Assembly (NCBI GenBank): GCA_958296135.2
Contig: CATQHZ020000001.1
Span: forward strand, 4,096,001 to 4,160,000
Direction: 5' to 3'
Length of the DNA stretch: 64,000 bases
Origin: an uncultured Poribacteria bacterium
Lineage (GTDB): Bacteria; Poribacteria; WGA-4E; WGA-3G
Positions 1-64,000 of this stretch are shown piece by piece (within the stretch, counting starts at the first letter, position 1; the number at the start of each line of letters is the position of its first letter). The notes under the pieces are model-generated. The model was not told where the DNA came from and made no database searches. It saw nothing but the letters and a program-made list of their open reading frames with translations. The position numbers were made by a program, and so were the translations under genes.

Positions 1-727
1 GTGCCGAACGCGTCTGATAGTAGTTGATTAAAAAGGCCGTCGCGAACACATCGCCGGCACCCGTCGGATCCACCTCGGTAATCGGATATGCAGGCGAATT
101 GAGGACGCTCCCGTTTCGGAAAAGTTTCGCGTCCCGCGAACCGCGCGTCAACACGACAATAGGTACCAATTCAATATACTTCTCCAATGCATCGGGGTAA
201 GTCCCCAAATCCTCGTCGCTGAGGATGAGAATGTCGGTGTACGGCAAAATCTCGTGTGCATTCTCCCACTGCTGCGGAAACACACGCCCGCTGTCATCCC
301 ACTGCCGCATCCAGCCTTGCGGCGTTATGCCGATTAAGGGCTCATCGCCAAAACTGTGAACGAGCGCCGCCTCCACCTCGCCCGCGATAGGACAGAGATA
401 GACAATATCGGGGCTCCGCCACTCAGCAGGAACATGGCGTGAGCCCAAGCTCTGGGCTACAGCCGAGAGAAACTGCTGCCGGTTGCCGTGCGCGTCATAG
501 CGGTTATCAAAAATCGTCGTCTCCGGCGATTCGTGATACGCCGTCTCAATACCAGCCAACAGCGGATTCCCCCGGTCGAAATTTGCGCCGACTGCCGTGA
601 CTGCACGGACAGGACAGCCGAGGCCACGCGCTGTCAATGCGGCATACGCGGCGGAACCGCCGAGGATATACCCATCAGGTGCCACATCATAGCAAAAATG
701 TCCCACAGAGAGAAACGTTGGCGGCAT
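1..727 (-). CDS. PfkB-family carbohydrate kinase (3' end runs off window)
   Basis: Not in the ORF track; read by hand: MPPTFLSVGHFCYDVAPDGYILGGSAAYAA ... VDPTGAGDVFATAF (PfkB signature). Confidence 0.85.
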   Translation of the reverse strand, partial: MPPTFLSVGHFCYDVAPDGYILGGSAAYAALTARGLGCPVRAVTAVGANFDRGNPLLAGIETAYHESPETTIFDNRYDAHGNRQQFLSAVAQSLGSRHVPAEWRSPDIVYLCPIAGEVEAALVHSFGDEPLIGITPQGWMRQWDDSGRVFPQQWENAHEILPYTDILILSDEDLGTYPDALEKYIELVPIVVLTRGSRDAKLFRNGSVLNSPAYPITEVDPTGAGDVFATAFLINYYQTRSA

Positions 728-737
728 TGCGTTATCC

Positions 738-1070
738 TTAGAGTTCAAAGACAGGCTCCATGCGGGCCCACCATTCGCCCGGCTGCGCCGCCGCGACCGG
801 CTCTTGGAAGGCGCGCATTAATGCATCCCACTCCCGGCACCGCGGGTGCTGTTCAAGGTAGCGCGGAAAGTCACGTTCAATATCAAACGCATCCACAGTC
901 TCCATCGCCATGAAGAGCTGGCGGCCCAGAAGATAGATATCCATCCGGGTGATGCCAACCGCTTTCAACGCGGCGACGACTTCGGGCCATGCATCGCGGT
1001 GATAGGCTTTATATGCCTCAATAAGGCCCGGGGCGTTTTTCAGGTTCAATGTTAAACCGAAGTGTTTCAT
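738..1070 (-). CDS. L-rhamnose mutarotase family protein
   Basis: YKAYHRDAWPEV ... WWARMEPVF pattern of the RhaM/DUF718 family. Confidence 0.8.
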   Translation of the reverse strand: MKHFGLTLNLKNAPGLIEAYKAYHRDAWPEVVAALKAVGITRMDIYLLGRQLFMAMETVDAFDIERDFPRYLEQHPRCREWDALMRAFQEPVAAAQPGEWWARMEPVFEL

Positions 1071-1254
1071 ATAAAAGTTTTACTCAAACAAATTATCAAC
1101 AGCACTTACGCCCCTTCTGGTAGGCTTGGTTCAAGACCGCGCTGACGCGAAGCATTTCTGCGTAAGTTCCAACCCATTAACTGCTATCCTACTAAATTTT
1201 GACATATTTGTCAATATTTTTTTCAAAAAACATTTTGCAACGGCGAATCTGCAC

Positions 1255-1284
1255 TTGACATCACCGAACATCTTATGCTATAAT
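1255..1284 (+). promoter_or_regulatory. sigma70-type promoter
   Basis: TTGACA-18 bp-TATAAT with extended TG. Confidence 0.7.
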
Positions 1285-1380
1285 AAAAACAAAAAACAAT
1301 CTATAGACTTTAATGCGCTAACGCACGCTATCGGAATCAAGCCTTTTGCTACCTCACCACAACGCGCAGAGAAAATTGCT

Positions 1381-2451
1381 ATGAAACGCCTCCTTCGGAA
1401 AACCATTCCAAACGCCTTGATTCTGTCCATCGGGCTGCATCTCCTCTTGTTTCTGACGCTTGGGACGTTGTATCGCCAAAAATCAGTGCAACCCTTGGAG
1501 CCGTCTACGGAACTCGCGCTGGCGAAGATTCGGCCGCGAACCCCGTTGCGCCCCTTGAAACGTCCGCCGCACGTCCCGATAGAATCTACAACGGTGCTAC
1601 AGAAAATGCAACCGACGAAAGTAGTAAAAGTCCAGCCAACGTTGTTGCAACCCGCTGCGCCAGCCGTATTGCACCGGGAGACGACAATTCGTCTTCAAAC
1701 ACCCGGGCTCCCCACACCGGCAGCGGTGGGATATACTGGCGGCAGTGCCTCGCCGGTGCCAGGGTTGGACGGCAGCATAGGCAACGGAGTCGGCTCAGGC
1801 GTTCCTGTCGGCAGGAGCCGGACCGGCGGCGGGGCGAAGCGGTTTCTTCAAAGTCCAAATGAAGAAACCCTAGATGGCATCGCGGAACTGACGCTGCCAG
1901 CACTGGCACTCACCAAAATCGGCCGGCACATTGTCGCCAACCGCACCGTAGACAGGGTTGACATCGTCTTCGTGATTGACGGCAGCGGGAGCATGAAAAA
2001 CGACATTAACGCCGTGCGAGAACATCTCAGCCACATGACAGAACTGCTTGACGCAGCGGATATCGATTTCACCATCGGCATTGTCGCCTTCCGAACCGGC
2101 ACAGGGTATACCCTCCTCGGCATGGATTTTGAGGTTATCCCGCAAACGCGTTCCATTGCTCAGATTAAAAAGATATTAGGACAATTGCGATGCAGCGGCG
2201 ATGAAAAGGCACTGGACGCGCTCGTGCGTGCAGCCGATGAAGTCCGTCTCCGACGCGACACCGATGTCCATTTCATCCTCGTCACAGACGAATATGTGAG
2301 CGGCGCGTACTCTTCCATAGACGTGCTAACGAAGATGAAAATGGCGAAAATCAAAGTCGATGTTATCGGACGCGATGAACCCTCTCAAAAGTTTCTTGCG
2401 AAAAGCACCGGCGGATTGTGGCTGCCGATTTCGAGTCTCGCGGTGCATTAA
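1381..2451 (+). CDS. Membrane-anchored vWA domain protein with TonB-like Pro-rich linker
   Basis: N-terminal TM (SIGLHLLLFL), Pro/Gly-rich linker, MIDAS motif DIVFVIDGSGSM and ILVTDE; likely start ATG 1381. Confidence 0.8.
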   Translation: MKRLLRKTIPNALILSIGLHLLLFLTLGTLYRQKSVQPLEPSTELALAKIRPRTPLRPLKRPPHVPIESTTVLQKMQPTKVVKVQPTLLQPAAPAVLHRETTIRLQTPGLPTPAAVGYTGGSASPVPGLDGSIGNGVGSGVPVGRSRTGGGAKRFLQSPNEETLDGIAELTLPALALTKIGRHIVANRTVDRVDIVFVIDGSGSMKNDINAVREHLSHMTELLDAADIDFTIGIVAFRTGTGYTLLGMDFEVIPQTRSIAQIKKILGQLRCSGDEKALDALVRAADEVRLRRDTDVHFILVTDEYVSGAYSSIDVLTKMKMAKIKVDVIGRDEPSQKFLAKSTGGLWLPISSLAVH

Positions 2452-2529
2452 AAAAGTGATGCATGGGAACTGGATGACTTTTCTTCACCCTTAATACCGA
2501 GAATTTCAAAAATTTCACAGCATCGTGTG

Positions 2530-3891
2530 TCACGGGTTTATCTTCTTCTCGATGAGTGCCATGCGGGTAAACCGCGTGATAACACTTTCGGCGTTAACAG
2601 CATACCACTTTCCCTCTTCAATTGTCATGACAGCGGTGTTGCGCTCGCTAGCATCAAGGGTTTCGGAAAAGAAATCGGCCGGTAACCAGTTTTCATAGGT
2701 GACAGGTTCACCATCACTCCATTGCCATTCCGCTGCTGTGCGGCTGAACCCTATCCAATAAAAGTCGCCGCCAAAAACCGCTGATACCCACTGTTGTTCC
2801 TCTTCATCGTTAAAAGTGACAAGGTGTGCATCTTCGGCAGCGGCGAGGGCGAGTGCCTCGTCGCGCGTTTCGCAGCGGATACGTTTGTAGGCGTGCGAAT
2901 TCGCAGGATTCACTAGCCATACGTCGTTAGAACCCAACTTCGGTTGCGGTTTGGGTGCAGATGCGTCTGGCACGGCAGGTGCAGCTTTCACCTGCACTTC
3001 CGGTTCAGGAGAGAGCGGCTTGCTGTCAAACGTTAACACCAAATTGTCGTAACGTTCCCCCGGTTTGAGGAGCACCGGCTCAGCCTCGGCTTCAAGTCCC
3101 CTGTATATCGCTACCAGCGTGTAGAATGCATCGTCGTCCTTTTCTTTTAGATAGTGGACAAAGTAGCCTTCGGCATCCGTCCAGGGAGTGCTGCTCGAGC
3201 CGCCCGCGCCGCTTCCATCCGCCTGTCGGGAGCGGACGCTTATGTTAATTCGCGCGTTGGAAAGCGGTGTCCCGTCTTGAAAAAGGAGCTGTCCCCGCAT
3301 CCGCATCCGAGGTTGCACCGTGACGACAGCGTCTTCAACGTGCATCCCCGGTCTGATTCCAAATACGATTTCCTCATAATCTTCGCGAGGAGAGAAGACT
3401 ATCCCGCGTATTCGGAGGGCTCTCACTTCAACATCGGGTTCAAAATCGGCATGCTCCATCCCAAAACTGCTGGCGACGAGTGCCTCCAAACTGTGAGTCT
3501 CAAGGGCATCCATGAAGAGTGCTGTTATCCCTTCCGCGTTTATTTCCTTCAGACGGTTGGGAAGGCGTGAGTCTATATCAGGAGGCAGCGCACCGAAGTA
3601 AGCAGGACCGGACGGGATACCTGTAATGGAAAACCGTCCATCTGCATCGGTGCGTGCACGCCGCAGGCGTGGATAGTCCTCCGGGAAAAAGGCATACAAG
3701 GGCATATCCAGCGCGTCCTCCATTTCGGCAGGCCCTACAAATATTGGTAAATCGGCAATAGGATTACCTGCCACATCGACAACGCGCCCTGCAAAAGTGC
3801 CAGTCTCTGCTTGTGCGAGGCCCCCGTCTAAAGCAAGGCACAAGAAAAGCGCGAGAAATGCAAGCGTTCCAGTGAAGTTTGCGCGGTTCAT
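2530..3891 (-). CDS. Secreted carboxypeptidase-regulatory-like + C-type lectin domain protein (type A)
   Basis: Signal peptide; GRVVDVAGNP..ARTDADGRF; C-terminal HLVTFNDEEEQ..YWIG..WQWSDGEPVTYENW. Confidence 0.8.
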   Translation of the reverse strand: MNRANFTGTLAFLALFLCLALDGGLAQAETGTFAGRVVDVAGNPIADLPIFVGPAEMEDALDMPLYAFFPEDYPRLRRARTDADGRFSITGIPSGPAYFGALPPDIDSRLPNRLKEINAEGITALFMDALETHSLEALVASSFGMEHADFEPDVEVRALRIRGIVFSPREDYEEIVFGIRPGMHVEDAVVTVQPRMRMRGQLLFQDGTPLSNARINISVRSRQADGSGAGGSSSTPWTDAEGYFVHYLKEKDDDAFYTLVAIYRGLEAEAEPVLLKPGERYDNLVLTFDSKPLSPEPEVQVKAAPAVPDASAPKPQPKLGSNDVWLVNPANSHAYKRIRCETRDEALALAAAEDAHLVTFNDEEEQQWVSAVFGGDFYWIGFSRTAAEWQWSDGEPVTYENWLPADFFSETLDASERNTAVMTIEEGKWYAVNAESVITRFTRMALIEKKINP

Positions 3892-5114
3892 CAGTCTCCC
3901 TCCTTCTCAATGAGCGCGGTTCGTAGGATTTGCCAAGGTACCTGTTCAGGGCCGATGTCCTCCCACTTGTGGCGCCAGATGACGTAATCCTCATCCCCTC
4001 TGTCGGTGTCGTGCGGCTCATGCCGTGCCCAGTTGGTGTAGGTAACAGGTTCGCCACTGTGCCATCGCCACTCTCCCTCCTTTGCGACATCGTTGAGCCC
4101 AATGAGCATTTGATACGGGGGGAAAACGCGTTCCAGCCACTTTTGCTCAGCCTCGTCGTTAATGGAGACAAGATAGGCTCCCTCTCCGCTGGCCTGGAAG
4201 ATGGCATCCTCCGGGCCGCTACACTGGATTTTTTTATAGGCGTGTCCATTGCCCGGGTTGATAATCCACACGCCGTGCGGGTCCAGCCCAGGAGAGACAG
4301 ACGCGCTCGCACGGTGCCGACGGGAAGCATTGCCAGACAGCGGTGGCATCAACGGCATCGTGAACTTCAAAACCGGGGAGAACGATAATGCATCAGGTTT
4401 CAGCAAAATCGGCTTCGCCTTGGCACGCTGGCCCTGATATGTCGCCGACACCGTGTAATAAGCAGGCGCATGCGTTGTCCATCGAGACACCAGCTGCACA
4501 AATTCTCCCTTGACATCCGTCTGTATTGTCCAGCTCCTGTTACTTTTGCTTCCATCGTCTAAACTCAGGAGTTGTAAACGGAGTTTGATGTCAGCACTGA
4601 CAAGCGGTTTCCCATCCACGCGGCGCACTTTCCCTTGTATCCGTAGCATTTGCCGCACCGTAATTTCAACGTTTTCGATACGTTCGCCCGGCTCCGGGAC
4701 AAAGACGATGCCGCGGTCTCCCGGAAGTCCGCTCGCATAGAGGATGAAGCCGCGTATGTCAACGTGCAAAACATCGGCCGGCGGTTCATAAAGCGGGAGG
4801 AGCCCTAATAGGACGGGCCCCGGTTCAAAGTCGGTGATGGAGAAATTCCCATCGGCATCGGTAACCGCAGCGAACGCCCTCGGGTCATCGGCCCAGTGGC
4901 TATTTTCATGGACTGGCGCAGTGAACCACGCCCCATCGCCATCTTCCACCGGCATCAGTGCTATCCTGATGCCGGTAAGCGGTTTTCCCTCTTCATCAAC
5001 GACGCGGCCAGAAAACAGCGAGCGTTCCTGTGTCCTGCTGTCTGAACATATTGCGAGAAGCAGTCCTACAATGCCGATGAGAACTGCCAAAGTTCTGGGA
5101 TGTTGACGAATCAT
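3891..5114 (-). CDS. Secreted carboxypeptidase-regulatory-like + C-type lectin domain protein (type B)
   Basis: Signal peptide; GRVVDEEGKP; lectin IGLNDVAKEGEWRWHSGEPVTYTNWARHEPHD..EDYV..WED. Confidence 0.8.
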   Translation of the reverse strand: MIRQHPRTLAVLIGIVGLLLAICSDSRTQERSLFSGRVVDEEGKPLTGIRIALMPVEDGDGAWFTAPVHENSHWADDPRAFAAVTDADGNFSITDFEPGPVLLGLLPLYEPPADVLHVDIRGFILYASGLPGDRGIVFVPEPGERIENVEITVRQMLRIQGKVRRVDGKPLVSADIKLRLQLLSLDDGSKSNRSWTIQTDVKGEFVQLVSRWTTHAPAYYTVSATYQGQRAKAKPILLKPDALSFSPVLKFTMPLMPPLSGNASRRHRASASVSPGLDPHGVWIINPGNGHAYKKIQCSGPEDAIFQASGEGAYLVSINDEAEQKWLERVFPPYQMLIGLNDVAKEGEWRWHSGEPVTYTNWARHEPHDTDRGDEDYVIWRHKWEDIGPEQVPWQILRTALIEKEGD

Positions 5115-6556
5115 GGGTTTATCTCCTTCTCGATGAGTGCCATCCGCGTGAGGCGCAAGACAATACTGTCAGTACCAACAGCATACCATTTTCCATCAGA
5201 AAACGTCATGATAGCGGCAAGCCTTTCGCTGGCATCCACGGATTCATCAAAGAAATCGTCCGGGAGCCAATTTTCATAGGTGAGCGGTTCACCGCTGTCC
5301 CACTGCCATTCGGTAGAGTTTTGCGCGCGGCGGAGGCCAATCCAATAGCATTCGCTGCCAAACACCGCCGCTATCCACTGCTGCTCCGCCTCGTCGTTAA
5401 GGGTGAGGAGGTATGCGTTTTCCGCGGTGGCTTGGGCAAGTGCCTCATCGCGCGTTTCGCAATAAATTTTTTTGTAGGCGTGCCCGTTTGCCGGGTTGCC
5501 TATCCAGACTTCTCTTGATTCATGTGTCGATGGGGGCGGAGGCGTGGAAGAAGCATCGCTGCTTTCGCCTGCATCCGATGCATCCGTAAGCGGAGTTTGT
5601 GATTCTATTGGCATGTCAAAAATTTCCGCCCACCTTTGACTCGGCGACGGTTCGGGAGCAGTCGGTTCGCTGTCAAACCTCAACACGAGTCCATCATAGC
5701 GTCCGCCCGGTTCAAGTAGCACCGGTTCACCTACCGCTTCAAGCCCCTGGTATGCTACCGATAGTGTGTAGAAGGCGGCATCATCTCTCTCGTCCAGATA
5801 GTAGACAAAGTGGCCATCGCTGTCTGTCAAAGGTTCTCTGCCTGAACTGCCGCTGCCCTTGCCACTTGCAAGGGTGTACCGGAGCGGCAGCGAAACCCGC
5901 GCGTTGACAAGCGGCGTGCCATCCTTGAATACAATTCTTCCCCGAATGCGCATCCGGGGCTGCACCGTGACGATGACGTTTTCGACGTGGCCCCCCGGTT
6001 GGAGCCCAAACGCAATTGTCAGCCTATCTTTATCAAAATCGTCACGCGGATAGAAGGTGAACCCGTGCATCTGAATCGAGACGACTTCAACATCGGGCTC
6101 AAAATCATCTGGCTGCATCCGCGGAAGACGCTCCATGACTTCCCCTATAGTCCCTCGTTCTTGTTCCGATGTTGTAATTGCCGCCATCATCAAGGACATG
6201 AGTCTCTCTACAGCATCACTGGGGAAGCGTGCCTCTATATTGCCCGGAAGTGCCCTGAAATATGCAGGTTCAGGGGGGATGCCGGTGATGGAAAACCGCC
6301 CCGCTGCATCCGTTCGCGCGCGACGCAAAAGCAGGTAGTCCGTCGCACCCCACAGCCCGTTAGGGCCCAGCATTGAACGCATTTCAACAGGCCCTATGCA
6401 TACCGGCAAATCGGGAACGGGATTCCCCGCCACATCCACAACGCGCCCAGTGAAAGTAGCAGGTGTCTCCTGCGCCAGGCTGTCTGAAGCAAAGCAGAAG
6501 AGAAATACCACAATTGCCGTTAGAAATGCAGCTGCCGTAACGTCTAAGCGTTTCAT
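5111..6556 (-). CDS. Secreted carboxypeptidase-regulatory-like + C-type lectin domain protein (type A)
   Basis: Paralog of 2530..3891 along its length. Confidence 0.8.
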   Translation of the reverse strand: MKRLDVTAAAFLTAIVVFLFCFASDSLAQETPATFTGRVVDVAGNPVPDLPVCIGPVEMRSMLGPNGLWGATDYLLLRRARTDAAGRFSITGIPPEPAYFRALPGNIEARFPSDAVERLMSLMMAAITTSEQERGTIGEVMERLPRMQPDDFEPDVEVVSIQMHGFTFYPRDDFDKDRLTIAFGLQPGGHVENVIVTVQPRMRIRGRIVFKDGTPLVNARVSLPLRYTLASGKGSGSSGREPLTDSDGHFVYYLDERDDAAFYTLSVAYQGLEAVGEPVLLEPGGRYDGLVLRFDSEPTAPEPSPSQRWAEIFDMPIESQTPLTDASDAGESSDASSTPPPPSTHESREVWIGNPANGHAYKKIYCETRDEALAQATAENAYLLTLNDEAEQQWIAAVFGSECYWIGLRRAQNSTEWQWDSGEPLTYENWLPDDFFDESVDASERLAAIMTFSDGKWYAVGTDSIVLRLTRMALIEKEINP

Positions 6557-6559
6557 CGT

Positions 6560-7870
6560 TTAATCCTCCACGGAACGCACTTCCCTTTCAAGGAGTGCTG
6601 TCCGTAACAATCGCCAGGGTACCTGCTCAGGCCCAATATCCTCCCACTTCCCATTCTGCCAGATGACGTAATCCTCATCCCCTCTGTCGGTATCGTGCGG
6701 CTCATGCCGAGCCCAGTTAGTATAGGTGACAGGTTCGCCACTGTGCCATCGCCATTCGCCTTCTTTCGCGACATCGTTGAGCCCAATGAGCATGGAGTGC
6801 GGTGGGAAAACACGTTCTAGCCACCACTGCTCAGCCGCATCATTAATGGAGACAAGATAGGCACCTTCCGAACTAGCCTGGAAGATGGCATCCTCTGGGC
6901 TACTACACCGAATTTTGATGTAGGCGTGTCCATTTGCCGGGTTGACAACCCACACGCCTTCCGCTTTGAGCCCCGAAGATGTTGAAGCACTCGCACTCGC
7001 TTCCTGCCGACGCGCGCCGGTGACAGGGGGACGCGGCGGCAGCGAGACGGTGTAGGCAAACGTCAACTCAGGCATGCGTTCACCCGGTTCAAGGATAAAC
7101 GGCTTCGCTTGGGCGCGCTGCCCCTGATACTTAACAGCCACAATGTAGTTCATTGACGGCTCTTGAACCTCACGCGCAGGCATTGGAACGGGAAATTGCG
7201 GGAACCACGCGGGCCATATCTCCGCAGGTTCCCCCGCATCGTCCGCTAGGTATTTGACAAAGACTCCCGCCGCATCCGTCTTTAAACCACCATAAGAGCC
7301 GCTGCTGCTTGCCGAGCCATTTAGAGCCTCTGTCCGGATTTCAAGTCTGATGTCAGCCTCAGCGAGAGGCGTTCCATCCATCTGCAGCACTTTGCCTCGG
7401 ATTGCCGGCAAACGCCGCACCGTCACCTCTACGTTATTGATGCGAGTCCCTTTCTCAGCAGCAAATACGATGCCGCGGGTTTCATCTTGTTTGGTTGGAT
7501 AGAGGCTCACACCGCCGAGGTCCACTTTGAATAAACCCTGTCCCTTCGGTTCATGATAAGGAAGTAGCCCGAATAACAGCGGACCGGGGATAAAGTCGGT
7601 GATGGCGAACTGCCCTTGGGCATCAGTTTCGGCGGAGAACGCCCACGGGTCTTCCGGCCAGCCACCTATTGGAAACCACGCCCCATCGCCATCTTCCACC
7701 GGCATGAGGGCAACGGTAACGCCAACAACCGGCGCGCCTGTCTTATCAACAACGCGACCGGCGAAAGTAGAGGGAGCGTCCTGCGCGATACCGTAGTGCG
7801 ATGCGATGAGGCAACATACCAAAATGCTAGTGAGAAAGGTGGGAAGGTTTCCGAGGTATAAGCGGTTCAT
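6560..7870 (-). CDS. Secreted carboxypeptidase-regulatory-like + C-type lectin domain protein (type B)
   Basis: Paralog of 3891..5114 with a near-identical lectin domain; GAGGAG RBS before ATG 7870. Confidence 0.8.
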   Translation of the reverse strand: MNRLYLGNLPTFLTSILVCCLIASHYGIAQDAPSTFAGRVVDKTGAPVVGVTVALMPVEDGDGAWFPIGGWPEDPWAFSAETDAQGQFAITDFIPGPLLFGLLPYHEPKGQGLFKVDLGGVSLYPTKQDETRGIVFAAEKGTRINNVEVTVRRLPAIRGKVLQMDGTPLAEADIRLEIRTEALNGSASSSGSYGGLKTDAAGVFVKYLADDAGEPAEIWPAWFPQFPVPMPAREVQEPSMNYIVAVKYQGQRAQAKPFILEPGERMPELTFAYTVSLPPRPPVTGARRQEASASASTSSGLKAEGVWVVNPANGHAYIKIRCSSPEDAIFQASSEGAYLVSINDAAEQWWLERVFPPHSMLIGLNDVAKEGEWRWHSGEPVTYTNWARHEPHDTDRGDEDYVIWQNGKWEDIGPEQVPWRLLRTALLEREVRSVED

Positions 7871-7927
7871 AATCAAATTCTCCTCTAAAATCGGATAAAA
7901 AGTTAGAGAACCGAACGCATTGAGAAC

Positions 7928-7956
7928 ATTTTAACATCTCTTTATGGCATTGTCAA
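7928..7956 (-). promoter_or_regulatory. sigma70-type promoter of the lectin operon
   Basis: Minus strand TTGACA-17 bp-TAAAAT with extended TG. Confidence 0.65.
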
Positions 7957-7986
7957 GCAAAACGAATTTAATTTTCGGAGAAGAAA

Positions 7987-9006
7987 CTATCGCTCTCCTA
8001 CCTCCGTCCGATAGTGAATCGTCAGCAACGGACGCAGCAGTTCATCGGGATGCTCTTTGGAAGCAAACACAACCTCACCCTCGCCATCCTGCAGGGCGAA
8101 AAGGTAACCGTAGTTGTAATCCGGGTTCGCCACCCAAAACCGCACTGCCTCGGTGATATGTTCACCTGTCCAAGTGTATCGTTTGCCGCCCTCCGTAATC
8201 TCAGCCGTGCTATCCACGCGATGCGCCACATCTTCGGAACCGTTGTAATCACTCTCCTTGTCCCCGTTTATCCCCGCCAGCATCGCTTGCGCGGGCGGTT
8301 TATTCCACGGCAGGTTGCGGTGCAGCGCGCTGTTGTAGGTGAGTTCGTTTTCCGCTGCCGGCGACGAAGTGCCTCTTCCTTCGCGCCACGGCAGCAGCAC
8401 GCGTCGGAGCACCACGGTCGCCGCGTCTTCACACCGCTGTGCATGGAGACTTAACGTCGCTCCCAAAACTTGCGCCGGCCGTTCAATGCCCATATCCGCG
8501 AACGCCTCAAACAACTCAAAGGCGACGAAGAAGACACCGCCTGTTGCGGTGCAGCGCAAATTCAGTTCCGCACCTGAATTATAGTTGCGCGTCTCTCTGT
8601 CTTTCGTCACGATGAGGCTGGTATCCTGCAGCGTCGAAAATGTGACAGCTTCGCCTGCGCCGAAAGTTATCTCGTTCTCCACCGGAAGTGTGACAACTAT
8701 TCCTGCTAACCCCGCCCCTTTTTGCAAAAGGGTATACGCTTTTCCCACTTCCAACGGCGTGGTGAACAGCATCACGCGAGTCCCGCGTGTATCTAGCAGG
8801 GCACTTTCTACCTGGATACCCGGCGCAATCTGATAATTAGCAACGTTTTCCGCGGTTTCTGCTTCAAGTTGGCCATCAAATTGTAACTGAATTGCGGTTC
8901 GAGAGAGCGGTGCCGCCTTCAAGAATTTTGGTATTTCTGCCCAATTGTCTGCCAAGAAAAGCAGGAAGCATAGAACGGCCGCGCCCACACCTTTAAAAAC
9001 CTTCAA
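7987..9006 (-). CDS. Secreted Ig-like + DNRLRE/CBM96-like domain protein
   Basis: Signal peptide; DTSL..NYNSG..L; NYGYLF..FASKEHP..RPLLTIHY C-terminal pattern. Confidence 0.6.
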   Translation of the reverse strand: MKVFKGVGAAVLCFLLFLADNWAEIPKFLKAAPLSRTAIQLQFDGQLEAETAENVANYQIAPGIQVESALLDTRGTRVMLFTTPLEVGKAYTLLQKGAGLAGIVVTLPVENEITFGAGEAVTFSTLQDTSLIVTKDRETRNYNSGAELNLRCTATGGVFFVAFELFEAFADMGIERPAQVLGATLSLHAQRCEDAATVVLRRVLLPWREGRGTSSPAAENELTYNSALHRNLPWNKPPAQAMLAGINGDKESDYNGSEDVAHRVDSTAEITEGGKRYTWTGEHITEAVRFWVANPDYNYGYLFALQDGEGEVVFASKEHPDELLRPLLTIHYRTEVGER

Positions 9007-9077
9007 AATACGCCTCCAAAACGGGCAGATATAGCCATCCGCCCTTACCTGACGAAATGCACGCTAGCAAAGCATGC

Positions 9078-10403
9078 CTACCGGTGTTCTACATCCATCG
9101 TGATAAAAACGGCATTCAACACCTCCCGCTCACGCCGGCCAGAAGGTTTGTTGACAACGTCATCGTTAACGAAAAAGGTGCTAGACGAACCGCCATCAAG
9201 ATTAATCGCCTCGGTCGCGCCGAGTTCCAGCAAGATGCCGGCCAGCTCGTGGAGCGTCAATCCAGTACTATACCGCGGCTGCCGCCCATCGGCGACGACT
9301 AAAAACAGCGTATCCGCGTTGTAACCGAGGGCGGTGCGCGGCTCATGACTCAGATTGAGCACCGATGTCCGCCTACCGGGACGATGCTCCTTTTCGGCCC
9401 GGTGCATCTCCACAAGCGTCGGATGTATCTGGCCGCTCTTGAGGAGTCGGAGCCGGCCGCCAATCGCATGGCGCGCTTGATGCCACACCGGCGGCGAGAG
9501 CGTGAACGTCATCGTGCATGCCACACCCGCCCCGAATTCGGAGACAGGCGGTGTCTGCACACGTGAACTTACCCAGAGAACCGCTCCATCTCGCGGAATC
9601 GCGCTGTCCCCATCTCTCGTCACGCCGCTCACACGATAAGGATAAGGCTCGCGCGGCACAGGCCCTCGCGCGACATGCCATGGGCCGGTTAAAGATTGAG
9701 CAGCACCGGTAAGAATCACCTCTTGCCCACGGCGACGGTTGGTGCGCGTCGATGCTCCCATCCGCGGCGTGTAAAGCGTCACCTCGCACCCATCTAGTCG
9801 CCGCTGGTTGATGCATCCGAGCGGCAATGTGTGCGTGCCTATCATCACACTAGCTCGCATCTCAACGGGGCCACTGAGAAATTCGCCGGAGTCGGTTACA
9901 CCAAAACAGGCATCGGCATCCGTCGGCTGCGTCATGAGCTCGCCATCTTGGATGTGTAAATTCTCTAATACGCCGCCGTACCCGCGCATGTCGCCGAGCA
10001 CGCCGAAGCCACCGTTAACCGCAACAAGGACACGCCTATCCCCGCGTCGCATGCGACGCTTTGCCATTGCGCGAACCGTCTCTTTCCCCAAAATCTGTGA
10101 ATTTGCAAGAGATACCTCAAAATGCAACAGCGGTTGATGCCGAGACATCTCCGCCACGTATAGCACGCACGTCTCAGCATCCCAGTCATAACGATAGAGC
10201 CGGAGCCCAGGCGACAATTCGGCCGGAAATAACGCCGTTTTCTTCCCACCGGCTTGCACGAAGACCGCGGGCAAGAGTAGGAAGCAAAGGAGGCACCCTA
10301 TCAAGTTTTTTGTATGCCGCAATGCATTCGGATAGGCATTCGGATAGGCATTCTGTGATGAGAACACGGCTTTACGTCCTCCATCATTACTCTGACAAAG
10401 CAT
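9078..10403 (-). CDS. Phosphodiester glycosidase (NAGPA/DUF2233) family protein
   Basis: AVNGGF, EPRTALG, VADGRQ and AINLDGGSSS motifs. Confidence 0.85.
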   Translation of the reverse strand: MLCQSNDGGRKAVFSSQNAYPNAYPNALRHTKNLIGCLLCFLLLPAVFVQAGGKKTALFPAELSPGLRLYRYDWDAETCVLYVAEMSRHQPLLHFEVSLANSQILGKETVRAMAKRRMRRGDRRVLVAVNGGFGVLGDMRGYGGVLENLHIQDGELMTQPTDADACFGVTDSGEFLSGPVEMRASVMIGTHTLPLGCINQRRLDGCEVTLYTPRMGASTRTNRRRGQEVILTGAAQSLTGPWHVARGPVPREPYPYRVSGVTRDGDSAIPRDGAVLWVSSRVQTPPVSEFGAGVACTMTFTLSPPVWHQARHAIGGRLRLLKSGQIHPTLVEMHRAEKEHRPGRRTSVLNLSHEPRTALGYNADTLFLVVADGRQPRYSTGLTLHELAGILLELGATEAINLDGGSSSTFFVNDDVVNKPSGRREREVLNAVFITMDVEHR

Positions 10404-10438
10404 CTCGCCTGTCTTGATAGGCGTGCCCTTGACGATGA

Positions 10439-10816
10439 CTACGTCTCTTGAGATATTTCGCCTTTTGTCCGCCGAATTTGAACGGCGAAATAGGCAATCG
10501 GATGTTCTACCGGTGGATGAAGTTTCTTGACGGTGAGCACCACTTCATCCACCGCGAACTGTGCCAGAATAGCCATCGCTATCGTCTCAGCGAGTGCCTC
10601 AACGAGTTGAAACGACTGACGCGTGCCGATATTGACGATGAGTGCCACCACCTCAGCATAGTCAATCGTTTCAGTAAGCGCGTCGGTTTGGCAGGCTGCC
10701 TCAAGCGAACAGCCTAACGTTGCGTTGATTTCATAATGCCCACCCACCTGCCGTTCCGCTTTGGGAACACCGTGGTGGCCGTGAAATCGGATGCCTTTGA
10801 GGATAATTTTGTCCAT
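10439..10816 (-). CDS. folB: Dihydroneopterin aldolase
   Basis: MDKIILKGIRFHGHHGV..ER..TIDY..LVEALAE..K..PP. Confidence 0.92.
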   Translation of the reverse strand: MDKIILKGIRFHGHHGVPKAERQVGGHYEINATLGCSLEAACQTDALTETIDYAEVVALIVNIGTRQSFQLVEALAETIAMAILAQFAVDEVVLTVKKLHPPVEHPIAYFAVQIRRTKGEISQET

Positions 10817-10880
10817 TGAAAACAAGAACCTTGGGCAGCGCAAGCGGCTATGTATTCACGACATCCGCCTTGAAGAAAGG

Positions 10881-11498
10881 CTACTCTTCAGCAATCTCAC
10901 CGACGGTATGGCCGGGCTCAACCAGGTCGCGAATCTGTTTTCCATTCTTGCCACCGGTGTAATCAATAGCACGGATTTTCCAGCTCTTGTCCTGTTTTCT
11001 CAGCGTGGAAATGAGATTGCCCTGCTGATTGCCCCACGCGTACTCGCCGCGCAAAACGGCATCCTTCCCGCGGCCATCAATAGCGATGAAGGTGATGTCC
11101 ACGTTCATCTTCCCGCCGCGCAGCCGGAAAATACCGTCCCACGCTTTCTGCACCGCATTCCAACCGTCATTTCTCTCAAAAGTGCCGGCCCAAAAGGTCC
11201 ACGCGGTAAAAACTTCGTCCTCCTGCTTCTCGCTTTTGAACCACGTGTCGCCTAGCGTGTCAACATCCTGGTCGCCGTGGGCGATGGCGTAGACTTCGTA
11301 AAGCGCGCGAATCGCATCCTCCTCAACAGCGAAGTCAATATTCCTTTCAATAGTCCCAGCCGGTTCCGAAGATTGCGACGGAGTTGCCGTTGGAGTTTGC
11401 GTTTGCGGTGCTTCCGTCTCCGCATCGTCGCCGCCACACGCCATCAGCCCAGCAGCAAGCAAGACGATCAGGAAATAACAAATCGCTTTCGGTTTCAT
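10881..11498 (-). CDS. Lipoprotein with NTF2/SnoaL-like domain
   Basis: Lipobox LMAC; EEDAIRALYE..WKIRAID pattern. Confidence 0.6.
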   Translation of the reverse strand: MKPKAICYFLIVLLAAGLMACGGDDAETEAPQTQTPTATPSQSSEPAGTIERNIDFAVEEDAIRALYEVYAIAHGDQDVDTLGDTWFKSEKQEDEVFTAWTFWAGTFERNDGWNAVQKAWDGIFRLRGGKMNVDITFIAIDGRGKDAVLRGEYAWGNQQGNLISTLRKQDKSWKIRAIDYTGGKNGKQIRDLVEPGHTVGEIAEE

Positions 11499-11602
11499 AC
11501 GTATCTCCTCCGTTCAAGGTAATAAACTAGCACTATTTTAGCAGGTAGCGCGATAAAAGTCAAGGGGAAATTTTAATGTCGCTCGTCTTAAAAACGATTT
11601 TG

Positions 11603-11611
11603 TGGTATAAT
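11603..11611 (+). promoter_or_regulatory. Extended -10 promoter upstream of the moaDE leader
   Basis: TGGTATAAT. Confidence 0.55.
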
Positions 11612-11620
11612 CATTGCAAA

Positions 11621-11760
11621 AGGCATCGCGACCGGATAAGGATTAAGAACATAATCGGGTAATTTTTGACCGGCGGGCGGCCAGAGACATCCGCGGCTCC
11701 ACCGCGGCCCGCTCCGGAACATTGCCCGATGAAATCCTGAAACTTCACGAAGTCGCGCCT
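11621..11760 (+). ncRNA. Candidate structured RNA (rod-like hairpin) upstream of moaD
   Basis: Nested complementary arms GCGAC/GTCGC, AGGATT/AATCCT, ATCGGGTAAT/ATTGCCCGAT, CCGG/CCGG, GCGGG/CCCGC, CCGCGG/CCGCGG. Confidence 0.5.
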
Positions 11761-11784
11761 ACCTACTTGCAAAGGAGTACCGGA

Positions 11785-12039
11785 ATGAACGTTACAGTCA
11801 AATACTTCGCTGTCTGCCACGAGATGCTAGACAGAACCGAGGAAGAGATGCACCTCCCCGAAGGTGCCACCGTCAAAACCATTTTGAAACGGCTTGAGGA
11901 AGAATGGCCGGAAATCGCCGAGTTTTACGAGGTGATGCAGATGTCTGTCAACTGGGAATATGCCACCGAGAATACGGAACTCGCCGATGGCGATGAAGTC
12001 GCGCTAATTCCACCAGTGACAGGAGGCACTGATGTTTAA
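11785..12039 (+). CDS. moaD: Molybdopterin synthase sulfur carrier subunit
   Basis: VKYFA..SVNWEY..LADGDEVALIPPVTGG; AAAGGAG RBS. Confidence 0.9.
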   Translation: MNVTVKYFAVCHEMLDRTEEEMHLPEGATVKTILKRLEEEWPEIAEFYEVMQMSVNWEYATENTELADGDEVALIPPVTGGTDV

Positions 12040-12478
12040 GATAACCACCGAAGTCATTACCGGAACGGAAGTTCGAGAAGCGGTAGAGGGCCCTGATGCC
12101 GGCGCAATCGTCGTGTTCCTCGGCACCGTGCGGAATAACACCGATGGCAGACCGGTGACTTGCCTCGAATACGAGGCTTATCCGCCGATGGCGGAGAAAA
12201 AAATGGCGGAAATCGCCCAAGAAATCGCGCAAAAATGGGGCGAATGCCTTCGCGTCGCCATGATTCACCGCACCGGAAAATTGGAAATCGGCGAGGTGAG
12301 CGTCGCTGTCGCTGTCGCTTCGCCGCACCGAAAAGACGGGTTCAAAGCATGCCAATACGCCATGAATCGCCTCAAGCAGATTGTGCCTATCTGGAAGCGC
12401 GAAGTGTGGGCCGATGGGGAAGCGGAATGGGTGAAGCCGGACGCGGTTTTCTTTGACGCACCCCAGCCGCGCGCCTAA
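12032..12478 (+). CDS. moaE: Molybdopterin synthase catalytic subunit
   Basis: GAIVVFLGTVR, LEYEAY, HRTG, SPHR, LKQIVPIWKRE. Confidence 0.95.
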   Translation: MFKITTEVITGTEVREAVEGPDAGAIVVFLGTVRNNTDGRPVTCLEYEAYPPMAEKKMAEIAQEIAQKWGECLRVAMIHRTGKLEIGEVSVAVAVASPHRKDGFKACQYAMNRLKQIVPIWKREVWADGEAEWVKPDAVFFDAPQPRA

Positions 12479-12590
12479 TCCCAGGGGAATGCGGAATAAC
12501 AGACCCGAGACAAATCAAATTAATTTGGTACCCGCAAAGAGCGCGCTTGCCAAGCGCGCCGCACGGGGTTTGTTGTGCTAACACGCACGC

Positions 12591-13343
12591 TTATGAGGTT
12601 TGTTCTGCGACGCAGCGTCTAATGTAAGGGACATCGTCTGCCCACAAACCTTCAATTTGTGCAGACAGTGCCCATTTGACATCCCGCGGCGTGAGGATAA
12701 ACCCGGCTTCCACGGCGATGCCTTTCGCTTTGAGTTGCGCCATCTTGCACCGAATGGAACCGGTGAAGGGTTTAAAGTGATTCACTTGCATCCACCCCAA
12801 GACGATGCGGTTTGCGTCAATCGCGGTTGCTGCCTTGAGGAAATCCGCCATTGGGTTGATGAGAATCGCGCTCGTCTGAAGTTTCGGTTCTAACTTTTTT
12901 GCCCGAACGAGCAGCTGCTTCCGAAAGTAGAAAGTGAGGATGCCCACCAGATCGACTACCTCAAAGCGTCGGATGCGTTCCACGATGATATTGAGCAGTT
13001 CGTCTGAATCGGATTTCGGTTCAATGAAGCACGGGAATTGGTGTTCGCGTGTCAACCGAAGCGCGTCGTCGAGGTGAGCAATCGGTTCGTCCGAATCCTC
13101 CACAGTCAACTGCTGCACCTCTTTCCAGCTGAGCGCGCTGAGCGGCGTTGTACCCCCGACGGCTTTCTGAATGCTGTCCTTGTTGAAATCGACGTGAATG
13201 AGGACCGGCTCCTTGTCTCTCGTGAGGCAGACATCGCATTCATAGCCATCCGCGCCATCGGCAAGGGCTTGTTTAAAGGCGGCGAGGGTGTTTTCGGGCG
13301 CGCGGCCCATTCCGCCGCGATGCGCTAGTAATTGCATCTTCAT
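12591..13343 (-). CDS. Glycerophosphodiester phosphodiesterase family protein
   Basis: AHRG..APENTLAAF..ECDVCLTRD..LIH. Confidence 0.88.
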   Translation of the reverse strand: MKMQLLAHRGGMGRAPENTLAAFKQALADGADGYECDVCLTRDKEPVLIHVDFNKDSIQKAVGGTTPLSALSWKEVQQLTVEDSDEPIAHLDDALRLTREHQFPCFIEPKSDSDELLNIIVERIRRFEVVDLVGILTFYFRKQLLVRAKKLEPKLQTSAILINPMADFLKAATAIDANRIVLGWMQVNHFKPFTGSIRCKMAQLKAKGIAVEAGFILTPRDVKWALSAQIEGLWADDVPYIRRCVAEQTS

Positions 13344-13404
13344 GGCTTGGTTGTCACACAACTCTGGCGCGCTTTGGAAGCGCGCCTACCGGATTAGGAC
13401 TGTG

Positions 13405-14130
13405 TCACGCCTTCTTGTGCCACATCCGCTCAAAATTATCCTGCGGGGTGAACCCTAAGACGCGCTTCGTCTTGAGGTTGGAGAACTGCTGATGCGGCAG
13501 ATCGGCGAAGATGTTGAAAATTTCGCAGCGCGAGGGCAATTCCGCCAAATCGATTTCCAATCCCAACCGAAACGCTTCGCCGGCATCACGCCAACTCACG
13601 GAAAACGGATTGAGATCGGTGCCTTCCGCCGCGTCGTCATCCTCTCGGAAACTGAGGAAGAGGTAGCAAAGCACGTAAATATCGTAATGTTCGGTGAAGA
13701 CTTTGCAGATTTCCTGTCCGAGCCCCTTCGTCAACGGGTAGAGCCCGGTGCTAGTGTGCGGCGGGACATCCGGGTTAATCTCGTAGTCGTAATGGGTATA
13801 GTCGTCGCCCTGAATTGTGAAGTGAGGGCCGGTGTTAATGACGCGGCGGATGCCGTGCTCAACGGCGGCGCGCATTGTGTTATAACATCCGCGCGTGCTG
13901 ACATCGAACGCTAGCTGCCGGTCAGCGCGGAGGACGGAGCAGTTCAGAATTGCGTCCATTCCCTCCGCGGCACGCATCACGTCGTCCAACGAACTAACAT
14001 CAATGTGCATCGATTCATGTGGTGTATCAATGTCGTTGATGTCCGTGACGCGCAGGGTGTAGTAAGGCTCTAACGCCTTGACGACGTGCGGTCCGAGGTA
14101 GCCGTTGCCGCCTAAAATAAGAACCTTCAT
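13405..14130 (-). CDS. NAD-dependent epimerase/dehydratase (uronate dehydrogenase-like)
   Basis: GGNGYLG Rossmann motif; YPLTK. Confidence 0.8.
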   Translation of the reverse strand: MKVLILGGNGYLGPHVVKALEPYYTLRVTDINDIDTPHESMHIDVSSLDDVMRAAEGMDAILNCSVLRADRQLAFDVSTRGCYNTMRAAVEHGIRRVINTGPHFTIQGDDYTHYDYEINPDVPPHTSTGLYPLTKGLGQEICKVFTEHYDIYVLCYLFLSFREDDDAAEGTDLNPFSVSWRDAGEAFRLGLEIDLAELPSRCEIFNIFADLPHQQFSNLKTKRVLGFTPQDNFERMWHKKA

Positions 14131-14246
14131 GATGAATTGCCTCCTATTGTCAGCATTGATGCAAATTCCTGTTCTCTAGTCAGCGCGCTGAGACTGGAAC
14201 CGTTGCTGTTTCAAACCGCGCCTACCGAGCCAAGTCTGCATTGATG

Positions 14247-14960
14247 CTATTGTGCTGGAACGAATTGCGGCTTGAACTTGAGATGTCCCTTCGCTTTGTC
14301 GCTCGAAAAACGGGAGCCGGGGAACTCGGATTGAATATGAAAGATGCCCCATTGCGATGGGGATGCCAGCGCGCCTTGGATAGCGGAGATGGCATCGTTC
14401 ATCTCAAGCCATAGGGAATCAAACCCAATAGACGCGTTCGCTGCGTTAACGAGATTGCCGAGTCGCAGGCAGGTGACGCTGAGTTTCCGTTCCCGCGCGA
14501 ATTCCCTGCAGGTGAATTCACCGAGGTGCTTGGAAAGCACAAAACCGTCCACGGATGGCCGGGGCCGCCAACTCTCCGTAACAGTCCAGTCTTCGCCGTG
14601 TTGCTCAAAGAGACGCAGGGTGCTGACGTAAATGACGTGCTTCACGCCTTCCGCCGCTGCCGCCATGAGGAGGTTGTAGGTGCAGCGCGTCTGATAGTCA
14701 ATAGCGTAGTTCTCCGGCTGCGCTGCTTTTGCCAAAAGTGCCGCGGGGATTTCGGCGATGTGGACGATGGCATCCATGCCGCGCACCAATTCGTTCGTGG
14801 ATGCGTCATGTCCCAATTCGCTTTCCACAAACTCCGAATCCGGTGGAAAGGCAGTTTCAACCGCATGCAACTCTGTTAAACGGAGCGTGTGTGATTCGGC
14901 GAGGGATGCTGCCAATCGGCGCGCCAATTCAGAACCTGCCGAGGTAATCAATATGTTCAT
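14247..14960 (-). CDS. NAD-dependent epimerase/dehydratase-like protein with degenerate motifs
   Basis: ILITSAGSELA, YVST, FVLSK, LRLG. Confidence 0.7.
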   Translation of the reverse strand: MNILITSAGSELARRLAASLAESHTLRLTELHAVETAFPPDSEFVESELGHDASTNELVRGMDAIVHIAEIPAALLAKAAQPENYAIDYQTRCTYNLLMAAAAEGVKHVIYVSTLRLFEQHGEDWTVTESWRPRPSVDGFVLSKHLGEFTCREFARERKLSVTCLRLGNLVNAANASIGFDSLWLEMNDAISAIQGALASPSQWGIFHIQSEFPGSRFSSDKAKGHLKFKPQFVPAQ

Positions 14961-14966
14961 GGCTTC

Positions 14967-15380
14967 TCAAGCCTCCTGGGCCGCTCGAATTTTCGCCGCG
15001 ACGTTACCGATCTCTTCCAAATCGCCTTCACTGGGCTGCCACGGGAGTCGCAGCGGGTCCGCGGCCCAGCGCGGGATAAGATGCAGATGGAAATGGAAAA
15101 TGGTCTGGAACGCTGCAGGCTCGTTTGACTGAAAGAGGTTCAGCCCGTCTGGGTTTAATGCCTTCCGCACCGCTGTAGCGAGTGGGATGGCAGCTTCCAT
15201 AATTTTTCCGCCGACTTCCGGCGGCATATCAAAAATGTTTCGGTAATGTTGCTTCGGGATGACGAGAGTATGTCCTGGGTTGGCGGGCGCGATGTCCATA
15301 AACGCCAAGACGTGCTCGTCTTCATAGACTTTGGTTGCGGGGATTTTCCCTGCAACAATCGCACAAAAGATACAATCCAT
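14967..15380 (-). CDS. HIT family hydrolase
   Basis: CIFC..GHTLVIPK..HFHLHLIPR. Confidence 0.92.
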   Translation of the reverse strand: MDCIFCAIVAGKIPATKVYEDEHVLAFMDIAPANPGHTLVIPKQHYRNIFDMPPEVGGKIMEAAIPLATAVRKALNPDGLNLFQSNEPAAFQTIFHFHLHLIPRWAADPLRLPWQPSEGDLEEIGNVAAKIRAAQEA

Positions 15381-15556
15381 CGGTTTATTTCCTTCTATAG
15401 TCATTTCTCAAATGTATTTTAGCAAATTTGGAAGAGAAAATCAATGTTAAAAAGATTTGCGTTTTTCATAGGATTTGTGATAAAATATATTACGCTTGTA
15501 GTTCGCCGATGGCACGCGCGTATGTCACAAAGCGGCGCGTTAACTCTACTGTAACT

Positions 15557-16895
<1,339 letters not shown>

Positions 16896-16993
16896 CCATT
16901 CCTTGAGTGCGGGAGACAGGCCCCGCGCTACGTTCCAGGAGCACATCAGGCTGTAGGGAAACCAGCTCGCCCGATACGGACCTGTTTCGGACA

Positions 16994-18712
16994 TCATTTC
17001 ACAATGAGCATCTTCCGCGTTGCCGCGAAATCCCCCGCCTGCAGCGTATAGAAATACACCCCGCTTGCAACCCGCTCGCCGACTTCATTCCTGCCATCCC
17101 AATACGCCGCACGGCTCCGACTGTCATAACTCCCTGCACGCTGATGTCCGAGGGCCAACGTCCGTACCACCGCACCGTTCGCCGCGTAAATTGTCACCGT
17201 CACCTCGGCAGGGGTTGCCAACTGATAGGGTATCCACGTTTCTGGGTTGAACGGATTCGGGTAATTGGACAAAAGTGCAGTTGCTTTCGGCGTAAGCGCG
17301 GCCAAAATATGTTGCAGGAAGCGGATGCCCCGCTGTGATGCTGGAGCTATCAGAGCCACCTGTTGAGCTTGCGTCACCCACCGCTGCACGTCTGCCGCGG
17401 CGAGTGTCTCAAGAGCACTTCCAGGGATGGCGGGCGCACCCGCGCTAGCCCCTATTGCACTTGCTACCAAAACAAGATCTGCGATATCAACAATACCGTC
17501 ATCGTTGACATCCGCATGCTCATCCTGCTGTCCAAATAGCGAGGCAATCATCACGAGATCTTGAATATTCACAACGCTATCCCTATTCACATCGCCCGCA
17601 ACTGCGGGTCCTGCAGGTCCCGAAGGTACTACCTCTCCATTCTTAATACGCGTGAACGTCCGGTGCCCTTCCGCATTAATCAGGATGATTGGCGAGATTT
17701 CCAATACAGATGCTTCCCGATGGAGAACAAGGAAAGTTAAGGCTGCAAGCGTGCCATCCCCGCTACTTGCTCCACCAAGGGATGTCGCTGCAATCGTCAC
17801 TTCATCGGTATTCCATTCAACGTTTTCAGCGATACTCGGCGGGACAATGAAAGCATCTGGCAGAAAATCGCCTGGCTCACTCCTCAGAAAGTGGAGGATA
17901 CGATAATTAAACCGTATTGTTGCTTCATAGCCGACAATCTCTCTCGCCTCTGCAATCTGCAAATTCAACGTCAAGGATTCGCCCACGTTGGGAAGTTCCA
18001 CTGGTGATGGCAACAGAGAAACTAACGCCGCCGTGTCTAGCTCCTCGCTTATCCCCTCAGCAGTTACATCTCCCTCAACACCAACATACACAGTCCAATG
18101 CCCATAGGTATTATTCACTTTTACGAGCAAGAGATTGTCACCTGCCACCAGATTAATCGGGAAGGTTTCTTGAAAATCGGTCGCTCCCCGAAATGCCGGA
18201 TTGTTATGAACAACGGTGCCATTGAGCCAGATCTTAACCATATCATCGCTGCCCACATGCATAAGAGCAGCCCGCGCGGTGTCAGATCGCAGCGTGATTA
18301 AGCCATAAAAAGCGTGGTTGTCTGTCAGCACGGCATAGGACGGATCGCCAGCCAAGTGCGCCCTCGTCACACCTGATTGTTTAACGAGTTTATTGATGTT
18401 ATTCCCCAAACTCCCCGTATGACTATCATCAACAAGGACGCCCGGCTGCCATGCATAGTTGCCGACAACATCGCCGGGTTCAGCCCCATTCACCGCCACA
18501 TCAGCTTCTGTCACGGCACCACCGCTCGCAACAGCGAGCGAATCAATGTTCGTTATCCGCTCAAACTCCTGACCTTCATGCCACATTTCATTAGTGGGAG
18601 CAATGATCCAGAGCCACGGCCCCGTAATTTTCTCTGGTGTTTGGGCGTGTGCCAGCGGTGTTAACGCTAACACGATGAACGCGAGCCCTATCAAAAACAG
18701 TTTCTTGGACAT
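16994..18712 (-). CDS. Secreted protein: beta-sandwich N-domain + cohesin-like + dockerin + FlgD-Ig/T9SS-like C-terminal domain
   Basis: Signal peptide; GSDDMVKIWLNG; GDGTLAALTF; GDVNRDSVVNIQDL/DVNDDGIVDIADL; NYPNPFNPETWIPY..WDGRN..SGVYFYTL..TRKMLIVK. Confidence 0.8.
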   Translation of the reverse strand: MSKKLFLIGLAFIVLALTPLAHAQTPEKITGPWLWIIAPTNEMWHEGQEFERITNIDSLAVASGGAVTEADVAVNGAEPGDVVGNYAWQPGVLVDDSHTGSLGNNINKLVKQSGVTRAHLAGDPSYAVLTDNHAFYGLITLRSDTARAALMHVGSDDMVKIWLNGTVVHNNPAFRGATDFQETFPINLVAGDNLLLVKVNNTYGHWTVYVGVEGDVTAEGISEELDTAALVSLLPSPVELPNVGESLTLNLQIAEAREIVGYEATIRFNYRILHFLRSEPGDFLPDAFIVPPSIAENVEWNTDEVTIAATSLGGASSGDGTLAALTFLVLHREASVLEISPIILINAEGHRTFTRIKNGEVVPSGPAGPAVAGDVNRDSVVNIQDLVMIASLFGQQDEHADVNDDGIVDIADLVLVASAIGASAGAPAIPGSALETLAAADVQRWVTQAQQVALIAPASQRGIRFLQHILAALTPKATALLSNYPNPFNPETWIPYQLATPAEVTVTIYAANGAVVRTLALGHQRAGSYDSRSRAAYWDGRNEVGERVASGVYFYTLQAGDFAATRKMLIVK

Positions 18713-18819
18713 AAAACTCTCCTTATGTTATCAAAGTTATTTCGTTTCTCCGATGCACCGCTTTTCGCAGGGCCCGACACTCGGCGAGGGACGGGCCCTC
18801 GCCCTACAGTCGTCATCAG

Positions 18820-20676
18820 CTACTTCCGGATGAGCATCTTCCGCGTTGCCGCGAAATCGCCCGTTGTGAGGGTATAAAAATAAACCCCGCTTGCGACAGG
18901 TTCGCCGACTGCATTTTTGCCATCCCAATACGCCGCACGGTGACGGCCTTCAAAGATACCCGCAGGCTGTTGCCCTAATGCCAATGTGCGGACCCACTTC
19001 CCATCAGCGGCGTGGATAGAGACAGTGACTTTCGCCGGGTTTGCCAACCGATACGGTATCCATGTTTCCGGATTGAACGGATTCGGGTAGTTGGCAAGCA
19101 GGACTGTCTCTGTCGGGGTTAACGCCGCCAAGAGTTGCTGCAGGTAGCGCATCCCGGGCTGATACTTGGCATCGGTAAGGGAGAATTGTTCCGCCTGCGT
19201 TAACCAATGCCGCACGTCCGCAGCGGAGAGTGTACCAACGGCACGTCCGGAGATGGCAGGCGCGCCTGCGCCACCGCCTATTGCACTTGCCACCAAAACA
19301 AGATCTGCGATATCAACGATACCATCACCGTTGACATCCGCATACTCATTCTGCCGCCCAAATAGCGAGGCTACAAGAACGAGATCTTGGATATTGACGA
19401 CACCATCACGATTTGCATCACCTGTGACTACCGAACGCACTACTTGCGCATCCTGAACGCGCGCAAAAGTCCGGTTCCCATCTGGATCAACCAAAATGAT
19501 TGGCCATAATCTTAAGATGGAGGTTTCCGTGCGGATAACCAAGAAGGTTAAGGTTGCAAGCGTCCCAGAACCTTTTCCCGGATTCACAAGGGATGTCCCC
19601 GCAACCGTAACACTGTCAATATCCGTGCCGGAATTTTCATTCAGCACCGGCGGCACCGTAAAGGCTCCTGTAGGCAGAAAATCCCCGGGCTCGCTGCTTA
19701 AAAAACGGAGGTTTCGAGAGTGATACGAAATGGTGGCTTGATAGCCCATAATCTCGCTCGCCTCGGCAACCTCCAAATTCACTGTCAGAGACTCGCCTAC
19801 GTCAGGCAGTTCCACCGGCGAAGGAGCCAGCGAAACCAATACCTTTGTTGCTGTCGTCAGCGGTGCAAGTTCATCAAAGAAACTCTGCTGATCCGTTGCC
19901 TCCTTCGGATAGATTGTGACAGCGTCGTGTGTCGCAGCGTCAAAGTGCAAGTTCATGTAACCATCACCACCCCATTCGCTACACCGAAAAACAAGAACAT
20001 TCGCACCCCTCCGTAACCGAATGGCCACGTTGAAGTTCACCTGGGTCGCGCTCCCCGTTACCCAGTGAGAGTTGTTATACCATTTTTCGCCGTTGAGCCA
20101 GATTTGCGCGTGGTCATCGTGCGCCGGTGACATCACCGCTGTCATCGCGCGCGGCGCATCAATCACGATAACACCGTAAGTCTCAATGTAATCTCTGGGA
20201 CCGCCTCTACCCATATTGTGCGCATCCGCCGAATCAATTTCAAAGACGCTCCACCCGCGCGTCCCGCCATGGTCGGCTCCCCATTCCACATCAGTTGTCT
20301 GTGTGAGAAACAAACCTTCAAGCGTTGAAAGGGAAGCATCGGTAATTGCGCCGTCTGTACCTTCGACCATGAGATCTTGGATGGCAGCGGCTCCTTCATA
20401 GCGAAGCCCTGGCAAGGTAGAGTCTGAGAACCCACCGTTGTTTTCGTAGTTGCCATCAGGTCCGTACCACTTGGTAATCCACGTTTCCACTCGTGAATGG
20501 TCTTCGCTCAATGGGGTACCTATTGGGTCTACTAAGAGCTTGTCTTCAGTTAGAGGACCGCCAGCAATATTTACAACAACTTGGGCTGGTTCCCCTATAA
20601 TCTGAGGCGTTTGCGAGTGCGCGCTTTGCATCAGCACACACCATGCAAGTGCCATTAAAAACAGTTTTTTGCACAC
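18820..20676 (-). CDS. Secreted protein: variable N-domain + cohesin-like + dockerin + FlgD-Ig/T9SS-like C-terminal domain
   Basis: Same C-terminal half as 16994..18712; GTG start after a GGAGA RBS. Confidence 0.8.
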   Translation of the reverse strand: MCKKLFLMALAWCVLMQSAHSQTPQIIGEPAQVVVNIAGGPLTEDKLLVDPIGTPLSEDHSRVETWITKWYGPDGNYENNGGFSDSTLPGLRYEGAAAIQDLMVEGTDGAITDASLSTLEGLFLTQTTDVEWGADHGGTRGWSVFEIDSADAHNMGRGGPRDYIETYGVIVIDAPRAMTAVMSPAHDDHAQIWLNGEKWYNNSHWVTGSATQVNFNVAIRLRRGANVLVFRCSEWGGDGYMNLHFDAATHDAVTIYPKEATDQQSFFDELAPLTTATKVLVSLAPSPVELPDVGESLTVNLEVAEASEIMGYQATISYHSRNLRFLSSEPGDFLPTGAFTVPPVLNENSGTDIDSVTVAGTSLVNPGKGSGTLATLTFLVIRTETSILRLWPIILVDPDGNRTFARVQDAQVVRSVVTGDANRDGVVNIQDLVLVASLFGRQNEYADVNGDGIVDIADLVLVASAIGGGAGAPAISGRAVGTLSAADVRHWLTQAEQFSLTDAKYQPGMRYLQQLLAALTPTETVLLANYPNPFNPETWIPYRLANPAKVTVSIHAADGKWVRTLALGQQPAGIFEGRHRAAYWDGKNAVGEPVASGVYFYTLTTGDFAATRKMLIRK

Positions 20677-21067
20677 GGAAAATCTCCTTTTTTCGTTTAA
20701 ATGCTAATCTTAACAGGGGAAAATCAAGTTCAAAATGCACTCCAATGCAACCCAAATAGCCCGCGACGCGAGCAGCGCGTGCGGGAATGAAGACAAAACG
20801 GCACCGAAGGATTTCAATGCTAGATTGTGCTGTAGGATGATTAACGAATATGAAGGGAGAGGTAAATCGTAACTGCTCGTCAACGCAAACGGAAACGTGT
20901 GACAGCGCGACGAAGGGGCCAGACGCACACAAGGCGTGCTGCGCCTCGCGGGGCCCGGGCAGGTCTACGGCGACCTGTTTGGAAATGGCATTGAAAATTC
21001 GCTGGTTCACTGGTGTCGTTCCTCGTCCGGTTACGTTTGCAGTCCTTCACGTTTTGAATTTGCATCA

Positions 21068-21096
21068 ATTATCGCGAAAAACGCAAAAAATGTCAA
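21068..21096 (-). promoter_or_regulatory. sigma70-type promoter implying a ~385-nt leader
   Basis: Minus strand TTGACA-17 bp-GATAAT. Confidence 0.6.
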
Positions 21097-21256
21097 GTTT
21101 TTGCATTTTTCGCGAATACGTTTAAACTGGTGCGAAAACATTGCCGACAATTTCAAAACTGATTCAATTTTAGCAAATTTTGCATTTTTGTCAAGTTTTT
21201 TCTGGAAAAACAGAACGATTCAGTTGTCTGTAAATCCGCGATTCAGACAGCAGAAA

Positions 21257-22186
21257 TCACCCGACCAAATACTGAAACACCGCCGACAAATTATCATCGG
21301 GCGAATAAAGTTGCGATACTTCCAAGTCGTGTTCGACGAGCAGCTGCGGGAGACGCGCATAAAACGCATCCGGCTTCGCTGTCTCGATGATGACATCGCC
21401 ATTGATACCGCCGAAGGTGACGCTCAGAATGTCGTCAAAGGGGAGGCAGACCGCGGCCAAGCGACGCGGTTCGGCGGCATTCAAGTAGACCTTGTGCGGG
21501 TGCCCGTCGATGAGTTCGCGGATATCGGAGATGGTGCCCTCCGCCAAAATACGTCCCTGATGGATAAGCAAGATTGTCTCTGTTATCGCCTCTATCTCGT
21601 AGAGGATATGGCTTGAGACTACCATGCTGATGCCTTGTTCGGCGAGTTCGGCGAGAAGATTGAGGATGTGCCGCCTACCAATCGGATCCAACCCGGTCAA
21701 CGGTTCGTCAAGGAAAAGGAGTTCGGGTTCATGCAGGAGTGCCTGCGCGAGTTTGATGCGCTGCCGCATCCCCTTGCTGTATGAACCAATCGGTCTGTCC
21801 TTCGCTGAAAACATGTCAACGGTTTCAAGGGCGCGCAGACTTCGTTCTGCCCCCTCCGTTTTATCATAACCACTCAACGTGGCGAAGAAGGCGATGAACT
21901 CAAAGCCGCTCATAAATTGGTAGGCGAGTTCTATATCTGGACAGTAGCCCACCTGCCGTGTGAGCCCTGGGTTGTTCCAAACAGGTTGCTCTAGCACGGT
22001 GACGGTGCCTTGGTTCGGCTTGAGTTGTCCGGTCATCACTTTGATGAGGCTTGTTTTTCCTGCACCATTCGGGCCGAGTAAGCCGGTTATCCCCGGATAC
22101 ATCGTCAACGTCACATCGTTGACACCCATCACCTCGCCATACCATTTGGAGAGGTTTTCTGTGCGGACAATTGCTTCGTTATTCAT
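21257..22186 (-). CDS. ABC-2 type transporter ATP-binding protein
   Basis: GPNGAGKT, YSKGMRQR, FLDEP, SSH. Confidence 0.92.
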   Translation of the reverse strand: MNNEAIVRTENLSKWYGEVMGVNDVTLTMYPGITGLLGPNGAGKTSLIKVMTGQLKPNQGTVTVLEQPVWNNPGLTRQVGYCPDIELAYQFMSGFEFIAFFATLSGYDKTEGAERSLRALETVDMFSAKDRPIGSYSKGMRQRIKLAQALLHEPELLFLDEPLTGLDPIGRRHILNLLAELAEQGISMVVSSHILYEIEAITETILLIHQGRILAEGTISDIRELIDGHPHKVYLNAAEPRRLAAVCLPFDDILSVTFGGINGDVIIETAKPDAFYARLPQLLVEHDLEVSQLYSPDDNLSAVFQYLVG

Positions 22187-23240
22187 CGGACCCTCCGTGT
22201 ACCGTAGGGCGCGGGCCTGTCCCTCGCCGTGCTGCAGTTTGCCCAAAACTGTCCATGTTTTCGCGAATTTCCAAGGTCGCCTCCAGATTCTGGATGCCTG
22301 CCGTGGTGCCGATGGCGGTGACGCAGGCGGCACCGGTTGCAGCGGCGAGTTCCGCTGTCGCCTTCAAATCCCATCCCATTACCGTTCCTGCGAGAAATCC
22401 TGCAACGTAGGCATCGCCTGCACCCGTCGTATCCACGACGTTGACGGGATATGCAGGCACGAAAATCTCTTCCGAAGGATGTTGAGAGCGGGAGGGCTCT
22501 CCTACCGGCCCCCTGCAGACGTAGCTGCCTTGTGTGCCCATTTTAATGCCGACGGTGTGGATGCCGTAGGCTCTGAAAAATTGGGAGATTTCACGCAACG
22601 GCGGCGATTCGCGCCCCGAGGCATCCCCTACCAAGTGTTGGGCTTCTACCAAACTTGGGAGGAAAATGTCAACGTAAGGCAGGCACGGTTCCAAGGTTTC
22701 TAACCATTTTCCGGTTGCATCCCAGGCGGTATCAAGCGAGGTGGTTATTCCGAGTGCCTTCGCTTTTCGGAGGACGTTTGCCATCGGTTCACCATCAAAG
22801 TTTGGCATGACGAGTGAGCCGCCGATGTGTAGAATCTTCGCGGTTTTGATGATGTCCCAATTGAGTTCTGCCTCGCGGAGTTCGCCGTTGGCACCGAGGT
22901 AATGGCAAAAACTCCGTTCACCATCGGAGGCGACAGCAACGAAGGTGAAGGAAGTGCTCACATCGGTTTCGGAAGCATCCGCTGTCACCATGCCGGTGGT
23001 GTCCACGGCGTTTTCCGTGAGCGTTTGCAAGACGAGATTGCCGAACGCGTCGTTGCCAACTTTGCCCATCGCGCCGACAGATATGCCCAACCGCGCCAGC
23101 GCGATGGCGGTGTTATTTGCACAGCCGCCGCTGTGGATTTCCATTTCGTCAAAAAGTGCGAGTGTGCCCTTGTCGGGGAACCGGTCTATCGGCCGGCCAA
23201 GCACGTCTACGACAAAAATTCCGAGCGATAGCACATCCAT
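22179..23240 (-). CDS. PfkB-family carbohydrate kinase
   Basis: GGCANNTAIALARLG, VGNDAFG, VVDTTGAGDAYVAGF. Confidence 0.92.
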   Translation of the reverse strand: MDVLSLGIFVVDVLGRPIDRFPDKGTLALFDEMEIHSGGCANNTAIALARLGISVGAMGKVGNDAFGNLVLQTLTENAVDTTGMVTADASETDVSTSFTFVAVASDGERSFCHYLGANGELREAELNWDIIKTAKILHIGGSLVMPNFDGEPMANVLRKAKALGITTSLDTAWDATGKWLETLEPCLPYVDIFLPSLVEAQHLVGDASGRESPPLREISQFFRAYGIHTVGIKMGTQGSYVCRGPVGEPSRSQHPSEEIFVPAYPVNVVDTTGAGDAYVAGFLAGTVMGWDLKATAELAAATGAACVTAIGTTAGIQNLEATLEIRENMDSFGQTAARRGTGPRPTVHGGSDE

Positions 23241-23286
23241 TTGTTTACCTCTGCGAACGAAGCATGGCGAGGGCCAGACCTTCGCC

Positions 23287-25341
23287 CTACGGGGCTGTGG
23301 GCCGTTTTGACGCAAACATTATCACTAACGTTTCGTCAGTAGCCTGCTGAACTTCCGCCGTGTTCCTGACCGGGCGCGATGTCCACCCAATCTGCATCGC
23401 GTTCTCTGAATTCAAAAGATATTGTAACACACCTTCGCGCTGTAGGATTTGCGCGAACGCCTTTCGGGGGCCGTCAAGTCCCTCGTCGGGTGGCACTCTT
23501 TTTCGGGTTGTGTCTACTCGGGTCAGGTGCGCTGAATCTATAGACGCTTTATCCCACGAGAAAAATACCTCTTCTACATAAGTCCGCGGATGCCACGGTT
23601 CCACGACTGCTGCACGCACTTGAAATGCAGTGCCTTGGAGGGCTGTTCCTAACCCGCTGCCGGCTGCGCGCTCCACCGGCTCTAACGGACGAATAAAGGT
23701 GCTTTGCGGCAGGTTCATTAATGTTTCTTCACGCGCTGCTGCCCGAAGCGCGACGTAACGCTGTAAATGCGCGCGGTTCCGTTCCGGATAGAGAGATACA
23801 ATGCCGACGCGGTCTGCAGCGATGCGGTTCGGCAAAACCGTTCTCGCGATGCCGAGCGCGCTGATGGACACGAGGACAAGTAACGCGCCGCCTATCCAAT
23901 AGCTGCGTGGCGGCCGCCCGCCCGATGCCCGCGCCCTACGGGGACGCGGCGGCTTTTTACGACGCGCGCGTTGCTTAAAGATGAAGAGCACACCGCCGAA
24001 ACTGAACAGATACACCGGGAACGCAATCGCGAGGAGTTTAATGAGCGGCACCTGTGTCGGCATTTTTTTTAGGAACTGTGCGGCAATCTTCTCCTCGTGG
24101 CTGCGGTGCGGCGCATACCGGTCTGCGAGGTGCCGGGCCGATTTGCCGTGTGTTTCAAGCAGCCTGCGCCAGAAGGTTTCACCTGTCTCTTGTTCTGCCG
24201 AGAGATTGCGGGGGACAGGCCCCCGCACTACGGTAAATGGACGTTTTTCATTCTGCATGCCATAGGATGTCCGCCCGCCTGTGTCCCTCGCCATGCCACG
24301 CGCATTAAAAAGCGCGTCATAGTCAAACGCAAAACAGAGAATCTGACCTTCCCCAAAGTTCCGCTTCGCTATGGAGATGTCTTCGTCAGTGCCTAGCACC
24401 ACTTGGCAGCCATTTTTCGGTTTGAAGACAATGCGTTCGTGTCTTCCGGGCGGAGTCGCGACCGGGAGGGCGCGCCTACCGGTTTGGGATGTCTCAGCAG
24501 TTTCCACGCCGATTAACTGGACCGGGAGGAAGGGTTCAATGAAACTGCCTTGCAGATAGCGGAAATTGCTCCCGCCGGAGACGACGAGGGTGCCGCCGTG
24601 CTGCACCCAATCTAACAACGCAGTTTGCTGTGCTTTGGTGACGTTTCTCGCCGTGAGTGCAACCTCCCGAATGACGAGGATATCGACAGCGTCATATCCT
24701 ATCCACTGCGTGGGGAGCGCGCGTGAATTCGGCAGATACCTGACGTGCGCCTGCGCGTCCTCCCCCACTTGTTGTTTGTCCAGAAATTGCTTGAGTTTGT
24801 CCCCGCTCGGTGCCAACGCTAGCACGAAATAGTCCTTGAGTTGTATCGGTGTCGGCGGTGACATTTCTGTCGCATTAACAATACCGTAGGGCGAGTGCCT
24901 GTCCCCCGCCGCTGTTTTGTTACCAGCACCGTCCGTCTTGACAGCGTCAAGACGGCCTGGTAAACGTGGTTTCTGTCCCGGACGCTGTTGAGCAACGCCT
25001 TGCGAACAACAAAAAACTTGAATTACCAATTTTGTGGCGATTTTCGGACAGTAGATGTAGAACCGTTTCAACTGCTGTTCGGTTGCGCCGAGTTTCAGCG
25101 GCGTGGCATACCGCTGGATGAGCGCGTCTGAAAAGAAATTGCGCACCTCAATGACGAGTTCGCCGATAAACGGTTCGTGCTGACGCTGCACCGTGACATC
25201 CACTGGTGCCCATTTCCCTGTTTTGTAACCGCCGTTGAATCCGAACGTGACATTCTCCACATCCACCGCGCCGGAGGAAACCGAAGTTGTGAGCATCAAG
25301 AGGAACAGGCTTATGAGATAAGGCGTGCGGGATTGATACAT
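23287..25341 (-). CDS. Membrane protein with class I glutamine-amidotransferase-like domain, carrying multiple REP-derived inserts
   Basis: Signal peptide; WIGYDAVDILVI..LLDWVQHGGTLVVSGG; two TM helices. Confidence 0.6.
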   Translation of the reverse strand: MYQSRTPYLISLFLLMLTTSVSSGAVDVENVTFGFNGGYKTGKWAPVDVTVQRQHEPFIGELVIEVRNFFSDALIQRYATPLKLGATEQQLKRFYIYCPKIATKLVIQVFCCSQGVAQQRPGQKPRLPGRLDAVKTDGAGNKTAAGDRHSPYGIVNATEMSPPTPIQLKDYFVLALAPSGDKLKQFLDKQQVGEDAQAHVRYLPNSRALPTQWIGYDAVDILVIREVALTARNVTKAQQTALLDWVQHGGTLVVSGGSNFRYLQGSFIEPFLPVQLIGVETAETSQTGRRALPVATPPGRHERIVFKPKNGCQVVLGTDEDISIAKRNFGEGQILCFAFDYDALFNARGMARDTGGRTSYGMQNEKRPFTVVRGPVPRNLSAEQETGETFWRRLLETHGKSARHLADRYAPHRSHEEKIAAQFLKKMPTQVPLIKLLAIAFPVYLFSFGGVLFIFKQRARRKKPPRPRRARASGGRPPRSYWIGGALLVLVSISALGIARTVLPNRIAADRVGIVSLYPERNRAHLQRYVALRAAAREETLMNLPQSTFIRPLEPVERAAGSGLGTALQGTAFQVRAAVVEPWHPRTYVEEVFFSWDKASIDSAHLTRVDTTRKRVPPDEGLDGPRKAFAQILQREGVLQYLLNSENAMQIGWTSRPVRNTAEVQQATDETLVIMFASKRPTAP

Positions 25342-26210
25342 AGTTGCGTCTCCACTGCGCCGTCAAAGGCGTGCGTGCTAAAAACGCCGTTGCCTAACAT
25401 AATCATTGATGCGATGCCGCCGTTTGCTTCAATCTGCGCGATTGTCTCAATAACGCGCGCATCGCTGAGCAGGCCGCTCTCCACGGAAAACTGCTTGGAT
25501 ACCTCAAAACAGGCGGTGAGGCGCTCGGAGCTCGGTTCAGTGCGCGAGAGAGTTCTCAAGACAGCCAACGCCGTGTCAGCCGCCCGATTGATACGCGCTG
25601 TCTGTTCAGGATTGCCTAGCACCGCGCTCGTCTGAATTGGGCCGAAGTACCGATAATAGATGGGTTGTTCGGCAATGGGCAATCTGTCGGCGACGAGCGG
25701 CGCGCCTTCCTGCAGTTTGACGAGGAAGCCGCCGTGATATTGCGAACAGACATCGCCCAACCCGGTCCGATTCTCCACTTCAGCGACATGCGCTATCATG
25801 GCGAGTGCCTCGGACGTTTTGCCGATGCCGAGTTGTTCGTTGAGCGCGTATGCAGTTGCGAGTGCAGCGGCACCGCTTAACCCGAAGCCACATCCTAACG
25901 GCAGTGCTGAATAAATGGACACCTTGGTTCGCGAAGGATAGCCTATCTCGCTACGGGCAACGTTTCCATCTGTGAGTTTATCCACAACGGCTTGCACTGT
26001 CGGAAAACCGATCGCCGCGCCATTAAAGCAGATTTCTGTCTCATGATGTGGGGACACGGTGACGGTGACACCCTCTTTCACGGTAAACCCCATGCCGAGG
26101 GAGTGCATCCGGGTTGCGTCGGCGTGTGGAATAATTTTGAAGATACAAGAGATGTTGCCGGGGGCAAATGCGCCGGTCATGTTTTTTGTATGTCGCAATG
26201 CGTTGTTCAT
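25311..26210 (-). CDS. Archaeal-type pantoate kinase (GHMP family)
   Basis: AFAPGNISCIF, LPLGCGFGLSGAAAL, AHVAEV..RTGLGDV, MIMLGNGVF. Confidence 0.8.
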   Translation of the reverse strand: MNNALRHTKNMTGAFAPGNISCIFKIIPHADATRMHSLGMGFTVKEGVTVTVSPHHETEICFNGAAIGFPTVQAVVDKLTDGNVARSEIGYPSRTKVSIYSALPLGCGFGLSGAAALATAYALNEQLGIGKTSEALAMIAHVAEVENRTGLGDVCSQYHGGFLVKLQEGAPLVADRLPIAEQPIYYRYFGPIQTSAVLGNPEQTARINRAADTALAVLRTLSRTEPSSERLTACFEVSKQFSVESGLLSDARVIETIAQIEANGGIASMIMLGNGVFSTHAFDGAVETQLCINPARLIS

Positions 26211-26324
26211 CTGCCGCTAGGATAAGAACATTTGCCTTAGCAGGCCGTCTTCACGGTAATCAGTCAAGTTTACACCGCCGCTCGCCTGTCTTGAGAGACA
26301 GGACCGGTGTCAAGACTTGCATAC

Positions 26325-26765
26325 CTAACTCAGCAGATTCAGATCTGCTATCTCAAAGTGCCGGTCGAACCCGAAAACATCAGCGATTTCGTATTCCTTA
26401 CAAATGACGAAACTGGTGCAATCTGTGAAGGCCAATCGGGCAGTGTTGTATTGACGAAAAAGTTCTTCAGCTTTCTTAAACCTGTCTGCATCAATTCTTC
26501 TCAGGGTTAAATCACCCTTTTCGACAGCACCATGAATGAAGTCGAGGAACTGAACGGCGGCAAAGTGGCTCGCGTCATATCTGATGCGTGTAACTGCCTC
26601 ATCAATGACGTAGTCTGTAGTGAACATTTGGACTCGCTGCTGTCGCAGCCGGTCGTGAATTGCCGTGGCCTGCGCGTGATACCCATCTCGGCGGTTTGCA
26701 CGTGCAATCCACGCGCCAGCATCGACAAAAACCTTCTCAGGTATCCAATTCATAGATGACACCAT
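26325..26765 (-). CDS. PIN-domain (VapC-like) ribonuclease
   Basis: VFVDAGAWIA..TTDYVIDE..FTDCTSF..FGFDRHF. Confidence 0.88.
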   Translation of the reverse strand: MVSSMNWIPEKVFVDAGAWIARANRRDGYHAQATAIHDRLRQQRVQMFTTDYVIDEAVTRIRYDASHFAAVQFLDFIHGAVEKGDLTLRRIDADRFKKAEELFRQYNTARLAFTDCTSFVICKEYEIADVFGFDRHFEIADLNLLS

Positions 26766-26799
26766 GGTTGATAGAACCGTTACGCCTATACTTTGAATC

Positions 26800-27873
26800 T
26801 CAGATTTCCCGAGTCTTCCCTTTTTCCGTAGTCTCCTCGGATGCCGATGCCGCTGTGAGTGCTGCTATCTCATCAAGCCGCGCGATGGATTCGGCGTATC
26901 CTCTGTCCATGCGTACATACCGCTCTTCAAGGGTTTCCTCGCTGATATAGCGGCACTCCACACCCATCGTGAAATATCGGACGAGGCTCACGGATTGCCG
27001 AAGGATGCCCGTGAACACCGTCTGAACACTCCGGCCATCGAAGCCGAAACTATTGGCAATCTGTCGGTAGTTGCACGCCTTGCGCTGCGCCGCGCTGCCG
27101 TACTTCAACTGCTGCAATTCACGCAGAAAATGGCCGTATTTGCCAAGTTTCTCGCCACGATAGCGCAAGATATCCGTGAAACAAGCGAGATTGTCTTTCC
27201 CTTCCAACGCCTGCCGTTGCGCATCCGGCACCGTCTTTTTTAAAGCCTTGATGTTCAAGGAATCAATACAGAGCGTGTAAAGGCTTGATACGAGCGCGTC
27301 AAAATCGCGCTGTTCGTCCGGTGCTGGCACTGTCAAGTCGGCGATGTAGGGTTCCTCGCCCGCCGCCAGCAGCAACTGCCAGCCGAGGTATTCGTAACAC
27401 TTTGAGCGCAGCTCGTAATACGCTTCCCGAAACCGATGCCGGGGTTGTTCGGCATCCCTAAAGGGGATATGTTTGATGTAAGTCTCATAATACCCCTCAC
27501 TCACGCCACCATTTGGCGCGATGTTGTGCGTGCGCCAGTGCTGTTGCTCCTCATACGGTAGCCTGCTGAGGCACGGCAATAGGACACTGACCTTCTCGCC
27601 ACCGTAGTTGTCAATAGGGATGCTCCAATGCTCGTCTAGACAGACGAGGCGCATGTCCCAGACAAAATAGTCATCAGGCTTTTCTCGATATTTGTCTAAC
27701 ACCCGCGTGTCAAAATCGACAAAGATGGGGTTGTTCGTCATCCCGCGTGTCAGTGGGAAGAACACGTTTTTTGTTAAGTTCGCTGCACGCGTCAGTTCCT
27801 GCCCATTTTCGTCAACACCGATGATAAATGCAACGGGGGATTTTTGGTTCGTGCCAGTCTGTTTAGATTTCAT
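26800..27873 (-). CDS. Hypothetical protein, possibly with a degenerate HEPN-like C-terminal domain
   Basis: 357-aa ORF with AAGGAG RBS; VLDKY..IDN..LPYEEQQHW..NI.P; LRELQQLKYGSAAQRK. Confidence 0.55.
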   Translation of the reverse strand: MKSKQTGTNQKSPVAFIIGVDENGQELTRAANLTKNVFFPLTRGMTNNPIFVDFDTRVLDKYREKPDDYFVWDMRLVCLDEHWSIPIDNYGGEKVSVLLPCLSRLPYEEQQHWRTHNIAPNGGVSEGYYETYIKHIPFRDAEQPRHRFREAYYELRSKCYEYLGWQLLLAAGEEPYIADLTVPAPDEQRDFDALVSSLYTLCIDSLNIKALKKTVPDAQRQALEGKDNLACFTDILRYRGEKLGKYGHFLRELQQLKYGSAAQRKACNYRQIANSFGFDGRSVQTVFTGILRQSVSLVRYFTMGVECRYISEETLEERYVRMDRGYAESIARLDEIAALTAASASEETTEKGKTREI

Positions 27874-28007
27874 TGTTGAAATATCTCCTTTGCGCTAGGG
27901 GATTTCAAATCATTAGGACTTACGCAGAAAAGACTTCGGTAGGCGCGCGTTGTAAGCGCGCCACCGCGCCTACCGGACAGAAGATATAGATTTGCGGACT
28001 TCCTATT

Positions 28008-28036
28008 ATGATAACATATTTCAAATCGTTTGGCAA
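28008..28036 (-). promoter_or_regulatory. sigma70-type promoter for 27873 + vapC
   Basis: Minus strand TTGCCA-17 bp-TATCAT with extended TG. Confidence 0.55.
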
Positions 28037-28239
28037 GTTTTTGTCCGTCGCAAGGCGTTCGGTGAGCCTCTCTTATGCAGTGAAGGGAGTCTTCCCAGGT
28101 CATCTTGACGTTGTCAAGACTTGCAGTCTTTGGCTGCAAGAAAAGACAACGTCTTTTCGGCCTGGTAAGGGGCCGTGCTCATTGAATTCGCGGCCAAGGA
28201 ACGGATTGCGAAGCAGGAATAATTGGGCCTGTGGGAGGG

Positions 28240-29643
28240 TTACACAGCCCGCCGGGGCGGCGCGTATCTCGGATGGAAAGCACCTTCGCTGCCCTGGTCC
28301 GCTTCGATTTTCGCCGCTTGCCCACCGCCGGTGACAGAACATCTAGCACCGTCTAATTCGGGGAGGACATACCGATTAAACCACGCGCCCATCTGTTGGC
28401 GCATGTGGGTGATGCGCGCCTGCTGCGACTTCTCATCGCTCAGGTTTTTCCGTTCGCCCGGGTCATTGACTAAATCGTAGAGTTCGTGCGGGCCGTAGGG
28501 ATAGCGGTGGACATATTTCCACTCCTGCGTGCGAATCATGCGGACGGGGCCGTATTCGTCAAAGATGACGATTTCGTCTTTCGCGTCGTTCGTTTCGCCG
28601 GAAAGTGCCGGAACAAAACTTCGCCCGGGGCTCATCTCATCGTTCGGAGCTGGAAGGCCGAGGTAGTCCAGCAGCGTCGGCATGAAATCGTATTGGCTCA
28701 CCATCGCCTCGCTGATGCGCCCTTCAGGGATGCGCCCCGGATGACTGACGATGAACGGGACTTTCACCGAGTTTTCATACATATTCAGCGGGAAGGTGCC
28801 GTTGCCTTTATGCCAAAAGCCGTGATGCCCACACGAATAACCGTTATCACTGCTGAAAACGATGAGCGTGTTCTCGCGAATGCCGAGTTGCGCGAGCCGC
28901 TCTAAAATTCTGCCGACGTTTAAATCGAGTGCTGTTATCGCCGCGAAATAGCCTTTCAACGATTCGCGATTGCCCATGTGGACAGCGGCACCCTGCACCG
29001 CCCACGGATGCAACGCCTCCTGCGGACACGTCTTGAACGGACAGTCATCGTAGGAATCAACAATATCCTGCGGATGCCCGGTAAACGGCGTGTGCGGCGC
29101 GTTGTAGTTCACGCTCAGGTAGAAGGGGCCCCCCTTATTCTCAGAGATGAAATCCAGCGCGTCATCGGTGATGACATCGGTGAGGTAGCCGCGGTGCATT
29201 TCTACCTGCCCATTACGAATCATGTCCGCGTCGTTATATTTGCTGCCGCCGGTGGGCAAAGCGAACCAGTGACTGAACCCGTGCTGCGGTGTCAAGCTAT
29301 CGCCGAGGTGCCACTTGCCGCTGAGCCCGACAGTATAGTTACTGTCGGCGAGGACATCGGTGTAACAGGTGAGCCCATCTAAATACCGGGCCGGATTCGG
29401 CGGCATGTTTCCATCGCGAATCCAGTCATGCACGCCGTGTGCGGAGGGAATGCGACCGGTCATCAGGCTGGCGCGTGCCGGTGAGCAGACGGGGCTGGTG
29501 CAGAAGAAATTCGGGAAGCGGGTGCCTTCTGAAGCGAGCCTATTGAGAGAGGGGGTGCGCACTTCATCGTTGCCGCAGCAGCCGGCTGCCCACGGGCCCT
29601 GGTCATCGGTTAAAATGAAAATGACGTTGGGTTGGGTTTGCAT
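28240..29643 (-). CDS. Sulfatase (Cys-type, FGly-dependent)
   Basis: PNVIFILTDD, CSPARASLMTGR, GKWHLG, SDNG; likely start ATG 29643. Confidence 0.93.
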   Translation of the reverse strand: MQTQPNVIFILTDDQGPWAAGCCGNDEVRTPSLNRLASEGTRFPNFFCTSPVCSPARASLMTGRIPSAHGVHDWIRDGNMPPNPARYLDGLTCYTDVLADSNYTVGLSGKWHLGDSLTPQHGFSHWFALPTGGSKYNDADMIRNGQVEMHRGYLTDVITDDALDFISENKGGPFYLSVNYNAPHTPFTGHPQDIVDSYDDCPFKTCPQEALHPWAVQGAAVHMGNRESLKGYFAAITALDLNVGRILERLAQLGIRENTLIVFSSDNGYSCGHHGFWHKGNGTFPLNMYENSVKVPFIVSHPGRIPEGRISEAMVSQYDFMPTLLDYLGLPAPNDEMSPGRSFVPALSGETNDAKDEIVIFDEYGPVRMIRTQEWKYVHRYPYGPHELYDLVNDPGERKNLSDEKSQQARITHMRQQMGAWFNRYVLPELDGARCSVTGGGQAAKIEADQGSEGAFHPRYAPPRRAV

Positions 29644-29737
29644 TGTGAATCCTCTATAGATATTCGTCCTTTGTTCCCGTAGGGCGAGGGGCTGTCCCTC
29701 GCCGTGCCTCAACGCGAGTCTCGGGATAGACATCCGG

Positions 29738-30589
29738 CTATGCCACCGGAAATCCATCGCCGACAAGCGGTTCGCCATCCGCCACCTCAATCGCAGGGAC
29801 GAGGATGTGGCCGGGGGATTGCGCGTTGTTATAGCAGACTCCTTGCGCCATGAAAATCATCACAAACGCACGCCGTTGCCATTCGGTGACGTTCGGCGGG
29901 GTACCGTGAAAGTTTAAGCAGTGATGGAACATGCACTCGCCTGCTTTCAATTCGACTGGGATACCGTGACTAATGTCCATGTTTTGCCGTTCATTCCACT
30001 GATTCGGTGGCAGTTCGCGGCCTTCTTCCCGCGCTTTGGCGGCGGCTGCGTTCGCCCTGGCTCTCGCAGCGACAGAGAAGCGTTCATCTTTGTGGCTCTT
30101 CGGCATGACATGCATGCAGCCGCTGTCCACGGTTGCATCGTCTAGTGCGAGCCAGCAGCTGACGATATTCGGAGGGCTGAGCGGCCAAAAGAAAAAGTCG
30201 TGGTGGAAGCCGAAGTGCCCATTGTCGTGCGGCGGCTTGGAAATCACCTGGTCGTGCCATAAGCGCGCATCTGGCGTATCCAAAAGGGCCCGCACTGTCC
30301 CTGCGATGAGCGGATGGTGGATGGCACGTTCATAGTGGCCATCGCGCTTCCACATATTCACGTATTGGTGAATAGCGCGGGGGTGGCCGCTCCCTCGATT
30401 GAGCCGATTCTCACCCCGGTCGTGTCCATATTTGAATTCGGGGGACGAATCGTCGCCTGCGCCGAGTTCTAATTCAATAACGGCATCCAACCCGGCGCGC
30501 ATTGCCTCAACTTCTGCGCTATCTAAAACCTTGCCGAATTTGAGGTAGCCGTTCTCCTGAAAGAAATCGATCTGTTGTTGTGTTACCAT
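29738..30589 (-). CDS. Phytanoyl-CoA dioxygenase (PhyH) family protein
   Basis: FFQENGY, HHD, WLALDDA..GCM..PKSH, H facial triad. Confidence 0.88.
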   Translation of the reverse strand: MVTQQQIDFFQENGYLKFGKVLDSAEVEAMRAGLDAVIELELGAGDDSSPEFKYGHDRGENRLNRGSGHPRAIHQYVNMWKRDGHYERAIHHPLIAGTVRALLDTPDARLWHDQVISKPPHDNGHFGFHHDFFFWPLSPPNIVSCWLALDDATVDSGCMHVMPKSHKDERFSVAARARANAAAAKAREEGRELPPNQWNERQNMDISHGIPVELKAGECMFHHCLNFHGTPPNVTEWQRRAFVMIFMAQGVCYNNAQSPGHILVPAIEVADGEPLVGDGFPVA

Positions 30590-30639
30590 GCTATTTCTCC
30601 TATGATGAAGGCTTAGCAAAGCCATCATTTTCAGTCTGA

Positions 30640-31398
30640 TTATATCGGAAATTGATGATTTCCCGCTGTTAATCCGCCATCAATAACGAAAACAGCACCT
30701 GTGGCAAAATTGGCTTCATCGGAGGCGAGGAAAAGCGCGGCGTTGGCGATGTCTATCGGTTGCCCAATGCGTCCGAGCGGATACCACGGCGTGATTTCCG
30801 CCAAAATCTTCGGGTTGCGTTCAAGCATCGGTTCCCACACCTCTGTCTGGATAGTTCCGGGGCAGATGCAATTGATGCGAATGTTATGTTTGCCGTGTGC
30901 TACGGCCATGGAGCGGGTTAACGCAATCACGCCGCCTTTCGCCGCAGAATAGGCATGGATGCCTTGCAATCCAATGAGGCCGTTGACAGAAGCGATATTG
31001 ACGATGCTGCCTCCGCCACCTTGTTGCATCACCGGGAGAACCGCTTCGGTGCAGTTGCTGGTGCCACGAAGAGCGACTGCCAAATTCGCCTCCCAATTGT
31101 TGTTTAAAACGTCTGCCGTTGCACAGATAGCGTTGTTTACCAATATGTCAACTTTTCCATAAGCGTCACCTGCCGCCGCGATGAGGCGTTCTGCTGCGTC
31201 GGCATCGGCAACATCGGCGTTAATGAATATCGCTTTTCTGCCTGCATCCGTGATGGCGGAAACGGTTGCCGTACCGAGGGTGTCATTTACGTCATCAACG
31301 ACGACGGTGGCCCCTTCTTGTGCGAAGCGGATGGCGATGGCTTTGCCGATGCCGCGCCCAGCTCCTGTGACGATGGCGATTTTATTTTTGAGACGCAT
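30640..31398 (-). CDS. Short-chain dehydrogenase/reductase
   Basis: TGAGRGIG, NNA, YSAAK. Confidence 0.93.
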   Translation of the reverse strand: MRLKNKIAIVTGAGRGIGKAIAIRFAQEGATVVVDDVNDTLGTATVSAITDAGRKAIFINADVADADAAERLIAAAGDAYGKVDILVNNAICATADVLNNNWEANLAVALRGTSNCTEAVLPVMQQGGGGSIVNIASVNGLIGLQGIHAYSAAKGGVIALTRSMAVAHGKHNIRINCICPGTIQTEVWEPMLERNPKILAEITPWYPLGRIGQPIDIANAALFLASDEANFATGAVFVIDGGLTAGNHQFPI

Positions 31399-31525
31399 CT
31401 TGTTTTTTCTCTGGTTATGCCGACTATTTCAAGACGTTTTTTACCTTGTTTTTTTCTGCGTTGAGTGGTAGAATAGTGACATCCACATTAAAGTGCATTC
31501 TTAAACGCGTAAGGAGAATCAAGAC

Positions 31526-31858
31526 ATGACAGCTGCTGGCATACGTTGGACAGTCCGTGACCGGCGTGGAAACGAGATTTATCTCACACAGGAGCGGTGG
31601 CAACATGTCATAGACCCAATTAACCATCCCGCAATGGAAAACCACGAGGCAGACCTGAAGGATACAATCCGGTACGGCATCCGAAGGCAAGAGGCGTTGG
31701 ATCCGCGGAAGTACCGGTACGTCAGAGGTTTTAATGATCCGACAGGCTGCAATACGCATATTACCGCTATTGTCCTTTTTGGGTTTCGCGATAACTCAGT
31801 TGGAGAACCTATCGCGAATAATTACATTGTCACAGCTTACCAAACGGAGATTGGGTAA
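31526..31858 (+). CDS. Putative BECR/RelE-like toxin
   Basis: IYLTQERWQHV..HP..YIVTAY pattern; lies upstream of a DUF2283 gene. Confidence 0.55.
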   Translation: MTAAGIRWTVRDRRGNEIYLTQERWQHVIDPINHPAMENHEADLKDTIRYGIRRQEALDPRKYRYVRGFNDPTGCNTHITAIVLFGFRDNSVGEPIANNYIVTAYQTEIG

Positions 31859-31914
31859 GCACAAATGGGGTGAAGCCGCGCAACGCGCTTTCACTCAATA
31901 CCCTACAAACAACC

Positions 31915-32289
31915 ATGAAGCAACCAATTTTCAACTACGACGAAATGAGCGATACGCTCTATGTCTCGTTTGCACCCGGCGAAAAAGCCACCGGTATTGA
32001 ACTGACAGAGCATATTTTGCTCCGGTTGAACAAACATGAACGACGCGCTGTCGGACTTACCTTTCTGAATTACTCGATCCTCGCGCAGCAGACAGAAATT
32101 GGGCCCCGTAGTTTTCCACTGACGGGGTTTGCCAAATTGTCGGATGAACTGCAAGAAATGGTGCTGGAAGTCATGAAACTTCCACCCGTAAGCGAGTTGC
32201 TGCTGCTTTCATCGTATACCCCTTCAATTTCGGATACGGTGCCGATTACGTTGTTGCAATTCGCTAATGCTGCAGCGTCTGCGAAATGA
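31915..32289 (+). CDS. DUF2283 family protein (putative antitoxin)
   Basis: [28 protein letters not shown]. Confidence 0.7.
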
Positions 32290-33028
32290 AGAGTTTCGTG
32301 CGCTCACTTTGAGGGTTGTCAAAGAAATCCGCAGGGGGCGCGTCCTCTATAATCACACCCTCATCGAAGAAGAGCACCCGGTCCGCAACCTCGCGGGCGA
32401 AGCCCATCTCGTGCGTGACGACCAGCATCGTCATGCCGGAACGCGCGAGCTCTCGCATCACGTCTAGAACCTCGGAAATCATCTCCGGGTCGAGCGCGCT
32501 CGTCGGTTCGTCGAAAAGCATGATCTTCGGCTCCATCGCCAAGGCACGCGCGATGGCGACGCGCTGCTGCTGCCCACCCGATATCTCCGCGGGGTATTTA
32601 TACGCCTGGTCCTTGATATCCACCCGGTCTAGCAACGCGAGGGCCATCTCTTCTGCCTCACTTTTCGGAATTTTTCTGACGCGAATCGGCCCTAACGTAA
32701 TGTTCTGGAGGTTCGTCAGGTGTGGGAATAGGTTGAACTGCTGGAACACCATGCCGACTTCGCGACGGATCAGGTCGATGTTACGAAGATCATTGCTGAG
32801 CTCAATGCCATCAACGATGATGCGACCGCGGTGGTGCTCTTCCAATCGGTTAATCGTCCGGATGAAAGTGGATTTCCCTGAGCCAGACGGCCCACAGATT
32901 ACCGCGCGTTCCCCTTTTCGGAACGAGGTAGTAATGCCTTTGAGGACATGAAAATCGTCAAACCATTTGTGGACATCCTCGCACACGATAATTGGGTCCG
33001 TGCTTTCGGTTCCATTTTGCGTTAACAC
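32264..33028 (-). CDS. General L-amino acid ABC transporter ATP-binding protein (AapP-like)
   Basis: [31 protein letters not shown]. Confidence 0.93.
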
Positions 33029-33130
33029 GTGAGGTTCCCCCTTTTTTCTTCCTTCTTCCTAGCGGCGGCCCGCCCCAGGCCCTCGCCAGACGAGCCATTT
33101 TACCTGTCGGTTGCTGTCGGTTAACTGTCG

Positions 33131-34345
33131 CTAGTCAATGTTTACGCCAAGCGCGGCCTCGATCCGTCGGCTGATATAGGACATAGAATAACAGAATATG
33201 AAATAGATGACTGCTGCGAATATGTAGACTTCGGCTTGGAGACTCAACCATTTCCGATTTGTCAGAACGCCCTTCGCGATGCCCAAGAGATCTAGCAAGC
33301 CGATGATTGTCACAAGGGTGGTGTCCTTAAACAGCGCGATGAATTGCCCCACAATCGCCGGGATGACGGACTGGAGTGCTTGCGGTAAGACGATGAACCG
33401 CATGGTTTTCGGGTAATTGAGTCCGACGGCTTGCGCGGCTTCATACTGTCCTCTAGGGATAGCCTGCAGGCCACCGCGCACGTTCTCCGCCATGTAAGCC
33501 GCAGAGAAAAAGGTAATGCCGAGCATTGCCCTTAAGACTTTGTCTAACTCAACATCCGGCATGAAAATCGGAATCATGAGGTTCGCCATGAACAGGATTG
33601 TGATGAGTGGCACGCCGCGGATTGTCTCAATATAGACAGTGGATGCCCACTTGAGCGCGGGGAGCCTGCTGCGCCGGCCGATTGCCAAAAGCACGCCGAG
33701 TGGGAAGCAGAAAAGGATGCCAACAACCGCCAAAATGAGTGTCAGCAGCAGACCGCCCCAATTCGCCGTTGGAATCGCGTTCTCCCCGAACCCGTGAAGC
33801 GTTATCATCATCACCGGAAAGGATAACACCCATCCACCCAAGACCCAAGGACGCAATCGGTTATCGCTAACAGTGCCTTTCGGCACAGCCCATTTATAGC
33901 GGATGAGCGCGAAAGCCGCCGCCATGAGTGCTGCGCAGCCAAAATAGCCCGCGCGCGTGCTGAGTTCAAAGGGTAACACGGCGAAGAATAGCAAAACGCA
34001 TGCAATGCCGACAGAGAACCTGAACGTCAAGCCGCCCCAGATGCTGGCACTCACTCCTGCCAGCGCGCTCAAGAGATAGAGGATACTCCAAACGCGCCAT
34101 ATTTCCTCCCTTGGATAGGTGCCCACGGTAAACAGTTGCAGATTGGCAGGGATAACCTTCCAATTCGCCTCGGTGAATACCCATGTCAGAACGCCCTTGA
34201 GAACGAGGTATAAGAAGACGAGTGCCAAGCAGGTGAGAAGGGTGTTGAACCATGTGCTAAAAAGGTTCTCCTTCATCCAGGGAACTATCCCTTTGCTGGC
34301 TGGCGGTTTGAGTTCAATGTGTTGTGTTTGTTCTTCCATATTCAT
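33131..34345 (-). CDS. Amino acid ABC transporter permease (AapM-like)
   Basis: IRGVPLITILF, AENVRGGLQAIPRGQYEAA. Confidence 0.92.
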   Translation of the reverse strand: MNMEEQTQHIELKPPASKGIVPWMKENLFSTWFNTLLTCLALVFLYLVLKGVLTWVFTEANWKVIPANLQLFTVGTYPREEIWRVWSILYLLSALAGVSASIWGGLTFRFSVGIACVLLFFAVLPFELSTRAGYFGCAALMAAAFALIRYKWAVPKGTVSDNRLRPWVLGGWVLSFPVMMITLHGFGENAIPTANWGGLLLTLILAVVGILFCFPLGVLLAIGRRSRLPALKWASTVYIETIRGVPLITILFMANLMIPIFMPDVELDKVLRAMLGITFFSAAYMAENVRGGLQAIPRGQYEAAQAVGLNYPKTMRFIVLPQALQSVIPAIVGQFIALFKDTTLVTIIGLLDLLGIAKGVLTNRKWLSLQAEVYIFAAVIYFIFCYSMSYISRRIEAALGVNID

Positions 34346-34365
34346 CGCGTTCCTATCGGTTAAGT

Positions 34366-35598
34366 TTAACGCCCGGTGCGGTTAATGTGAAGCCGACGGT
34401 TATACCAATTCATCGCTGCCGATGTCGTCAAACTCATGATGAGGTAGCTCGCCATGATCATCGCGAAAACCGGGATGGATTGCCCAGTTTGGTTCATCAC
34501 CGTCTCGCCGATGTTGAACAGGTCAGGGAAGCCGACTGCAATCGCCAAGCTAGAGTTTTTCGCCAGATTCAGATACTGACTGGTGACCGGGGGGATAATG
34601 ATGGGTATCGCCTGAGGTAGCACGATGAGCCGCAGCGTCTGGACTTCGTTCAACCCAACTGATTTTGCGGCTTCGCGCTGCCCTTTTGCGACGGCTTGTA
34701 TCCCGGCTCTGACAATCTCTGCGATGAAAGCCGCGGTATAAACCACGAGCCCAATCAAAAGCGCGGCGAATTCAGAGGATAGGTTTATCCCACCTTGGAA
34801 ATTGAAACGTTGCAAAACCGGTAACTCCAACGTAAGCGGCCCGCCCGGTGTCAGAAACCATCCGAGAATGGCAACGGTGAGGAAGGCAGGGAGGGCCCAC
34901 TTCGCGCGGAAGCCGGGGCGTTCCTGCCGTTGCAATTGCCGCCACCGCACGATATAGAGGATGCCCGCTAAAATCAGACCGGCGAGCAAAAAGCCGAACC
35001 AGATCTTTATTCCCGGGGCCGGTTGCGGTGCGGGCAGATAGAGACCGCGCTGGTTAATGAACACGCCGCCGAAAAATTCCAAACTCTCCCGAACCCTCGG
35101 TAATTGCCGCAGGATGGCATACCAGAACAAAATCTGCAGTAGCAACGGGATGTTCCGAAAACATTCAACGTAGGTAGCCGCGATGTTGCGGATAAGCCAG
35201 TTCTGAGAGAGGCGAGTGATACCGACGAAAAGCCCCAGAATTGTCGCACAAGCAATCCCAATCAGGCTAACTTTTAAAGTGTTGACGACACCTACCCAGA
35301 AGGCTCTCAGATAGCTGTCAGATGGCGTATACGTTATGCCTTCAGAAATGCCAAATCCGGCTTCATTTTGGAGGAAGTTGTCTTCGTGCCAAAAAGCAAA
35401 ATCGAGCGTGACTCCAAGTTTTTGGAGCCCTCTGAGCATATTGGTGTAGAGCAGTGCGGCCAACAGCACGATACCTGTCAGAAAGAGCACCTGAAACAGC
35501 ACGCGGAGCACGCGAACATCCCGCCAGAAAGGGATTTTTTGCGTCCCTACGGTTTCCTGTCTCTTTCCTTCACTGTTCTCGTTTTTTGTTTCGTTCAT
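34366..35598 (-). CDS. Amino acid ABC transporter permease (AapQ-like)
   Basis: RNIPLLLQILFW, AEIVRAGIQAV, KNSSLAIAVG. Confidence 0.92.
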   Translation of the reverse strand: MNETKNENSEGKRQETVGTQKIPFWRDVRVLRVLFQVLFLTGIVLLAALLYTNMLRGLQKLGVTLDFAFWHEDNFLQNEAGFGISEGITYTPSDSYLRAFWVGVVNTLKVSLIGIACATILGLFVGITRLSQNWLIRNIAATYVECFRNIPLLLQILFWYAILRQLPRVRESLEFFGGVFINQRGLYLPAPQPAPGIKIWFGFLLAGLILAGILYIVRWRQLQRQERPGFRAKWALPAFLTVAILGWFLTPGGPLTLELPVLQRFNFQGGINLSSEFAALLIGLVVYTAAFIAEIVRAGIQAVAKGQREAAKSVGLNEVQTLRLIVLPQAIPIIIPPVTSQYLNLAKNSSLAIAVGFPDLFNIGETVMNQTGQSIPVFAMIMASYLIMSLTTSAAMNWYNRRLHINRTGR

Positions 35599-35763
35599 CG
35601 TTTCCTGATAGAGGACTGACGCAGACGCTACCTAAACCGTCCGCAGTCCCGTAGGGCGGGAGCCAGGCCCCCGCTGTCCCTCGCCATCCACCCTATTGTA
35701 AGGGCGGATGTCTCGCTCCGCCCGTTACCCAGGAGAAGACAGCCGCCTAGGGCAAACATTGCA

Positions 35764-36789
35764 TTAACGGAACGGCATTGCGTAAAGCAAGCCGCCCTGC
35801 GTCCACGGCTTGTTGATACCGCGGGGGAGGCCAATAGGCGTGAGATTGCGTTCAAAGATTTCGCCGTAATTGCCGACAGCGGCGATGATTTGACGCGCCC
35901 AAGTTTTAGAAAGTCCCAGTTTCTCTCCTAAATTCCCACTCTCGCCCAAGAAGCGTTGAATCTCCGGCTTATCCGATTTGAAGGTAGCCACGTTGGCTTG
36001 CGTGATGCCGTGCTCCTCGGCGAAAAAGGTGGCGTAAATCACCCAACTGACGACATCGTTCCATTTGTTGTCACCGTGGATAGTCAACGGTCCTAACGGT
36101 TCCTTTGAGACGGTTGCGTCAAGGATAACATGGGCATCCGGATCCTTGAACGCTTGTCGCTGCGCAACGAGCTGAGACTTGTCACTCGTTACAACATCGC
36201 AGCGGCCTGCCAGGTAACTGCTGTAGACGGTATTCTGTTCTTCATAGACTAATGGGGTGAAGTCAATGCCTAACGCCCGCATCGTATCGGTAAGATTGAG
36301 TTCTGTGGTGCTACCGGACTGCACGCCGATGCTTGCACCCGCTAATTCTTCGATTTTTGTGATGCCGAGTGCTTTTGGGAGCATGAACCCTTGCCCATCG
36401 TAAAAGGTTGTTGGCGCGAAGTCTGCACTGACATCGGTGTCGCGAGTCAGCGTCCAAGTGGTGTTTCGGATTAAGACATCTATCTCCCCAGTCTGAAGCG
36501 CGACGAACCGGTCTGCCGCTTTTAGCGGGGTGAACCGCACTTTGTTTGCGTCGCCTAAGACCGCGGCGGCAATGGCACGTCCAAATTCGACATCAAAGCC
36601 GCGCCAAGTGCCGTCCTGCTCCGGGTAACTGAACCCGGGTAGCCCGGTGTTCACGCCGCAGACGAGCACGCCGCGCGCTTTGACTTTGTCTAGCACACTG
36701 CCTTCCGCGCTGGCAAGCAGCGGAAATACGAGTAATATCGCGAAGAACGCAGCGATAACGCGCACCCCACGAAACCAAAATTGATGCAT
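35764..36789 (-). CDS. Amino acid ABC transporter substrate-binding protein (AapJ-like)
   Basis: LVCGV..PGF, RNTTWTLTRD, SKEPLGP, VGNYGEIFERN. Confidence 0.92.
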   Translation of the reverse strand: MHQFWFRGVRVIAAFFAILLVFPLLASAEGSVLDKVKARGVLVCGVNTGLPGFSYPEQDGTWRGFDVEFGRAIAAAVLGDANKVRFTPLKAADRFVALQTGEIDVLIRNTTWTLTRDTDVSADFAPTTFYDGQGFMLPKALGITKIEELAGASIGVQSGSTTELNLTDTMRALGIDFTPLVYEEQNTVYSSYLAGRCDVVTSDKSQLVAQRQAFKDPDAHVILDATVSKEPLGPLTIHGDNKWNDVVSWVIYATFFAEEHGITQANVATFKSDKPEIQRFLGESGNLGEKLGLSKTWARQIIAAVGNYGEIFERNLTPIGLPRGINKPWTQGGLLYAMPFR

Positions 36790-36865
36790 GAAATTTTCTC
36801 CTATAAACAGTGCAGTCTGAATGAACTGCGGTTTGGAATTGTGTCTTGCATAGCGATAGGACAGA

Positions 36866-36928
36866 CGCGGCAACGTCCCCCGGCAAAAGACAGCATAACG
36901 GCCGCGGCAACGTCCCCCGGCAAAAGAC
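36866..36928. repeat. Perfect 26-bp direct repeat in the aapJ leader
   Basis: CGCGGCAACGTCCCCCGGCAAAAGAC at 36866 and 36903. Confidence 0.85.
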
Positions 36929-37035
36929 GGTATGTGTCCATCCTAAGACATTTTTATCGTGTCAAGAATAATTATAGCATGTTTTGACATTTTTTGCCAA
37001 TTAAAAAGACGTTAGCACAAAACCTAGCGTGGGAT

Positions 37036-37064
37036 TTGACATTTAACGGCAAATAGAGTATCAT
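37036..37064 (+). promoter_or_regulatory. sigma70-type promoter
   Basis: TTGACA-17 bp-TATCAT. Confidence 0.65.
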
Positions 37065-37168
37065 AATAATAGACATAGTAGGACTGACGCAGAACAAACC
37101 CCGTAGGCGCGCGTTGTAAGCGGGCCTACCGAACAGGCGTTCGCGGAACAATACAGGAGGAACCCACT

Positions 37169-37924
37169 GTGACAAAATTGACATACTTTCTCATCGCACT
37201 CATCGTTGCGGGGCCAGCATACGCAGGCTTAGACGACAAATCCCTCGTCTTATACCTCTCCTTTGACGAAGGACAAGGCGGAGATGCCAAAGACGGTTCC
37301 GCCCATGGACACGATGGCGAACTCATCCAAAACCCGAAATGGGTGGATGGACAATTCGGCAAGGCACTTGAATTTGACGGGACAAAGAGCCAGCACGTCA
37401 TGGTGCCCATCAACGATACCTTGCAGCTAACCGAGCAGTTCTCCATCGCCTTCTGGGTAAAACGCGGCGATGCCCAAATTCGGGAATGGAACTATATGGT
37501 GACTGCCGGCACCCTCAAATGGGCATCTATCTTCAGAAACGGGGACCAGAAAACCTATTTCTGGAGCACATCGGGCGGCGCGTGGGCACAGAAAGCTGTC
37601 ACTAACGACATCCAACCCGATGACTGGGTGCATCTCGCCGTAACACATGACACGAAAGCCGAGGTCATCATTTACAACGATGGCAAAAAAGCGGGCGGCG
37701 GCGCGAAACCCCCGGTCGTCGATGAAATTGACGGCTCCGTCATGGTAGGCGCGCGGCACCCCGGCGAAGAGTTTTTCACCGGCATCATCGATGAGGTGTT
37801 TCTCTTCAACCGAATCATCACCGAAGCAGAAATTAACGAGATCAAAGATGGCGAATTTCTGCCGGTGGAACCCGCGGGAAAATTGGCTACCACCTGGGGC
37901 AGCGTGAAAGCATACCGCCAATAG
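37169..37924 (+). CDS. Secreted LamG-like (concanavalin A fold) protein
   Basis: LVLYLSFDEG, GQFGKALEFDG, WVHLAVT, FTGIIDEV; tail VEPAGKLATTWGSVK. Confidence 0.88.
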   Translation: MTKLTYFLIALIVAGPAYAGLDDKSLVLYLSFDEGQGGDAKDGSAHGHDGELIQNPKWVDGQFGKALEFDGTKSQHVMVPINDTLQLTEQFSIAFWVKRGDAQIREWNYMVTAGTLKWASIFRNGDQKTYFWSTSGGAWAQKAVTNDIQPDDWVHLAVTHDTKAEVIIYNDGKKAGGGAKPPVVDEIDGSVMVGARHPGEEFFTGIIDEVFLFNRIITEAEINEIKDGEFLPVEPAGKLATTWGSVKAYRQ

Positions 37925-37981
37925 GACAGGCGTTTTGCGGATGAGGCCCTGCGCTGTCCGCCTCCCGTAGGCTGGCCCTTT

Positions 37982-39082
37982 ATGCATTTATTTATGCGGT
38001 GCTACCTCGCGATACTCCTCATTTCTGGCGCGATGGGAAACCTCGCCACCGCTAACAGAGCCGATGTGCATTACCGAACCGCTTTAGCCTACCACGCACT
38101 GGAGGAATTCGACCGGGCGGTGGCAGCATACCAGAAAGCCATCGCTTGCGAACCGAATTCCTTCAATGTGCATCTTCACCTCGGCGTTGCGTATTCGGAG
38201 CTTAAGCAGTATCAAGCCGCGCTTGCCGCTTACCACAAAGCCGCCCAACTCTCATCTACCAACGCGCAGCCGCACTATAACATCGGTTTAGTCTATCTGA
38301 AGCAGGGAAAATTGCCTCTCGCACGGGAAGCCTTTGAAAAAGCCATCGCACTTGCCGCTGATTTCGAGGATGCCTACAACGGCCTCGGCGAAGTGCTTAT
38401 GAAACAAGGGGCATTGGCGGATGCTGCGCGTGTCTATACAAAAGCGACGCGGCTCAATCCAAACGGAATCGCCGCACTTGCCGGCCTAGGCAAAGTCTAC
38501 GCGAAGCAGAAACGCTTGCCACTCGCAATTGATACGTTTGAAAAGATTATCGCCATTCAAGCCGATAACACTGCGGCGCACTATCACCTCGCGCAGGCCC
38601 TGATGAAATCCGGAGAACAGGAGAAGGCAGCCGCAACGATGGAATTCTTCAAAGTGCTGCGCCAGACAGCCCTGCTCCTTGAGGAGGCACAAAAGTGGGT
38701 GAAAACGCGCCCGGCAGATGCGAAAGGCTATAACAACCTCGGCATCGTCTACCTCGCGCGCCGTCGCGCTGATAAGGCGATTCAAAACTATCAACGCGCC
38801 ATCGCATTAGCACCGACATTGGCGACGGCGCATTACAACCTGGGGCATGCTTACCATAAACAGGGCAAATTGCACCTCGCGATTGCGGCATATCAGCGAG
38901 CAATCTCTGCCGATGCGAACCTCGCGATCGCGCATAATAATCTGGCTGTCTGCTATATGGACAGGCAAGCGTTAGATAAAGCGCGGTTTCATGCCAAGAC
39001 CGCCGTGCGTCTCGCACCAGATGAATGGAATTATTGGGATACCCTCGCGCAAGTCCAAACGTTGCTCGGTTTAAACAAATGA
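37982..39082 (+). CDS. Tetratricopeptide repeat protein
   Basis: Repeated AHYNLG/AYNGLG..AY.KAI 34-aa units. Confidence 0.9.
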   Translation: MHLFMRCYLAILLISGAMGNLATANRADVHYRTALAYHALEEFDRAVAAYQKAIACEPNSFNVHLHLGVAYSELKQYQAALAAYHKAAQLSSTNAQPHYNIGLVYLKQGKLPLAREAFEKAIALAADFEDAYNGLGEVLMKQGALADAARVYTKATRLNPNGIAALAGLGKVYAKQKRLPLAIDTFEKIIAIQADNTAAHYHLAQALMKSGEQEKAAATMEFFKVLRQTALLLEEAQKWVKTRPADAKGYNNLGIVYLARRRADKAIQNYQRAIALAPTLATAHYNLGHAYHKQGKLHLAIAAYQRAISADANLAIAHNNLAVCYMDRQALDKARFHAKTAVRLAPDEWNYWDTLAQVQTLLGLNK

Positions 39083-40749
39083 AATGTATCTCTCATCTGC
39101 TACTCAGCCTCACCCTTTCCACCCTCGCCCATCCGCAACCCCAATTCGTCGATGCCACTGCCGAGGCTGGCATCACCTTCCGGCACGTCGATGGACGCAG
39201 CGGACAGAAATACCTCATTGAAACGCTCGGATCCGGCGCGCTCTTCTTTGATTACGATAACGATGGCAATCGCGACCTTTATATCGTCAACGCTAACACT
39301 ATCCCCGCTGCAACCGAAAACCGAAATACCCTCTACCGGAACAACGGCGACGGCACTTTCACCGACGTAACAGAAACTGCCGGTGTCGGAGACATCGGAT
39401 ACGGTGTCGGCTGTGCAGCTGCCGATATTGACAACGATGGCTACGCCGAACTTTACGTCACAAACTTCGGGGCTAATCGTCTTTATCATAACAACGGTGA
39501 CAGAACGTTTACCGACATCACCCACAAAGCAGGCGTTGGCGATGAACGCTGGGGAACGAGCTGCGCCTTTCTTGATTACGATTTAGACGGAGACGCAGAT
39601 CTCTACGTCGTCAACTATATGAAGTTTTCTGTTGCAGAAAACCGTTGGTGGGAGACGCGCGGCATCCGAACCTATTGTAGTCCGACAGATCAGATTGCCG
39701 GCAGCCACTTCGTCAGTGAACCCGATATCCTCTATCGCAATAACGGCGATGGCACCTTCACGGATGTCACGGCGGCTTCGGGGATATCGCATCGTGCCCT
39801 CGGCCTCGCCGTGGCAGTCGGCGATTACAATAACGACGGCACCCCAGACCTGCACATCGCCAACGATATGGAGGCAGACCTGCTATATCAAAACAACGGC
39901 GACGGCACGTTTACTGAAACCGCCGCCCTCACAGGTGTCGGCTACGACGAAAACGGGATGCCTGGCAGCGGCATGGGCAGCGCATTCGGTGATTACGATA
40001 ACGATGGATACCTCGATCTTGTCGTCAGCAACGCCTCCGCGCTTCCGGTTATCCTCTATCACAATGAGCAGAGTCAATTTTTCAGCGATGTCTCGTATGT
40101 ATCAGGGATCGGTGCCGTCACAGTCCCCTATTTCAAGTGGGCGGTGGAGTTTTTTGATTACAACAACGATGGATATCTGGACATTTTCGTCGCGAATGGG
40201 CATCTGCAAGAAAACATCGGGCTTTTTTCTGATGCCACGTATGCACAGGGAGATTTGCTTTTCCAAAATAACGGCATCGCGACCGGGAGGACGCGCCTAG
40301 CGGAAGAGGACAGGCCCCGCTTCACGGATGTCTCATCTATCGTCGGACTGACGCAGTTGCCTCCCAAAGTCGGGCGCGCCGCCGCTTGCGGCGACTACGA
40401 CAACGATGGCGACATTGACATCTTTCTCAACAACTCCAATCAACCTGCAACACTCCTCCGCAACGAGGGTGGCAACCGCAATCATTGGATAATAATTCAG
40501 ACGTTAGGCACTTCTATCGGCGCGCGAATTACTGTGAAGGCGGGAGACTTATCGCTAGTCAGAGAAGTTCGGAGCGGCGCGAGTTATCTCTCGCAAAGCG
40601 ATCTGCGCGTTCATTTCGGGCTCGGGGAGCATACCAATGTGGAGCTGCTTGAGATTCGTTGGCCGAGTGGGCACGTGGCCCAGTTTTTTAATTTGAAGGC
40701 AGACCAGGTTTTGCGGCTTGAGGAGGGAAACGCGGTGATGGCGCGATAA
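39079..40749 (+). CDS. CRTAC1/FG-GAP repeat protein with ASPIC/UnbV domain
   Basis: Many DYDNDG..DL and YRNNGDGTFTDV repeats; SGASYLSQSD..HFGLG..IRWPSG. Confidence 0.9.
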   Translation: MKCISHLLLSLTLSTLAHPQPQFVDATAEAGITFRHVDGRSGQKYLIETLGSGALFFDYDNDGNRDLYIVNANTIPAATENRNTLYRNNGDGTFTDVTETAGVGDIGYGVGCAAADIDNDGYAELYVTNFGANRLYHNNGDRTFTDITHKAGVGDERWGTSCAFLDYDLDGDADLYVVNYMKFSVAENRWWETRGIRTYCSPTDQIAGSHFVSEPDILYRNNGDGTFTDVTAASGISHRALGLAVAVGDYNNDGTPDLHIANDMEADLLYQNNGDGTFTETAALTGVGYDENGMPGSGMGSAFGDYDNDGYLDLVVSNASALPVILYHNEQSQFFSDVSYVSGIGAVTVPYFKWAVEFFDYNNDGYLDIFVANGHLQENIGLFSDATYAQGDLLFQNNGIATGRTRLAEEDRPRFTDVSSIVGLTQLPPKVGRAAACGDYDNDGDIDIFLNNSNQPATLLRNEGGNRNHWIIIQTLGTSIGARITVKAGDLSLVREVRSGASYLSQSDLRVHFGLGEHTNVELLEIRWPSGHVAQFFNLKADQVLRLEEGNAVMAR

Positions 40750-40796
40750 CCTCGCCATCGATTCACCTCCAAGGTCCCCCCGAAAAGACGAGTGCC

Positions 40797-40823
40797 GTAG
40801 GCGCGGTTTCCAACTGCGCCTAC
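40797..40823 (+). repeat. REP-like palindrome
   Basis: GTAGGCGCGGTTTCCAACTGCGCCTAC; relatives at 13366, 14205, 27939, 37103, 41991. Confidence 0.8.
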
Positions 40824-41146
40824 GGGTGATAAACTCAGGGCATTTGCGTCTATTCTGGCTTGATAGGTGTGTGGCACTGGCGATGAATTCGGTTTGTTGC
40901 CCGCGTTTTTTGTCCCCGGGGAGGGATTCAGTTTTCTTCGGCTGTAGTCTGCACTCGGCCATCGCAAATAGGGCAAGATCGATGGACTACCGTAGGCAGT
41001 CTTCAAGAGGCGTAACGGTGTTGATTTTCACGGTGGTTCCATCAAAAACGGAAAACTGAATCGTCTGGCTTTGTACCATTTTTCCCTTGATATCAAAACG
41101 TAGATAAGGTATCATAAAATAAAGTTCGATCCAAGGAGAACCTCCA

Positions 41147-41977
41147 ATGCCAATCACCGACGCGATGCCTGAATTAAATCGCAAACTGCAGTTTTTCCCC
41201 GTTGAAAACGAACAACCCGCGACGCTCACGCGCGCGCAGCTCCAGCACTTCAACGAGAACGGGTTCATCTGCCCACTTGATGTCTTCTCTGAAGCAGAAA
41301 TTGCTGAACACCGCGCCTATTTTGACACTCTCATGCAAAAGGCAGTCGCCGCCGGATGGAATAGTTACTCCATTAACGGCTGGCAGACACACTGCCCCGG
41401 CATCTATGATCTGGTTAACGAGGGCAGAATCCTCGATTACGTGCAGGATCTGCTCGGCGAAAACCTGGTCTGCTGGGCAACGCACTATTTTTGCAAACTG
41501 CCCGGCGAAAAACAGCAGGTAAGCTGGCATCAGGATGCCTCCTACTGGCCCCTCTCGCCGAGCAAGACTGTCACCGTCTGGCTCGCTATTGACGACGCTT
41601 CCGTTGAGAACGGCGCGATGACCGTTATTCCGAAATCGCACCGGCACGGACAAATCGCCTTTGAACGCAGCACCGCCGAAGAAAAGAATGTGCTCAGCCA
41701 GACCGTGGTCGATCCGACGCAATATGGCGATGCACCCGTGCCGTTTGAGATGAAAGCAGGGCAGATGTCATTGCACTCGGATTTGCTGCTCCACGGTTCT
41801 GAATCAAATACCTCCGACCGGCGACGGTGTGGGTTAACAATGCGGTTCGTCCCACCGGATGTCCGATCGGCGAATAGTTGGAACCAACGCGCCATCATCG
41901 CTAGAGGTAGCGACATGAGTGGACATTGGTGCCATGCGCCTCGGCCGACAGAAGATGCGATACCGGAACGGCAATAA
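41147..41977 (+). CDS. Phytanoyl-CoA dioxygenase (PhyH) family protein
   Basis: WHQD, VWLAIDDA..NGAM..PKSH, LLHGS..N.S..RR. Confidence 0.9.
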   Translation: MPITDAMPELNRKLQFFPVENEQPATLTRAQLQHFNENGFICPLDVFSEAEIAEHRAYFDTLMQKAVAAGWNSYSINGWQTHCPGIYDLVNEGRILDYVQDLLGENLVCWATHYFCKLPGEKQQVSWHQDASYWPLSPSKTVTVWLAIDDASVENGAMTVIPKSHRHGQIAFERSTAEEKNVLSQTVVDPTQYGDAPVPFEMKAGQMSLHSDLLLHGSESNTSDRRRCGLTMRFVPPDVRSANSWNQRAIIARGSDMSGHWCHAPRPTEDAIPERQ

Positions 41978-42185
41978 TCTCTAAGGGCTGGTAGACGCGC
42001 TTTTCAAGCGCGCCCATAAAGTAGGTGAAGATTCACCGGAGCTTGTCCTGAATGTCATACAAGGAATGGCTCTGAACTATTCCCAGACCAGAGCAGGGAG
42101 CAGGCGAGCCCGAACTACAGCGTTTAATTTGGTATAAATCGTTCTGTACCGAATAGGCAATAGGGGCAGGCAGGGTTTTTGGCGT

Positions 42186-43436
42186 ATGTTTCCACGACGC
42201 ATCATTTTTGCAGCGATTTCTATCTCAATTGCGGCGAGTTTTCTGCTGTGCGGCTACGAGTTCATCCGTGCTGTTTCCACCTCTCTATTCATTGAGAGTT
42301 ACGGCGCAGAAAACCTGCCGCGCGCCATGGTAGCAGTGCCGCCGAGTCTCTTGCTGTTGCTCTATATCTACGGCCGTCTGCTTTCGCGACTCGGTGCGAC
42401 GCGCACCTTGGCGATAACTTCGCTGCTGTCAAGCGCGTTAATCTTGGGGTGCTATCTCGCGCTGACCCGCGGTGTGCATTTCGCCTCGGCTACCATTTAT
42501 GTCTTCCGCGAAGCATACATCGTGATTATCGTAGAACAGTTCTGGTCCTTCGTCAACAGCACGCTCACGCCGACACAGGCGAAGCGTATTAACGGTCCCT
42601 TCTGTGCCGTTGCCTCGATAGGTTCTGTCGTGGGCGGCGTGCTCGTCGGCAGATGGGCGGAACCGTTAGGAAGTCAAACGCTGCTGCTATTCACGGCAGC
42701 CTCTCTCGTCCCATCAACGATTTTCAGTGGCATCGCCTACACTCTCGCTGGCGAACCGAAACCGACGGTGGCAGAAGCAGGTGGGCAGCACGGGCACCTT
42801 GGGGGCCGAACGCTTTTCCGTTCCAGATACCTCGTCTTTATTGCGTTGCTCATCTTAAGCACGCAGGTAGTCTCTACTGTCCTCGATCTTCGTTTCAACG
42901 GGCTCGCCGAAATCGAGCGACCGGATGTCGATGCAAGAACTGCTTTCTACGGCACTTTTTACGCGATTTTGGGCGGCAGTGCCGCCGTTTTACAACTGAT
43001 AGTCGTTCCGTTTGCGTTGCGGTTTATTTCAGTTCGCGTGATTCATCTCGGCATCCCGATGGTGCATCTACTAAGCGGCCTCGTGCTGACGTTGCGTCCC
43101 TCATTGCGCACGGGTGCATTGGCGTACCTGCTGTTCAAGACGTTTGACTATTCGCTCTTCCGGGCGGCGAAAGAATTGTTCTATATGCCGCTCTCTTATG
43201 ACGAACGGTATCGTGCAAAGCAGCTCATTGATTCGTTCGGCTATCGCCTCGCGAAGGGCGGCAGCGCGGGTATCATTGAACTCGTGCGCCTCGGTGTTAG
43301 GACGATGCCGGGGGCCGCCTTCTCCATCACTGCCATGGTAATGGCCGGTATTTGGACCGGCGTTGTCTCCAATTTGACAACGCAGTATCAGAAATTGGAG
43401 AAATCAGACGAAACCGTTTCAGTTTCCGATGAGTGA
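42186..43436 (+). CDS. NTT/TLC-like (Npt1-related) MFS nucleotide transporter
   Basis: Polytopic membrane protein; EQFWSF..QAKR; YSLFRAAKELFYMP..RYRAK..ID..GYRLAK. Confidence 0.7.
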   Translation: MFPRRIIFAAISISIAASFLLCGYEFIRAVSTSLFIESYGAENLPRAMVAVPPSLLLLLYIYGRLLSRLGATRTLAITSLLSSALILGCYLALTRGVHFASATIYVFREAYIVIIVEQFWSFVNSTLTPTQAKRINGPFCAVASIGSVVGGVLVGRWAEPLGSQTLLLFTAASLVPSTIFSGIAYTLAGEPKPTVAEAGGQHGHLGGRTLFRSRYLVFIALLILSTQVVSTVLDLRFNGLAEIERPDVDARTAFYGTFYAILGGSAAVLQLIVVPFALRFISVRVIHLGIPMVHLLSGLVLTLRPSLRTGALAYLLFKTFDYSLFRAAKELFYMPLSYDERYRAKQLIDSFGYRLAKGGSAGIIELVRLGVRTMPGAAFSITAMVMAGIWTGVVSNLTTQYQKLEKSDETVSVSDE

Positions 43437-43557
43437 ACTGGTTCGGGGGTTACCCATTAAACTTTTATGCGGTATAATAGACAGAGTTTCGGTTTTGACG
43501 CGGCGCACGCGAAGCAGCCTATAATGGTACGCGACACTTGATACAACCGGTTTTCCA

Positions 43558-43899
43558 ATGAACATTTTTTCGCAGCACAAGTTGCGCGATTTTGCACAGA
43601 GACATCCGAACTGCAAATCGGGACTCGCCCGCTGGCGCAACTTGATATCGGCAGGAAGTTTCGGTTCACTCAACGAACTGCGTGAAACGTTTCCGCACGC
43701 TGACCTGGTGAAAAAGCCCGTGGTCCCTCAGCCAGGGCAACGTCGCCCTCGCCTCAAAGACGAAATAAGGTTTACCATTTTCAACATTGGTGGTAACAAA
43801 GCGCGCCTGATTACAACGATACGATATGACTCCCAAGTTGTCACTATTCATGAAGTCCTCACGCACGCCGAGTATGATGCGTGGGCGAAAACGAGGTAA
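43558..43899 (+). CDS. higB: HigB-type mRNA interferase toxin
   Basis: LRDFAQRHP..LRETFPHAD..IFNIGGNK.RLI..LTHAEYD. Confidence 0.85.
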   Translation: MNIFSQHKLRDFAQRHPNCKSGLARWRNLISAGSFGSLNELRETFPHADLVKKPVVPQPGQRRPRLKDEIRFTIFNIGGNKARLITTIRYDSQVVTIHEVLTHAEYDAWAKTR

Positions 43900-43905
43900 G
43901 AAACA

Positions 43906-44880
43906 ATGTTAAGTCCTATCCAAACGACACTAAAGGTATTACCCGTGCCCGTTCTCTCTGCATCCGTTGAAGTGAACCTGCCAGATGCTATTGACCGACA
44001 GCCCCCTTCCTTGAAGCGGCCTGGCCTCCCTGAAGCGCACTGCGTCTCGGAGGCAGCACTATTTCCGGCGAGTGCGGTACCCTGGCTGCTTGAGGTGCAT
44101 GAACTGTTAACCGAACTCGTGACTCGGAACCCTGACGTGCGCCGCGCCACAGTGAATGAGGCCGAATACAAAAAACTCACAACAATCCTGGAGGATTTGA
44201 TGTGGGCTGTCGGTGATGATGAGCAAGACCCTTTATCCTCCTTATTCACATGTGTCGGTAATTTCACGCTCAGGTATGAGGACGAAAACTTTCCAAACTG
44301 GGATGCCCTTTGGCCAGAACTTGAATCGGCGGATGCGGCGGCCGAAGCAATCTCACCGAAGCGCAAAGCCACCGCCTCCCCACCGCCGGGCTGGGCTGAC
44401 GAAGAAGTCGCCCTTGATGCCTTTCTCTCGATGGGCCACTTCTTATGCGAAGCCGGCCAGGTAGAAAAAGCGATAGCTGCCTATGACACCGCCATCCGAC
44501 TGAACCCTCATGCCGCCGAGGCGTATTGCAACCGCGGCAGCGTCCATTATGCCCTAGGCACCTACGCCGCCGCGATGCGGGACTACAATGAGGCTATCCG
44601 CCTCAACCCCGCGCGCGGAGAAAGCTATTTCAACCGCGCAGTGACACACTTTCAGCTGCAGCACTACAAAGCGGCGATTCGCGATTACGCCGCGGCACTC
44701 GCACGTAACCCTGATGATGCAGGTGCCTATATCGGCCGCGCGCATGCCAAGTTCGCGCTGCACCGCTATGCGGCGGCGCTGCTTGATTACGACGCGGCAC
44801 TGCGTCTCACGCCAGATGACGACGCGGTGCGACGCTATCGTCACCTCGCACAAGCGCAAAAGACAAATGGGGAACCGTAA
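43906..44880 (+). CDS. HigA-like N-terminal antitoxin region fused to TPR repeats
   Basis: NEAEYKKL..LEDLM..VGDDEQDPLSSL..VG....YEDENFP, then about 4-5 TPRs; no HTH seen. Confidence 0.7.
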   Translation: MLSPIQTTLKVLPVPVLSASVEVNLPDAIDRQPPSLKRPGLPEAHCVSEAALFPASAVPWLLEVHELLTELVTRNPDVRRATVNEAEYKKLTTILEDLMWAVGDDEQDPLSSLFTCVGNFTLRYEDENFPNWDALWPELESADAAAEAISPKRKATASPPPGWADEEVALDAFLSMGHFLCEAGQVEKAIAAYDTAIRLNPHAAEAYCNRGSVHYALGTYAAAMRDYNEAIRLNPARGESYFNRAVTHFQLQHYKAAIRDYAAALARNPDDAGAYIGRAHAKFALHRYAAALLDYDAALRLTPDDDAVRRYRHLAQAQKTNGEP

Positions 44881-44928
44881 TGTCAGATCGTTCCGCGCCG
44901 TACCAGAATGATTCTGTTCTCCCTTTCT

Positions 44929-44982
44929 GTAGGGCAGGCTCGCCCGAGCCTGCCCATTTGAGCTCAGGCGAGCTCAACCTAC
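44929..44982. repeat. REPIN-like inverted pair
   Basis: GTAGGGCAGGCTCGCCCGAGC ... GCTCAGGCGAGCTCAACCTAC. Confidence 0.65.
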
Positions 44983-45037
44983 AGATACGAGATAACTAAG
45001 TGTCTCTGGTAAATGTCTCTGGCATTGGAGAAAAAAC

Positions 45038-45067
45038 TTGACATTTTAATGGAATTTGCGGTATAAT
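45038..45067 (+). promoter_or_regulatory. sigma70-type promoter
   Basis: TTGACA-18 bp-TATAAT. Confidence 0.7.
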
Positions 45068-45100
45068 AGAATTTATACTGTTTTTAGGAGGACAAATCTC

Positions 45101-45868
45101 ATGATGTCCCAAATTTTTACCGGAACGCAAACAAAATGGATGCTCCTCTTCGTCGGGGCAGTATCCCTCATGATTTGCGGATGCGCAGTGAAACCGCAGC
45201 CGGCTGTCGATGTCTACATGGAGCCGGTGGCGGAACGTTCGCCTGCGCAAATCGATACCGAAACAGGCACGATGACGCTTGAACAAAAGGGAGTCGCCGT
45301 GACCTTGCAGCCGCTCACGGAAGTAGATCTGTTCGCGCTCACCGATGACCCGGGGATAAACCCCTATCTCGTCGTTGAACGGAATGGGGCTGTTGAGCCG
45401 CTCTACACCGTTTTTGAAGTGACGGTTCACAACCTCGATACCCCGCGCGTGCAGGTTGCCGAGGACGCGGCAGTGCTGATTGATAAGAACGGTGCGCAAC
45501 ACGCCGCGCTGCCCTACGATTACTTTGAGCGGCTCTACGATGACGTAGACACCTCTCGCAGCGAGGTAATCGCGCGCCCCTATTATCCTTATCACTACGC
45601 GCCCTACTATCCTTCGTATTATCATCACTCCTACGTTGACGTGGAGGCGTTGGAAGAGGGACGCAGCATGGCGCAGGATAGCATCTTCGCTGGCGGCAAG
45701 TTATTTCGCGGCGCGAAGCGGCGCGGGCTCTTCATCTTCGACCGGCTTGACAACGATGCAACCGAAGTCAGGATGGTTGTCTCAGGCATCCGGATTGTCC
45801 CGGCAGATGGACAACAAGTTGAACTTGAATTTAAGTTTGACTTTAAACAGGTAGTTGCGCTAAAATAA
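45101..45868 (+). CDS. Hypothetical lipoprotein
   Basis: AGGAGG RBS; lipobox-like ICGC; Tyr/His-rich segment. Confidence 0.65.
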   Translation: MMSQIFTGTQTKWMLLFVGAVSLMICGCAVKPQPAVDVYMEPVAERSPAQIDTETGTMTLEQKGVAVTLQPLTEVDLFALTDDPGINPYLVVERNGAVEPLYTVFEVTVHNLDTPRVQVAEDAAVLIDKNGAQHAALPYDYFERLYDDVDTSRSEVIARPYYPYHYAPYYPSYYHHSYVDVEALEEGRSMAQDSIFAGGKLFRGAKRRGLFIFDRLDNDATEVRMVVSGIRIVPADGQQVELEFKFDFKQVVALK

Positions 45869-46075
45869 TCCGAACAGCAGGATAGACGCAGCACGAAACC
45901 ATTCGGCTGCATGCCTCACCGCGTGCGCGCTTCCAACGCGCGCCTATCCAAACTGTTCAGCGCAATACGACAGGAACTCAAAGCGACTTGCGTTTTCTGC
46001 CACAAAACTTTTCAGGATACCCGCTCACAGGTGCCAACCGGAGAAAACGCGCGCGAAAGAAAGGAACATAGAACG

Positions 46076-47260
46076 ATGAAAAAATGGTTTTTAGTGCTTC
46101 TGCTGATGGGCCTCGTCCTTCATCTTGGAGGGATGCTGCCAAGCGAAGCCGCAAAAGAATTGAAAGTCGCTGTTGCAGGGCCGTTTACTGGCAGTGCGGC
46201 GGCATTCGGAGAAATGATAGAACGCGGCGCGAAGTTGAAGGCCGACGAAATCAATGCCGCGGGCGGCATTCACGGCATGACGCTGACACTCGTCTTTGAA
46301 GATGATGCTGGCAAAGATGGCGAGGCGAGCCTTGTCGCGGAACGTATCGCCACAAACCGCGAAATCCTTGCAGTCGTTGGGCATTTTAACAGCGCGTGCT
46401 CCCTCGCAGGCAAACCTATCTACAAACGGGCAGGCATTGTTGAATTGTCACCCGGCTCAACAAACGTCAATGTCTGTAAAGGCAGCGATTGGACGTTCCG
46501 GAATTTATATCGCGACGATTTTCAGGGGCAATTCATCGCAAAATATATTAAGAATGTTTTGCCCGAATTACAAAATGTTGCCGTGTTCTTTGACAACGAC
46601 GACTACGGCAGAGGGCTCGCTGATGCCTTCACGGCCGAGGCGAAAGCCGTCGGGCTGAATCTTGTCGCCTCGGAAGCATACGACAGGGATAATACCGATT
46701 TTAAAGCCCAACTCACCAGCATCAAAGCCAAGAACCCAGATGGCATTTTCATCTCTGGGCTCTACGGCCAGGCAGCACTGATTGCAAAACAGGCACGTGA
46801 AGCCGGTATCACGGCACGGTTCTTCGGCGCAGATGGCGTGGATTCACCCGATTTCCTCAAAATCGCGGGCCCCGCCGCCGAAGGCACATACCTCACGACA
46901 CCCTTTCTCTTCGGGCTGGGGAACGAGGAAGCACAAGTGGTTGCCGACAATTTTGAAGCCGCCTACGGGGTAGCACCCGACACCTGGGCCGCGCTCAGCT
47001 ACGACGCTGTCGGAATGATTGCCGCAGCAATTGAAGCCACTTACTCAAAGAAAGCCGCTCTCAAGCAGAATCGGAAAGCCATCCGCGACTATTTGGCCTC
47101 CCTGGACACGCAGGAAGAAGGATACAAGGGCATCACGGGGCTCACCTATTTTGATAAAAACGGGGATACCCTGAACAAACCGGCTTACGTCAAAATCGTC
47201 AAGGATGGCGAATTTACGGCGGCTCCTCAGCAACTGCTGAATTTGGACGCGCTGGAATAA
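46076..47260 (+). CDS. Branched-chain amino acid ABC substrate-binding protein (LivK-like)
   Basis: GPFTGSAAAFG..INAAGGI, VVGHFNS, DDYGRGLA. Confidence 0.9.
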   Translation: MKKWFLVLLLMGLVLHLGGMLPSEAAKELKVAVAGPFTGSAAAFGEMIERGAKLKADEINAAGGIHGMTLTLVFEDDAGKDGEASLVAERIATNREILAVVGHFNSACSLAGKPIYKRAGIVELSPGSTNVNVCKGSDWTFRNLYRDDFQGQFIAKYIKNVLPELQNVAVFFDNDDYGRGLADAFTAEAKAVGLNLVASEAYDRDNTDFKAQLTSIKAKNPDGIFISGLYGQAALIAKQAREAGITARFFGADGVDSPDFLKIAGPAAEGTYLTTPFLFGLGNEEAQVVADNFEAAYGVAPDTWAALSYDAVGMIAAAIEATYSKKAALKQNRKAIRDYLASLDTQEEGYKGITGLTYFDKNGDTLNKPAYVKIVKDGEFTAAPQQLLNLDALE

Positions 47261-47462
47261 TACCAACAAGATGGACGCAAACGCCTAAAACACGCGCGCT
47301 TCCAAAGCGCGGCTTGCGTCTGTCCTAACCAAAACGTTCCGAGGTAAGCGGGCTCTCCCGGGCATCCCGGCCTCCAGCCTGCTAATGCCTCATAGCGAGT
47401 GAATATTTATAGCACGGTAGGGCGATGGACACACATCCTTCGCCTTACCAGCCTTGCAAATT

Positions 47463-48359
47463 ATGGCACAATTTTTAGAGCAACTTATTAACGGCCTAGT
47501 TCTCGGCGGCATCTACGCGCTCATCGCGGTAGGTTATACGATGGTTTACGGCATCATCCAACTGATTAATTTCGCGCACGGCGAGATTTTCATGTTTGGG
47601 GCATACTTCTCGTTTGTCCTTGTTGCGGTGTTGCAGGTGCCGTTTTGGGTAGCGTTACCTATCTGCATGCTGCTCTGCGCGGGGATGGGTGTAGCGATGG
47701 ATATCATCGCGTATCGGCCGCTCCGCAAAGCACCGCGGTTATCGGCGTTAATTACTGCCATCGGGATGTCCCTCGCGCTGCAAAATCTGGCCCGGATTAT
47801 CTGGGGAGCACGGCAGCGCACATTCCCCGAAGAATCCATCCCGGTTATCTTCTTAAGTGAAAATGCAATTCCGCTTCCCGGAGGGGCGGATTTACCGTAC
47901 CGCGACCTTTTTATCATCTTATTCGCCGCCGTGTTAATGATTCTGCTAAATCGGCTGATTTACTTAACCAAAATAGGCAAAGCGATGCGTGCCTGCGCAC
48001 AAAATCCTGTCGCCGCCAATCTGATGGGCATCCAGACGAACCGGGTCATCGCCGTGGCGTTCGCCATCGGCTCGGCGTTGGGGGCCGTCGCCGGTGTGAT
48101 GGTGGGGTTACGCGAAGTTATTGAACCCACGATGGGTTACTATAAAGGTGTCGCCGCGTTCGCAGCCGCCGTGCTTGGCGGTATCGGCAATGTCACCGGG
48201 GCGATGATAGGCGGCCTCTTAATCGGGCTCGCCGAAGTGCTTGGAGCCGGCTACATTTCCTCTGGCTACCGACTGGCGATTGCCTATATTATTATGATTG
48301 CTGTCATCCTCATCCGGCCATCAGGACTATTTGGAAAAACAACAGGCACCCGTGCCTAA
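47463..48359 (+). CDS. livH: Branched-chain amino acid ABC permease
   Basis: YALIAVGYTMVYGIIQLINFAHGE; AAVLGGIG. Confidence 0.9.
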   Translation: MAQFLEQLINGLVLGGIYALIAVGYTMVYGIIQLINFAHGEIFMFGAYFSFVLVAVLQVPFWVALPICMLLCAGMGVAMDIIAYRPLRKAPRLSALITAIGMSLALQNLARIIWGARQRTFPEESIPVIFLSENAIPLPGGADLPYRDLFIILFAAVLMILLNRLIYLTKIGKAMRACAQNPVAANLMGIQTNRVIAVAFAIGSALGAVAGVMVGLREVIEPTMGYYKGVAAFAAAVLGGIGNVTGAMIGGLLIGLAEVLGAGYISSGYRLAIAYIIMIAVILIRPSGLFGKTTGTRA

Positions 48360-48382
48360 CCGGCAGCGGGCATGCTCCGAAA

Positions 48383-49381
48383 ATGATGCGAGATACATTA
48401 ACACCGAAAAACATCATCCTCTGCGGCCTCATCTGTTTTCTGCCGGGACTTACCTATCTCCTTGATTACACCATCCAGTGGTTGTCCTTTCAGGATATCT
48501 CTGTCCCAACCAGTATCCCAAGTGGCGATTATCTGCTGCGGATTATTGTTCAGGCAGGCATCTATATGCTCCTTGCTGTCGGACTGAATATTGTCTGCGG
48601 ATTCACTGGCTTGTTGGATTTGGGCTACGTCGGGTTTTATCTCGTCGGCGGCTATACAGCCGGCCTGCTGATGACGCGGCTCGGTGTGAACTATTGGCTA
48701 GTGCTCCCGATTGCCGTGCTGAACGGCGCGTTATGGGGACTCCTGCGAGGAGCACCGACACTCCGACTCACCGGCGATTACTTCGCCATTGTGACGTTCG
48801 GATTCGCAGAACTGCTTTTCCGCATTATCAAAAATTGGACCTGGCTCATCGGCGGGCCCAACGGGTTTGTCCACGACATTCCGTCACCCACGCTCTTCGG
48901 GATAACTCTCGACCAGAATTGGCACAACTATTACCACATCCTTATCTTGCTGGCGTTGGTGGTGCTTTTCACCTATCGGTTACAGCATTCCCGCGTTGGC
49001 AGAGCCTGGATTGCTATCCGCGAGGACGAACAAGCCGCTGAGAGCATGGGCATTAATCTGAGTCGCTATAAGTCACTGGCGTTTGCAGTAAGCGCGGCCG
49101 TCGGCGCACTCGGCGGCGCATTTTTCGCCCAATTTCGCATCAATCTCAGTGCAACTGCCTTTGAATTCTGGGAATCTATTTTCATACTCTGTATGGTAGT
49201 GCTTGGCGGAATGGGGGGGATTAAAAGCTCCATCATCGGCGCAGCGATTTTGGCATCCCTCGGCGAAATCTTACGCATCAGTCTGCCTTACCAACTGAGC
49301 GGCATGCGTTACCTGGTCTTCGGCATTATTCTCATTGTCCTGATGCGCTTCCGGCCCGGAGGACTCATCAAAGGAGCGTAA
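48383..49381 (+). CDS. livM: Branched-chain amino acid ABC permease
   Basis: GLNIVCGFTGLLDLGYVGF; LRLTGDYFAIVT; AIREDE. Confidence 0.9.
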   Translation: MMRDTLTPKNIILCGLICFLPGLTYLLDYTIQWLSFQDISVPTSIPSGDYLLRIIVQAGIYMLLAVGLNIVCGFTGLLDLGYVGFYLVGGYTAGLLMTRLGVNYWLVLPIAVLNGALWGLLRGAPTLRLTGDYFAIVTFGFAELLFRIIKNWTWLIGGPNGFVHDIPSPTLFGITLDQNWHNYYHILILLALVVLFTYRLQHSRVGRAWIAIREDEQAAESMGINLSRYKSLAFAVSAAVGALGGAFFAQFRINLSATAFEFWESIFILCMVVLGGMGGIKSSIIGAAILASLGEILRISLPYQLSGMRYLVFGIILIVLMRFRPGGLIKGA

Positions 49382-49388
49382 GGCAGCT

Positions 49389-50865
49389 ATGCAGAACACC
49401 CTCTACTTCGGCGATAACCTCCAGGTGATGCGAGAGATGCAAACCCACAGTTACCATCTCTGCTACTTCGATCCGCCGTTCAACAGCGGCCGCAACTACA
49501 ACATCTTCCTCGCCGGCTCCACCGCGCAACGCAAAGCGTTTGACGACATCTGGCGATGGGACGACGCGGCGCGCGAGAATCAGGCCGCTGTTCTCCACTA
49601 CGATGGCAGACACCCGGAACTCGTTGAGACGATGGATAATTTAGCGTTCTGTTTACAATATATTAACTATTGGTTAAGAAGGGGGGGGGAAATCAGAAGA
49701 ATCGATGCGTGCCTATCTCGCCTTCATGGCCCCGCGCTTGGCAGAGATTTGGCGGTTGTTGACTCCGACAGGTAGCGTCTATTTGCACTGCGACCCGCAT
49801 GCGAGCCACTACCTGAAATGCATGATGGACGCAGTTTTTGGCGCGTCGAATTTCCGGAACGAGATTATCTGGTGTTACGCAGGCGGCGGCATCCCGCGCA
49901 AGGATTTCCCGCGCAAACACGACGTGCTTTTACGATACGCCCGCGGGAAAGATGTCATCTTTAACACCGAATATCGGCCCTATGGCGCACACAACGTGAC
50001 AGGCAAAAGGTTCACCGACCGCGGCGGCACCCGTGCGTTGCACTATCGCGAAAAAGGCACGCCCATTAACGATTGGTGGACTGACATCAAGCCGCTGATA
50101 AATCTCTCCAAAGAACGCCTCGGCTACCCCACCCAGAAACCGCTCGCGCTCCTTGAACGCATCATCAAAGTCTCCTCTAACCCCGGTGACATCGTCTTCG
50201 ATCCCTTCTGTGGCTGCGGCACGACAGTAGATGCCGCGCACGGCCTCGGTAGGCATTGGGTAGGCATCGACCTCACCGTTCTCGCTTTGGGGCCTATGGA
50301 GCGGCGGCTCAGCGAACGCCATGGACTTCGTCCGAACGTCGATTATCGCATTGAGGGGTATCCCACAACCTGCCAAGATGCCATCCTCCTCGCCGAGCAG
50401 AACCCGAACGACTTCGCGAATTGGGCAGTCACCCGATTGGGACTCGCGCCAACACCGAACAGCAACGATGGCGGATTTGATGGCACGGGGCGGATTACCC
50501 TATGGGAAAATAGGCACCTCGCCGAGGCGACGCAGACGAAACTGCCTGTCATCGCCGAGGTGAAATCGGGAAGGCGTTTGAACCCGAATCAGGTGCGCGC
50601 CTTCCGCACAGCAATGCGGGATAACGGGGCCGCCATCGGGATTTTCATTACGTTGCACGAAGTCACGCGGGGGATGCGCAACCTCGCCGAAGAGGAGGGA
50701 TTCATTGAGCACAACGGGAAGCATTATCCGCGCTTGCAGTTCTGGCAGATAACGGATACTTATTTTGAGGAGGGACTCATACCGGTGAATTTGCCATGGC
50801 AAATCGATGAACGGCCAAAAGCGGAACGGCATTACGGCGGAGAGCAGACCTATCTAACGACATAA
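49389..50865 (+). pseudogene. Beta-class N4/N6 DNA methyltransferase fused to a Mrr-like PD-(D/E)xK nuclease, frameshifted at a G9 tract
   Basis: ORF1 has GDNL and DPPFNS; ORF2 has GSVYLHCD, YPTQKP, DPFCGCGTT and DGGFDG..EVKS; removing one G at 49681-49689 fuses them (491 aa). Confidence 0.85.
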
Positions 50866-50868
50866 TAC

Positions 50869-51673
50869 GTAGCGTGCGGGCCTGTCTCTCGCGAACCCCG
50901 ATGCCCTTCCCCGTCGCGCGAGGGCCTGTCCCTCGCGAACCACCGCCCTTTCCCCGTAGCGCGCGGGCCTGTCCCTCGCGAACCACCGCCCTTTCCCCGT
51001 AGCGCGAGGGCCTGTCCCTCGCGAACCACCGCCCTTTCCCCGTAGCGCGAGGGCCTGTCCCTCGCGATGCTCCGGCCGCAACGAGAACCGGCCGCCGGCC
51101 GGCGGTTTCAAACATTTTCTTTCTAATGCTCTTCCCCCGTAGCGCGAGGGCCTGTCCCTCGCGATGCTCCGGCCGCAACGAGAACCGTCCGCCGGCCGGA
51201 GATTGCAGCCTGTTGAGGGACAGGCCCTCAACCTACGGGGAGGGTAGTTTCCATGATACCGTAGCGCGAGGGCCTGTCCCTCGCGATGCTCCGGTCGCAA
51301 GAGAACCGTCCGCCGGCCGGCGGTTTCAAACATTTTCTTTCTAATGCTCTTCCCCCGTAGCGCGAGGGCCTGTCCCTCGCGATGCTCCGGCCGCAACGAG
51401 AACCGTCCGCCGGCCGGAGATTGCAGCCTGTTGAGGGACAGGCCCTCAACCTACGGGGAGGGTAGTTTCCATGATACCGTAGCGCGAGGGCCTGTCCCTC
51501 GCGATGCTCCGGTCGCAAGAGAACCGTCCGCCGGCCGGCGGTTTCAAACATTTTCTTTCTAATGCTCTTCCCCCGTAGCGCGAGGGCCTGTCCCTCGCGA
51601 TGCTTCGGCCGCAAGAGAACCGTCCGCCGGCCGGAGCATCGCCGCGTGTTGAGGGACAGCCCCCTCAACCTAC
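50869..51673. repeat. Hierarchical REP/BIME-like array
   Basis: 10 direct copies of GTAGCGCGAGGGCCTGTCCCTCGCGA and 3 inverted variants; 43-bp and 218-bp periodicities. Confidence 0.92.
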
Positions 51674-51675
51674 GG

Positions 51676-52707
51676 TTAAGGGACTGTTTTTTGGAACGGC
51701 ACCAGCATCTCACAAATCAGCAACAGGAGCGCGATTCCGACAAACAACTGGAACCGTTCCGCGTAGCCGCCATCGGAAGTCCCCACCTTGAATTTCCGCG
51801 TCGCCAACTGTGCGAGTTCTCCCGCAAGCCGCCCACTTTGCTGAGAGATTTCCGTTTCATGATAATAACGTCCGCGTCCCTGTTCGGCAACATCGCGCAG
51901 TGTCTCTTCGCCGAGTTCGGTTAGCACCAACTGTCCGTTGACATTCCGCTTATACCCGGTGCCGCTTGCGAGCGGAATAGGCGCGGGCTTCCCCGAATTT
52001 CCAATGCCGATGCAGTAAACATGCACGCCGGCACTCGCAGCTGCTTTTGCCGCTTCAATCGCTGTGTCCCCGTGGTCTTCGCCGTCTGTCCACAAGATTA
52101 ACGCTTTATGTGCACTGTCTCTTTCCTGTGTGGGCGCGTTTCCCCGGTCGGTGCGCGATTCCCTATTCAGGCGGGCAACGGCAGTTTCAATCGCATTTCC
52201 AATCTGCGTTCCGCTGTGAACGAGCGTCTTCGCCGCTATCGCCGACACGAATTCTTTGAGCGTAGAGGTATCGGTTGTCAAGGGACAGACGACGAAACTC
52301 GCCTCAGCAAACAGCAGCAACCCGATGCGGTGCCCCTGCATCTGTTCAATCAGCGCGAAAATGGCGCGTTTTGCGCGGCTCAATCGACTCGTTTCTTCCC
52401 CATCTTCGGCCAGCATACTCGTTGAAATATCAAGCGCGAGCATGATATCCACAGTCTGCCGTTGCACCGGTTCCCGTTTTTCGCCAAACTGCGGTTGCGC
52501 GGTAGCGAATGTTACGAGAAGATAGCTCGCCATTAGCAATCCTGCTTGGATTTTGCGCCTTCGTGCATAAGTCGGGTTGAGAATGCTGTGAAATCGTTCG
52601 CGCGCCTTCCGCTTCTGCCTTATCCCGAAGAGCGTTAAGAGGAAGATGGGCGGCACACTCCACAGCCAATGGAGGAATTCGGGAGAGCCAAAGTCAATCC
52701 AGGTCAT
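51676..52707 (-). CDS. vWA domain protein (BatB-like)
   Basis: F..PE.L..LW N-terminal motif; DIMLALDISTSM; TDGEDH; likely start ATG 52707. Confidence 0.85.
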   Translation of the reverse strand: MTWIDFGSPEFLHWLWSVPPIFLLTLFGIRQKRKARERFHSILNPTYARRRKIQAGLLMASYLLVTFATAQPQFGEKREPVQRQTVDIMLALDISTSMLAEDGEETSRLSRAKRAIFALIEQMQGHRIGLLLFAEASFVVCPLTTDTSTLKEFVSAIAAKTLVHSGTQIGNAIETAVARLNRESRTDRGNAPTQERDSAHKALILWTDGEDHGDTAIEAAKAAASAGVHVYCIGIGNSGKPAPIPLASGTGYKRNVNGQLVLTELGEETLRDVAEQGRGRYYHETEISQQSGRLAGELAQLATRKFKVGTSDGGYAERFQLFVGIALLLLICEMLVPFQKTVP

Positions 52708-52735
52708 GAGTGTCCCTTCAAACCCGCCTTTAACC

Positions 52736-52950
52736 GTAGCGCGAGGGCCGTCACGCCGAAACGCTGTCATCTCTGCCGCCTCGCTGCAGAGATGTCCACT
52801 GTCTCTCGCGATGCTCCGGCTGGGCGGCATGTTGAGGGACAGGCCCTCAACCTACGGCATTCCTGCCTTTAACCGTAGCGCGAGGGCCGTCACGCCGAAA
52901 CGCTGTCATCTCTGCCGCCTCGCTGCAGAGATGTCCACTGTCCCTCGCGA
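52736..52950. repeat. Two REP copies each interrupted by a 50-bp insert, with an inverted REP between them
   Basis: GTAGCGCGAGGGCC[50 bp]TGTC(T/C)CTCGCGA at 52736 and 52875. Confidence 0.85.
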
Positions 52951-52982
52951 TGCCCAGCCTGAGACAACCGCCGGCGGTTTCA

Positions 52983-53975
52983 TTAATTGCCTAATATCGT
53001 ATTGCGGATGCGTTCAAAAACCTCAACCGCGTAGTGGAGATGTTCCTGAGAGGCGATGTTAAAAGAGATGCCGAAATTCTTCACCGTCACATTCGGCAGA
53101 TTTGCGCGGCACTCCACAATGTGAAGCGGCGTAAAATCGCCATGGATATCTACCCGAAAGTGCGTTGCGCGTTTTGAGGGATAGGTATCTAACCACCAGC
53201 ATCCGCCGATAGTCATGCGGAGTTTTGCGATGCGCGGGCGGACTGTCGCGCCGCACGATGTAGCATACCCGAAGAACTCGGAGGCGACGTTGAGCAGCTC
53301 CTTGTTCGTCTCTAGCGTCTCCATAAACAGTTCCTGCGTCATAAACCGATGTGCAGTTTCCCGATACGTCCGTTCTTCCTCTTTCAGGACAGTCCCGCCG
53401 AGGACGGTTTCCGTGGCGACTAAAATTTCATCGGGCGCGTGGTAGGAAAAATAGGAGATATAGTTGATGTCAATGTTTAAACTCCGCATGTATTCGGCAA
53501 CTTCTAGTACGCGCGCGTCAACACCTTCGGAGACTAGCACCAGGCGTTGTTTCTGATTGAACGCCGATTTCGGGATATCGCCGATGGAATACTCGAAGAA
53601 CTCGCTATGCAGTGCCGCCAGCGACGTGAATTCTTTCCCCTGTTGTTGAAACCACCGGTAAGCCAGCTGCTCCAATTCAATGTAGACGAGTTGGGCTACG
53701 CCCGCGGCGTATTCCAAAATCTGCGCGATGGCGGTGCGCGATGGGCGGCCGCGCTTGAGCTCAATGATAACGCAGTTCCCCTGCCGGTCTAACGCCAGCA
53801 AATCGATCTTCTGTTTTGACGTGCTGAGGGGCGGCTGCCGGCTGATGACGCAAAGCGGCTCGCCGAGAACCAGCGTCGGATCTTGCTCCAGCAAGTCTTC
53901 AAAGTCCCGTTCCGCGCCGAAACGCAGCGGTTCAAGTCTCCCAAATTTTCTCTCTTCCCAGCGATAAACTTCCAT
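52983..53975 (-). CDS. NucS/DUF91-like PD-(D/E)xK endonuclease domain protein
   Basis: ERDFEDLL..IDLLALDRQGNCVIIELKR..AIAQILEY. Confidence 0.75.
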   Translation of the reverse strand: MEVYRWEERKFGRLEPLRFGAERDFEDLLEQDPTLVLGEPLCVISRQPPLSTSKQKIDLLALDRQGNCVIIELKRGRPSRTAIAQILEYAAGVAQLVYIELEQLAYRWFQQQGKEFTSLAALHSEFFEYSIGDIPKSAFNQKQRLVLVSEGVDARVLEVAEYMRSLNIDINYISYFSYHAPDEILVATETVLGGTVLKEEERTYRETAHRFMTQELFMETLETNKELLNVASEFFGYATSCGATVRPRIAKLRMTIGGCWWLDTYPSKRATHFRVDIHGDFTPLHIVECRANLPNVTVKNFGISFNIASQEHLHYAVEVFERIRNTILGN

Positions 53976-54048
53976 GTTTTTATTGCGTTTGGCAGCGGAC
54001 CCGGCTCTGCGTCTCGGCTGACGCGGGGTATGCCTTGGCTCAGATTGT

Positions 54049-55761
54049 TTACAAACTTAATTCCGCGTTCAACCACTCAATTCGTTGGCGATAGGCCGCC
54101 ACTTCTGCCGTGATGCGTGCTGCATCCCATTCGGAGAACGCTCCGAGAAATCGCGCTATCTTGGGTGCGATGTCAACGCCTTGCCCCGCTGTCAATCCGA
54201 TGCGGGTGCGCCGCCAGAGGAAATCTTCCAGATTCATCGCCATTTCTCCCCAAAATGCGTAGCGGACTTCCGCCTTCACGAACGGAAAGGCTGCTGTCAA
54301 GGCTTCTGAAAGGGTTGCATCTTCAGCCATCCACTTCCGGATGACATCGGCACCTGCGTCGCCATACCGCCGAATAAGGCGCGTTACTGCGGGATTACAC
54401 CCCTCGCCTACCGGCGCTAAGTTCAGTAACGGCAGTGTTGCTGTTTGACAGTGCCGCGCGATGCCCAGTTTTTCTGCAAGCCTGTCCACCGTTTCCTCCG
54501 CTATTTGTCGATGCGTCGTGAATTTCCCGCCGTAGATATAGATAACCCCGCTCGCGCTTTCAGCTATGGTATGCCCTCTTGAAACGTAGTCTCCGTAAGA
54601 TAGAGGGAGGTATCCGCGTCTTTTCTGGGCGATGAGGGGCCGCACGCCCGCGTAAGCGGAAATAACGTCGGAGCGGTTTAACGCGGCGTTCGGAAAAACT
54701 CGCTTTGCTCCCGCCAATAAATAGTCCACTTCCGCAGCAGTGGGACGGACAGCGTCTGGTGCTCCCTCCGGATGCGTTTCGGTGGTGCCGAGGAGCAACA
54801 GGTTTTGGTATCCGTTCGTCGTCTCTCCGGCACTCGCACCCACCGGCAAGAGAAAAATAACACGCGGTTTTCCCTGATGCGATTTCTCTGAACGCGTGAG
54901 CGTCGCGATGCCGTAGTGACTCCCCGGCACGCGCGGCACAAGGATGTGAATCCCTTTCGCTTTCTGGGTTGTTAACTTCGGCACGCCATCATGGCACTGC
55001 TCCTTCTCCCACACCTTGTCTGTCCATGGGCCTGTTGCTGAGACGATGTGCTTCGCGCGCACCTCAAATTCATCGCCCGTGAGACTATCTGCAACTTGAA
55101 CAACTGTTTCAGCCCTGGTTTGTCGCACAAAGTTAAGAAAACGGACGTAGTTGGCAACTCTCGCGCCGTGCGTATGTGCATCCTTCAGCGTGAGCAGGCA
55201 CAACCGGGCATCATCCACCGTGCTATCCCAAATGACAGCGGCCCCCTTCAACCCCGCTGTCTCAATCGGACCGAGGTGCCGCTGAATTTCCACAACATCG
55301 CGGATAACCTCAGCCTTCTCCCTCCTATCTGTCTGCGAAAGATGGTTATAGAAATGCGCCGCCATCTGGATGCCTGTGAGAGGATACCTATCGCCAGCGT
55401 AACAGAGGATAGCGATAGGCAGCGGCCTGACAACGTTCGGCGCAATGCGTAACAGCACCTCGCGTTCCCGCCGCGCCTCCTTCACCAGCGCAATGTCGCC
55501 TTTGGACAGATACCGAAATCCGCCATGCACCAACTGCGAGGTAGCACTACTCGTCCCGCTGCCAAAATCGCCTTGCTCAATGAGCCCGGCGCTGATGCCG
55601 CCGTTCAGTGCCAAATCACGGATAATGCCCGCGCCGACGATTCCCCCACCAATGACAAGCACGTCTAAGTGCGCTGTCTTTAAGGTTTCTATATTTTCGG
55701 CGCGAGTGCGAGCAGAAAATTCTGTATTTTTGTTGTTCACAAGGCGTTGTGCTGCTTCCAT
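54049..55761 (-). CDS. glpD: FAD-dependent glycerol-3-phosphate dehydrogenase
   Basis: DVLVIGGGIVG, GTSS..S.LVHGG.RYL, DDARL, GVRPL, GGKFTT.R. Confidence 0.85.
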   Translation of the reverse strand: MEAAQRLVNNKNTEFSARTRAENIETLKTAHLDVLVIGGGIVGAGIIRDLALNGGISAGLIEQGDFGSGTSSATSQLVHGGFRYLSKGDIALVKEARREREVLLRIAPNVVRPLPIAILCYAGDRYPLTGIQMAAHFYNHLSQTDRREKAEVIRDVVEIQRHLGPIETAGLKGAAVIWDSTVDDARLCLLTLKDAHTHGARVANYVRFLNFVRQTRAETVVQVADSLTGDEFEVRAKHIVSATGPWTDKVWEKEQCHDGVPKLTTQKAKGIHILVPRVPGSHYGIATLTRSEKSHQGKPRVIFLLPVGASAGETTNGYQNLLLLGTTETHPEGAPDAVRPTAAEVDYLLAGAKRVFPNAALNRSDVISAYAGVRPLIAQKRRGYLPLSYGDYVSRGHTIAESASGVIYIYGGKFTTHRQIAEETVDRLAEKLGIARHCQTATLPLLNLAPVGEGCNPAVTRLIRRYGDAGADVIRKWMAEDATLSEALTAAFPFVKAEVRYAFWGEMAMNLEDFLWRRTRIGLTAGQGVDIAPKIARFLGAFSEWDAARITAEVAAYRQRIEWLNAELSL

Positions 55762-55889
55762 TTGGCAAATCCGCTTGACTGAGCGGTTCGCATTGACGTT
55801 GTCAATACTTACGTTTCTGCCTCAATCCAAACCTATTAAAGGCGGCACGACACGAGAGCTCCCTCGCGCACCGAGTATCCAGCAACTTT

Positions 55890-57293
55890 TCATTTCACGT
55901 TTTCAATTCCCCGCGCATAGCGGGCCAGCGGTTCCGCATGCGCGACACTCTTGCGGATGGCAGTGAGAACGCCTGCCGCCGCGTGCGGCACAGGGTTCGT
56001 CAACAACGGCAAGAACACCAACCGGGAACAGGCTTTCTCGGTGACAGGCAATGCGCCGACGGAATACCCTTCATACGTTCCACCCATCGCTGGCGTGCAG
56101 AGTGCGCCGCGTCCCTCTGTGTAAATGTCAAGGCCCTGCGCGAATAAGGGCAGCGTGTGCAGTAACGGATACGGATTGCTATTTGTTGACATGCCTCCTG
56201 AAAAAACCGGCACGCCATCTCCTACCACAGCAGGATAAGGGTTGTTATTCGCCAAGACTCCCTCTTTGCGGAGCGCATCGGCGAAGACTTGTGCAGGAAG
56301 GCCGTGCAGCTCTTCTTCGCGATAGTGAACAGGAAACCCGAAGAACCCCGCCGGTTCCGCGCCCGGATATCTTGAAACGGAATGCACACCCGGCACCTCT
56401 CGCAAGCCATTTGAAATTTCGTCAATATAGGCGCGGCGGCCAGCATTGAGCGCATCCAACTTCTGCATCTGCACCGAGGCAATCCCGATGGCCAGCGGGT
56501 GCGCGCGAAACTTAACGCCGAGCCCCATCATCGGGAGGTACGCGTAGTTTCGATGTTCTGCATCAATATCCACTGTCCTGTTGACTTGGCCGAGCAGACA
56601 AGCGCGTTCAAAAAGCGCAGCACTATTTGTCGCCAGCATGCCGCCTTCGCCGGCACTGACTGATTTGCTCCCTTGTAAACTCCACGCACCCGCGTGCGCG
56701 ATGCTACCGCACGGCGTGCCTTTGTAAGTTGCCCCGTGCGCGTGCGAACAATCTTCAATAACAGGCACCCCAGTCTCTTCGCTGAGTGCCATCAGCGCAT
56801 CCATGTCGCAAACGTTGCCCCACAGATGCACGGCGATAATTGCCTTCGTGCGTTCAGTAATACGCCCCCGAACATCGGCGACATCGATGAGCAACGTGCT
56901 CGGGTCCACTTCACAGAAGACCGGCTTTGCCATCAACATCAGCGCGGGAGTGATGGAACCCATCCACGTGTAAGTCGGACAGATTACCTCATCGCCAGGG
57001 CCAACCCCAAGCCCGAACATCGCGCTATGAATCGCCGCTGTGCCGTTGACAACGCTTATCGCGAAGCGCGTCTGATGCCGTTCACGCCACATCGCCTCAA
57101 ATGCTTGAACGGTGGGCGACGCACCCGACAATTCATTGCGCAGCGTCATCTCATACGCAATCTGCGCCTCTGCCTCCGTCATTTGGTGCCACTGCTCCAA
57201 TCGAGGAAAGGGGGCCTCTGGCGTTCTTTCAAAGACAGGCGTGCCGCCGAGGGCGGCCGGTATTTCTGCTGAAGATTGTTTTAAATGCGACAT
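55890..57293 (-). CDS. DegT/DnrJ/EryC1/StrS aminotransferase
   Basis: NGTAAI, PGDEVI, IEDCSHAHG, SLQGSK..GEGG. Confidence 0.9.
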   Translation of the reverse strand: MSHLKQSSAEIPAALGGTPVFERTPEAPFPRLEQWHQMTEAEAQIAYEMTLRNELSGASPTVQAFEAMWRERHQTRFAISVVNGTAAIHSAMFGLGVGPGDEVICPTYTWMGSITPALMLMAKPVFCEVDPSTLLIDVADVRGRITERTKAIIAVHLWGNVCDMDALMALSEETGVPVIEDCSHAHGATYKGTPCGSIAHAGAWSLQGSKSVSAGEGGMLATNSAALFERACLLGQVNRTVDIDAEHRNYAYLPMMGLGVKFRAHPLAIGIASVQMQKLDALNAGRRAYIDEISNGLREVPGVHSVSRYPGAEPAGFFGFPVHYREEELHGLPAQVFADALRKEGVLANNNPYPAVVGDGVPVFSGGMSTNSNPYPLLHTLPLFAQGLDIYTEGRGALCTPAMGGTYEGYSVGALPVTEKACSRLVFLPLLTNPVPHAAAGVLTAIRKSVAHAEPLARYARGIENVK

Positions 57294-57338
57294 TTGTGGT
57301 ATAATAAATTCATATTTTGTGTCATAATACTTACGTTT

Positions 57339-57367
57339 ATGATAACATTTCTCAAAATTTTTGTCAA
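57339..57367 (-). promoter_or_regulatory. sigma70-type promoter
   Basis: Minus strand TTGACA-17 bp-TATCAT. Confidence 0.65.
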
Positions 57368-57584
57368 ATTTATTAACGATTGAGCTGCCCCTACTGTAGT
57401 TTACGCTCGCCCCATCGCAAACAGTGGGCATCTCTCCAGGTCCCGCAGAGATGACAACGTTAAGGCGTAACGTTCAAGCTCAGGCGAGCTGGTTTCCCTA
57501 CGCGGACCGGACGGTGGTTTCCAATTTTTTCGTTTCAGCAGTGAAAACTAAAACTAAATCGCACTGACACCTGAAACTTTGCTA

Positions 57585-58649
57585 ATGCCGAAGAATATCC
57601 GAAACGTCTCTCATTTTTTGCGACAATTGCTGCGGAATTTTATCCCATCGCTCATCGCGCTCTGCGGATTTTTCCTGCTCTGTGGGCTCGTGCTGCTCGT
57701 GAGGGGACAGAATCCGCTGGAGTTCTACTCTGTCATCCTCGTCAGTGGCTTCGCCACTTTCGACGACTTCGGCTACGTGCTGTTTAACGCAACGCCGCTG
57801 ATTTTCACCGGGCTCGCTGTCGCCATCGGCTACAAAGGTGGGCTGTTTAACATCGGGTGTGAAGGACAACTCTACGTCGCCGCCTTCGCCGCTACATGGA
57901 TAGGCATGTTTCTGAAGCTGCCATCTGTCGCGTTAATCCCATTCTGCGTGGGCGCGGCGTTCATGGCAGGGGCTTTCTGGGGCGCGGTGCCGGGATTCTT
58001 GAAAGCGAAATACGGCACACACGAAGTTATCAACACGATTATGATGAACTTCATCGCCTTCGCGTTGATGAATTACCTCGTCACATCCGTTTACCAAGAA
58101 CCGAATCAGATGAATCCGCAAACGCCGCCGATTCATGAAGCGGCGCGCCTCCCGCGGTTAGCAAGCGTGCTGCCGTTCGTTACACAGAGTAACCCGCTCA
58201 ACGCCAGTTTCCTATTCGCCTGCGGTTGCGTTATCCTCTGCCATATTTTCTTATCACATACCCGATGGGGATACGAGCTCCGTTTAGTAGGGAACGCGCC
58301 AGACGTTGCCACTTATGGCGGCATCAACACACGCGCCGTGATTGTGTGGACACTGGCGCTCAGCGGCGCGCTCGCGGGAATGGCGGGTGTCACCGAAGTG
58401 ATGGGATACCGCTACCGGTATTTGGATAGCTTCTCACCCGGCTGGGGTTTCACCGGCATTGCTGTCGCGCTCTTGGGCAGAAATCATCCGTTCGGCGTTT
58501 TGGCGGCGGCACTGCTGTTCGGATTACTCAGCAAAGTCGCATTAGATATTGAGATTCTACTGAATGTGCCGCGCGGGCTATTTCTCGCCGGGCAAGGGCT
58601 GCTGATTATCTGTCTCGTCAGCATCGATGGATTTTCTCGCAAACCGTAG
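57585..58649 (+). CDS. Nucleoside ABC transporter permease (NupB-like)
   Basis: ATPLIFTGLAVA..GLFNIG.EGQ; HEVI.TIMMN; GFTGIAVALLG. Confidence 0.88.
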   Translation: MPKNIRNVSHFLRQLLRNFIPSLIALCGFFLLCGLVLLVRGQNPLEFYSVILVSGFATFDDFGYVLFNATPLIFTGLAVAIGYKGGLFNIGCEGQLYVAAFAATWIGMFLKLPSVALIPFCVGAAFMAGAFWGAVPGFLKAKYGTHEVINTIMMNFIAFALMNYLVTSVYQEPNQMNPQTPPIHEAARLPRLASVLPFVTQSNPLNASFLFACGCVILCHIFLSHTRWGYELRLVGNAPDVATYGGINTRAVIVWTLALSGALAGMAGVTEVMGYRYRYLDSFSPGWGFTGIAVALLGRNHPFGVLAAALLFGLLSKVALDIEILLNVPRGLFLAGQGLLIICLVSIDGFSRKP

Positions 58650-58727
58650 GTAGGCTAGGGCGCATTGAAAGCGCGCTTTTTGGATTGTAAGGGCGGATGT
58701 CTCTATCCCCGCCCATGCTGAAAAAAA

Positions 58728-59570
58728 ATGGTTCTTGAACTCATTCCAACCACATTACGAATGACAACACCGCTCGGATTCGCCGCCCTCGGCGGGATTT
58801 ACTCCGAACGTTCCGGCATCATTAACATCGCGCTCGAAGGCATGATGCTCATCGGCGCGTTCGGCTATGTCATCGGCACACAAGCATCGGGCTCAACGTG
58901 GATAGGCATGCTCGTCGGCATCGGCTTCGGGATAGCGTTAGCACTGCTACACGCTGTCGCCACCGTCACCTTTCACGCCGAGCAGATTGTGTGCGGCGTG
59001 GCGATTAACATTCTGGCGTTGGGCATCACCGAGTTTATTTTGCCGACATCGGGACGCGTAGCGGGACTGCCACAGTGGCAGGTGCCGATTATCGGTTCGT
59101 ATAGTTTCCTTGTCTATCTCGTGCCAATGCTGATGGGGATAAGTCACATTTTCCTCTTTAAAACGCCGTGGGGGTTGCGGTTGCGCGCCGCAGGCGAATC
59201 GACAGAAACACTCGCCACGCTCAGTCTGAGCCGCGCCGCGTGGCAATATGCTGCCGTTATTTTAAGTGGCATCCTCACCGCGACAGGTGGCTGTTTTCTG
59301 GCATCTGAAGTCCACTATTTTACCAAGGGGATGACAGCCGGGCGCGGCTATGTCGCACTTGCTGCTGTCGTCTTCGGGAATTGGCGGCCGTTAAGCGGCG
59401 TTGCAGCGTGCCTTCTGTTCGGCTTCGCTGCCGCTTTTGAGCTTGCAAACCAGTGGAATATTCCCGTGCAGTTGCTCAATAGTTTGCCCTATATTTTAAC
59501 GATGGTGGTGCTTGCGGGATTGGTAGGCAAATCACGTCCGCCTGCCAGTTTAGGGAAGATGCGCACGTAA
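58728..59570 (+). CDS. Nucleoside ABC transporter permease (NupC-like)
   Basis: SERSGIINIALEG; GLRLRAAGE; GRGYVALAA..FGNWRP. Confidence 0.88.
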   Translation: MVLELIPTTLRMTTPLGFAALGGIYSERSGIINIALEGMMLIGAFGYVIGTQASGSTWIGMLVGIGFGIALALLHAVATVTFHAEQIVCGVAINILALGITEFILPTSGRVAGLPQWQVPIIGSYSFLVYLVPMLMGISHIFLFKTPWGLRLRAAGESTETLATLSLSRAAWQYAAVILSGILTATGGCFLASEVHYFTKGMTAGRGYVALAAVVFGNWRPLSGVAACLLFGFAAAFELANQWNIPVQLLNSLPYILTMVVLAGLVGKSRPPASLGKMRT

Positions 59571-59644
59571 AAAAGTCGCATTTTTTGTGCGGATCCGGTA
59601 GACTCTTTGCCATCACAGTAAATTCTCTGGAAGGAACCGAAAAA

Positions 59645-61786
59645 ATGGTGAAACAGTTTTGTCTCCTCATTGTTATATTGATTGTGTCCCTCAGTTGTTC
59701 GTGCGCGCCGGAAGTGACGATGCCGGATGAGAATTTGGCTGCCGCTGTCCGCGCCAAACTGGGCCTCAAACCAGCGGCTCGTATTACGCAACAGGCATTG
59801 GCGAAATTGACGCAGTTGCATGCTGGCGACAAAGAAATTGCTGTCCTGACCGGGTTGGAACACGCCACGAATTTAAAGACCCTCTTCATTGGGTTTAACC
59901 AAATCCGCGACATCACGCCACTCGCGCAATTGCCGAACTTGAGGGAGTTATGGCTCTCTGATAATCCGCTAAGCGACATCACGCAGGTTACACAGCTGAC
60001 AAACCTGTCGGCGTTAGAGCTCGGCGTGAATCAAATTGACGATGTTACGCCGCTGATACAAATGACGAACCTCACGTCGTTGTTCCTCTTTCGTAACCCC
60101 ATAAGTGACCTCACGCCGCTGACACAAATGACGAACCTCACGTCGCTAATACTCAGTATGTGTCAAATTGAGGACACCACGCCATTCGCGAAAATGACAC
60201 ACTTAAGGGAGTTAGCCCTCGGTGGAAATCGTATTCGCGATATCACACCGCTCGCACAATTGGCGAACTTAACGACGTTATGGCTCTACCAGAACCAAAT
60301 TAGCGATATCGCGCCGCTTGCGCAGTTGGCAGAATTAAGGGATTTAGCCCTCGGGCAAAATCAAATTCAGGACATTGCACCGCTGACTCAACTGCCGCAA
60401 CTCACGAAGTTATGGCTCTCAGCGAATCAAATTCAGGACATTACGCCGCTCGCAAGAATGACGCAGTTAACGGCGTTAGGACTTGACCGGAATCAAATTC
60501 GGGACATTACGCTCCTTGCGCAATTGACGAACCTAACGCAGTTATGGCTCTCAGCGAATCAAATTCAGGACATTACGCCGCTGGAGCAATTGACGAACCT
60601 AACGGAGTTACGGCTCTCAGCGAATCAAATTCAGGACATTACGCCGCTGGAGCAACTGACGCACTTAGAGGTTTTACGGCTCGGGACAAATTCAATTAGC
60701 GACATCGCACCGCTCGCGCAATTGACGAATCTCACGGAATTATCTCTCGCTTGGCTTCAAATCAGTGACATCACGCCGCTCGCGAACATAACACGCTTAA
60801 GTCACTTATTTCTTGAAGCGAATCAAAGTCGCGACATTACACCGCTTGCGAACATGAGGGACTTAAAGTCGTTATCTCTCTCGGGCAATCAGATTGAGGA
60901 CATCGCACCGCTAGCACAATTGACGAACTTAACGGAGTTAAATCTCTGGCGAACGCAAATCCGCGATATTACGCCACTCGCACAATTGACGCAACTCACG
61001 ACGTTGAACCTCAGCGAGAATTCACTCAGCGATATGACGCTGCTGACGCAACTGCCGCAACTCACGAAGTTGTTTCTCGACGAGAATTCACTCAGCGATA
61101 TTACGTTCCTGTCACAACTGCCGCAACTTAGGTTGTTAAGCCTCCGCGAAAATCAAATTCGTGATATTACGCCACTCGCGAACATGAAGGACTTATGGAA
61201 CCTAGATCTCGGGGGAAATGAGATTAGCGATATTAGCCCGATTACGCAATTGCTGAAGTTAAACATGTTAGATCTTGATGAAAATCAAGTCAGCGACATT
61301 AGCCCACTCACGCAATTGCCGAAGTTAGACATGTTAGATCTTGATGAAAATCAAGTCAGCGACATTAGCCCACTCACGCAATTGCCGAAGTTAACGAGTT
61401 TATCGCTCCGGAGTAATCAAGTCAGCGACATTACCTCGCTACCGCAATTCCCGAAGTTGACACTAGTCACTCTCGATGCGAACCCAATTGTAGACATTAC
61501 CCCACTCGCGAAAATGGGGCAACTCACCTGGTTATCTCTCGCCGATAGCCAAATCAGCGATGTTATCTCGCTTGCGCAACTGAAGCATCTCACGCACTTA
61601 TTTCTCAAGGATAACCACATTGCAGACGTTACGCCGCTCGCCGGATTGGTAAGTCTGAAGAAGCTAGAACTTGAGGGAAACCCCATCGTGGATAGGGCAC
61701 CACTCCGCGCGCTCCTCAAGCAAAATCCCGACATGACAATCGATATTGATGTCAGTGAGACAGACACCCCGCCGACAACCGAATAG
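59645..61786 (+). CDS. Internalin-like leucine-rich repeat (lipo)protein
   Basis: Signal with Cys; PD.NL cap; about 28-29 22-aa repeats LTNLTxLxLxxNQIxDITPLAQ. Confidence 0.92.
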   Translation: MVKQFCLLIVILIVSLSCSCAPEVTMPDENLAAAVRAKLGLKPAARITQQALAKLTQLHAGDKEIAVLTGLEHATNLKTLFIGFNQIRDITPLAQLPNLRELWLSDNPLSDITQVTQLTNLSALELGVNQIDDVTPLIQMTNLTSLFLFRNPISDLTPLTQMTNLTSLILSMCQIEDTTPFAKMTHLRELALGGNRIRDITPLAQLANLTTLWLYQNQISDIAPLAQLAELRDLALGQNQIQDIAPLTQLPQLTKLWLSANQIQDITPLARMTQLTALGLDRNQIRDITLLAQLTNLTQLWLSANQIQDITPLEQLTNLTELRLSANQIQDITPLEQLTHLEVLRLGTNSISDIAPLAQLTNLTELSLAWLQISDITPLANITRLSHLFLEANQSRDITPLANMRDLKSLSLSGNQIEDIAPLAQLTNLTELNLWRTQIRDITPLAQLTQLTTLNLSENSLSDMTLLTQLPQLTKLFLDENSLSDITFLSQLPQLRLLSLRENQIRDITPLANMKDLWNLDLGGNEISDISPITQLLKLNMLDLDENQVSDISPLTQLPKLDMLDLDENQVSDISPLTQLPKLTSLSLRSNQVSDITSLPQFPKLTLVTLDANPIVDITPLAKMGQLTWLSLADSQISDVISLAQLKHLTHLFLKDNHIADVTPLAGLVSLKKLELEGNPIVDRAPLRALLKQNPDMTIDIDVSETDTPPTTE

Positions 61787-61804
61787 CCCAGACTGCAGCA
61801 GCAC

Positions 61805-61879
61805 GGCAAGGGACAGGCCCTCCCTCTACGGCAGCAAAGAACCTCCCGTCACCGTAGCGCGGGGGCCTGTCCCCCGCGA
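61805..61879. repeat. REP pair between convergent genes
   Basis: GGCAAGGGACAGGCCCTCCCTCTAC and GTAGCGCGGGGGCCTGTCCCCCGCGA. Confidence 0.8.
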
Positions 61880-61902
61880 TGAATTGCTGCGGCGCAGAGA
61901 GG

Positions 61903-64000
61903 TTAGCCTTCGCTCCCATCTCCTAACTCATAATAACTGGTATGGCGGCTGTAGTAACCGTAGGTTTTGGCGTGCTTCGGATGAATCATGTTGCAAAGCA
62001 CGCCGATGCTTTTCGTGGGCAAGACTTCCGTGAGATGACGCACCCCAGTCAGCATATCAAACCGCCGCGTCTTCGTGATGTCAAACACGTAGACGACAGC
62101 ATCAACGATGGGGGCTAAAATCACCGCATCGGCGACAGCGCGCACCGGCGGCGAGTCAATCACTACTACATCGTATTCGGCGCGTGCCAATGCTAGCCAC
62201 TGCGACATCATATCGGAATTCAACAACTCGACCGGATTCGGCGGCACGGTGCCACCCGATACGAGATGCAGATTCGGAATACCCGTCGGCTTGACTGTCG
62301 CGTGGAACACATCGTCTCCGTTTGCCGCATCCATGCTGATGAGTGCCTCGCTTAATCCCGGCTTCCGAATAGCAAGGGAGGTTGACGTTGTCTCTTCTGC
62401 TGCCGCGGTTTCTGTAGCAAACGTTTTGTGCTGCGAAGGACGGCGCATATCGGCATCGATGAGCAAGACCCGGGTGCCTTTCTGGGCCAATGCCACGGCG
62501 AGATTGGATGATACGGTGCTTTTCCCCTCCCCGCGCGTCGCGCTGGTGACAAGCACCGTTTTCAGCGCACTGCCGGGAGTCAGGAACGGCAATTTCGCCT
62601 GCAGCACCCGAAATGCCTCGGCAGCCCGCGAGTGGGGCGCGTCGTGAACGATGAGTTGCGGCTCCTTCCCCCGGACCCTTCTGCCTACGGAAGGGATGAC
62701 TCCGAGGAAACTCGGCGGATTCGGAAGCGATTCCAATTGCCGCACCGCCTCTTCTAAGCGCAGATAGGTATCTTGGAAATAATTCTTGGCCACGGCGAAC
62801 GTGAAGCCGAGCAACCCGCCGAGGAGTGCCCCTAAAACGAGGTTCAACTTCATCCGCGGCGCAATCGGTTCTTCCGACTCGCGTGCCATATCTAACACCT
62901 TGAGATTCTCGGTGCGCGCTTCGGCGACAATCTCCGACTCCCGCATCTTCGCTTCCAACGCAATAATCTGCGCGTTGTAAATTTCAACATCCCGCTTCAA
63001 CCGAAACAACTTGATTTGTTGCGCAGACCAGGTGCTGAGCTGCGCAATGTGCGCCGCAATCTGTGCTGAAACCTGATTCTTCTGCTCCGTGAGACTCTTA
63101 ATAGTTGCCTCTGCCTCGTTCACCTTCTCCGTGAGTGCTTGGTGCAGCGGGTTGTAAGCCGTCGTCGTGCTGTTAATCTGCTGCTCCTCCGCGGCGAGGC
63201 GTGCCTTCGTCTCCGCGATTTTGTTATCTAATGCCGCAACGTCCGGATGCGTCTCATCGTATTTGCCCATCATGCCTTGACGTTCAATTTCATACTCGTG
63301 CAGATTGTCGCGCAATTTGGAGTAAGAAGGGTTCGTCGCCACCGTCTCCGACACGAGGTTCTCTTCCACTTTCGCCAATTCCGCAGCGTATTCTTCCAGT
63401 TTCAACGCCGCGCCAGCCAAGAGCCCTATCAACTGATTCTCCTCCAATTGGAGTGCCAGAACGAGCTGCGCTTGTGTGCCTCCCTCCGCATTCAAGGTAA
63501 TCTCTGGATAGTCGCGCTGAAAATTAAACAGTTCCTCTTCCGCCGTTTTCAGGTTCTGTTGCGTCTCCTCCAGCATTGACTGCGGCAGCGGCTTCTCCCA
63601 CCAACGCATCTGCTCCTCTGTCTCTGCCTCCACTACCTGCTGAAAGACAGCGACGATTTTATTGCACAACTGCTGCGCGCGCGCCGGTGTCCGCTGTTTC
63701 ACGGTAACCGTAATCACGTTCCCATCCGATGACTCCTCAACCTTCAACTGCTCCTCAATGAGGGTTTTGATGAAAAAGTCTTCCCACTCCTCCACAGTGA
63801 GCTCTCCCTGTTCCGTCGCCCCCTGCGCCACGTCGATGTTGAACACGTTCGCTAGCCACACCAGCGTCCGCCCGCGATGGACAGGAAGAGGTTCCAGAAG
63901 TCCTTCTGCTCTTAATTGCCGCACCGCAGGCGCGATAACCAAATCGCGAGATTGCAACTGCGCCGCATACGCACCCAACGATGTCCCACCAAGAAGCCCC
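61903..64000 (-). CDS. Polysaccharide co-polymerase/tyrosine autokinase (Wzc/GumC-like), 5' end outside window
   Basis: Coiled coil with HPDV; AEAFR; Walker A GEGKST; IDADMRRP; IDSPP; Tyr-rich tail YGYYSRHTSYY. Confidence 0.9.
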   Translation of the reverse strand, partial: GLLGGTSLGAYAAQLQSRDLVIAPAVRQLRAEGLLEPLPVHRGRTLVWLANVFNIDVAQGATEQGELTVEEWEDFFIKTLIEEQLKVEESSDGNVITVTVKQRTPARAQQLCNKIVAVFQQVVEAETEEQMRWWEKPLPQSMLEETQQNLKTAEEELFNFQRDYPEITLNAEGGTQAQLVLALQLEENQLIGLLAGAALKLEEYAAELAKVEENLVSETVATNPSYSKLRDNLHEYEIERQGMMGKYDETHPDVAALDNKIAETKARLAAEEQQINSTTTAYNPLHQALTEKVNEAEATIKSLTEQKNQVSAQIAAHIAQLSTWSAQQIKLFRLKRDVEIYNAQIIALEAKMRESEIVAEARTENLKVLDMARESEEPIAPRMKLNLVLGALLGGLLGFTFAVAKNYFQDTYLRLEEAVRQLESLPNPPSFLGVIPSVGRRVRGKEPQLIVHDAPHSRAAEAFRVLQAKLPFLTPGSALKTVLVTSATRGEGKSTVSSNLAVALAQKGTRVLLIDADMRRPSQHKTFATETAAAEETTSTSLAIRKPGLSEALISMDAANGDDVFHATVKPTGIPNLHLVSGGTVPPNPVELLNSDMMSQWLALARAEYDVVVIDSPPVRAVADAVILAPIVDAVVYVFDITKTRRFDMLTGVRHLTEVLPTKSIGVLCNMIHPKHAKTYGYYSRHTSYYELGDGSEG

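Follow-up and report, generated by a model that had tools for sequence, protein, structure and literature searches.

Short hairpin repeats of the GTAG type (REPs) lie in frame inside roughly 250 seemingly working genes of a Candidatus Poribacteria genome, where they appear to add short, apparently neutral loops. The sites are probably (at about 70%) spill-over from a very active REP/RAYT (TnpA-REP) system of one Candidatus Poribacteria genus, the repeats being spread by a strand transfer that is started by RAYT, guided by homology and repaired by the host. The case is a large and clean example of a known phenomenon, at an unusual scale. The window, the whole stretch of 64,000 nucleotides analysed, covers positions 4096001-4160000 of contig C1 in assembly G000 (5.2 Mb). 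Comparisons were made with two sister species of the same genus (G001 and G002) and with an outgroup of another genus (G022). The Tgt protein has its closest named relatives in Candidatus Poribacteria (78-80% identity), the next best match being at 62% or below. Genes were called with our own hexamer model (3305 genes) and named from Pfam and NCBIfam scans; "CRTAC1", "BatB" and "glpD" are labels of the initial annotation of the window, and the Pfam/NCBIfam matches of these genes are ASPIC/UnbV, VWA and DAO-family, respectively.

Three families of GTAG-tagged hairpins (A, B and C) dominate the genome. The unit consists of GTAG 5' of a short palindrome and measures 24-27 nt, within the 20-40 nt of GTAG REPs. 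The REP library comprised 84 abundant 24-mers of the genome, the distance of each site being given as mismatches to this library. For the copy counts, up to 4 mismatches were allowed; hits with 6 are largely due to chance (36/92 fall in equal-length segments in the comparison with G022 orthologues). The count was 1885 copies for family A, 918 for B and 662 for C, a total of 3465, of which 2824 are fully intergenic; the families are thus high in copy number and mostly extragenic. Perfect copies account for 1001/1885 in family A, 400/918 in B and 93/662 in C, which is the most decayed. The ordinary extragenic form is represented in the window by one feature:

50869..52898, no strand: family A REP arrays, mostly intergenic, on both sides of the BatB-like gene

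Two Y1/HUH genes, RAYT1 and RAYT2, were found in the genome, and families A and B each flank their own intact HUH/Y1 gene. RAYT1, at 3734400-3734882 of contig C1, passes NF047646 (125.3 bits, cut-off 80), and 19 copies of family B lie no more than 1.5 kb from it. RAYT2, at 4791068-4791598 of the same contig, is surrounded by 19 copies of family A and is above the cut-off of Pfam Y1_Tnp, with HUH and the tyrosine at the expected place; no NCBIfam match was found for it at E<=1e-25. The initial annotation had called for a search of the genome for RAYT genes flanked by these REPs, and such genes were found. In family C, one copy adjoins a truncated RAYT remnant. The family A pattern was counted 633, 720 and 3712 times in the three genomes of the genus, and these were the only three of the 41 genomes searched to contain it (0 matches in the other 38). 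C-like copies were also counted outside this genus, 70 of them in 1.2 Mb of G022. The G001 assembly (86% complete) yielded no Y1 gene, despite its 720 family A copies. This last result agrees with a spread independent of RAYT, by template switching or ectopic gene conversion from the arrays via microhomology, in which RAYT would be a passenger or a starter. The one-to-one pairing of REP family and RAYT gene argues against such a spread, as does the stronger decay of the family whose RAYT is broken. No non-GTAG hairpins were found among the abundant families, which points the same way but is a weak point because the library was seeded on GTAG/GTGG.

Within the window, the peptide at each site was compared with orthologue alignments (loci L315 and L317 were left out of the PfkB set on account of a stop inside the match). 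The sequence bears out that palindromes lie at the annotated positions and that the ORFs read through them. The features are as follows:

9078-10259, minus strand: phosphodiester glycosidase (NAGPA) gene
9651..9674, minus strand: family A REP in this gene, in frame
15723-16895, plus strand: tgt gene
16277..16300, minus strand: family C REP in tgt, antisense, in frame
22179-23240, minus strand: PfkB gene
22204..22227, plus strand: perfect REP of family A that lengthens PfkB at its C-terminal end
22482..22505, minus strand: family B REP in PfkB, in frame, between two strands
22608..22631, minus strand: degenerate sequence resembling family B, within 6 aa that are inserted in PfkB
23267..23290, minus strand: family A REP whose GTAG provides the TAG stop of gene 23287..25341
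23916..23939, minus strand: degenerate family A REP (5 mismatches) within an insertion of gene 23287..25341
24208..24231, minus strand: family A REP (0 mismatches) within a large insertion of the same gene
24456..24479, minus strand: family B REP (0 mismatches) in the same gene
24886..24909, plus strand: family A REP, antisense (2 mismatches), within an insertion of the same gene
25311-26180, minus strand: pantoate kinase-like gene
25929..25954, minus strand: degenerate family A sequence within an insertion of the pantoate kinase-like gene
39079-40749, plus strand: ASPIC/UnbV (CRTAC1-like) gene
40277..40320, minus strand: family B REP and family A remnant in the CRTAC1-like gene, in frame
52130..52158, minus strand: weakly B-like sequence, part of 36 nt inserted in the VWA (BatB-like) gene by comparison with both sisters
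54389..54411, minus strand: C-like degenerate sequence in glpD
56200..56225, minus strand: conserved coding sequence of the DegT-like aminotransferase gene, not a REP insertion

The sites annotated at 9648, in tgt, at 22484 in PfkB, in the CRTAC1-like gene and in gene 23287..25341 are clear repeats and, in the orthologue alignments, lineage-specific insertions, as had been proposed. The glycosidase copy at 9651-9674 (2 mismatches, about +10 aa) is absent in 4/4 orthologues, i.e., it is present only in this genome among five. The tgt copy at 16277-16300 (2 mismatches) adds 9 aa in a helix-to-strand loop and is absent in 27/27 orthologues from other genera. The family C insert of tgt is common to G001, G002 holds a family A insert (+17 aa) in the same loop, and this loop also varies in length among solved Tgt structures. 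In an AlphaFold model of Tgt based on a shallow alignment (mean pLDDT 72), the insert is predicted to end the helix and to enter coil before the strand, with residues 190-195 at a pLDDT under 50. The PfkB copy at 22482-22505 (2 mismatches, +11 aa) is absent in 16/16 orthologues from other genera; the AlphaFold model of PfkB, which places the inserts between secondary-structure elements, is too weak to rely on (mean pLDDT 58.6). The copy at 24456 occupies a position shared by the genus, with decayed copies in both sisters, and replaces a longer outgroup loop. The family B copy of the CRTAC1-like gene (40277-40300, 2 mismatches) is also shared by the genus and has a second match adjoining it.

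At three other annotated sites the insertion was confirmed but the likeness to a repeat is weak. In the pantoate kinase-like gene (25929, 6 mismatches) the gapped score was reached by 1.7% of 1500 shuffled 45-mers. At 22608 in PfkB (annotated at 22609; 5 mismatches) it was reached by 38% of shuffled 45-mers, and the alignments leave the insertion certain and its origin from a repeat uncertain. The BatB-like sequence at 52130 (8 mismatches, 16% of shuffles scoring as high) lies in a gain of 12 aa over both sisters, and the outgroups are also long-looped. The PfkB site at 22204 is indeed a perfect REP, but the insertion is not internal as had been supposed, the repeat forming a C-terminal extension. 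In glpD, annotated as an in-frame insertion, the loop at 54389 has equal length in all three members of the genus and is shorter than the outgroup loop; the site may be an old replacement, with no net insertion. The DegT site had to be given up, its peptide (56200-56225) being conserved in 5/5 orthologues and 11 mismatches from the library. Contigs from four DNA runs of one sample agree with the window over the sites from 8000 to 27500, and among the matches listed there was no joint dropping a single insert; these contigs are uninformative on insert polymorphism, because contigs drop rare variants and the sample may be the assembly's own source.

Across the genome, 474 REP copies lie in coding interiors, compared with about 9 in codon-shuffled genes (one third of the genes shuffled, scaled). 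With a stricter filter that demands coding-like sequence on both sides, 410 copies are retained at 316 sites in 256/3305 genes, evenly along the chromosome. The comparison of coding and intergenic copies foreseen in the initial annotation is thus one of 410 copies inside genes and 2824 fully outside them; the density in coding interiors is 0.125/kb versus 3.4/kb in intergenic DNA, about 27-fold rarer per base. Coding copies are also more decayed, 89/410 being perfect versus 1357/2824 of the intergenic ones. The orthologue tests cover 1.2 of 5.6 Mb for G022 and 0.8 of 5.7 Mb for G002, best hits below 60% and 70% identity, respectively, having been excluded beforehand. The 496 orthologue pairs with G022 contain 36 interior copies in 25 genes, of which 34 lie in net insertions of at least 4 aa, one in a smaller insertion and one in a net deletion. 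The initial annotation had allowed that the peptides might align to conserved orthologue sequence; this holds for DegT, and none of the 36 copies lies in such equal-length sequence relative to G022. Where this genome is longer than G022 by at least 5 aa, 26/87 segments hold a REP, as does 1/43 of the segments where G022 is longer. In these alignments the intragenic REPs are as a rule net in-frame insertions that are absent from the orthologues. The inserts and patch replacements span 3 to about 50 codons and consist of at least one REP plus flanking bases. The hosts (20 of the 25 validated ones were scanned) include ligA, fmt, metH, gnd, queG, malate synthase G, and RsgA-like and MurF-like genes; curated cut-offs were passed by the hosts LigA, MetH, Gnd, QueG, Fmt, Tgt, and malate synthase G.

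The host genes appear, as judged by selection only, to be functional and under purifying selection. Their median dN/dS relative to G002 is 0.124 (n=32) versus 0.103 (n=341; p=0.11), and no host exceeds 0.18. The case in which the hosts are decaying pseudogenes, also considered in the initial annotation, was not upheld in any of these 32 genes. In tests of 505 and 402 orthologues, no gene was clearly broken by a REP; the flagged cases, 1 and 2 respectively, were rejected as wide tandem-paralogue spans. A bias towards GTA before glycine codons is only slightly higher in the genus (0.14 vs 0.11) and was rejected as the source of the strong sites. An origin of the whole pattern in chance matches, assembly errors or pseudogenes applies to DegT and perhaps to the weakest sites, and matches at 6 mismatches fit it. 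As a general account it is hardly tenable in view of the excess over the shuffled null, the insertions common to independently assembled species, the low dN/dS of the hosts and the lack of clear REP-caused breaks in the orthologues tested; at the strong sites the orthologue alignments refute it.

Both strands and different frames are used, as had been noted initially: five frames occur, and family A is used 68 times in sense and 70 times in antisense. The five stop-free frames are used unevenly, also when one copy is counted per site (chi2 47.9 for A and 19.5 for B), and their use tracks the amino-acid make-up of ordinary variable outgroup loops (Spearman 0.81, n=10). This frame bias is probably the best indirect sign that the inserts are translated; codon-phase bias of the target site could also contribute. 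The synonymous share of changes in the inserts is 0.339, compared with a neutral value of 0.335 +/- 0.013, and this test gave no sign of selection on the sequence of the new peptides. Frames that yield loop-like peptides thus seem to be favoured at first, the peptides then drifting neutrally. The inserts might instead be retained adaptively, as diversifiers with a function of the peptide or of the mRNA hairpin (interaction surfaces, translational pausing, mRNA stability). The strong frame preference and the inserts common to the whole genus would fit this, as would the perfect copy at 24456 where the sisters hold decayed ones, which could mean refreshing. Such retention is very improbable, since the changes in inserts are no more synonymous than those in intergenic copies, the sisters delete or replace inserts freely, coding copies are rarer and more decayed, and sense and antisense copies of family A are about equal. 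Overall, the initial proposal holds genome-wide in that several RAYT-linked REP families insert peptides specific to the lineage into the loops of intact proteins.

The junctions bear on how the repeats spread. One precise pair of filled and empty sites was found, in paralogues 97-98% identical, in which 66 nt (two B units) were gained; a 5-nt repeat occurs at both ends and matches the usual 5' flank of family B, and of the two ends of the junction only one agrees with the C|T cleavage rule. Of five independent coding events with an empty paralogue, this type of precise junction is seen in 1/5, the other four having replaced or diverged flanks. Most differences between G000 and G002 are patch replacements or expansions beside older REPs. 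The first pass of a search for empty sites within the genome returned mostly array rearrangements among the matches listed, and the filtered repeat gave 14 cases. Of 13 loops that carry a REP in G000 as well as in G002, four hold different families, compared with an expected 0.4 if hits were even over 990 variable segments. Isolated copies have no replication-strand bias (leading strand 182/378 in A and 76/148 in B); among all family B copies 308/918 are on the leading strand, array members not being independent. The predominance of patchy junctions, the homology at both ends of the precise event and the absence of strand bias in isolated copies add to what agrees with the RAYT-independent spread, which is nevertheless considered unlikely given the family/RAYT pairing and the decay of family C.

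In the preferred reading of spill-over from the REP/RAYT system, RAYT would nick single-stranded REP-bearing DNA and transfer it to new places, the transfer would be helped by short stretches homologous to the ends of REPs or to REPs inserted earlier, and host repair would complete the insertion. Selection would then purge frameshifts, stops, hits in protein cores, and frames with poorly tolerated residues, so that the survivors would be translated, flexible and neutrally drifting loops in working proteins, the same permissive loops being hit repeatedly. A further, decidedly doubtful extension is that the system acts as a standing, homology-guided rewriter of loops, in which RAYT/REP revisits REP-bearing loops, substitutes fresh copies or a different family for decayed ones, and so holds the loops of about one tenth of the proteome in lasting turnover; in other genera of Poribacteria, unrelated elements might do likewise (an element of G004 uses the same loops), and some inserts might be co-opted.

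The value of the case lies in its scale, in the pairing of repeat family and enzyme, and in the junction data that could be obtained. Coding insertions give a fixed reference, so that close strains could provide hundreds of empty and filled junctions tied to two RAYT genes. The case is also a measure of how heavy a load of short foreign peptides a bacterial proteome can bear, here in at least 5-8% of genes, and of the frames that survive. In the annotation of this genus, REP-derived loops and spurious extensions at the 5' or 3' end of genes are to be expected.

The system resembles the REP/BIME-RAYT "REPtron" (PMC8266576) in having GTAG 5' of a short hairpin, arrays that flank a HUH/Y1 gene, and hundreds to thousands of mostly extragenic copies, and differs from it in that about one copy in eight is intragenic in G000. 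Other RAYTs have been reported to cleave and strand-transfer single-stranded REPs in vitro, with cleavage at CT/CA, and the mechanism of REP dissemination is stated as open in the same paper (PMC8266576). The RPE of Rickettsia are a longer analogue of coding palindromic repeats (PMC10969869, PMC3184786). As in RPE (PMC10969869), palindromic repeats are translated in frame in unrelated metabolic genes, read-through being inferred here from sequence. The RPE-1 type is about 150 bp long (100-150 bp), encodes one conserved peptide and is intragenic in nearly half of its copies (PMC10969869). The present repeats differ from RPE in their 24-27 nt units, five frames, GTAG tag and cognate RAYT genes, and identity with the RPE-1 type was rejected on unit length, number of frames and intragenic share. 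In the literature searched, which left most subscription journals outside, nothing was found on REPs in Poribacteria, and section 15 and supplement 3 part 1 of PMC3733652 do not include this group. The initial annotation had taken GTAG REPs to be normally extragenic and, by implication, the window to be new in this respect; the novelty fails because Di Nocera et al. 2013 (PMC3733652) have already listed GTAG REPs, of three families, that are in frame inside core genes, most of them in Opitutus terrae. For O. terrae, a hand count of their table gave 70 rows, which fall in 62 ORFs. As in that organism, core genes carry in-frame copies of several GTAG families per genome, which stand alone, as dimers or in clusters of 7 to 50 aa and may occur twice in one gene; the hosts include ASPIC/UnbV proteins and DNA ligase, and the TAG of GTAG serves as a stop (PMC3733652). 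The present genome differs from O. terrae in scale, with 410 copies in 256 genes against 70 rows in 62 ORFs, a rough ratio since thresholds differ, and from section 15 and supplement 3 part 1 of PMC3733652 in that tests of empty and filled sites, frame and selection are given here at genome scale.

An element unrelated to the REPs of the present genome (G000) was found in G004, a genome of another Poribacteria genus. It is about 120 nt long, and its 18-nt head occurs in 135 copies in G004 and in none among four other genomes. Copies occur in frame in the pantoate kinase (one) and in the orthologue of gene 23287..25341 (two), and these coding copies lie inside or adjoining the loops that REPs occupy in G000.

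G004 C1:3490535, 3491094 and 3492563 (L046 and L056): coding sites of the G004 element
Window 25311-26180, minus strand: pantoate kinase-like GHMP kinase, matching archaeal model NF040725

The GHMP kinase scored 155 against NF040725, under the cut-off of 380, and was found in 5/5 relatives searched.

G000 itself carries, genome-wide, a fourth element type that is bipartite and about 90 nt long, with a hairpin head tagged GTAG or GCAG, a variable middle and a conserved tail.

G000 C1:2345570 and C1:3330449: example copies of the fourth element

Allowing up to 4 mismatches, 63 tails were counted in G000, of which 37 lie between genes, 7 within coding interiors, 14 at the ends of genes and 5 across edges; none was found in the 1.2 Mb sample of G022, from another genus. 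The in-frame translation reads NVVIDNVDDG...PNALRQYEK. A motif resembling the tail was also seen in two ORFs of the window, 9078..10403 and 25311..26210, in each case at the 5' end.

Genome-wide, 308 of 918 copies of REP family B lie on the leading strand. Isolated copies have no replication-strand preference (76/148 leading), unlike array members, which prefer one strand. No REP copies were present on contigs C2-C4, which are possibly plasmids or foreign contigs and have GC contents of 37%, 67% and 60%, respectively, versus 54% for main contig C1.

Further features were recorded.

Window 2530-7876 and 59585-61786: a tandem set of four paralogues bearing carboxypeptidase-regulatory and C-type lectin domains, plus a gene for an LRR protein that contains repeats of 66 nt
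Window 49705-50865: DNA methylase that also shows a weak Mrr-type nuclease domain and immediately precedes the REP array that starts at 50869
G000 C1:3058988-3059152: shortened RAYT remnant, 56% identical over 55 aa to RAYT1 (the intact gene flanked by family B copies); a REP of family C lies 52 nt upstream of the remnant
Window 23287-23290: GTAG-derived stop

Across G000, the TAG of a REP's GTAG is the stop codon of 106 genes called by our own hexamer model. Stops supplied in this way have already been reported (PMC3733652).

Follow-up and report, generated by a model that had tools for sequence, protein, structure and literature searches.

A predicted HigBA-type toxin-antitoxin pair from Poribacteria in which the antitoxin carries tetratricopeptide repeats and no HTH

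Among described toxin-antitoxin (TA) systems, the locus analyzed here is best compared with the HigB-HigA pair of E. coli K-12 (YgjN-YgjM; 5IFG, 6KML, 5YCL), with which it shares the toxin family, the toxin-first gene order and the presence of a common module directly after the toxin. E. coli HigB is toxic and cleaves mRNA in a ribosome-dependent manner, as surveyed in PMC11980606, and canonical HigBA, as described in PMC7984235, relies for both DNA binding and dimerisation on the HTH-bearing domain of HigA. A second point of comparison is HigBAC (PD-Lambda-2), likewise built on a HigB-family toxin and an antitoxin with an added element for third-party control. According to the accounts in 10.1101/2024.02.24.581848 and PMC11980606, a phage tail protein sets off one such HigBAC system via the antitoxin's partner. 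The added element there is a short ChAD tail, read by the product of a separate SecB-like chaperone gene.

The pair studied here lies within a stretch of 64,000 nucleotides from an uncultured Poribacteria bacterium (assembly GCA_958296135.2, contig CATQHZ020000001.1, positions 4,096,001 to 4,160,000), hereafter the window. As opposed to the E. coli K-12 antitoxin, its antitoxin lacks the C-terminal HTH and displays an added N-peptide, an extra helix and four tetratricopeptide repeats (TPRs). HTH-based DNA binding and dimerisation cannot therefore apply to it. In place of the ChAD tail and chaperone gene of HigBAC it has a fused TPR array and no conserved third gene. With a probability of roughly three in four, we interpret the locus as a derived, lineage-specific version of the two-gene type II TA system represented by HigBA of E. 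coli K-12.

The toxin gene and its surroundings

The product of higB matches the Pfam family HigB_toxin (PF09907) with an E-value of 1.2e-21 and 77.1 bits against a gathering cut-off of 27, and a sequence search of the PDB recovers the solved E. coli/Shigella HigB chains 5ycl_B, 5ifg_A and 6kml_A at E ~1e-11, the similarity to the first two being collinear over residues 1-109. The gene is thus found where a previous sequence-only reading of the window had placed it (Table 1), and no earlier start is possible, since an in-frame stop occupies positions 43522-43524. PADLOC matches the toxin only, as PD-Lambda-2_A (E 1.1e-17), and holds no model for the antitoxin. The C-terminal T-H-x-E-Y motif is present, and R83, T102, H103, E105 and Y106 are unchanged across 26 homologs. 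By homology, HigB is a RelE-fold, ribosome-dependent mRNA endonuclease. Most copies in the family are intact and conserve the C-terminal motif residues, and premature stops occur in 10 of the 150 listed HigB matches, with the adjoining N-domain of the antitoxin intact in 9 of these 10; among 150 listed N-domain matches, a single one contains a stop. This concentration of stops in HigB, and not in the N-domain, resembles the decay of a toxin and is counted here as support for the TA interpretation, toxicity itself being predicted.

Table 1. Features of the locus, in positions of the window
Feature	Position	Strand	Description and basis
TATAAT hexamer named in the sequence-only reading	43473..43478	+	read from sequence
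Second TATAAT hexamer	43520..43525	+	read from sequence
higB	43558..43899	+	113 aa, RelE-fold toxin, E. coli K-12 HigB family (PF09907)
Lengthened basic Pro/Arg loop of HigB	43714..43764	+	residues ~53-69
Antitoxin gene	43906..44880	+	324 aa; N-peptide, helical N-domain, linker, four TPRs, capping helix; no HTH
N-terminal peptide	43906..43980	+	residues 1-25; conserved M-L/S-T/S...Q/P-T..N/D-V/I-L
Helical N-domain	44056..44328	+	residues 51-141, 91 aa; alignment A2; pLDDT 77-95
HigA-homologous core	44143..44304	+	residues 80-133; profile comparison
Pro/Ala-rich flexible linker	44329..44397	+	residues 142-164; pLDDT <50 at residues 146-162
Four TPRs	44398..44820	+	residues 165-305; Pfam, AlphaFold2 helix pairs, Foldseek
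C-terminal capping helix and tail	44821..44877	+	helix at residues 306-321; AlphaFold2; partly conserved

The PF09907 match is split into two stretches by a loop that is the main peculiarity of this toxin. The stretch between F45 and T73 amounts to 27 residues, against 9 in E. coli K-12 HigB and other canonical relatives, and the solved E. coli chains leave 15 gap positions opposite the loop; the insert varies in length among homologs and is conserved in position. The insert of ~17 Pro/Arg-rich residues previously pointed out in HigB hence stands as a protein feature. The DNA hairpin (AGGGC/GCCCT) proposed within it is not supported: the RNA fold of positions 43700-43775 has a z-score of -1.81, with 13 of 200 shuffled sequences folding equally well, and its minimum-energy form does not contain the proposed pairing.

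The suggestion that the operon has its own promoter fares no better: TATAAT is indeed present, but a consensus scan found no -35/-10 pair 5' of higB on the plus strand, and over 43300-45100 the sigma-70-like scan yields 2 sites where 1.3 are expected. No inverted repeat was found upstream of higB within 43400-43600, and a look-up of RNA data listed none for 43450-44880. At the other end of the gene, the TAA stop (43897-43899) is separated by 6 nt from the ATG of the antitoxin (43906), in agreement with the spacing and the 324-aa reading frame originally noted. The pair is surrounded by transport genes and lies outside any defence island; the ORF downstream of it (45056-45868) belongs to no Pfam family. 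No third gene for a SecB-like chaperone is found 3' of the pair, nor does anything comparable follow its two paralogs.

The antitoxin as a carrier of the HigA module

The predicted structure of the antitoxin is confident for both the N-domain and the TPRs. Pfam TPR families span residues ~165-320, with TPR_1 matching in 4 stretches at E 5.2e-26 (89.8 bits), and AlphaFold2 models the helix pairs 165-182/186-199, 204-216/220-233, 238-250/254-267 and 272-284/288-301, together with the capping helix, at pLDDT 92-98. Foldseek aligns this part with consensus TPRs and with the TPRs of OGT (rmsd 1.2-1.7 A, 131-150 columns, 26-31% identity). The linker and the "4-5" TPRs anticipated from the sequence are therefore both there, the count being four repeats plus the capping helix, and the reported lack of an XRE HTH is borne out by Pfam, which finds no HTH family in the ORF at E<=1. 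Identity in the linker drops to 20-48% among relatives. The N-peptide, predicted to be disordered on its own (pLDDT <50), is by comparison well preserved: its motif opens 28 of 30 aligned N-regions, and it is 64-72% identical between paralogs. The first part of the N-domain, residues 51-79, is an extra helix that is complete only in the long forms from Poribacteria. The C-terminal domain found in 363-aa relatives has no match in the PDB.

The relationship between the N-domain and HigA was established by profile comparison. An hhalign run of the A2 alignment against a set of 13 canonical HigA partners gave a probability of 99.3% and an E-value of 2.4e-20 over 54 columns; 12 members of this set are encoded immediately 3' of HigB and carry, without exception, a C-terminal HTH_3, and the set aligns over residues 14-137 with E. 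coli HigA (5ifg_B; E 9.2e-19). The HigA-like N-terminal segment proposed in the sequence-only reading is thus upheld as a homologous core (Table 1). Direct searches were negative: phmmer with the N-region returned 0 PDB matches at E<=10, the A2 profile produced only chance-level PDB rows and no HigA, Pfam and NCBIfam contain no family for the region, and the ESM Atlas gave no usable match. Foldseek with the N-region model retrieved nothing at E<=0.001, with HigA entries ranking 6-13 at E 1.6-2.7, and VIA placed the model against HigA chains at Z 3.7-4.3, on par with unrelated helical rows; the superposition on 6kmq_B (model residues 81-136 on chain residues 23-76, rmsd 2.6 A over 50 residues, Z 3.8) is not significant alone. 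Hence, the homology of the N-domain to HigA rests on the profile-profile step and on gene position.

On the basis of this comparison, canonical HigA and the present antitoxin share one module, which lies ahead of the HTH in the former and forms the core of the N-domain in the latter. Lacking the C-terminal HTH_3, the antitoxin is therefore best described as a carrier of the HigA module and not as a full HigA member. The name HigA is itself applied in one source to a 69-aa protein consisting of the module only. The HigA-like core is short, at only ~54 residues.

Distribution, descent and selection

The genome harbors three paralogous higB + TPR-antitoxin pairs, and the N-domain is found in 106 of 111 further genomes of its family, in which relatives bear Candidatus Poribacteria titles. 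The search for further pairs of this make-up, put forward with the initial description, has thus turned up numerous examples, and their HigBs fall in a single clade. The N-domain lies nearly always directly 3' of HigB and is fused to 1 to ~18 TPRs, which were detected in 21 of the 23 partner ORFs scanned; a module ORF directly follows HigB at 77 of 80 HigB-anchored loci, a HigB match precedes the N-domain at 31 of 35 family loci, and the gaps between both genes in relatives are mostly 3-7 nt. At up to ~18 repeats, the arrays far exceed the need of a single peptide clamp, a point that we count against the mechanism favored below. Narrower queries recover much less of this family: a word-indexed protein search with residues 1-165, which understates family size, returned the protein itself and one cluster at 63% identity, and the single antitoxin protein found no relative in the genome contigs searched.

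Long partners are encoded at 23 of 28 Poribacteria-titled HigB loci and at none of the 52 loci from other phyla, where the commonest partner is a module-only protein of 74-93 aa. Absence of an HTH is not by itself unusual, since such module-only partners predominate outside Poribacteria. They occur in Verrucomicrobiota, Cyanobacteriota, Chloroflexota, Acidobacteriota, Thermodesulfobacteriota and Latescibacterota, and also in Poribacteria. Like the antitoxin described here, they place the module directly 3' of HigB and have no HTH; unlike it, they comprise the module alone (profile positions ~30-85) and accompany a short-looped HigB. Neither Pfam nor NCBIfam has a model for them, and we know of no paper dealing with them.

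In the HigB phylogeny, one branch (99/97), recovered in 100% of 200 bootstrap trees, sets the 37 HigBs with TPR partners apart. All 37 HigBs with a long TPR partner have a loop of 16-27 residues; in all 52 with a short partner it measures 9-11 residues. Three changes always accompany the derived form: the long basic HigB loop, the extra helix that precedes the HigA module, and the conserved N-peptide. As part of the best explanation for this pattern, the TPR-partnered form would have arisen once and then radiated, with several copies per genome, within this one family. Module matches number 516 (E<=1e-5, across the phylum) versus 275 HigB matches (E<=1e-8, within the family), and TPR-antitoxins are found without a HigB at three loci (L003, L023 and L032). 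This excess of modules, together with the orphan TPR-antitoxins, suggests that a role beyond neutralisation may be possible.

Evidence of selection is available for both parts of the antitoxin. Between the three paralogs, dN is 0.19-0.21 in the TPR part and 0.30-0.35 in the toxin-binding domain, and amino acid identity is 66-68% in the former versus 53-54% over residues 51-141, while dN/dS between orthologs is 0.15-0.26 in both. Purifying selection acts on the TPR part, and both parts of the antitoxin are functional. Gene conversion was rejected as the source of TPR conservation between paralogs, because dS in this part reaches 1.0-1.3.

As for precedents, among the papers listed on HigBA-TPR, on Poribacteria TA systems and on TPR-fused antitoxins, no title or abstract deals with a fusion of this kind, which supplementary tables could still list. 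The terms TPR, tetratricopeptide and repeat have 0 occurrences in the main text of the RelE/ParE survey PMC11980606, and TPR is listed 0 times for the NetFlax paper.

A proposed mechanism and competing interpretations

In the mechanism that we favor, HigB would be kept in check by the antitoxin's helical N-domain. The TPR array, a solenoid of the peptide- or protein-binding kind, occupies the place of the DNA-binding HTH. Since the HTH is absent, the antitoxin itself is probably no operon repressor. The TPR groove would hold a conserved peptide ligand, for which the candidates are a cell protein setting antitoxin stability, the long loop of HigB and the N-peptide of the antitoxin itself, and through this ligand it would control how firmly or for how long HigB is held. 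Built into the antitoxin, the TPR part may then play the role that toxin-antitoxin-chaperone systems assign to an extra partner. In STAND/Avs-type defence proteins, a TPR solenoid is the protein-recognition part and is coupled to a growth-arresting effector; the present pair may share this plan, but it has no NTPase switch, and its effector would be a small toxin encoded on its own and bound by the antitoxin module. We advance only tentatively the fuller version of this scheme, in which release of HigB would depend on a protein ligand of the TPR array, the pair would be a single-chain counterpart of the toxin-antitoxin-chaperone sensor, and the many paralogs, with 1 to ~18 TPRs, would provide these sponge symbionts with a set of conditional translation switches peculiar to their lineage.

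A purely structural role for the TPRs is possible, if doubtful. The groove would here bind the basic loop of the cognate HigB or else the antitoxin's N-peptide, with no outside ligand, and so make up for the avidity that, in HigB-(HigA)2-HigB, comes from HigA dimerising through its HTH; canonical HigBA does dimerise through HigA, as described in PMC7984235. The long loop co-occurs perfectly with TPR-bearing partners, the N-peptide is conserved and the TPR fold is nearest to peptide-binding TPRs such as those of OGT and consensus TPRs. The extra helix and the N-peptide, however, accompany the loop just as regularly, which leaves room for a loop partner other than the TPR. The mean pLDDT of residues 10-16 rises from 38 in the N-region-only model to 49 in the full-length model, but this increase is small, and arrays of ~10-18 TPRs seem excessive for one loop. 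Sensor-gated abortive infection, in which the TPRs would recognise a phage or sponge-host protein, free or destabilise the antitoxin and let HigB stop translation, is the function put forward in the sequence-only reading; it strikes us as unlikely. It draws on the match of HigB to the toxin of PD-Lambda-2 and on the HigBAC precedent as published, and the multiplication of copies with 1 to ~18 TPRs by subfamily would fit diversified specificities. Yet the TPR part diverges more slowly than the toxin-binding domain, which argues against a hypervariable sensor, and selection between orthologs is purifying and not diversifying. The position of the locus outside a defence island, the lack of a PADLOC model for the antitoxin and the yield of only 6 distant HigB relatives from viral contigs also speak against it.

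Domestication of the module is improbable to a greater degree. Under this hypothesis, the TPR protein would be one of the "eukaryote-like" repeat proteins that serve life in the sponge, a class in which TPR proteins of sponge symbionts are counted (PMC13747020), and HigB would be a regulated RNase or a decaying passenger. The existence of orphan TPR-antitoxins that stay under purifying selection (L003), and the broken HigB copies next to a mostly intact partner, can be read this way. Against it, most HigB copies remain intact, motif residues included, and the close coupling of 3-7 nt is retained. Finally, the chance that the locus is an assembly chimera, a one-off fusion or a chance ORF is negligible, and this explanation is ruled out by the paralogs, by orthologs in >100 genomes and by dN/dS values far below 1; in addition, contigs of two runs span 43300-45000 unbroken, both runs coming from the same sample, possibly the source of the assembly.

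The usual description of an antitoxin joins a toxin-binding part to a DNA-binding part, and in the interpretation favored here one lineage has swapped the latter for a protein-binding solenoid, kept the swapped design under purifying selection, multiplied its copies and altered the toxin alongside. The locus may thus provide a natural test case for antitoxin control without autoregulation, and for the question whether one polypeptide chain can link a TA pair to a protein signal. As a by-product, the analysis brings to light the N-terminal module of HigA, which has no Pfam or NCBIfam model and is widespread as a stand-alone HigB partner of ~75 aa. More generally, TPR proteins are routinely tallied among the host-interaction factors in sponge-symbiont genomics; some of them, at the least, appear to belong to TA modules. 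If the ligand-gated interpretation were true, part of the "eukaryote-like" TPR proteins would be antitoxins rather than host-interaction factors.

Architecture of the toxin and its antitoxin

The HigB encoded upstream of the antitoxin cannot start before its ATG, an in-frame stop at 43522-43524 precluding it, and it matches the Pfam HigB_toxin family (PF09907) in two stretches with 77.1 bits against a cut-off of 27. The solved E. coli/Shigella HigB chains align to its residues 1-109 (E about 1e-11); across from residues about 53-69, these chains show 15 gap positions. The protein also matches PADLOC PD-Lambda-2_A (E 1.1e-17), and only six relatives, all distant, were found in viral contigs. 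The promoter assigned to the pair by the sequence-only reading was not supported: TATAAT occurs at 43473 and again at 43520, but a promoter scan detected no -35/-10 pair upstream of higB. No inverted repeat was found in 43400-43600. The DNA hairpin claimed for the HigB insert did not survive analysis, its fold (z = -1.81) being at the level of chance, with 13 of 200 shuffles equally good, and the minimum-energy fold of the region lacking the proposed pairing. A GGTTTTC(C/T)(A/G) motif adjoins the higB ATG (window 43547-43557) and is invariant in the four aligned upstream regions of the window and its paralogs; it is non-coding in the window because of the in-frame stop at 43522.

Coordinates of the toxin-antitoxin pair, its predicted protein segments and its paralogs
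Feature	Position	Strand	Remark
higB	window 43558-43899	+	ORF of 113 aa
TPR antitoxin ORF	window 43906-44880	+	324 aa; starts six bases past the higB stop
Disordered head	antitoxin residues 1-50		AlphaFold2
Helical N-domain	antitoxin residues 55-147		AlphaFold2, pLDDT 77-93
Disordered linker	antitoxin residues 146-162		AlphaFold2
Four TPR helix pairs	antitoxin residues 165-301		AlphaFold2, pLDDT 92-98
Capping helix	antitoxin residues 306-321		AlphaFold2, pLDDT 92-98
Paralog pair 2	contig C1:3477591-3479024		G000 (window's genome)
Paralog pair 3	C1:3796186-3797526		G000

The proposal that TPRs stand in place of the HTH agrees with the family content of the antitoxin, in which TPRs (residues about 165-320) are the only families recognized by Pfam and NCBIfam. 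In the AlphaFold2 model (20-sequence alignment, mean pLDDT 78.1, pTM 0.73), the repeats superpose on consensus and O-GlcNAc transferase TPRs with an rmsd of 1.2-1.7 Å over 131-150 columns. Contigs from two runs of one sample, possibly the source of the window, span 43300-45000 unbroken. In run X3 (depth 14), the contig carries two extra A after 44317, maybe a sequencing error, that would frameshift the antitoxin between N-domain and TPRs; the X1 contig (depth 117) agrees with the window.

Direct searches with the N-region (PDB sequence, domain profile against PDB, fold search and ESM Atlas) showed no relationship to HigA. Residues 1-165 have matches in 105 of 112 same-family genomes, at several places in each, and an alignment from 35 loci delimits a conserved 91-residue domain (A2; antitoxin residues 51-141). 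Its profile retrieved 814 proteins at E<=1e-3, 241 of them at E<=1e-10, from 1.84 billion representatives; a Pfam scan of 60 of the 150 matches listed detected TPRs in 19 and an HTH (E<=0.01) in none. Many of those scanned are 57-150 aa long and hold little beyond the second half of the domain. In one of them, P0138 (135 aa), the protein runs on into a C-terminus that matches the HTH-bearing half of HigA from E. coli (5ifg_B, E 4.2e-8). One module-only protein, of 69 aa, is named 'HTH-type transcriptional regulator/antitoxin HigA' by a source.

The link to HigA was provided by loci anchored on the toxin. Among the best 80 loci of 582 HigB relatives in species genomes, 77 have an ORF that begins only a few bases away from the stop of HigB and carries the module, the part of HigA preceding its HTH. 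These partners comprise the module alone (74-93 aa), the canonical arrangement of the module with a C-terminal HTH_3 (133-146 aa; HTH_3 in all 12 scanned, E 1.7e-6 to 6.2e-4), and the full 91-residue domain with TPRs (251-845 aa). Module-only partners, which no Pfam or NCBIfam model covers, follow a HigB of about 95 aa in at least six phyla, without HTH (L051-L115, e.g. L052:3292-3516, L063:3292-3516). The 13 canonical sequences (A5) match 5ifg_B over residues 14-137, N-terminal part included (E 9.2e-19), and profile-profile comparison aligns A2 with A5 over 54 columns, antitoxin residues 80-133 (99.3%, E 2.4e-20), bearing out the HigA-type N-terminal segment claimed from sequence. The best local structural alignment, of model residues 81-136 on 6kmq_B 23-76 (rmsd 2.6 Å, 50 residues), has a Z of 3.8, not significant alone, and follows the same register. 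With the module present and the HTH absent, the antitoxin therefore falls short of full membership in the HigA family.

Distribution of the fusion and changes in its toxin

The architecture is not confined to one locus. The genome of the window encodes four HigBs and five proteins with the module, and three paralogous pairs join a long-loop HigB to an antitoxin of 321-329 aa with four TPRs. Of the 23 family partner ORFs scanned with Pfam, 21 contain TPRs, whose number ranges from one to about 18. The fourth HigB (L018, C1:1612494-1613235, minus strand) is a short-loop protein of 103 aa with a 151-aa partner that has the module at its C-terminus and neither HTH nor TPR. One module protein has no HigB in its vicinity. 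It is a 206-aa protein encoded at C1:4207175-4207795 (minus strand), downstream of an ORF of 500 aa, and in it the module is followed by two acidic repeats (...AAY-x-DDEPDY...); representatives P0123 and P0136 have these repeats too.

Across the phylum, the N-domain is found in 136 of 176 genomes: 106/111 in the window's family, 23/29 and 5/11 in sister families, 1/1 in a fourth and 0/23 in the other seven. In five sampled genomes of other families, the nine matches are confined to profile positions about 30-85, and the open frames that contain them measure 76 or 137-141 aa. Relatives bear the record title Candidatus Poribacteria; the 28 loci so titled comprise 23 long (TPR-type) partners, four short ones and one cut by a contig end, and long partners are absent from all 52 loci of other phyla. 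In relatives of 360-363 aa (L006, L008-L010, L012, L014; e.g. L009:2092-2448), one or two TPRs precede a C-terminal region bearing the pattern D...E-x-K. This region resembles HSDR_N_2 weakly (E 1.8e-4; its 22 bits fall short of the cut-off, 25) and has no PDB sequence match; a stand-alone copy of it adjoins locus L015.

A maximum-likelihood tree of 89 distinct HigB sequences with an adjacent module ORF separates, on one branch (ultrafast bootstrap 99, SH-aLRT 97), the 37 long-partner HigBs from the other 52, a split recovered in 100% of 200 bootstrap trees. The root is by midpoint only, and the tree is therefore read as one gain or one loss; given the taxon distribution, a single gain in the window's family is the simpler reading. 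The loop between the positions aligned to F45 and T73 has 16-27 residues in 37/37 long-partner HigBs, as against nine in 51 and 11 in one of the short-partner HigBs. Long partners possess an extra helix (profile positions 1-30) that short partners mostly lack, and also a conserved N-terminal peptide, which 28 of 30 aligned N-regions show. The co-occurrence of loop and partner amounts to one evolutionary event, not 37, because kin are not independent.

Selection, decay and the possible role of the repeats

For one of the paralogs, comparison of its orthologs across three species within the genus gives a dN/dS of 0.15-0.16 for the N-domain and 0.19-0.26 for the TPR part. Among the three paralogs of the window's genome, the TPR part has a dN of 0.19-0.21, as against 0.30-0.35 for the N-domain and 0.24-0.33 for HigB. 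Recent gene conversion between paralogs is unlikely, since both parts approach synonymous saturation (dS 1.0-1.3 and 1.3-1.8 for TPR part and N-domain, respectively). The predicted toxin-binding domain thus diverges along with its toxin, as would be expected of insulated pairs, and the TPR part is kept more constant. This constancy fits better with a ligand common to the paralogs than with a fast-evolving sensor. The repeats might nevertheless sense phage or host. On one side of the pair is a TLC-type transporter gene and on the other an ORF that belongs to no family, after which comes a branched-chain amino-acid ABC system; the surroundings are neither a defence island nor a mobile element. 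Neither the pair nor its paralogs are followed by a conserved third gene. A further possibility is that the repeats clamp parts of the pair itself, either the HigB loop or the N-terminal peptide, both of which accompany long partners.

The neighborhood also contains a stand-alone 366-aa TPR protein 5 kb upstream (37982-39082, plus strand), a perfect TTGACA-18-TATAAT site (45038-45067, plus strand) at the start of a downstream ORF without Pfam family (45056-45868) and, about 5 kb downstream, a 386-aa ORF (49705-50865, plus strand) combining N6_N4_Mtase (E 2.4e-38) with the restriction-endonuclease domain Mrr_cat (E 5.8e-6).

The antitoxin might, on the other hand, be a domesticated repeat protein. 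Of 112 family genomes, 101 contain HigB, with 275 matches altogether, and 15 of the 150 matches listed carry stop flags. Thirteen of these were cut out and two (L027, L030) re-read: five end naturally two codons short of the model end and ten prematurely, at positions 13-93, the adjacent N-domain being intact in nine of the ten. Only one of the 150 best N-domain matches has a stop. More frequent breakage of toxin than of antitoxin genes is a prediction for a real toxin, and would support one indirectly. TPR-antitoxins or module ORFs without an upstream HigB match occur at L003 (genome G002), L023, L032 and L011; at L003 the HigB of the orthologous places in G000 and genome G001 is gone, and the antitoxin is still under purifying selection.

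Among known systems, HigBA of E. coli comes closest. HigB of E. coli K-12 cleaves translated mRNA and is counteracted by HigA (PMC11980606), which mediates dimerization in HigBA structures and has a C-terminal HTH in E. coli (PMC7984235). Closest in logic is the toxin-antitoxin-chaperone system HigBAC, described as having an added antitoxin element, read by the chaperone, that makes the toxin phage-triggered (10.1101/2024.02.24.581848). The literature searched, at the level of titles, abstracts and selected passages, yielded no description of a HigA-module-TPR antitoxin. Homologies, gene order, spread, co-occurrence and constraint are demonstrated, and solid evidence underlies the architecture, its expansion throughout the lineage and the accompanying change in the toxin. 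In the proposed mechanism, the N-domain would neutralize HigB, an antitoxin without HTH would not autoregulate, and the TPR array may hold a conserved peptide ligand and thereby set the stability or grip of the antitoxin.
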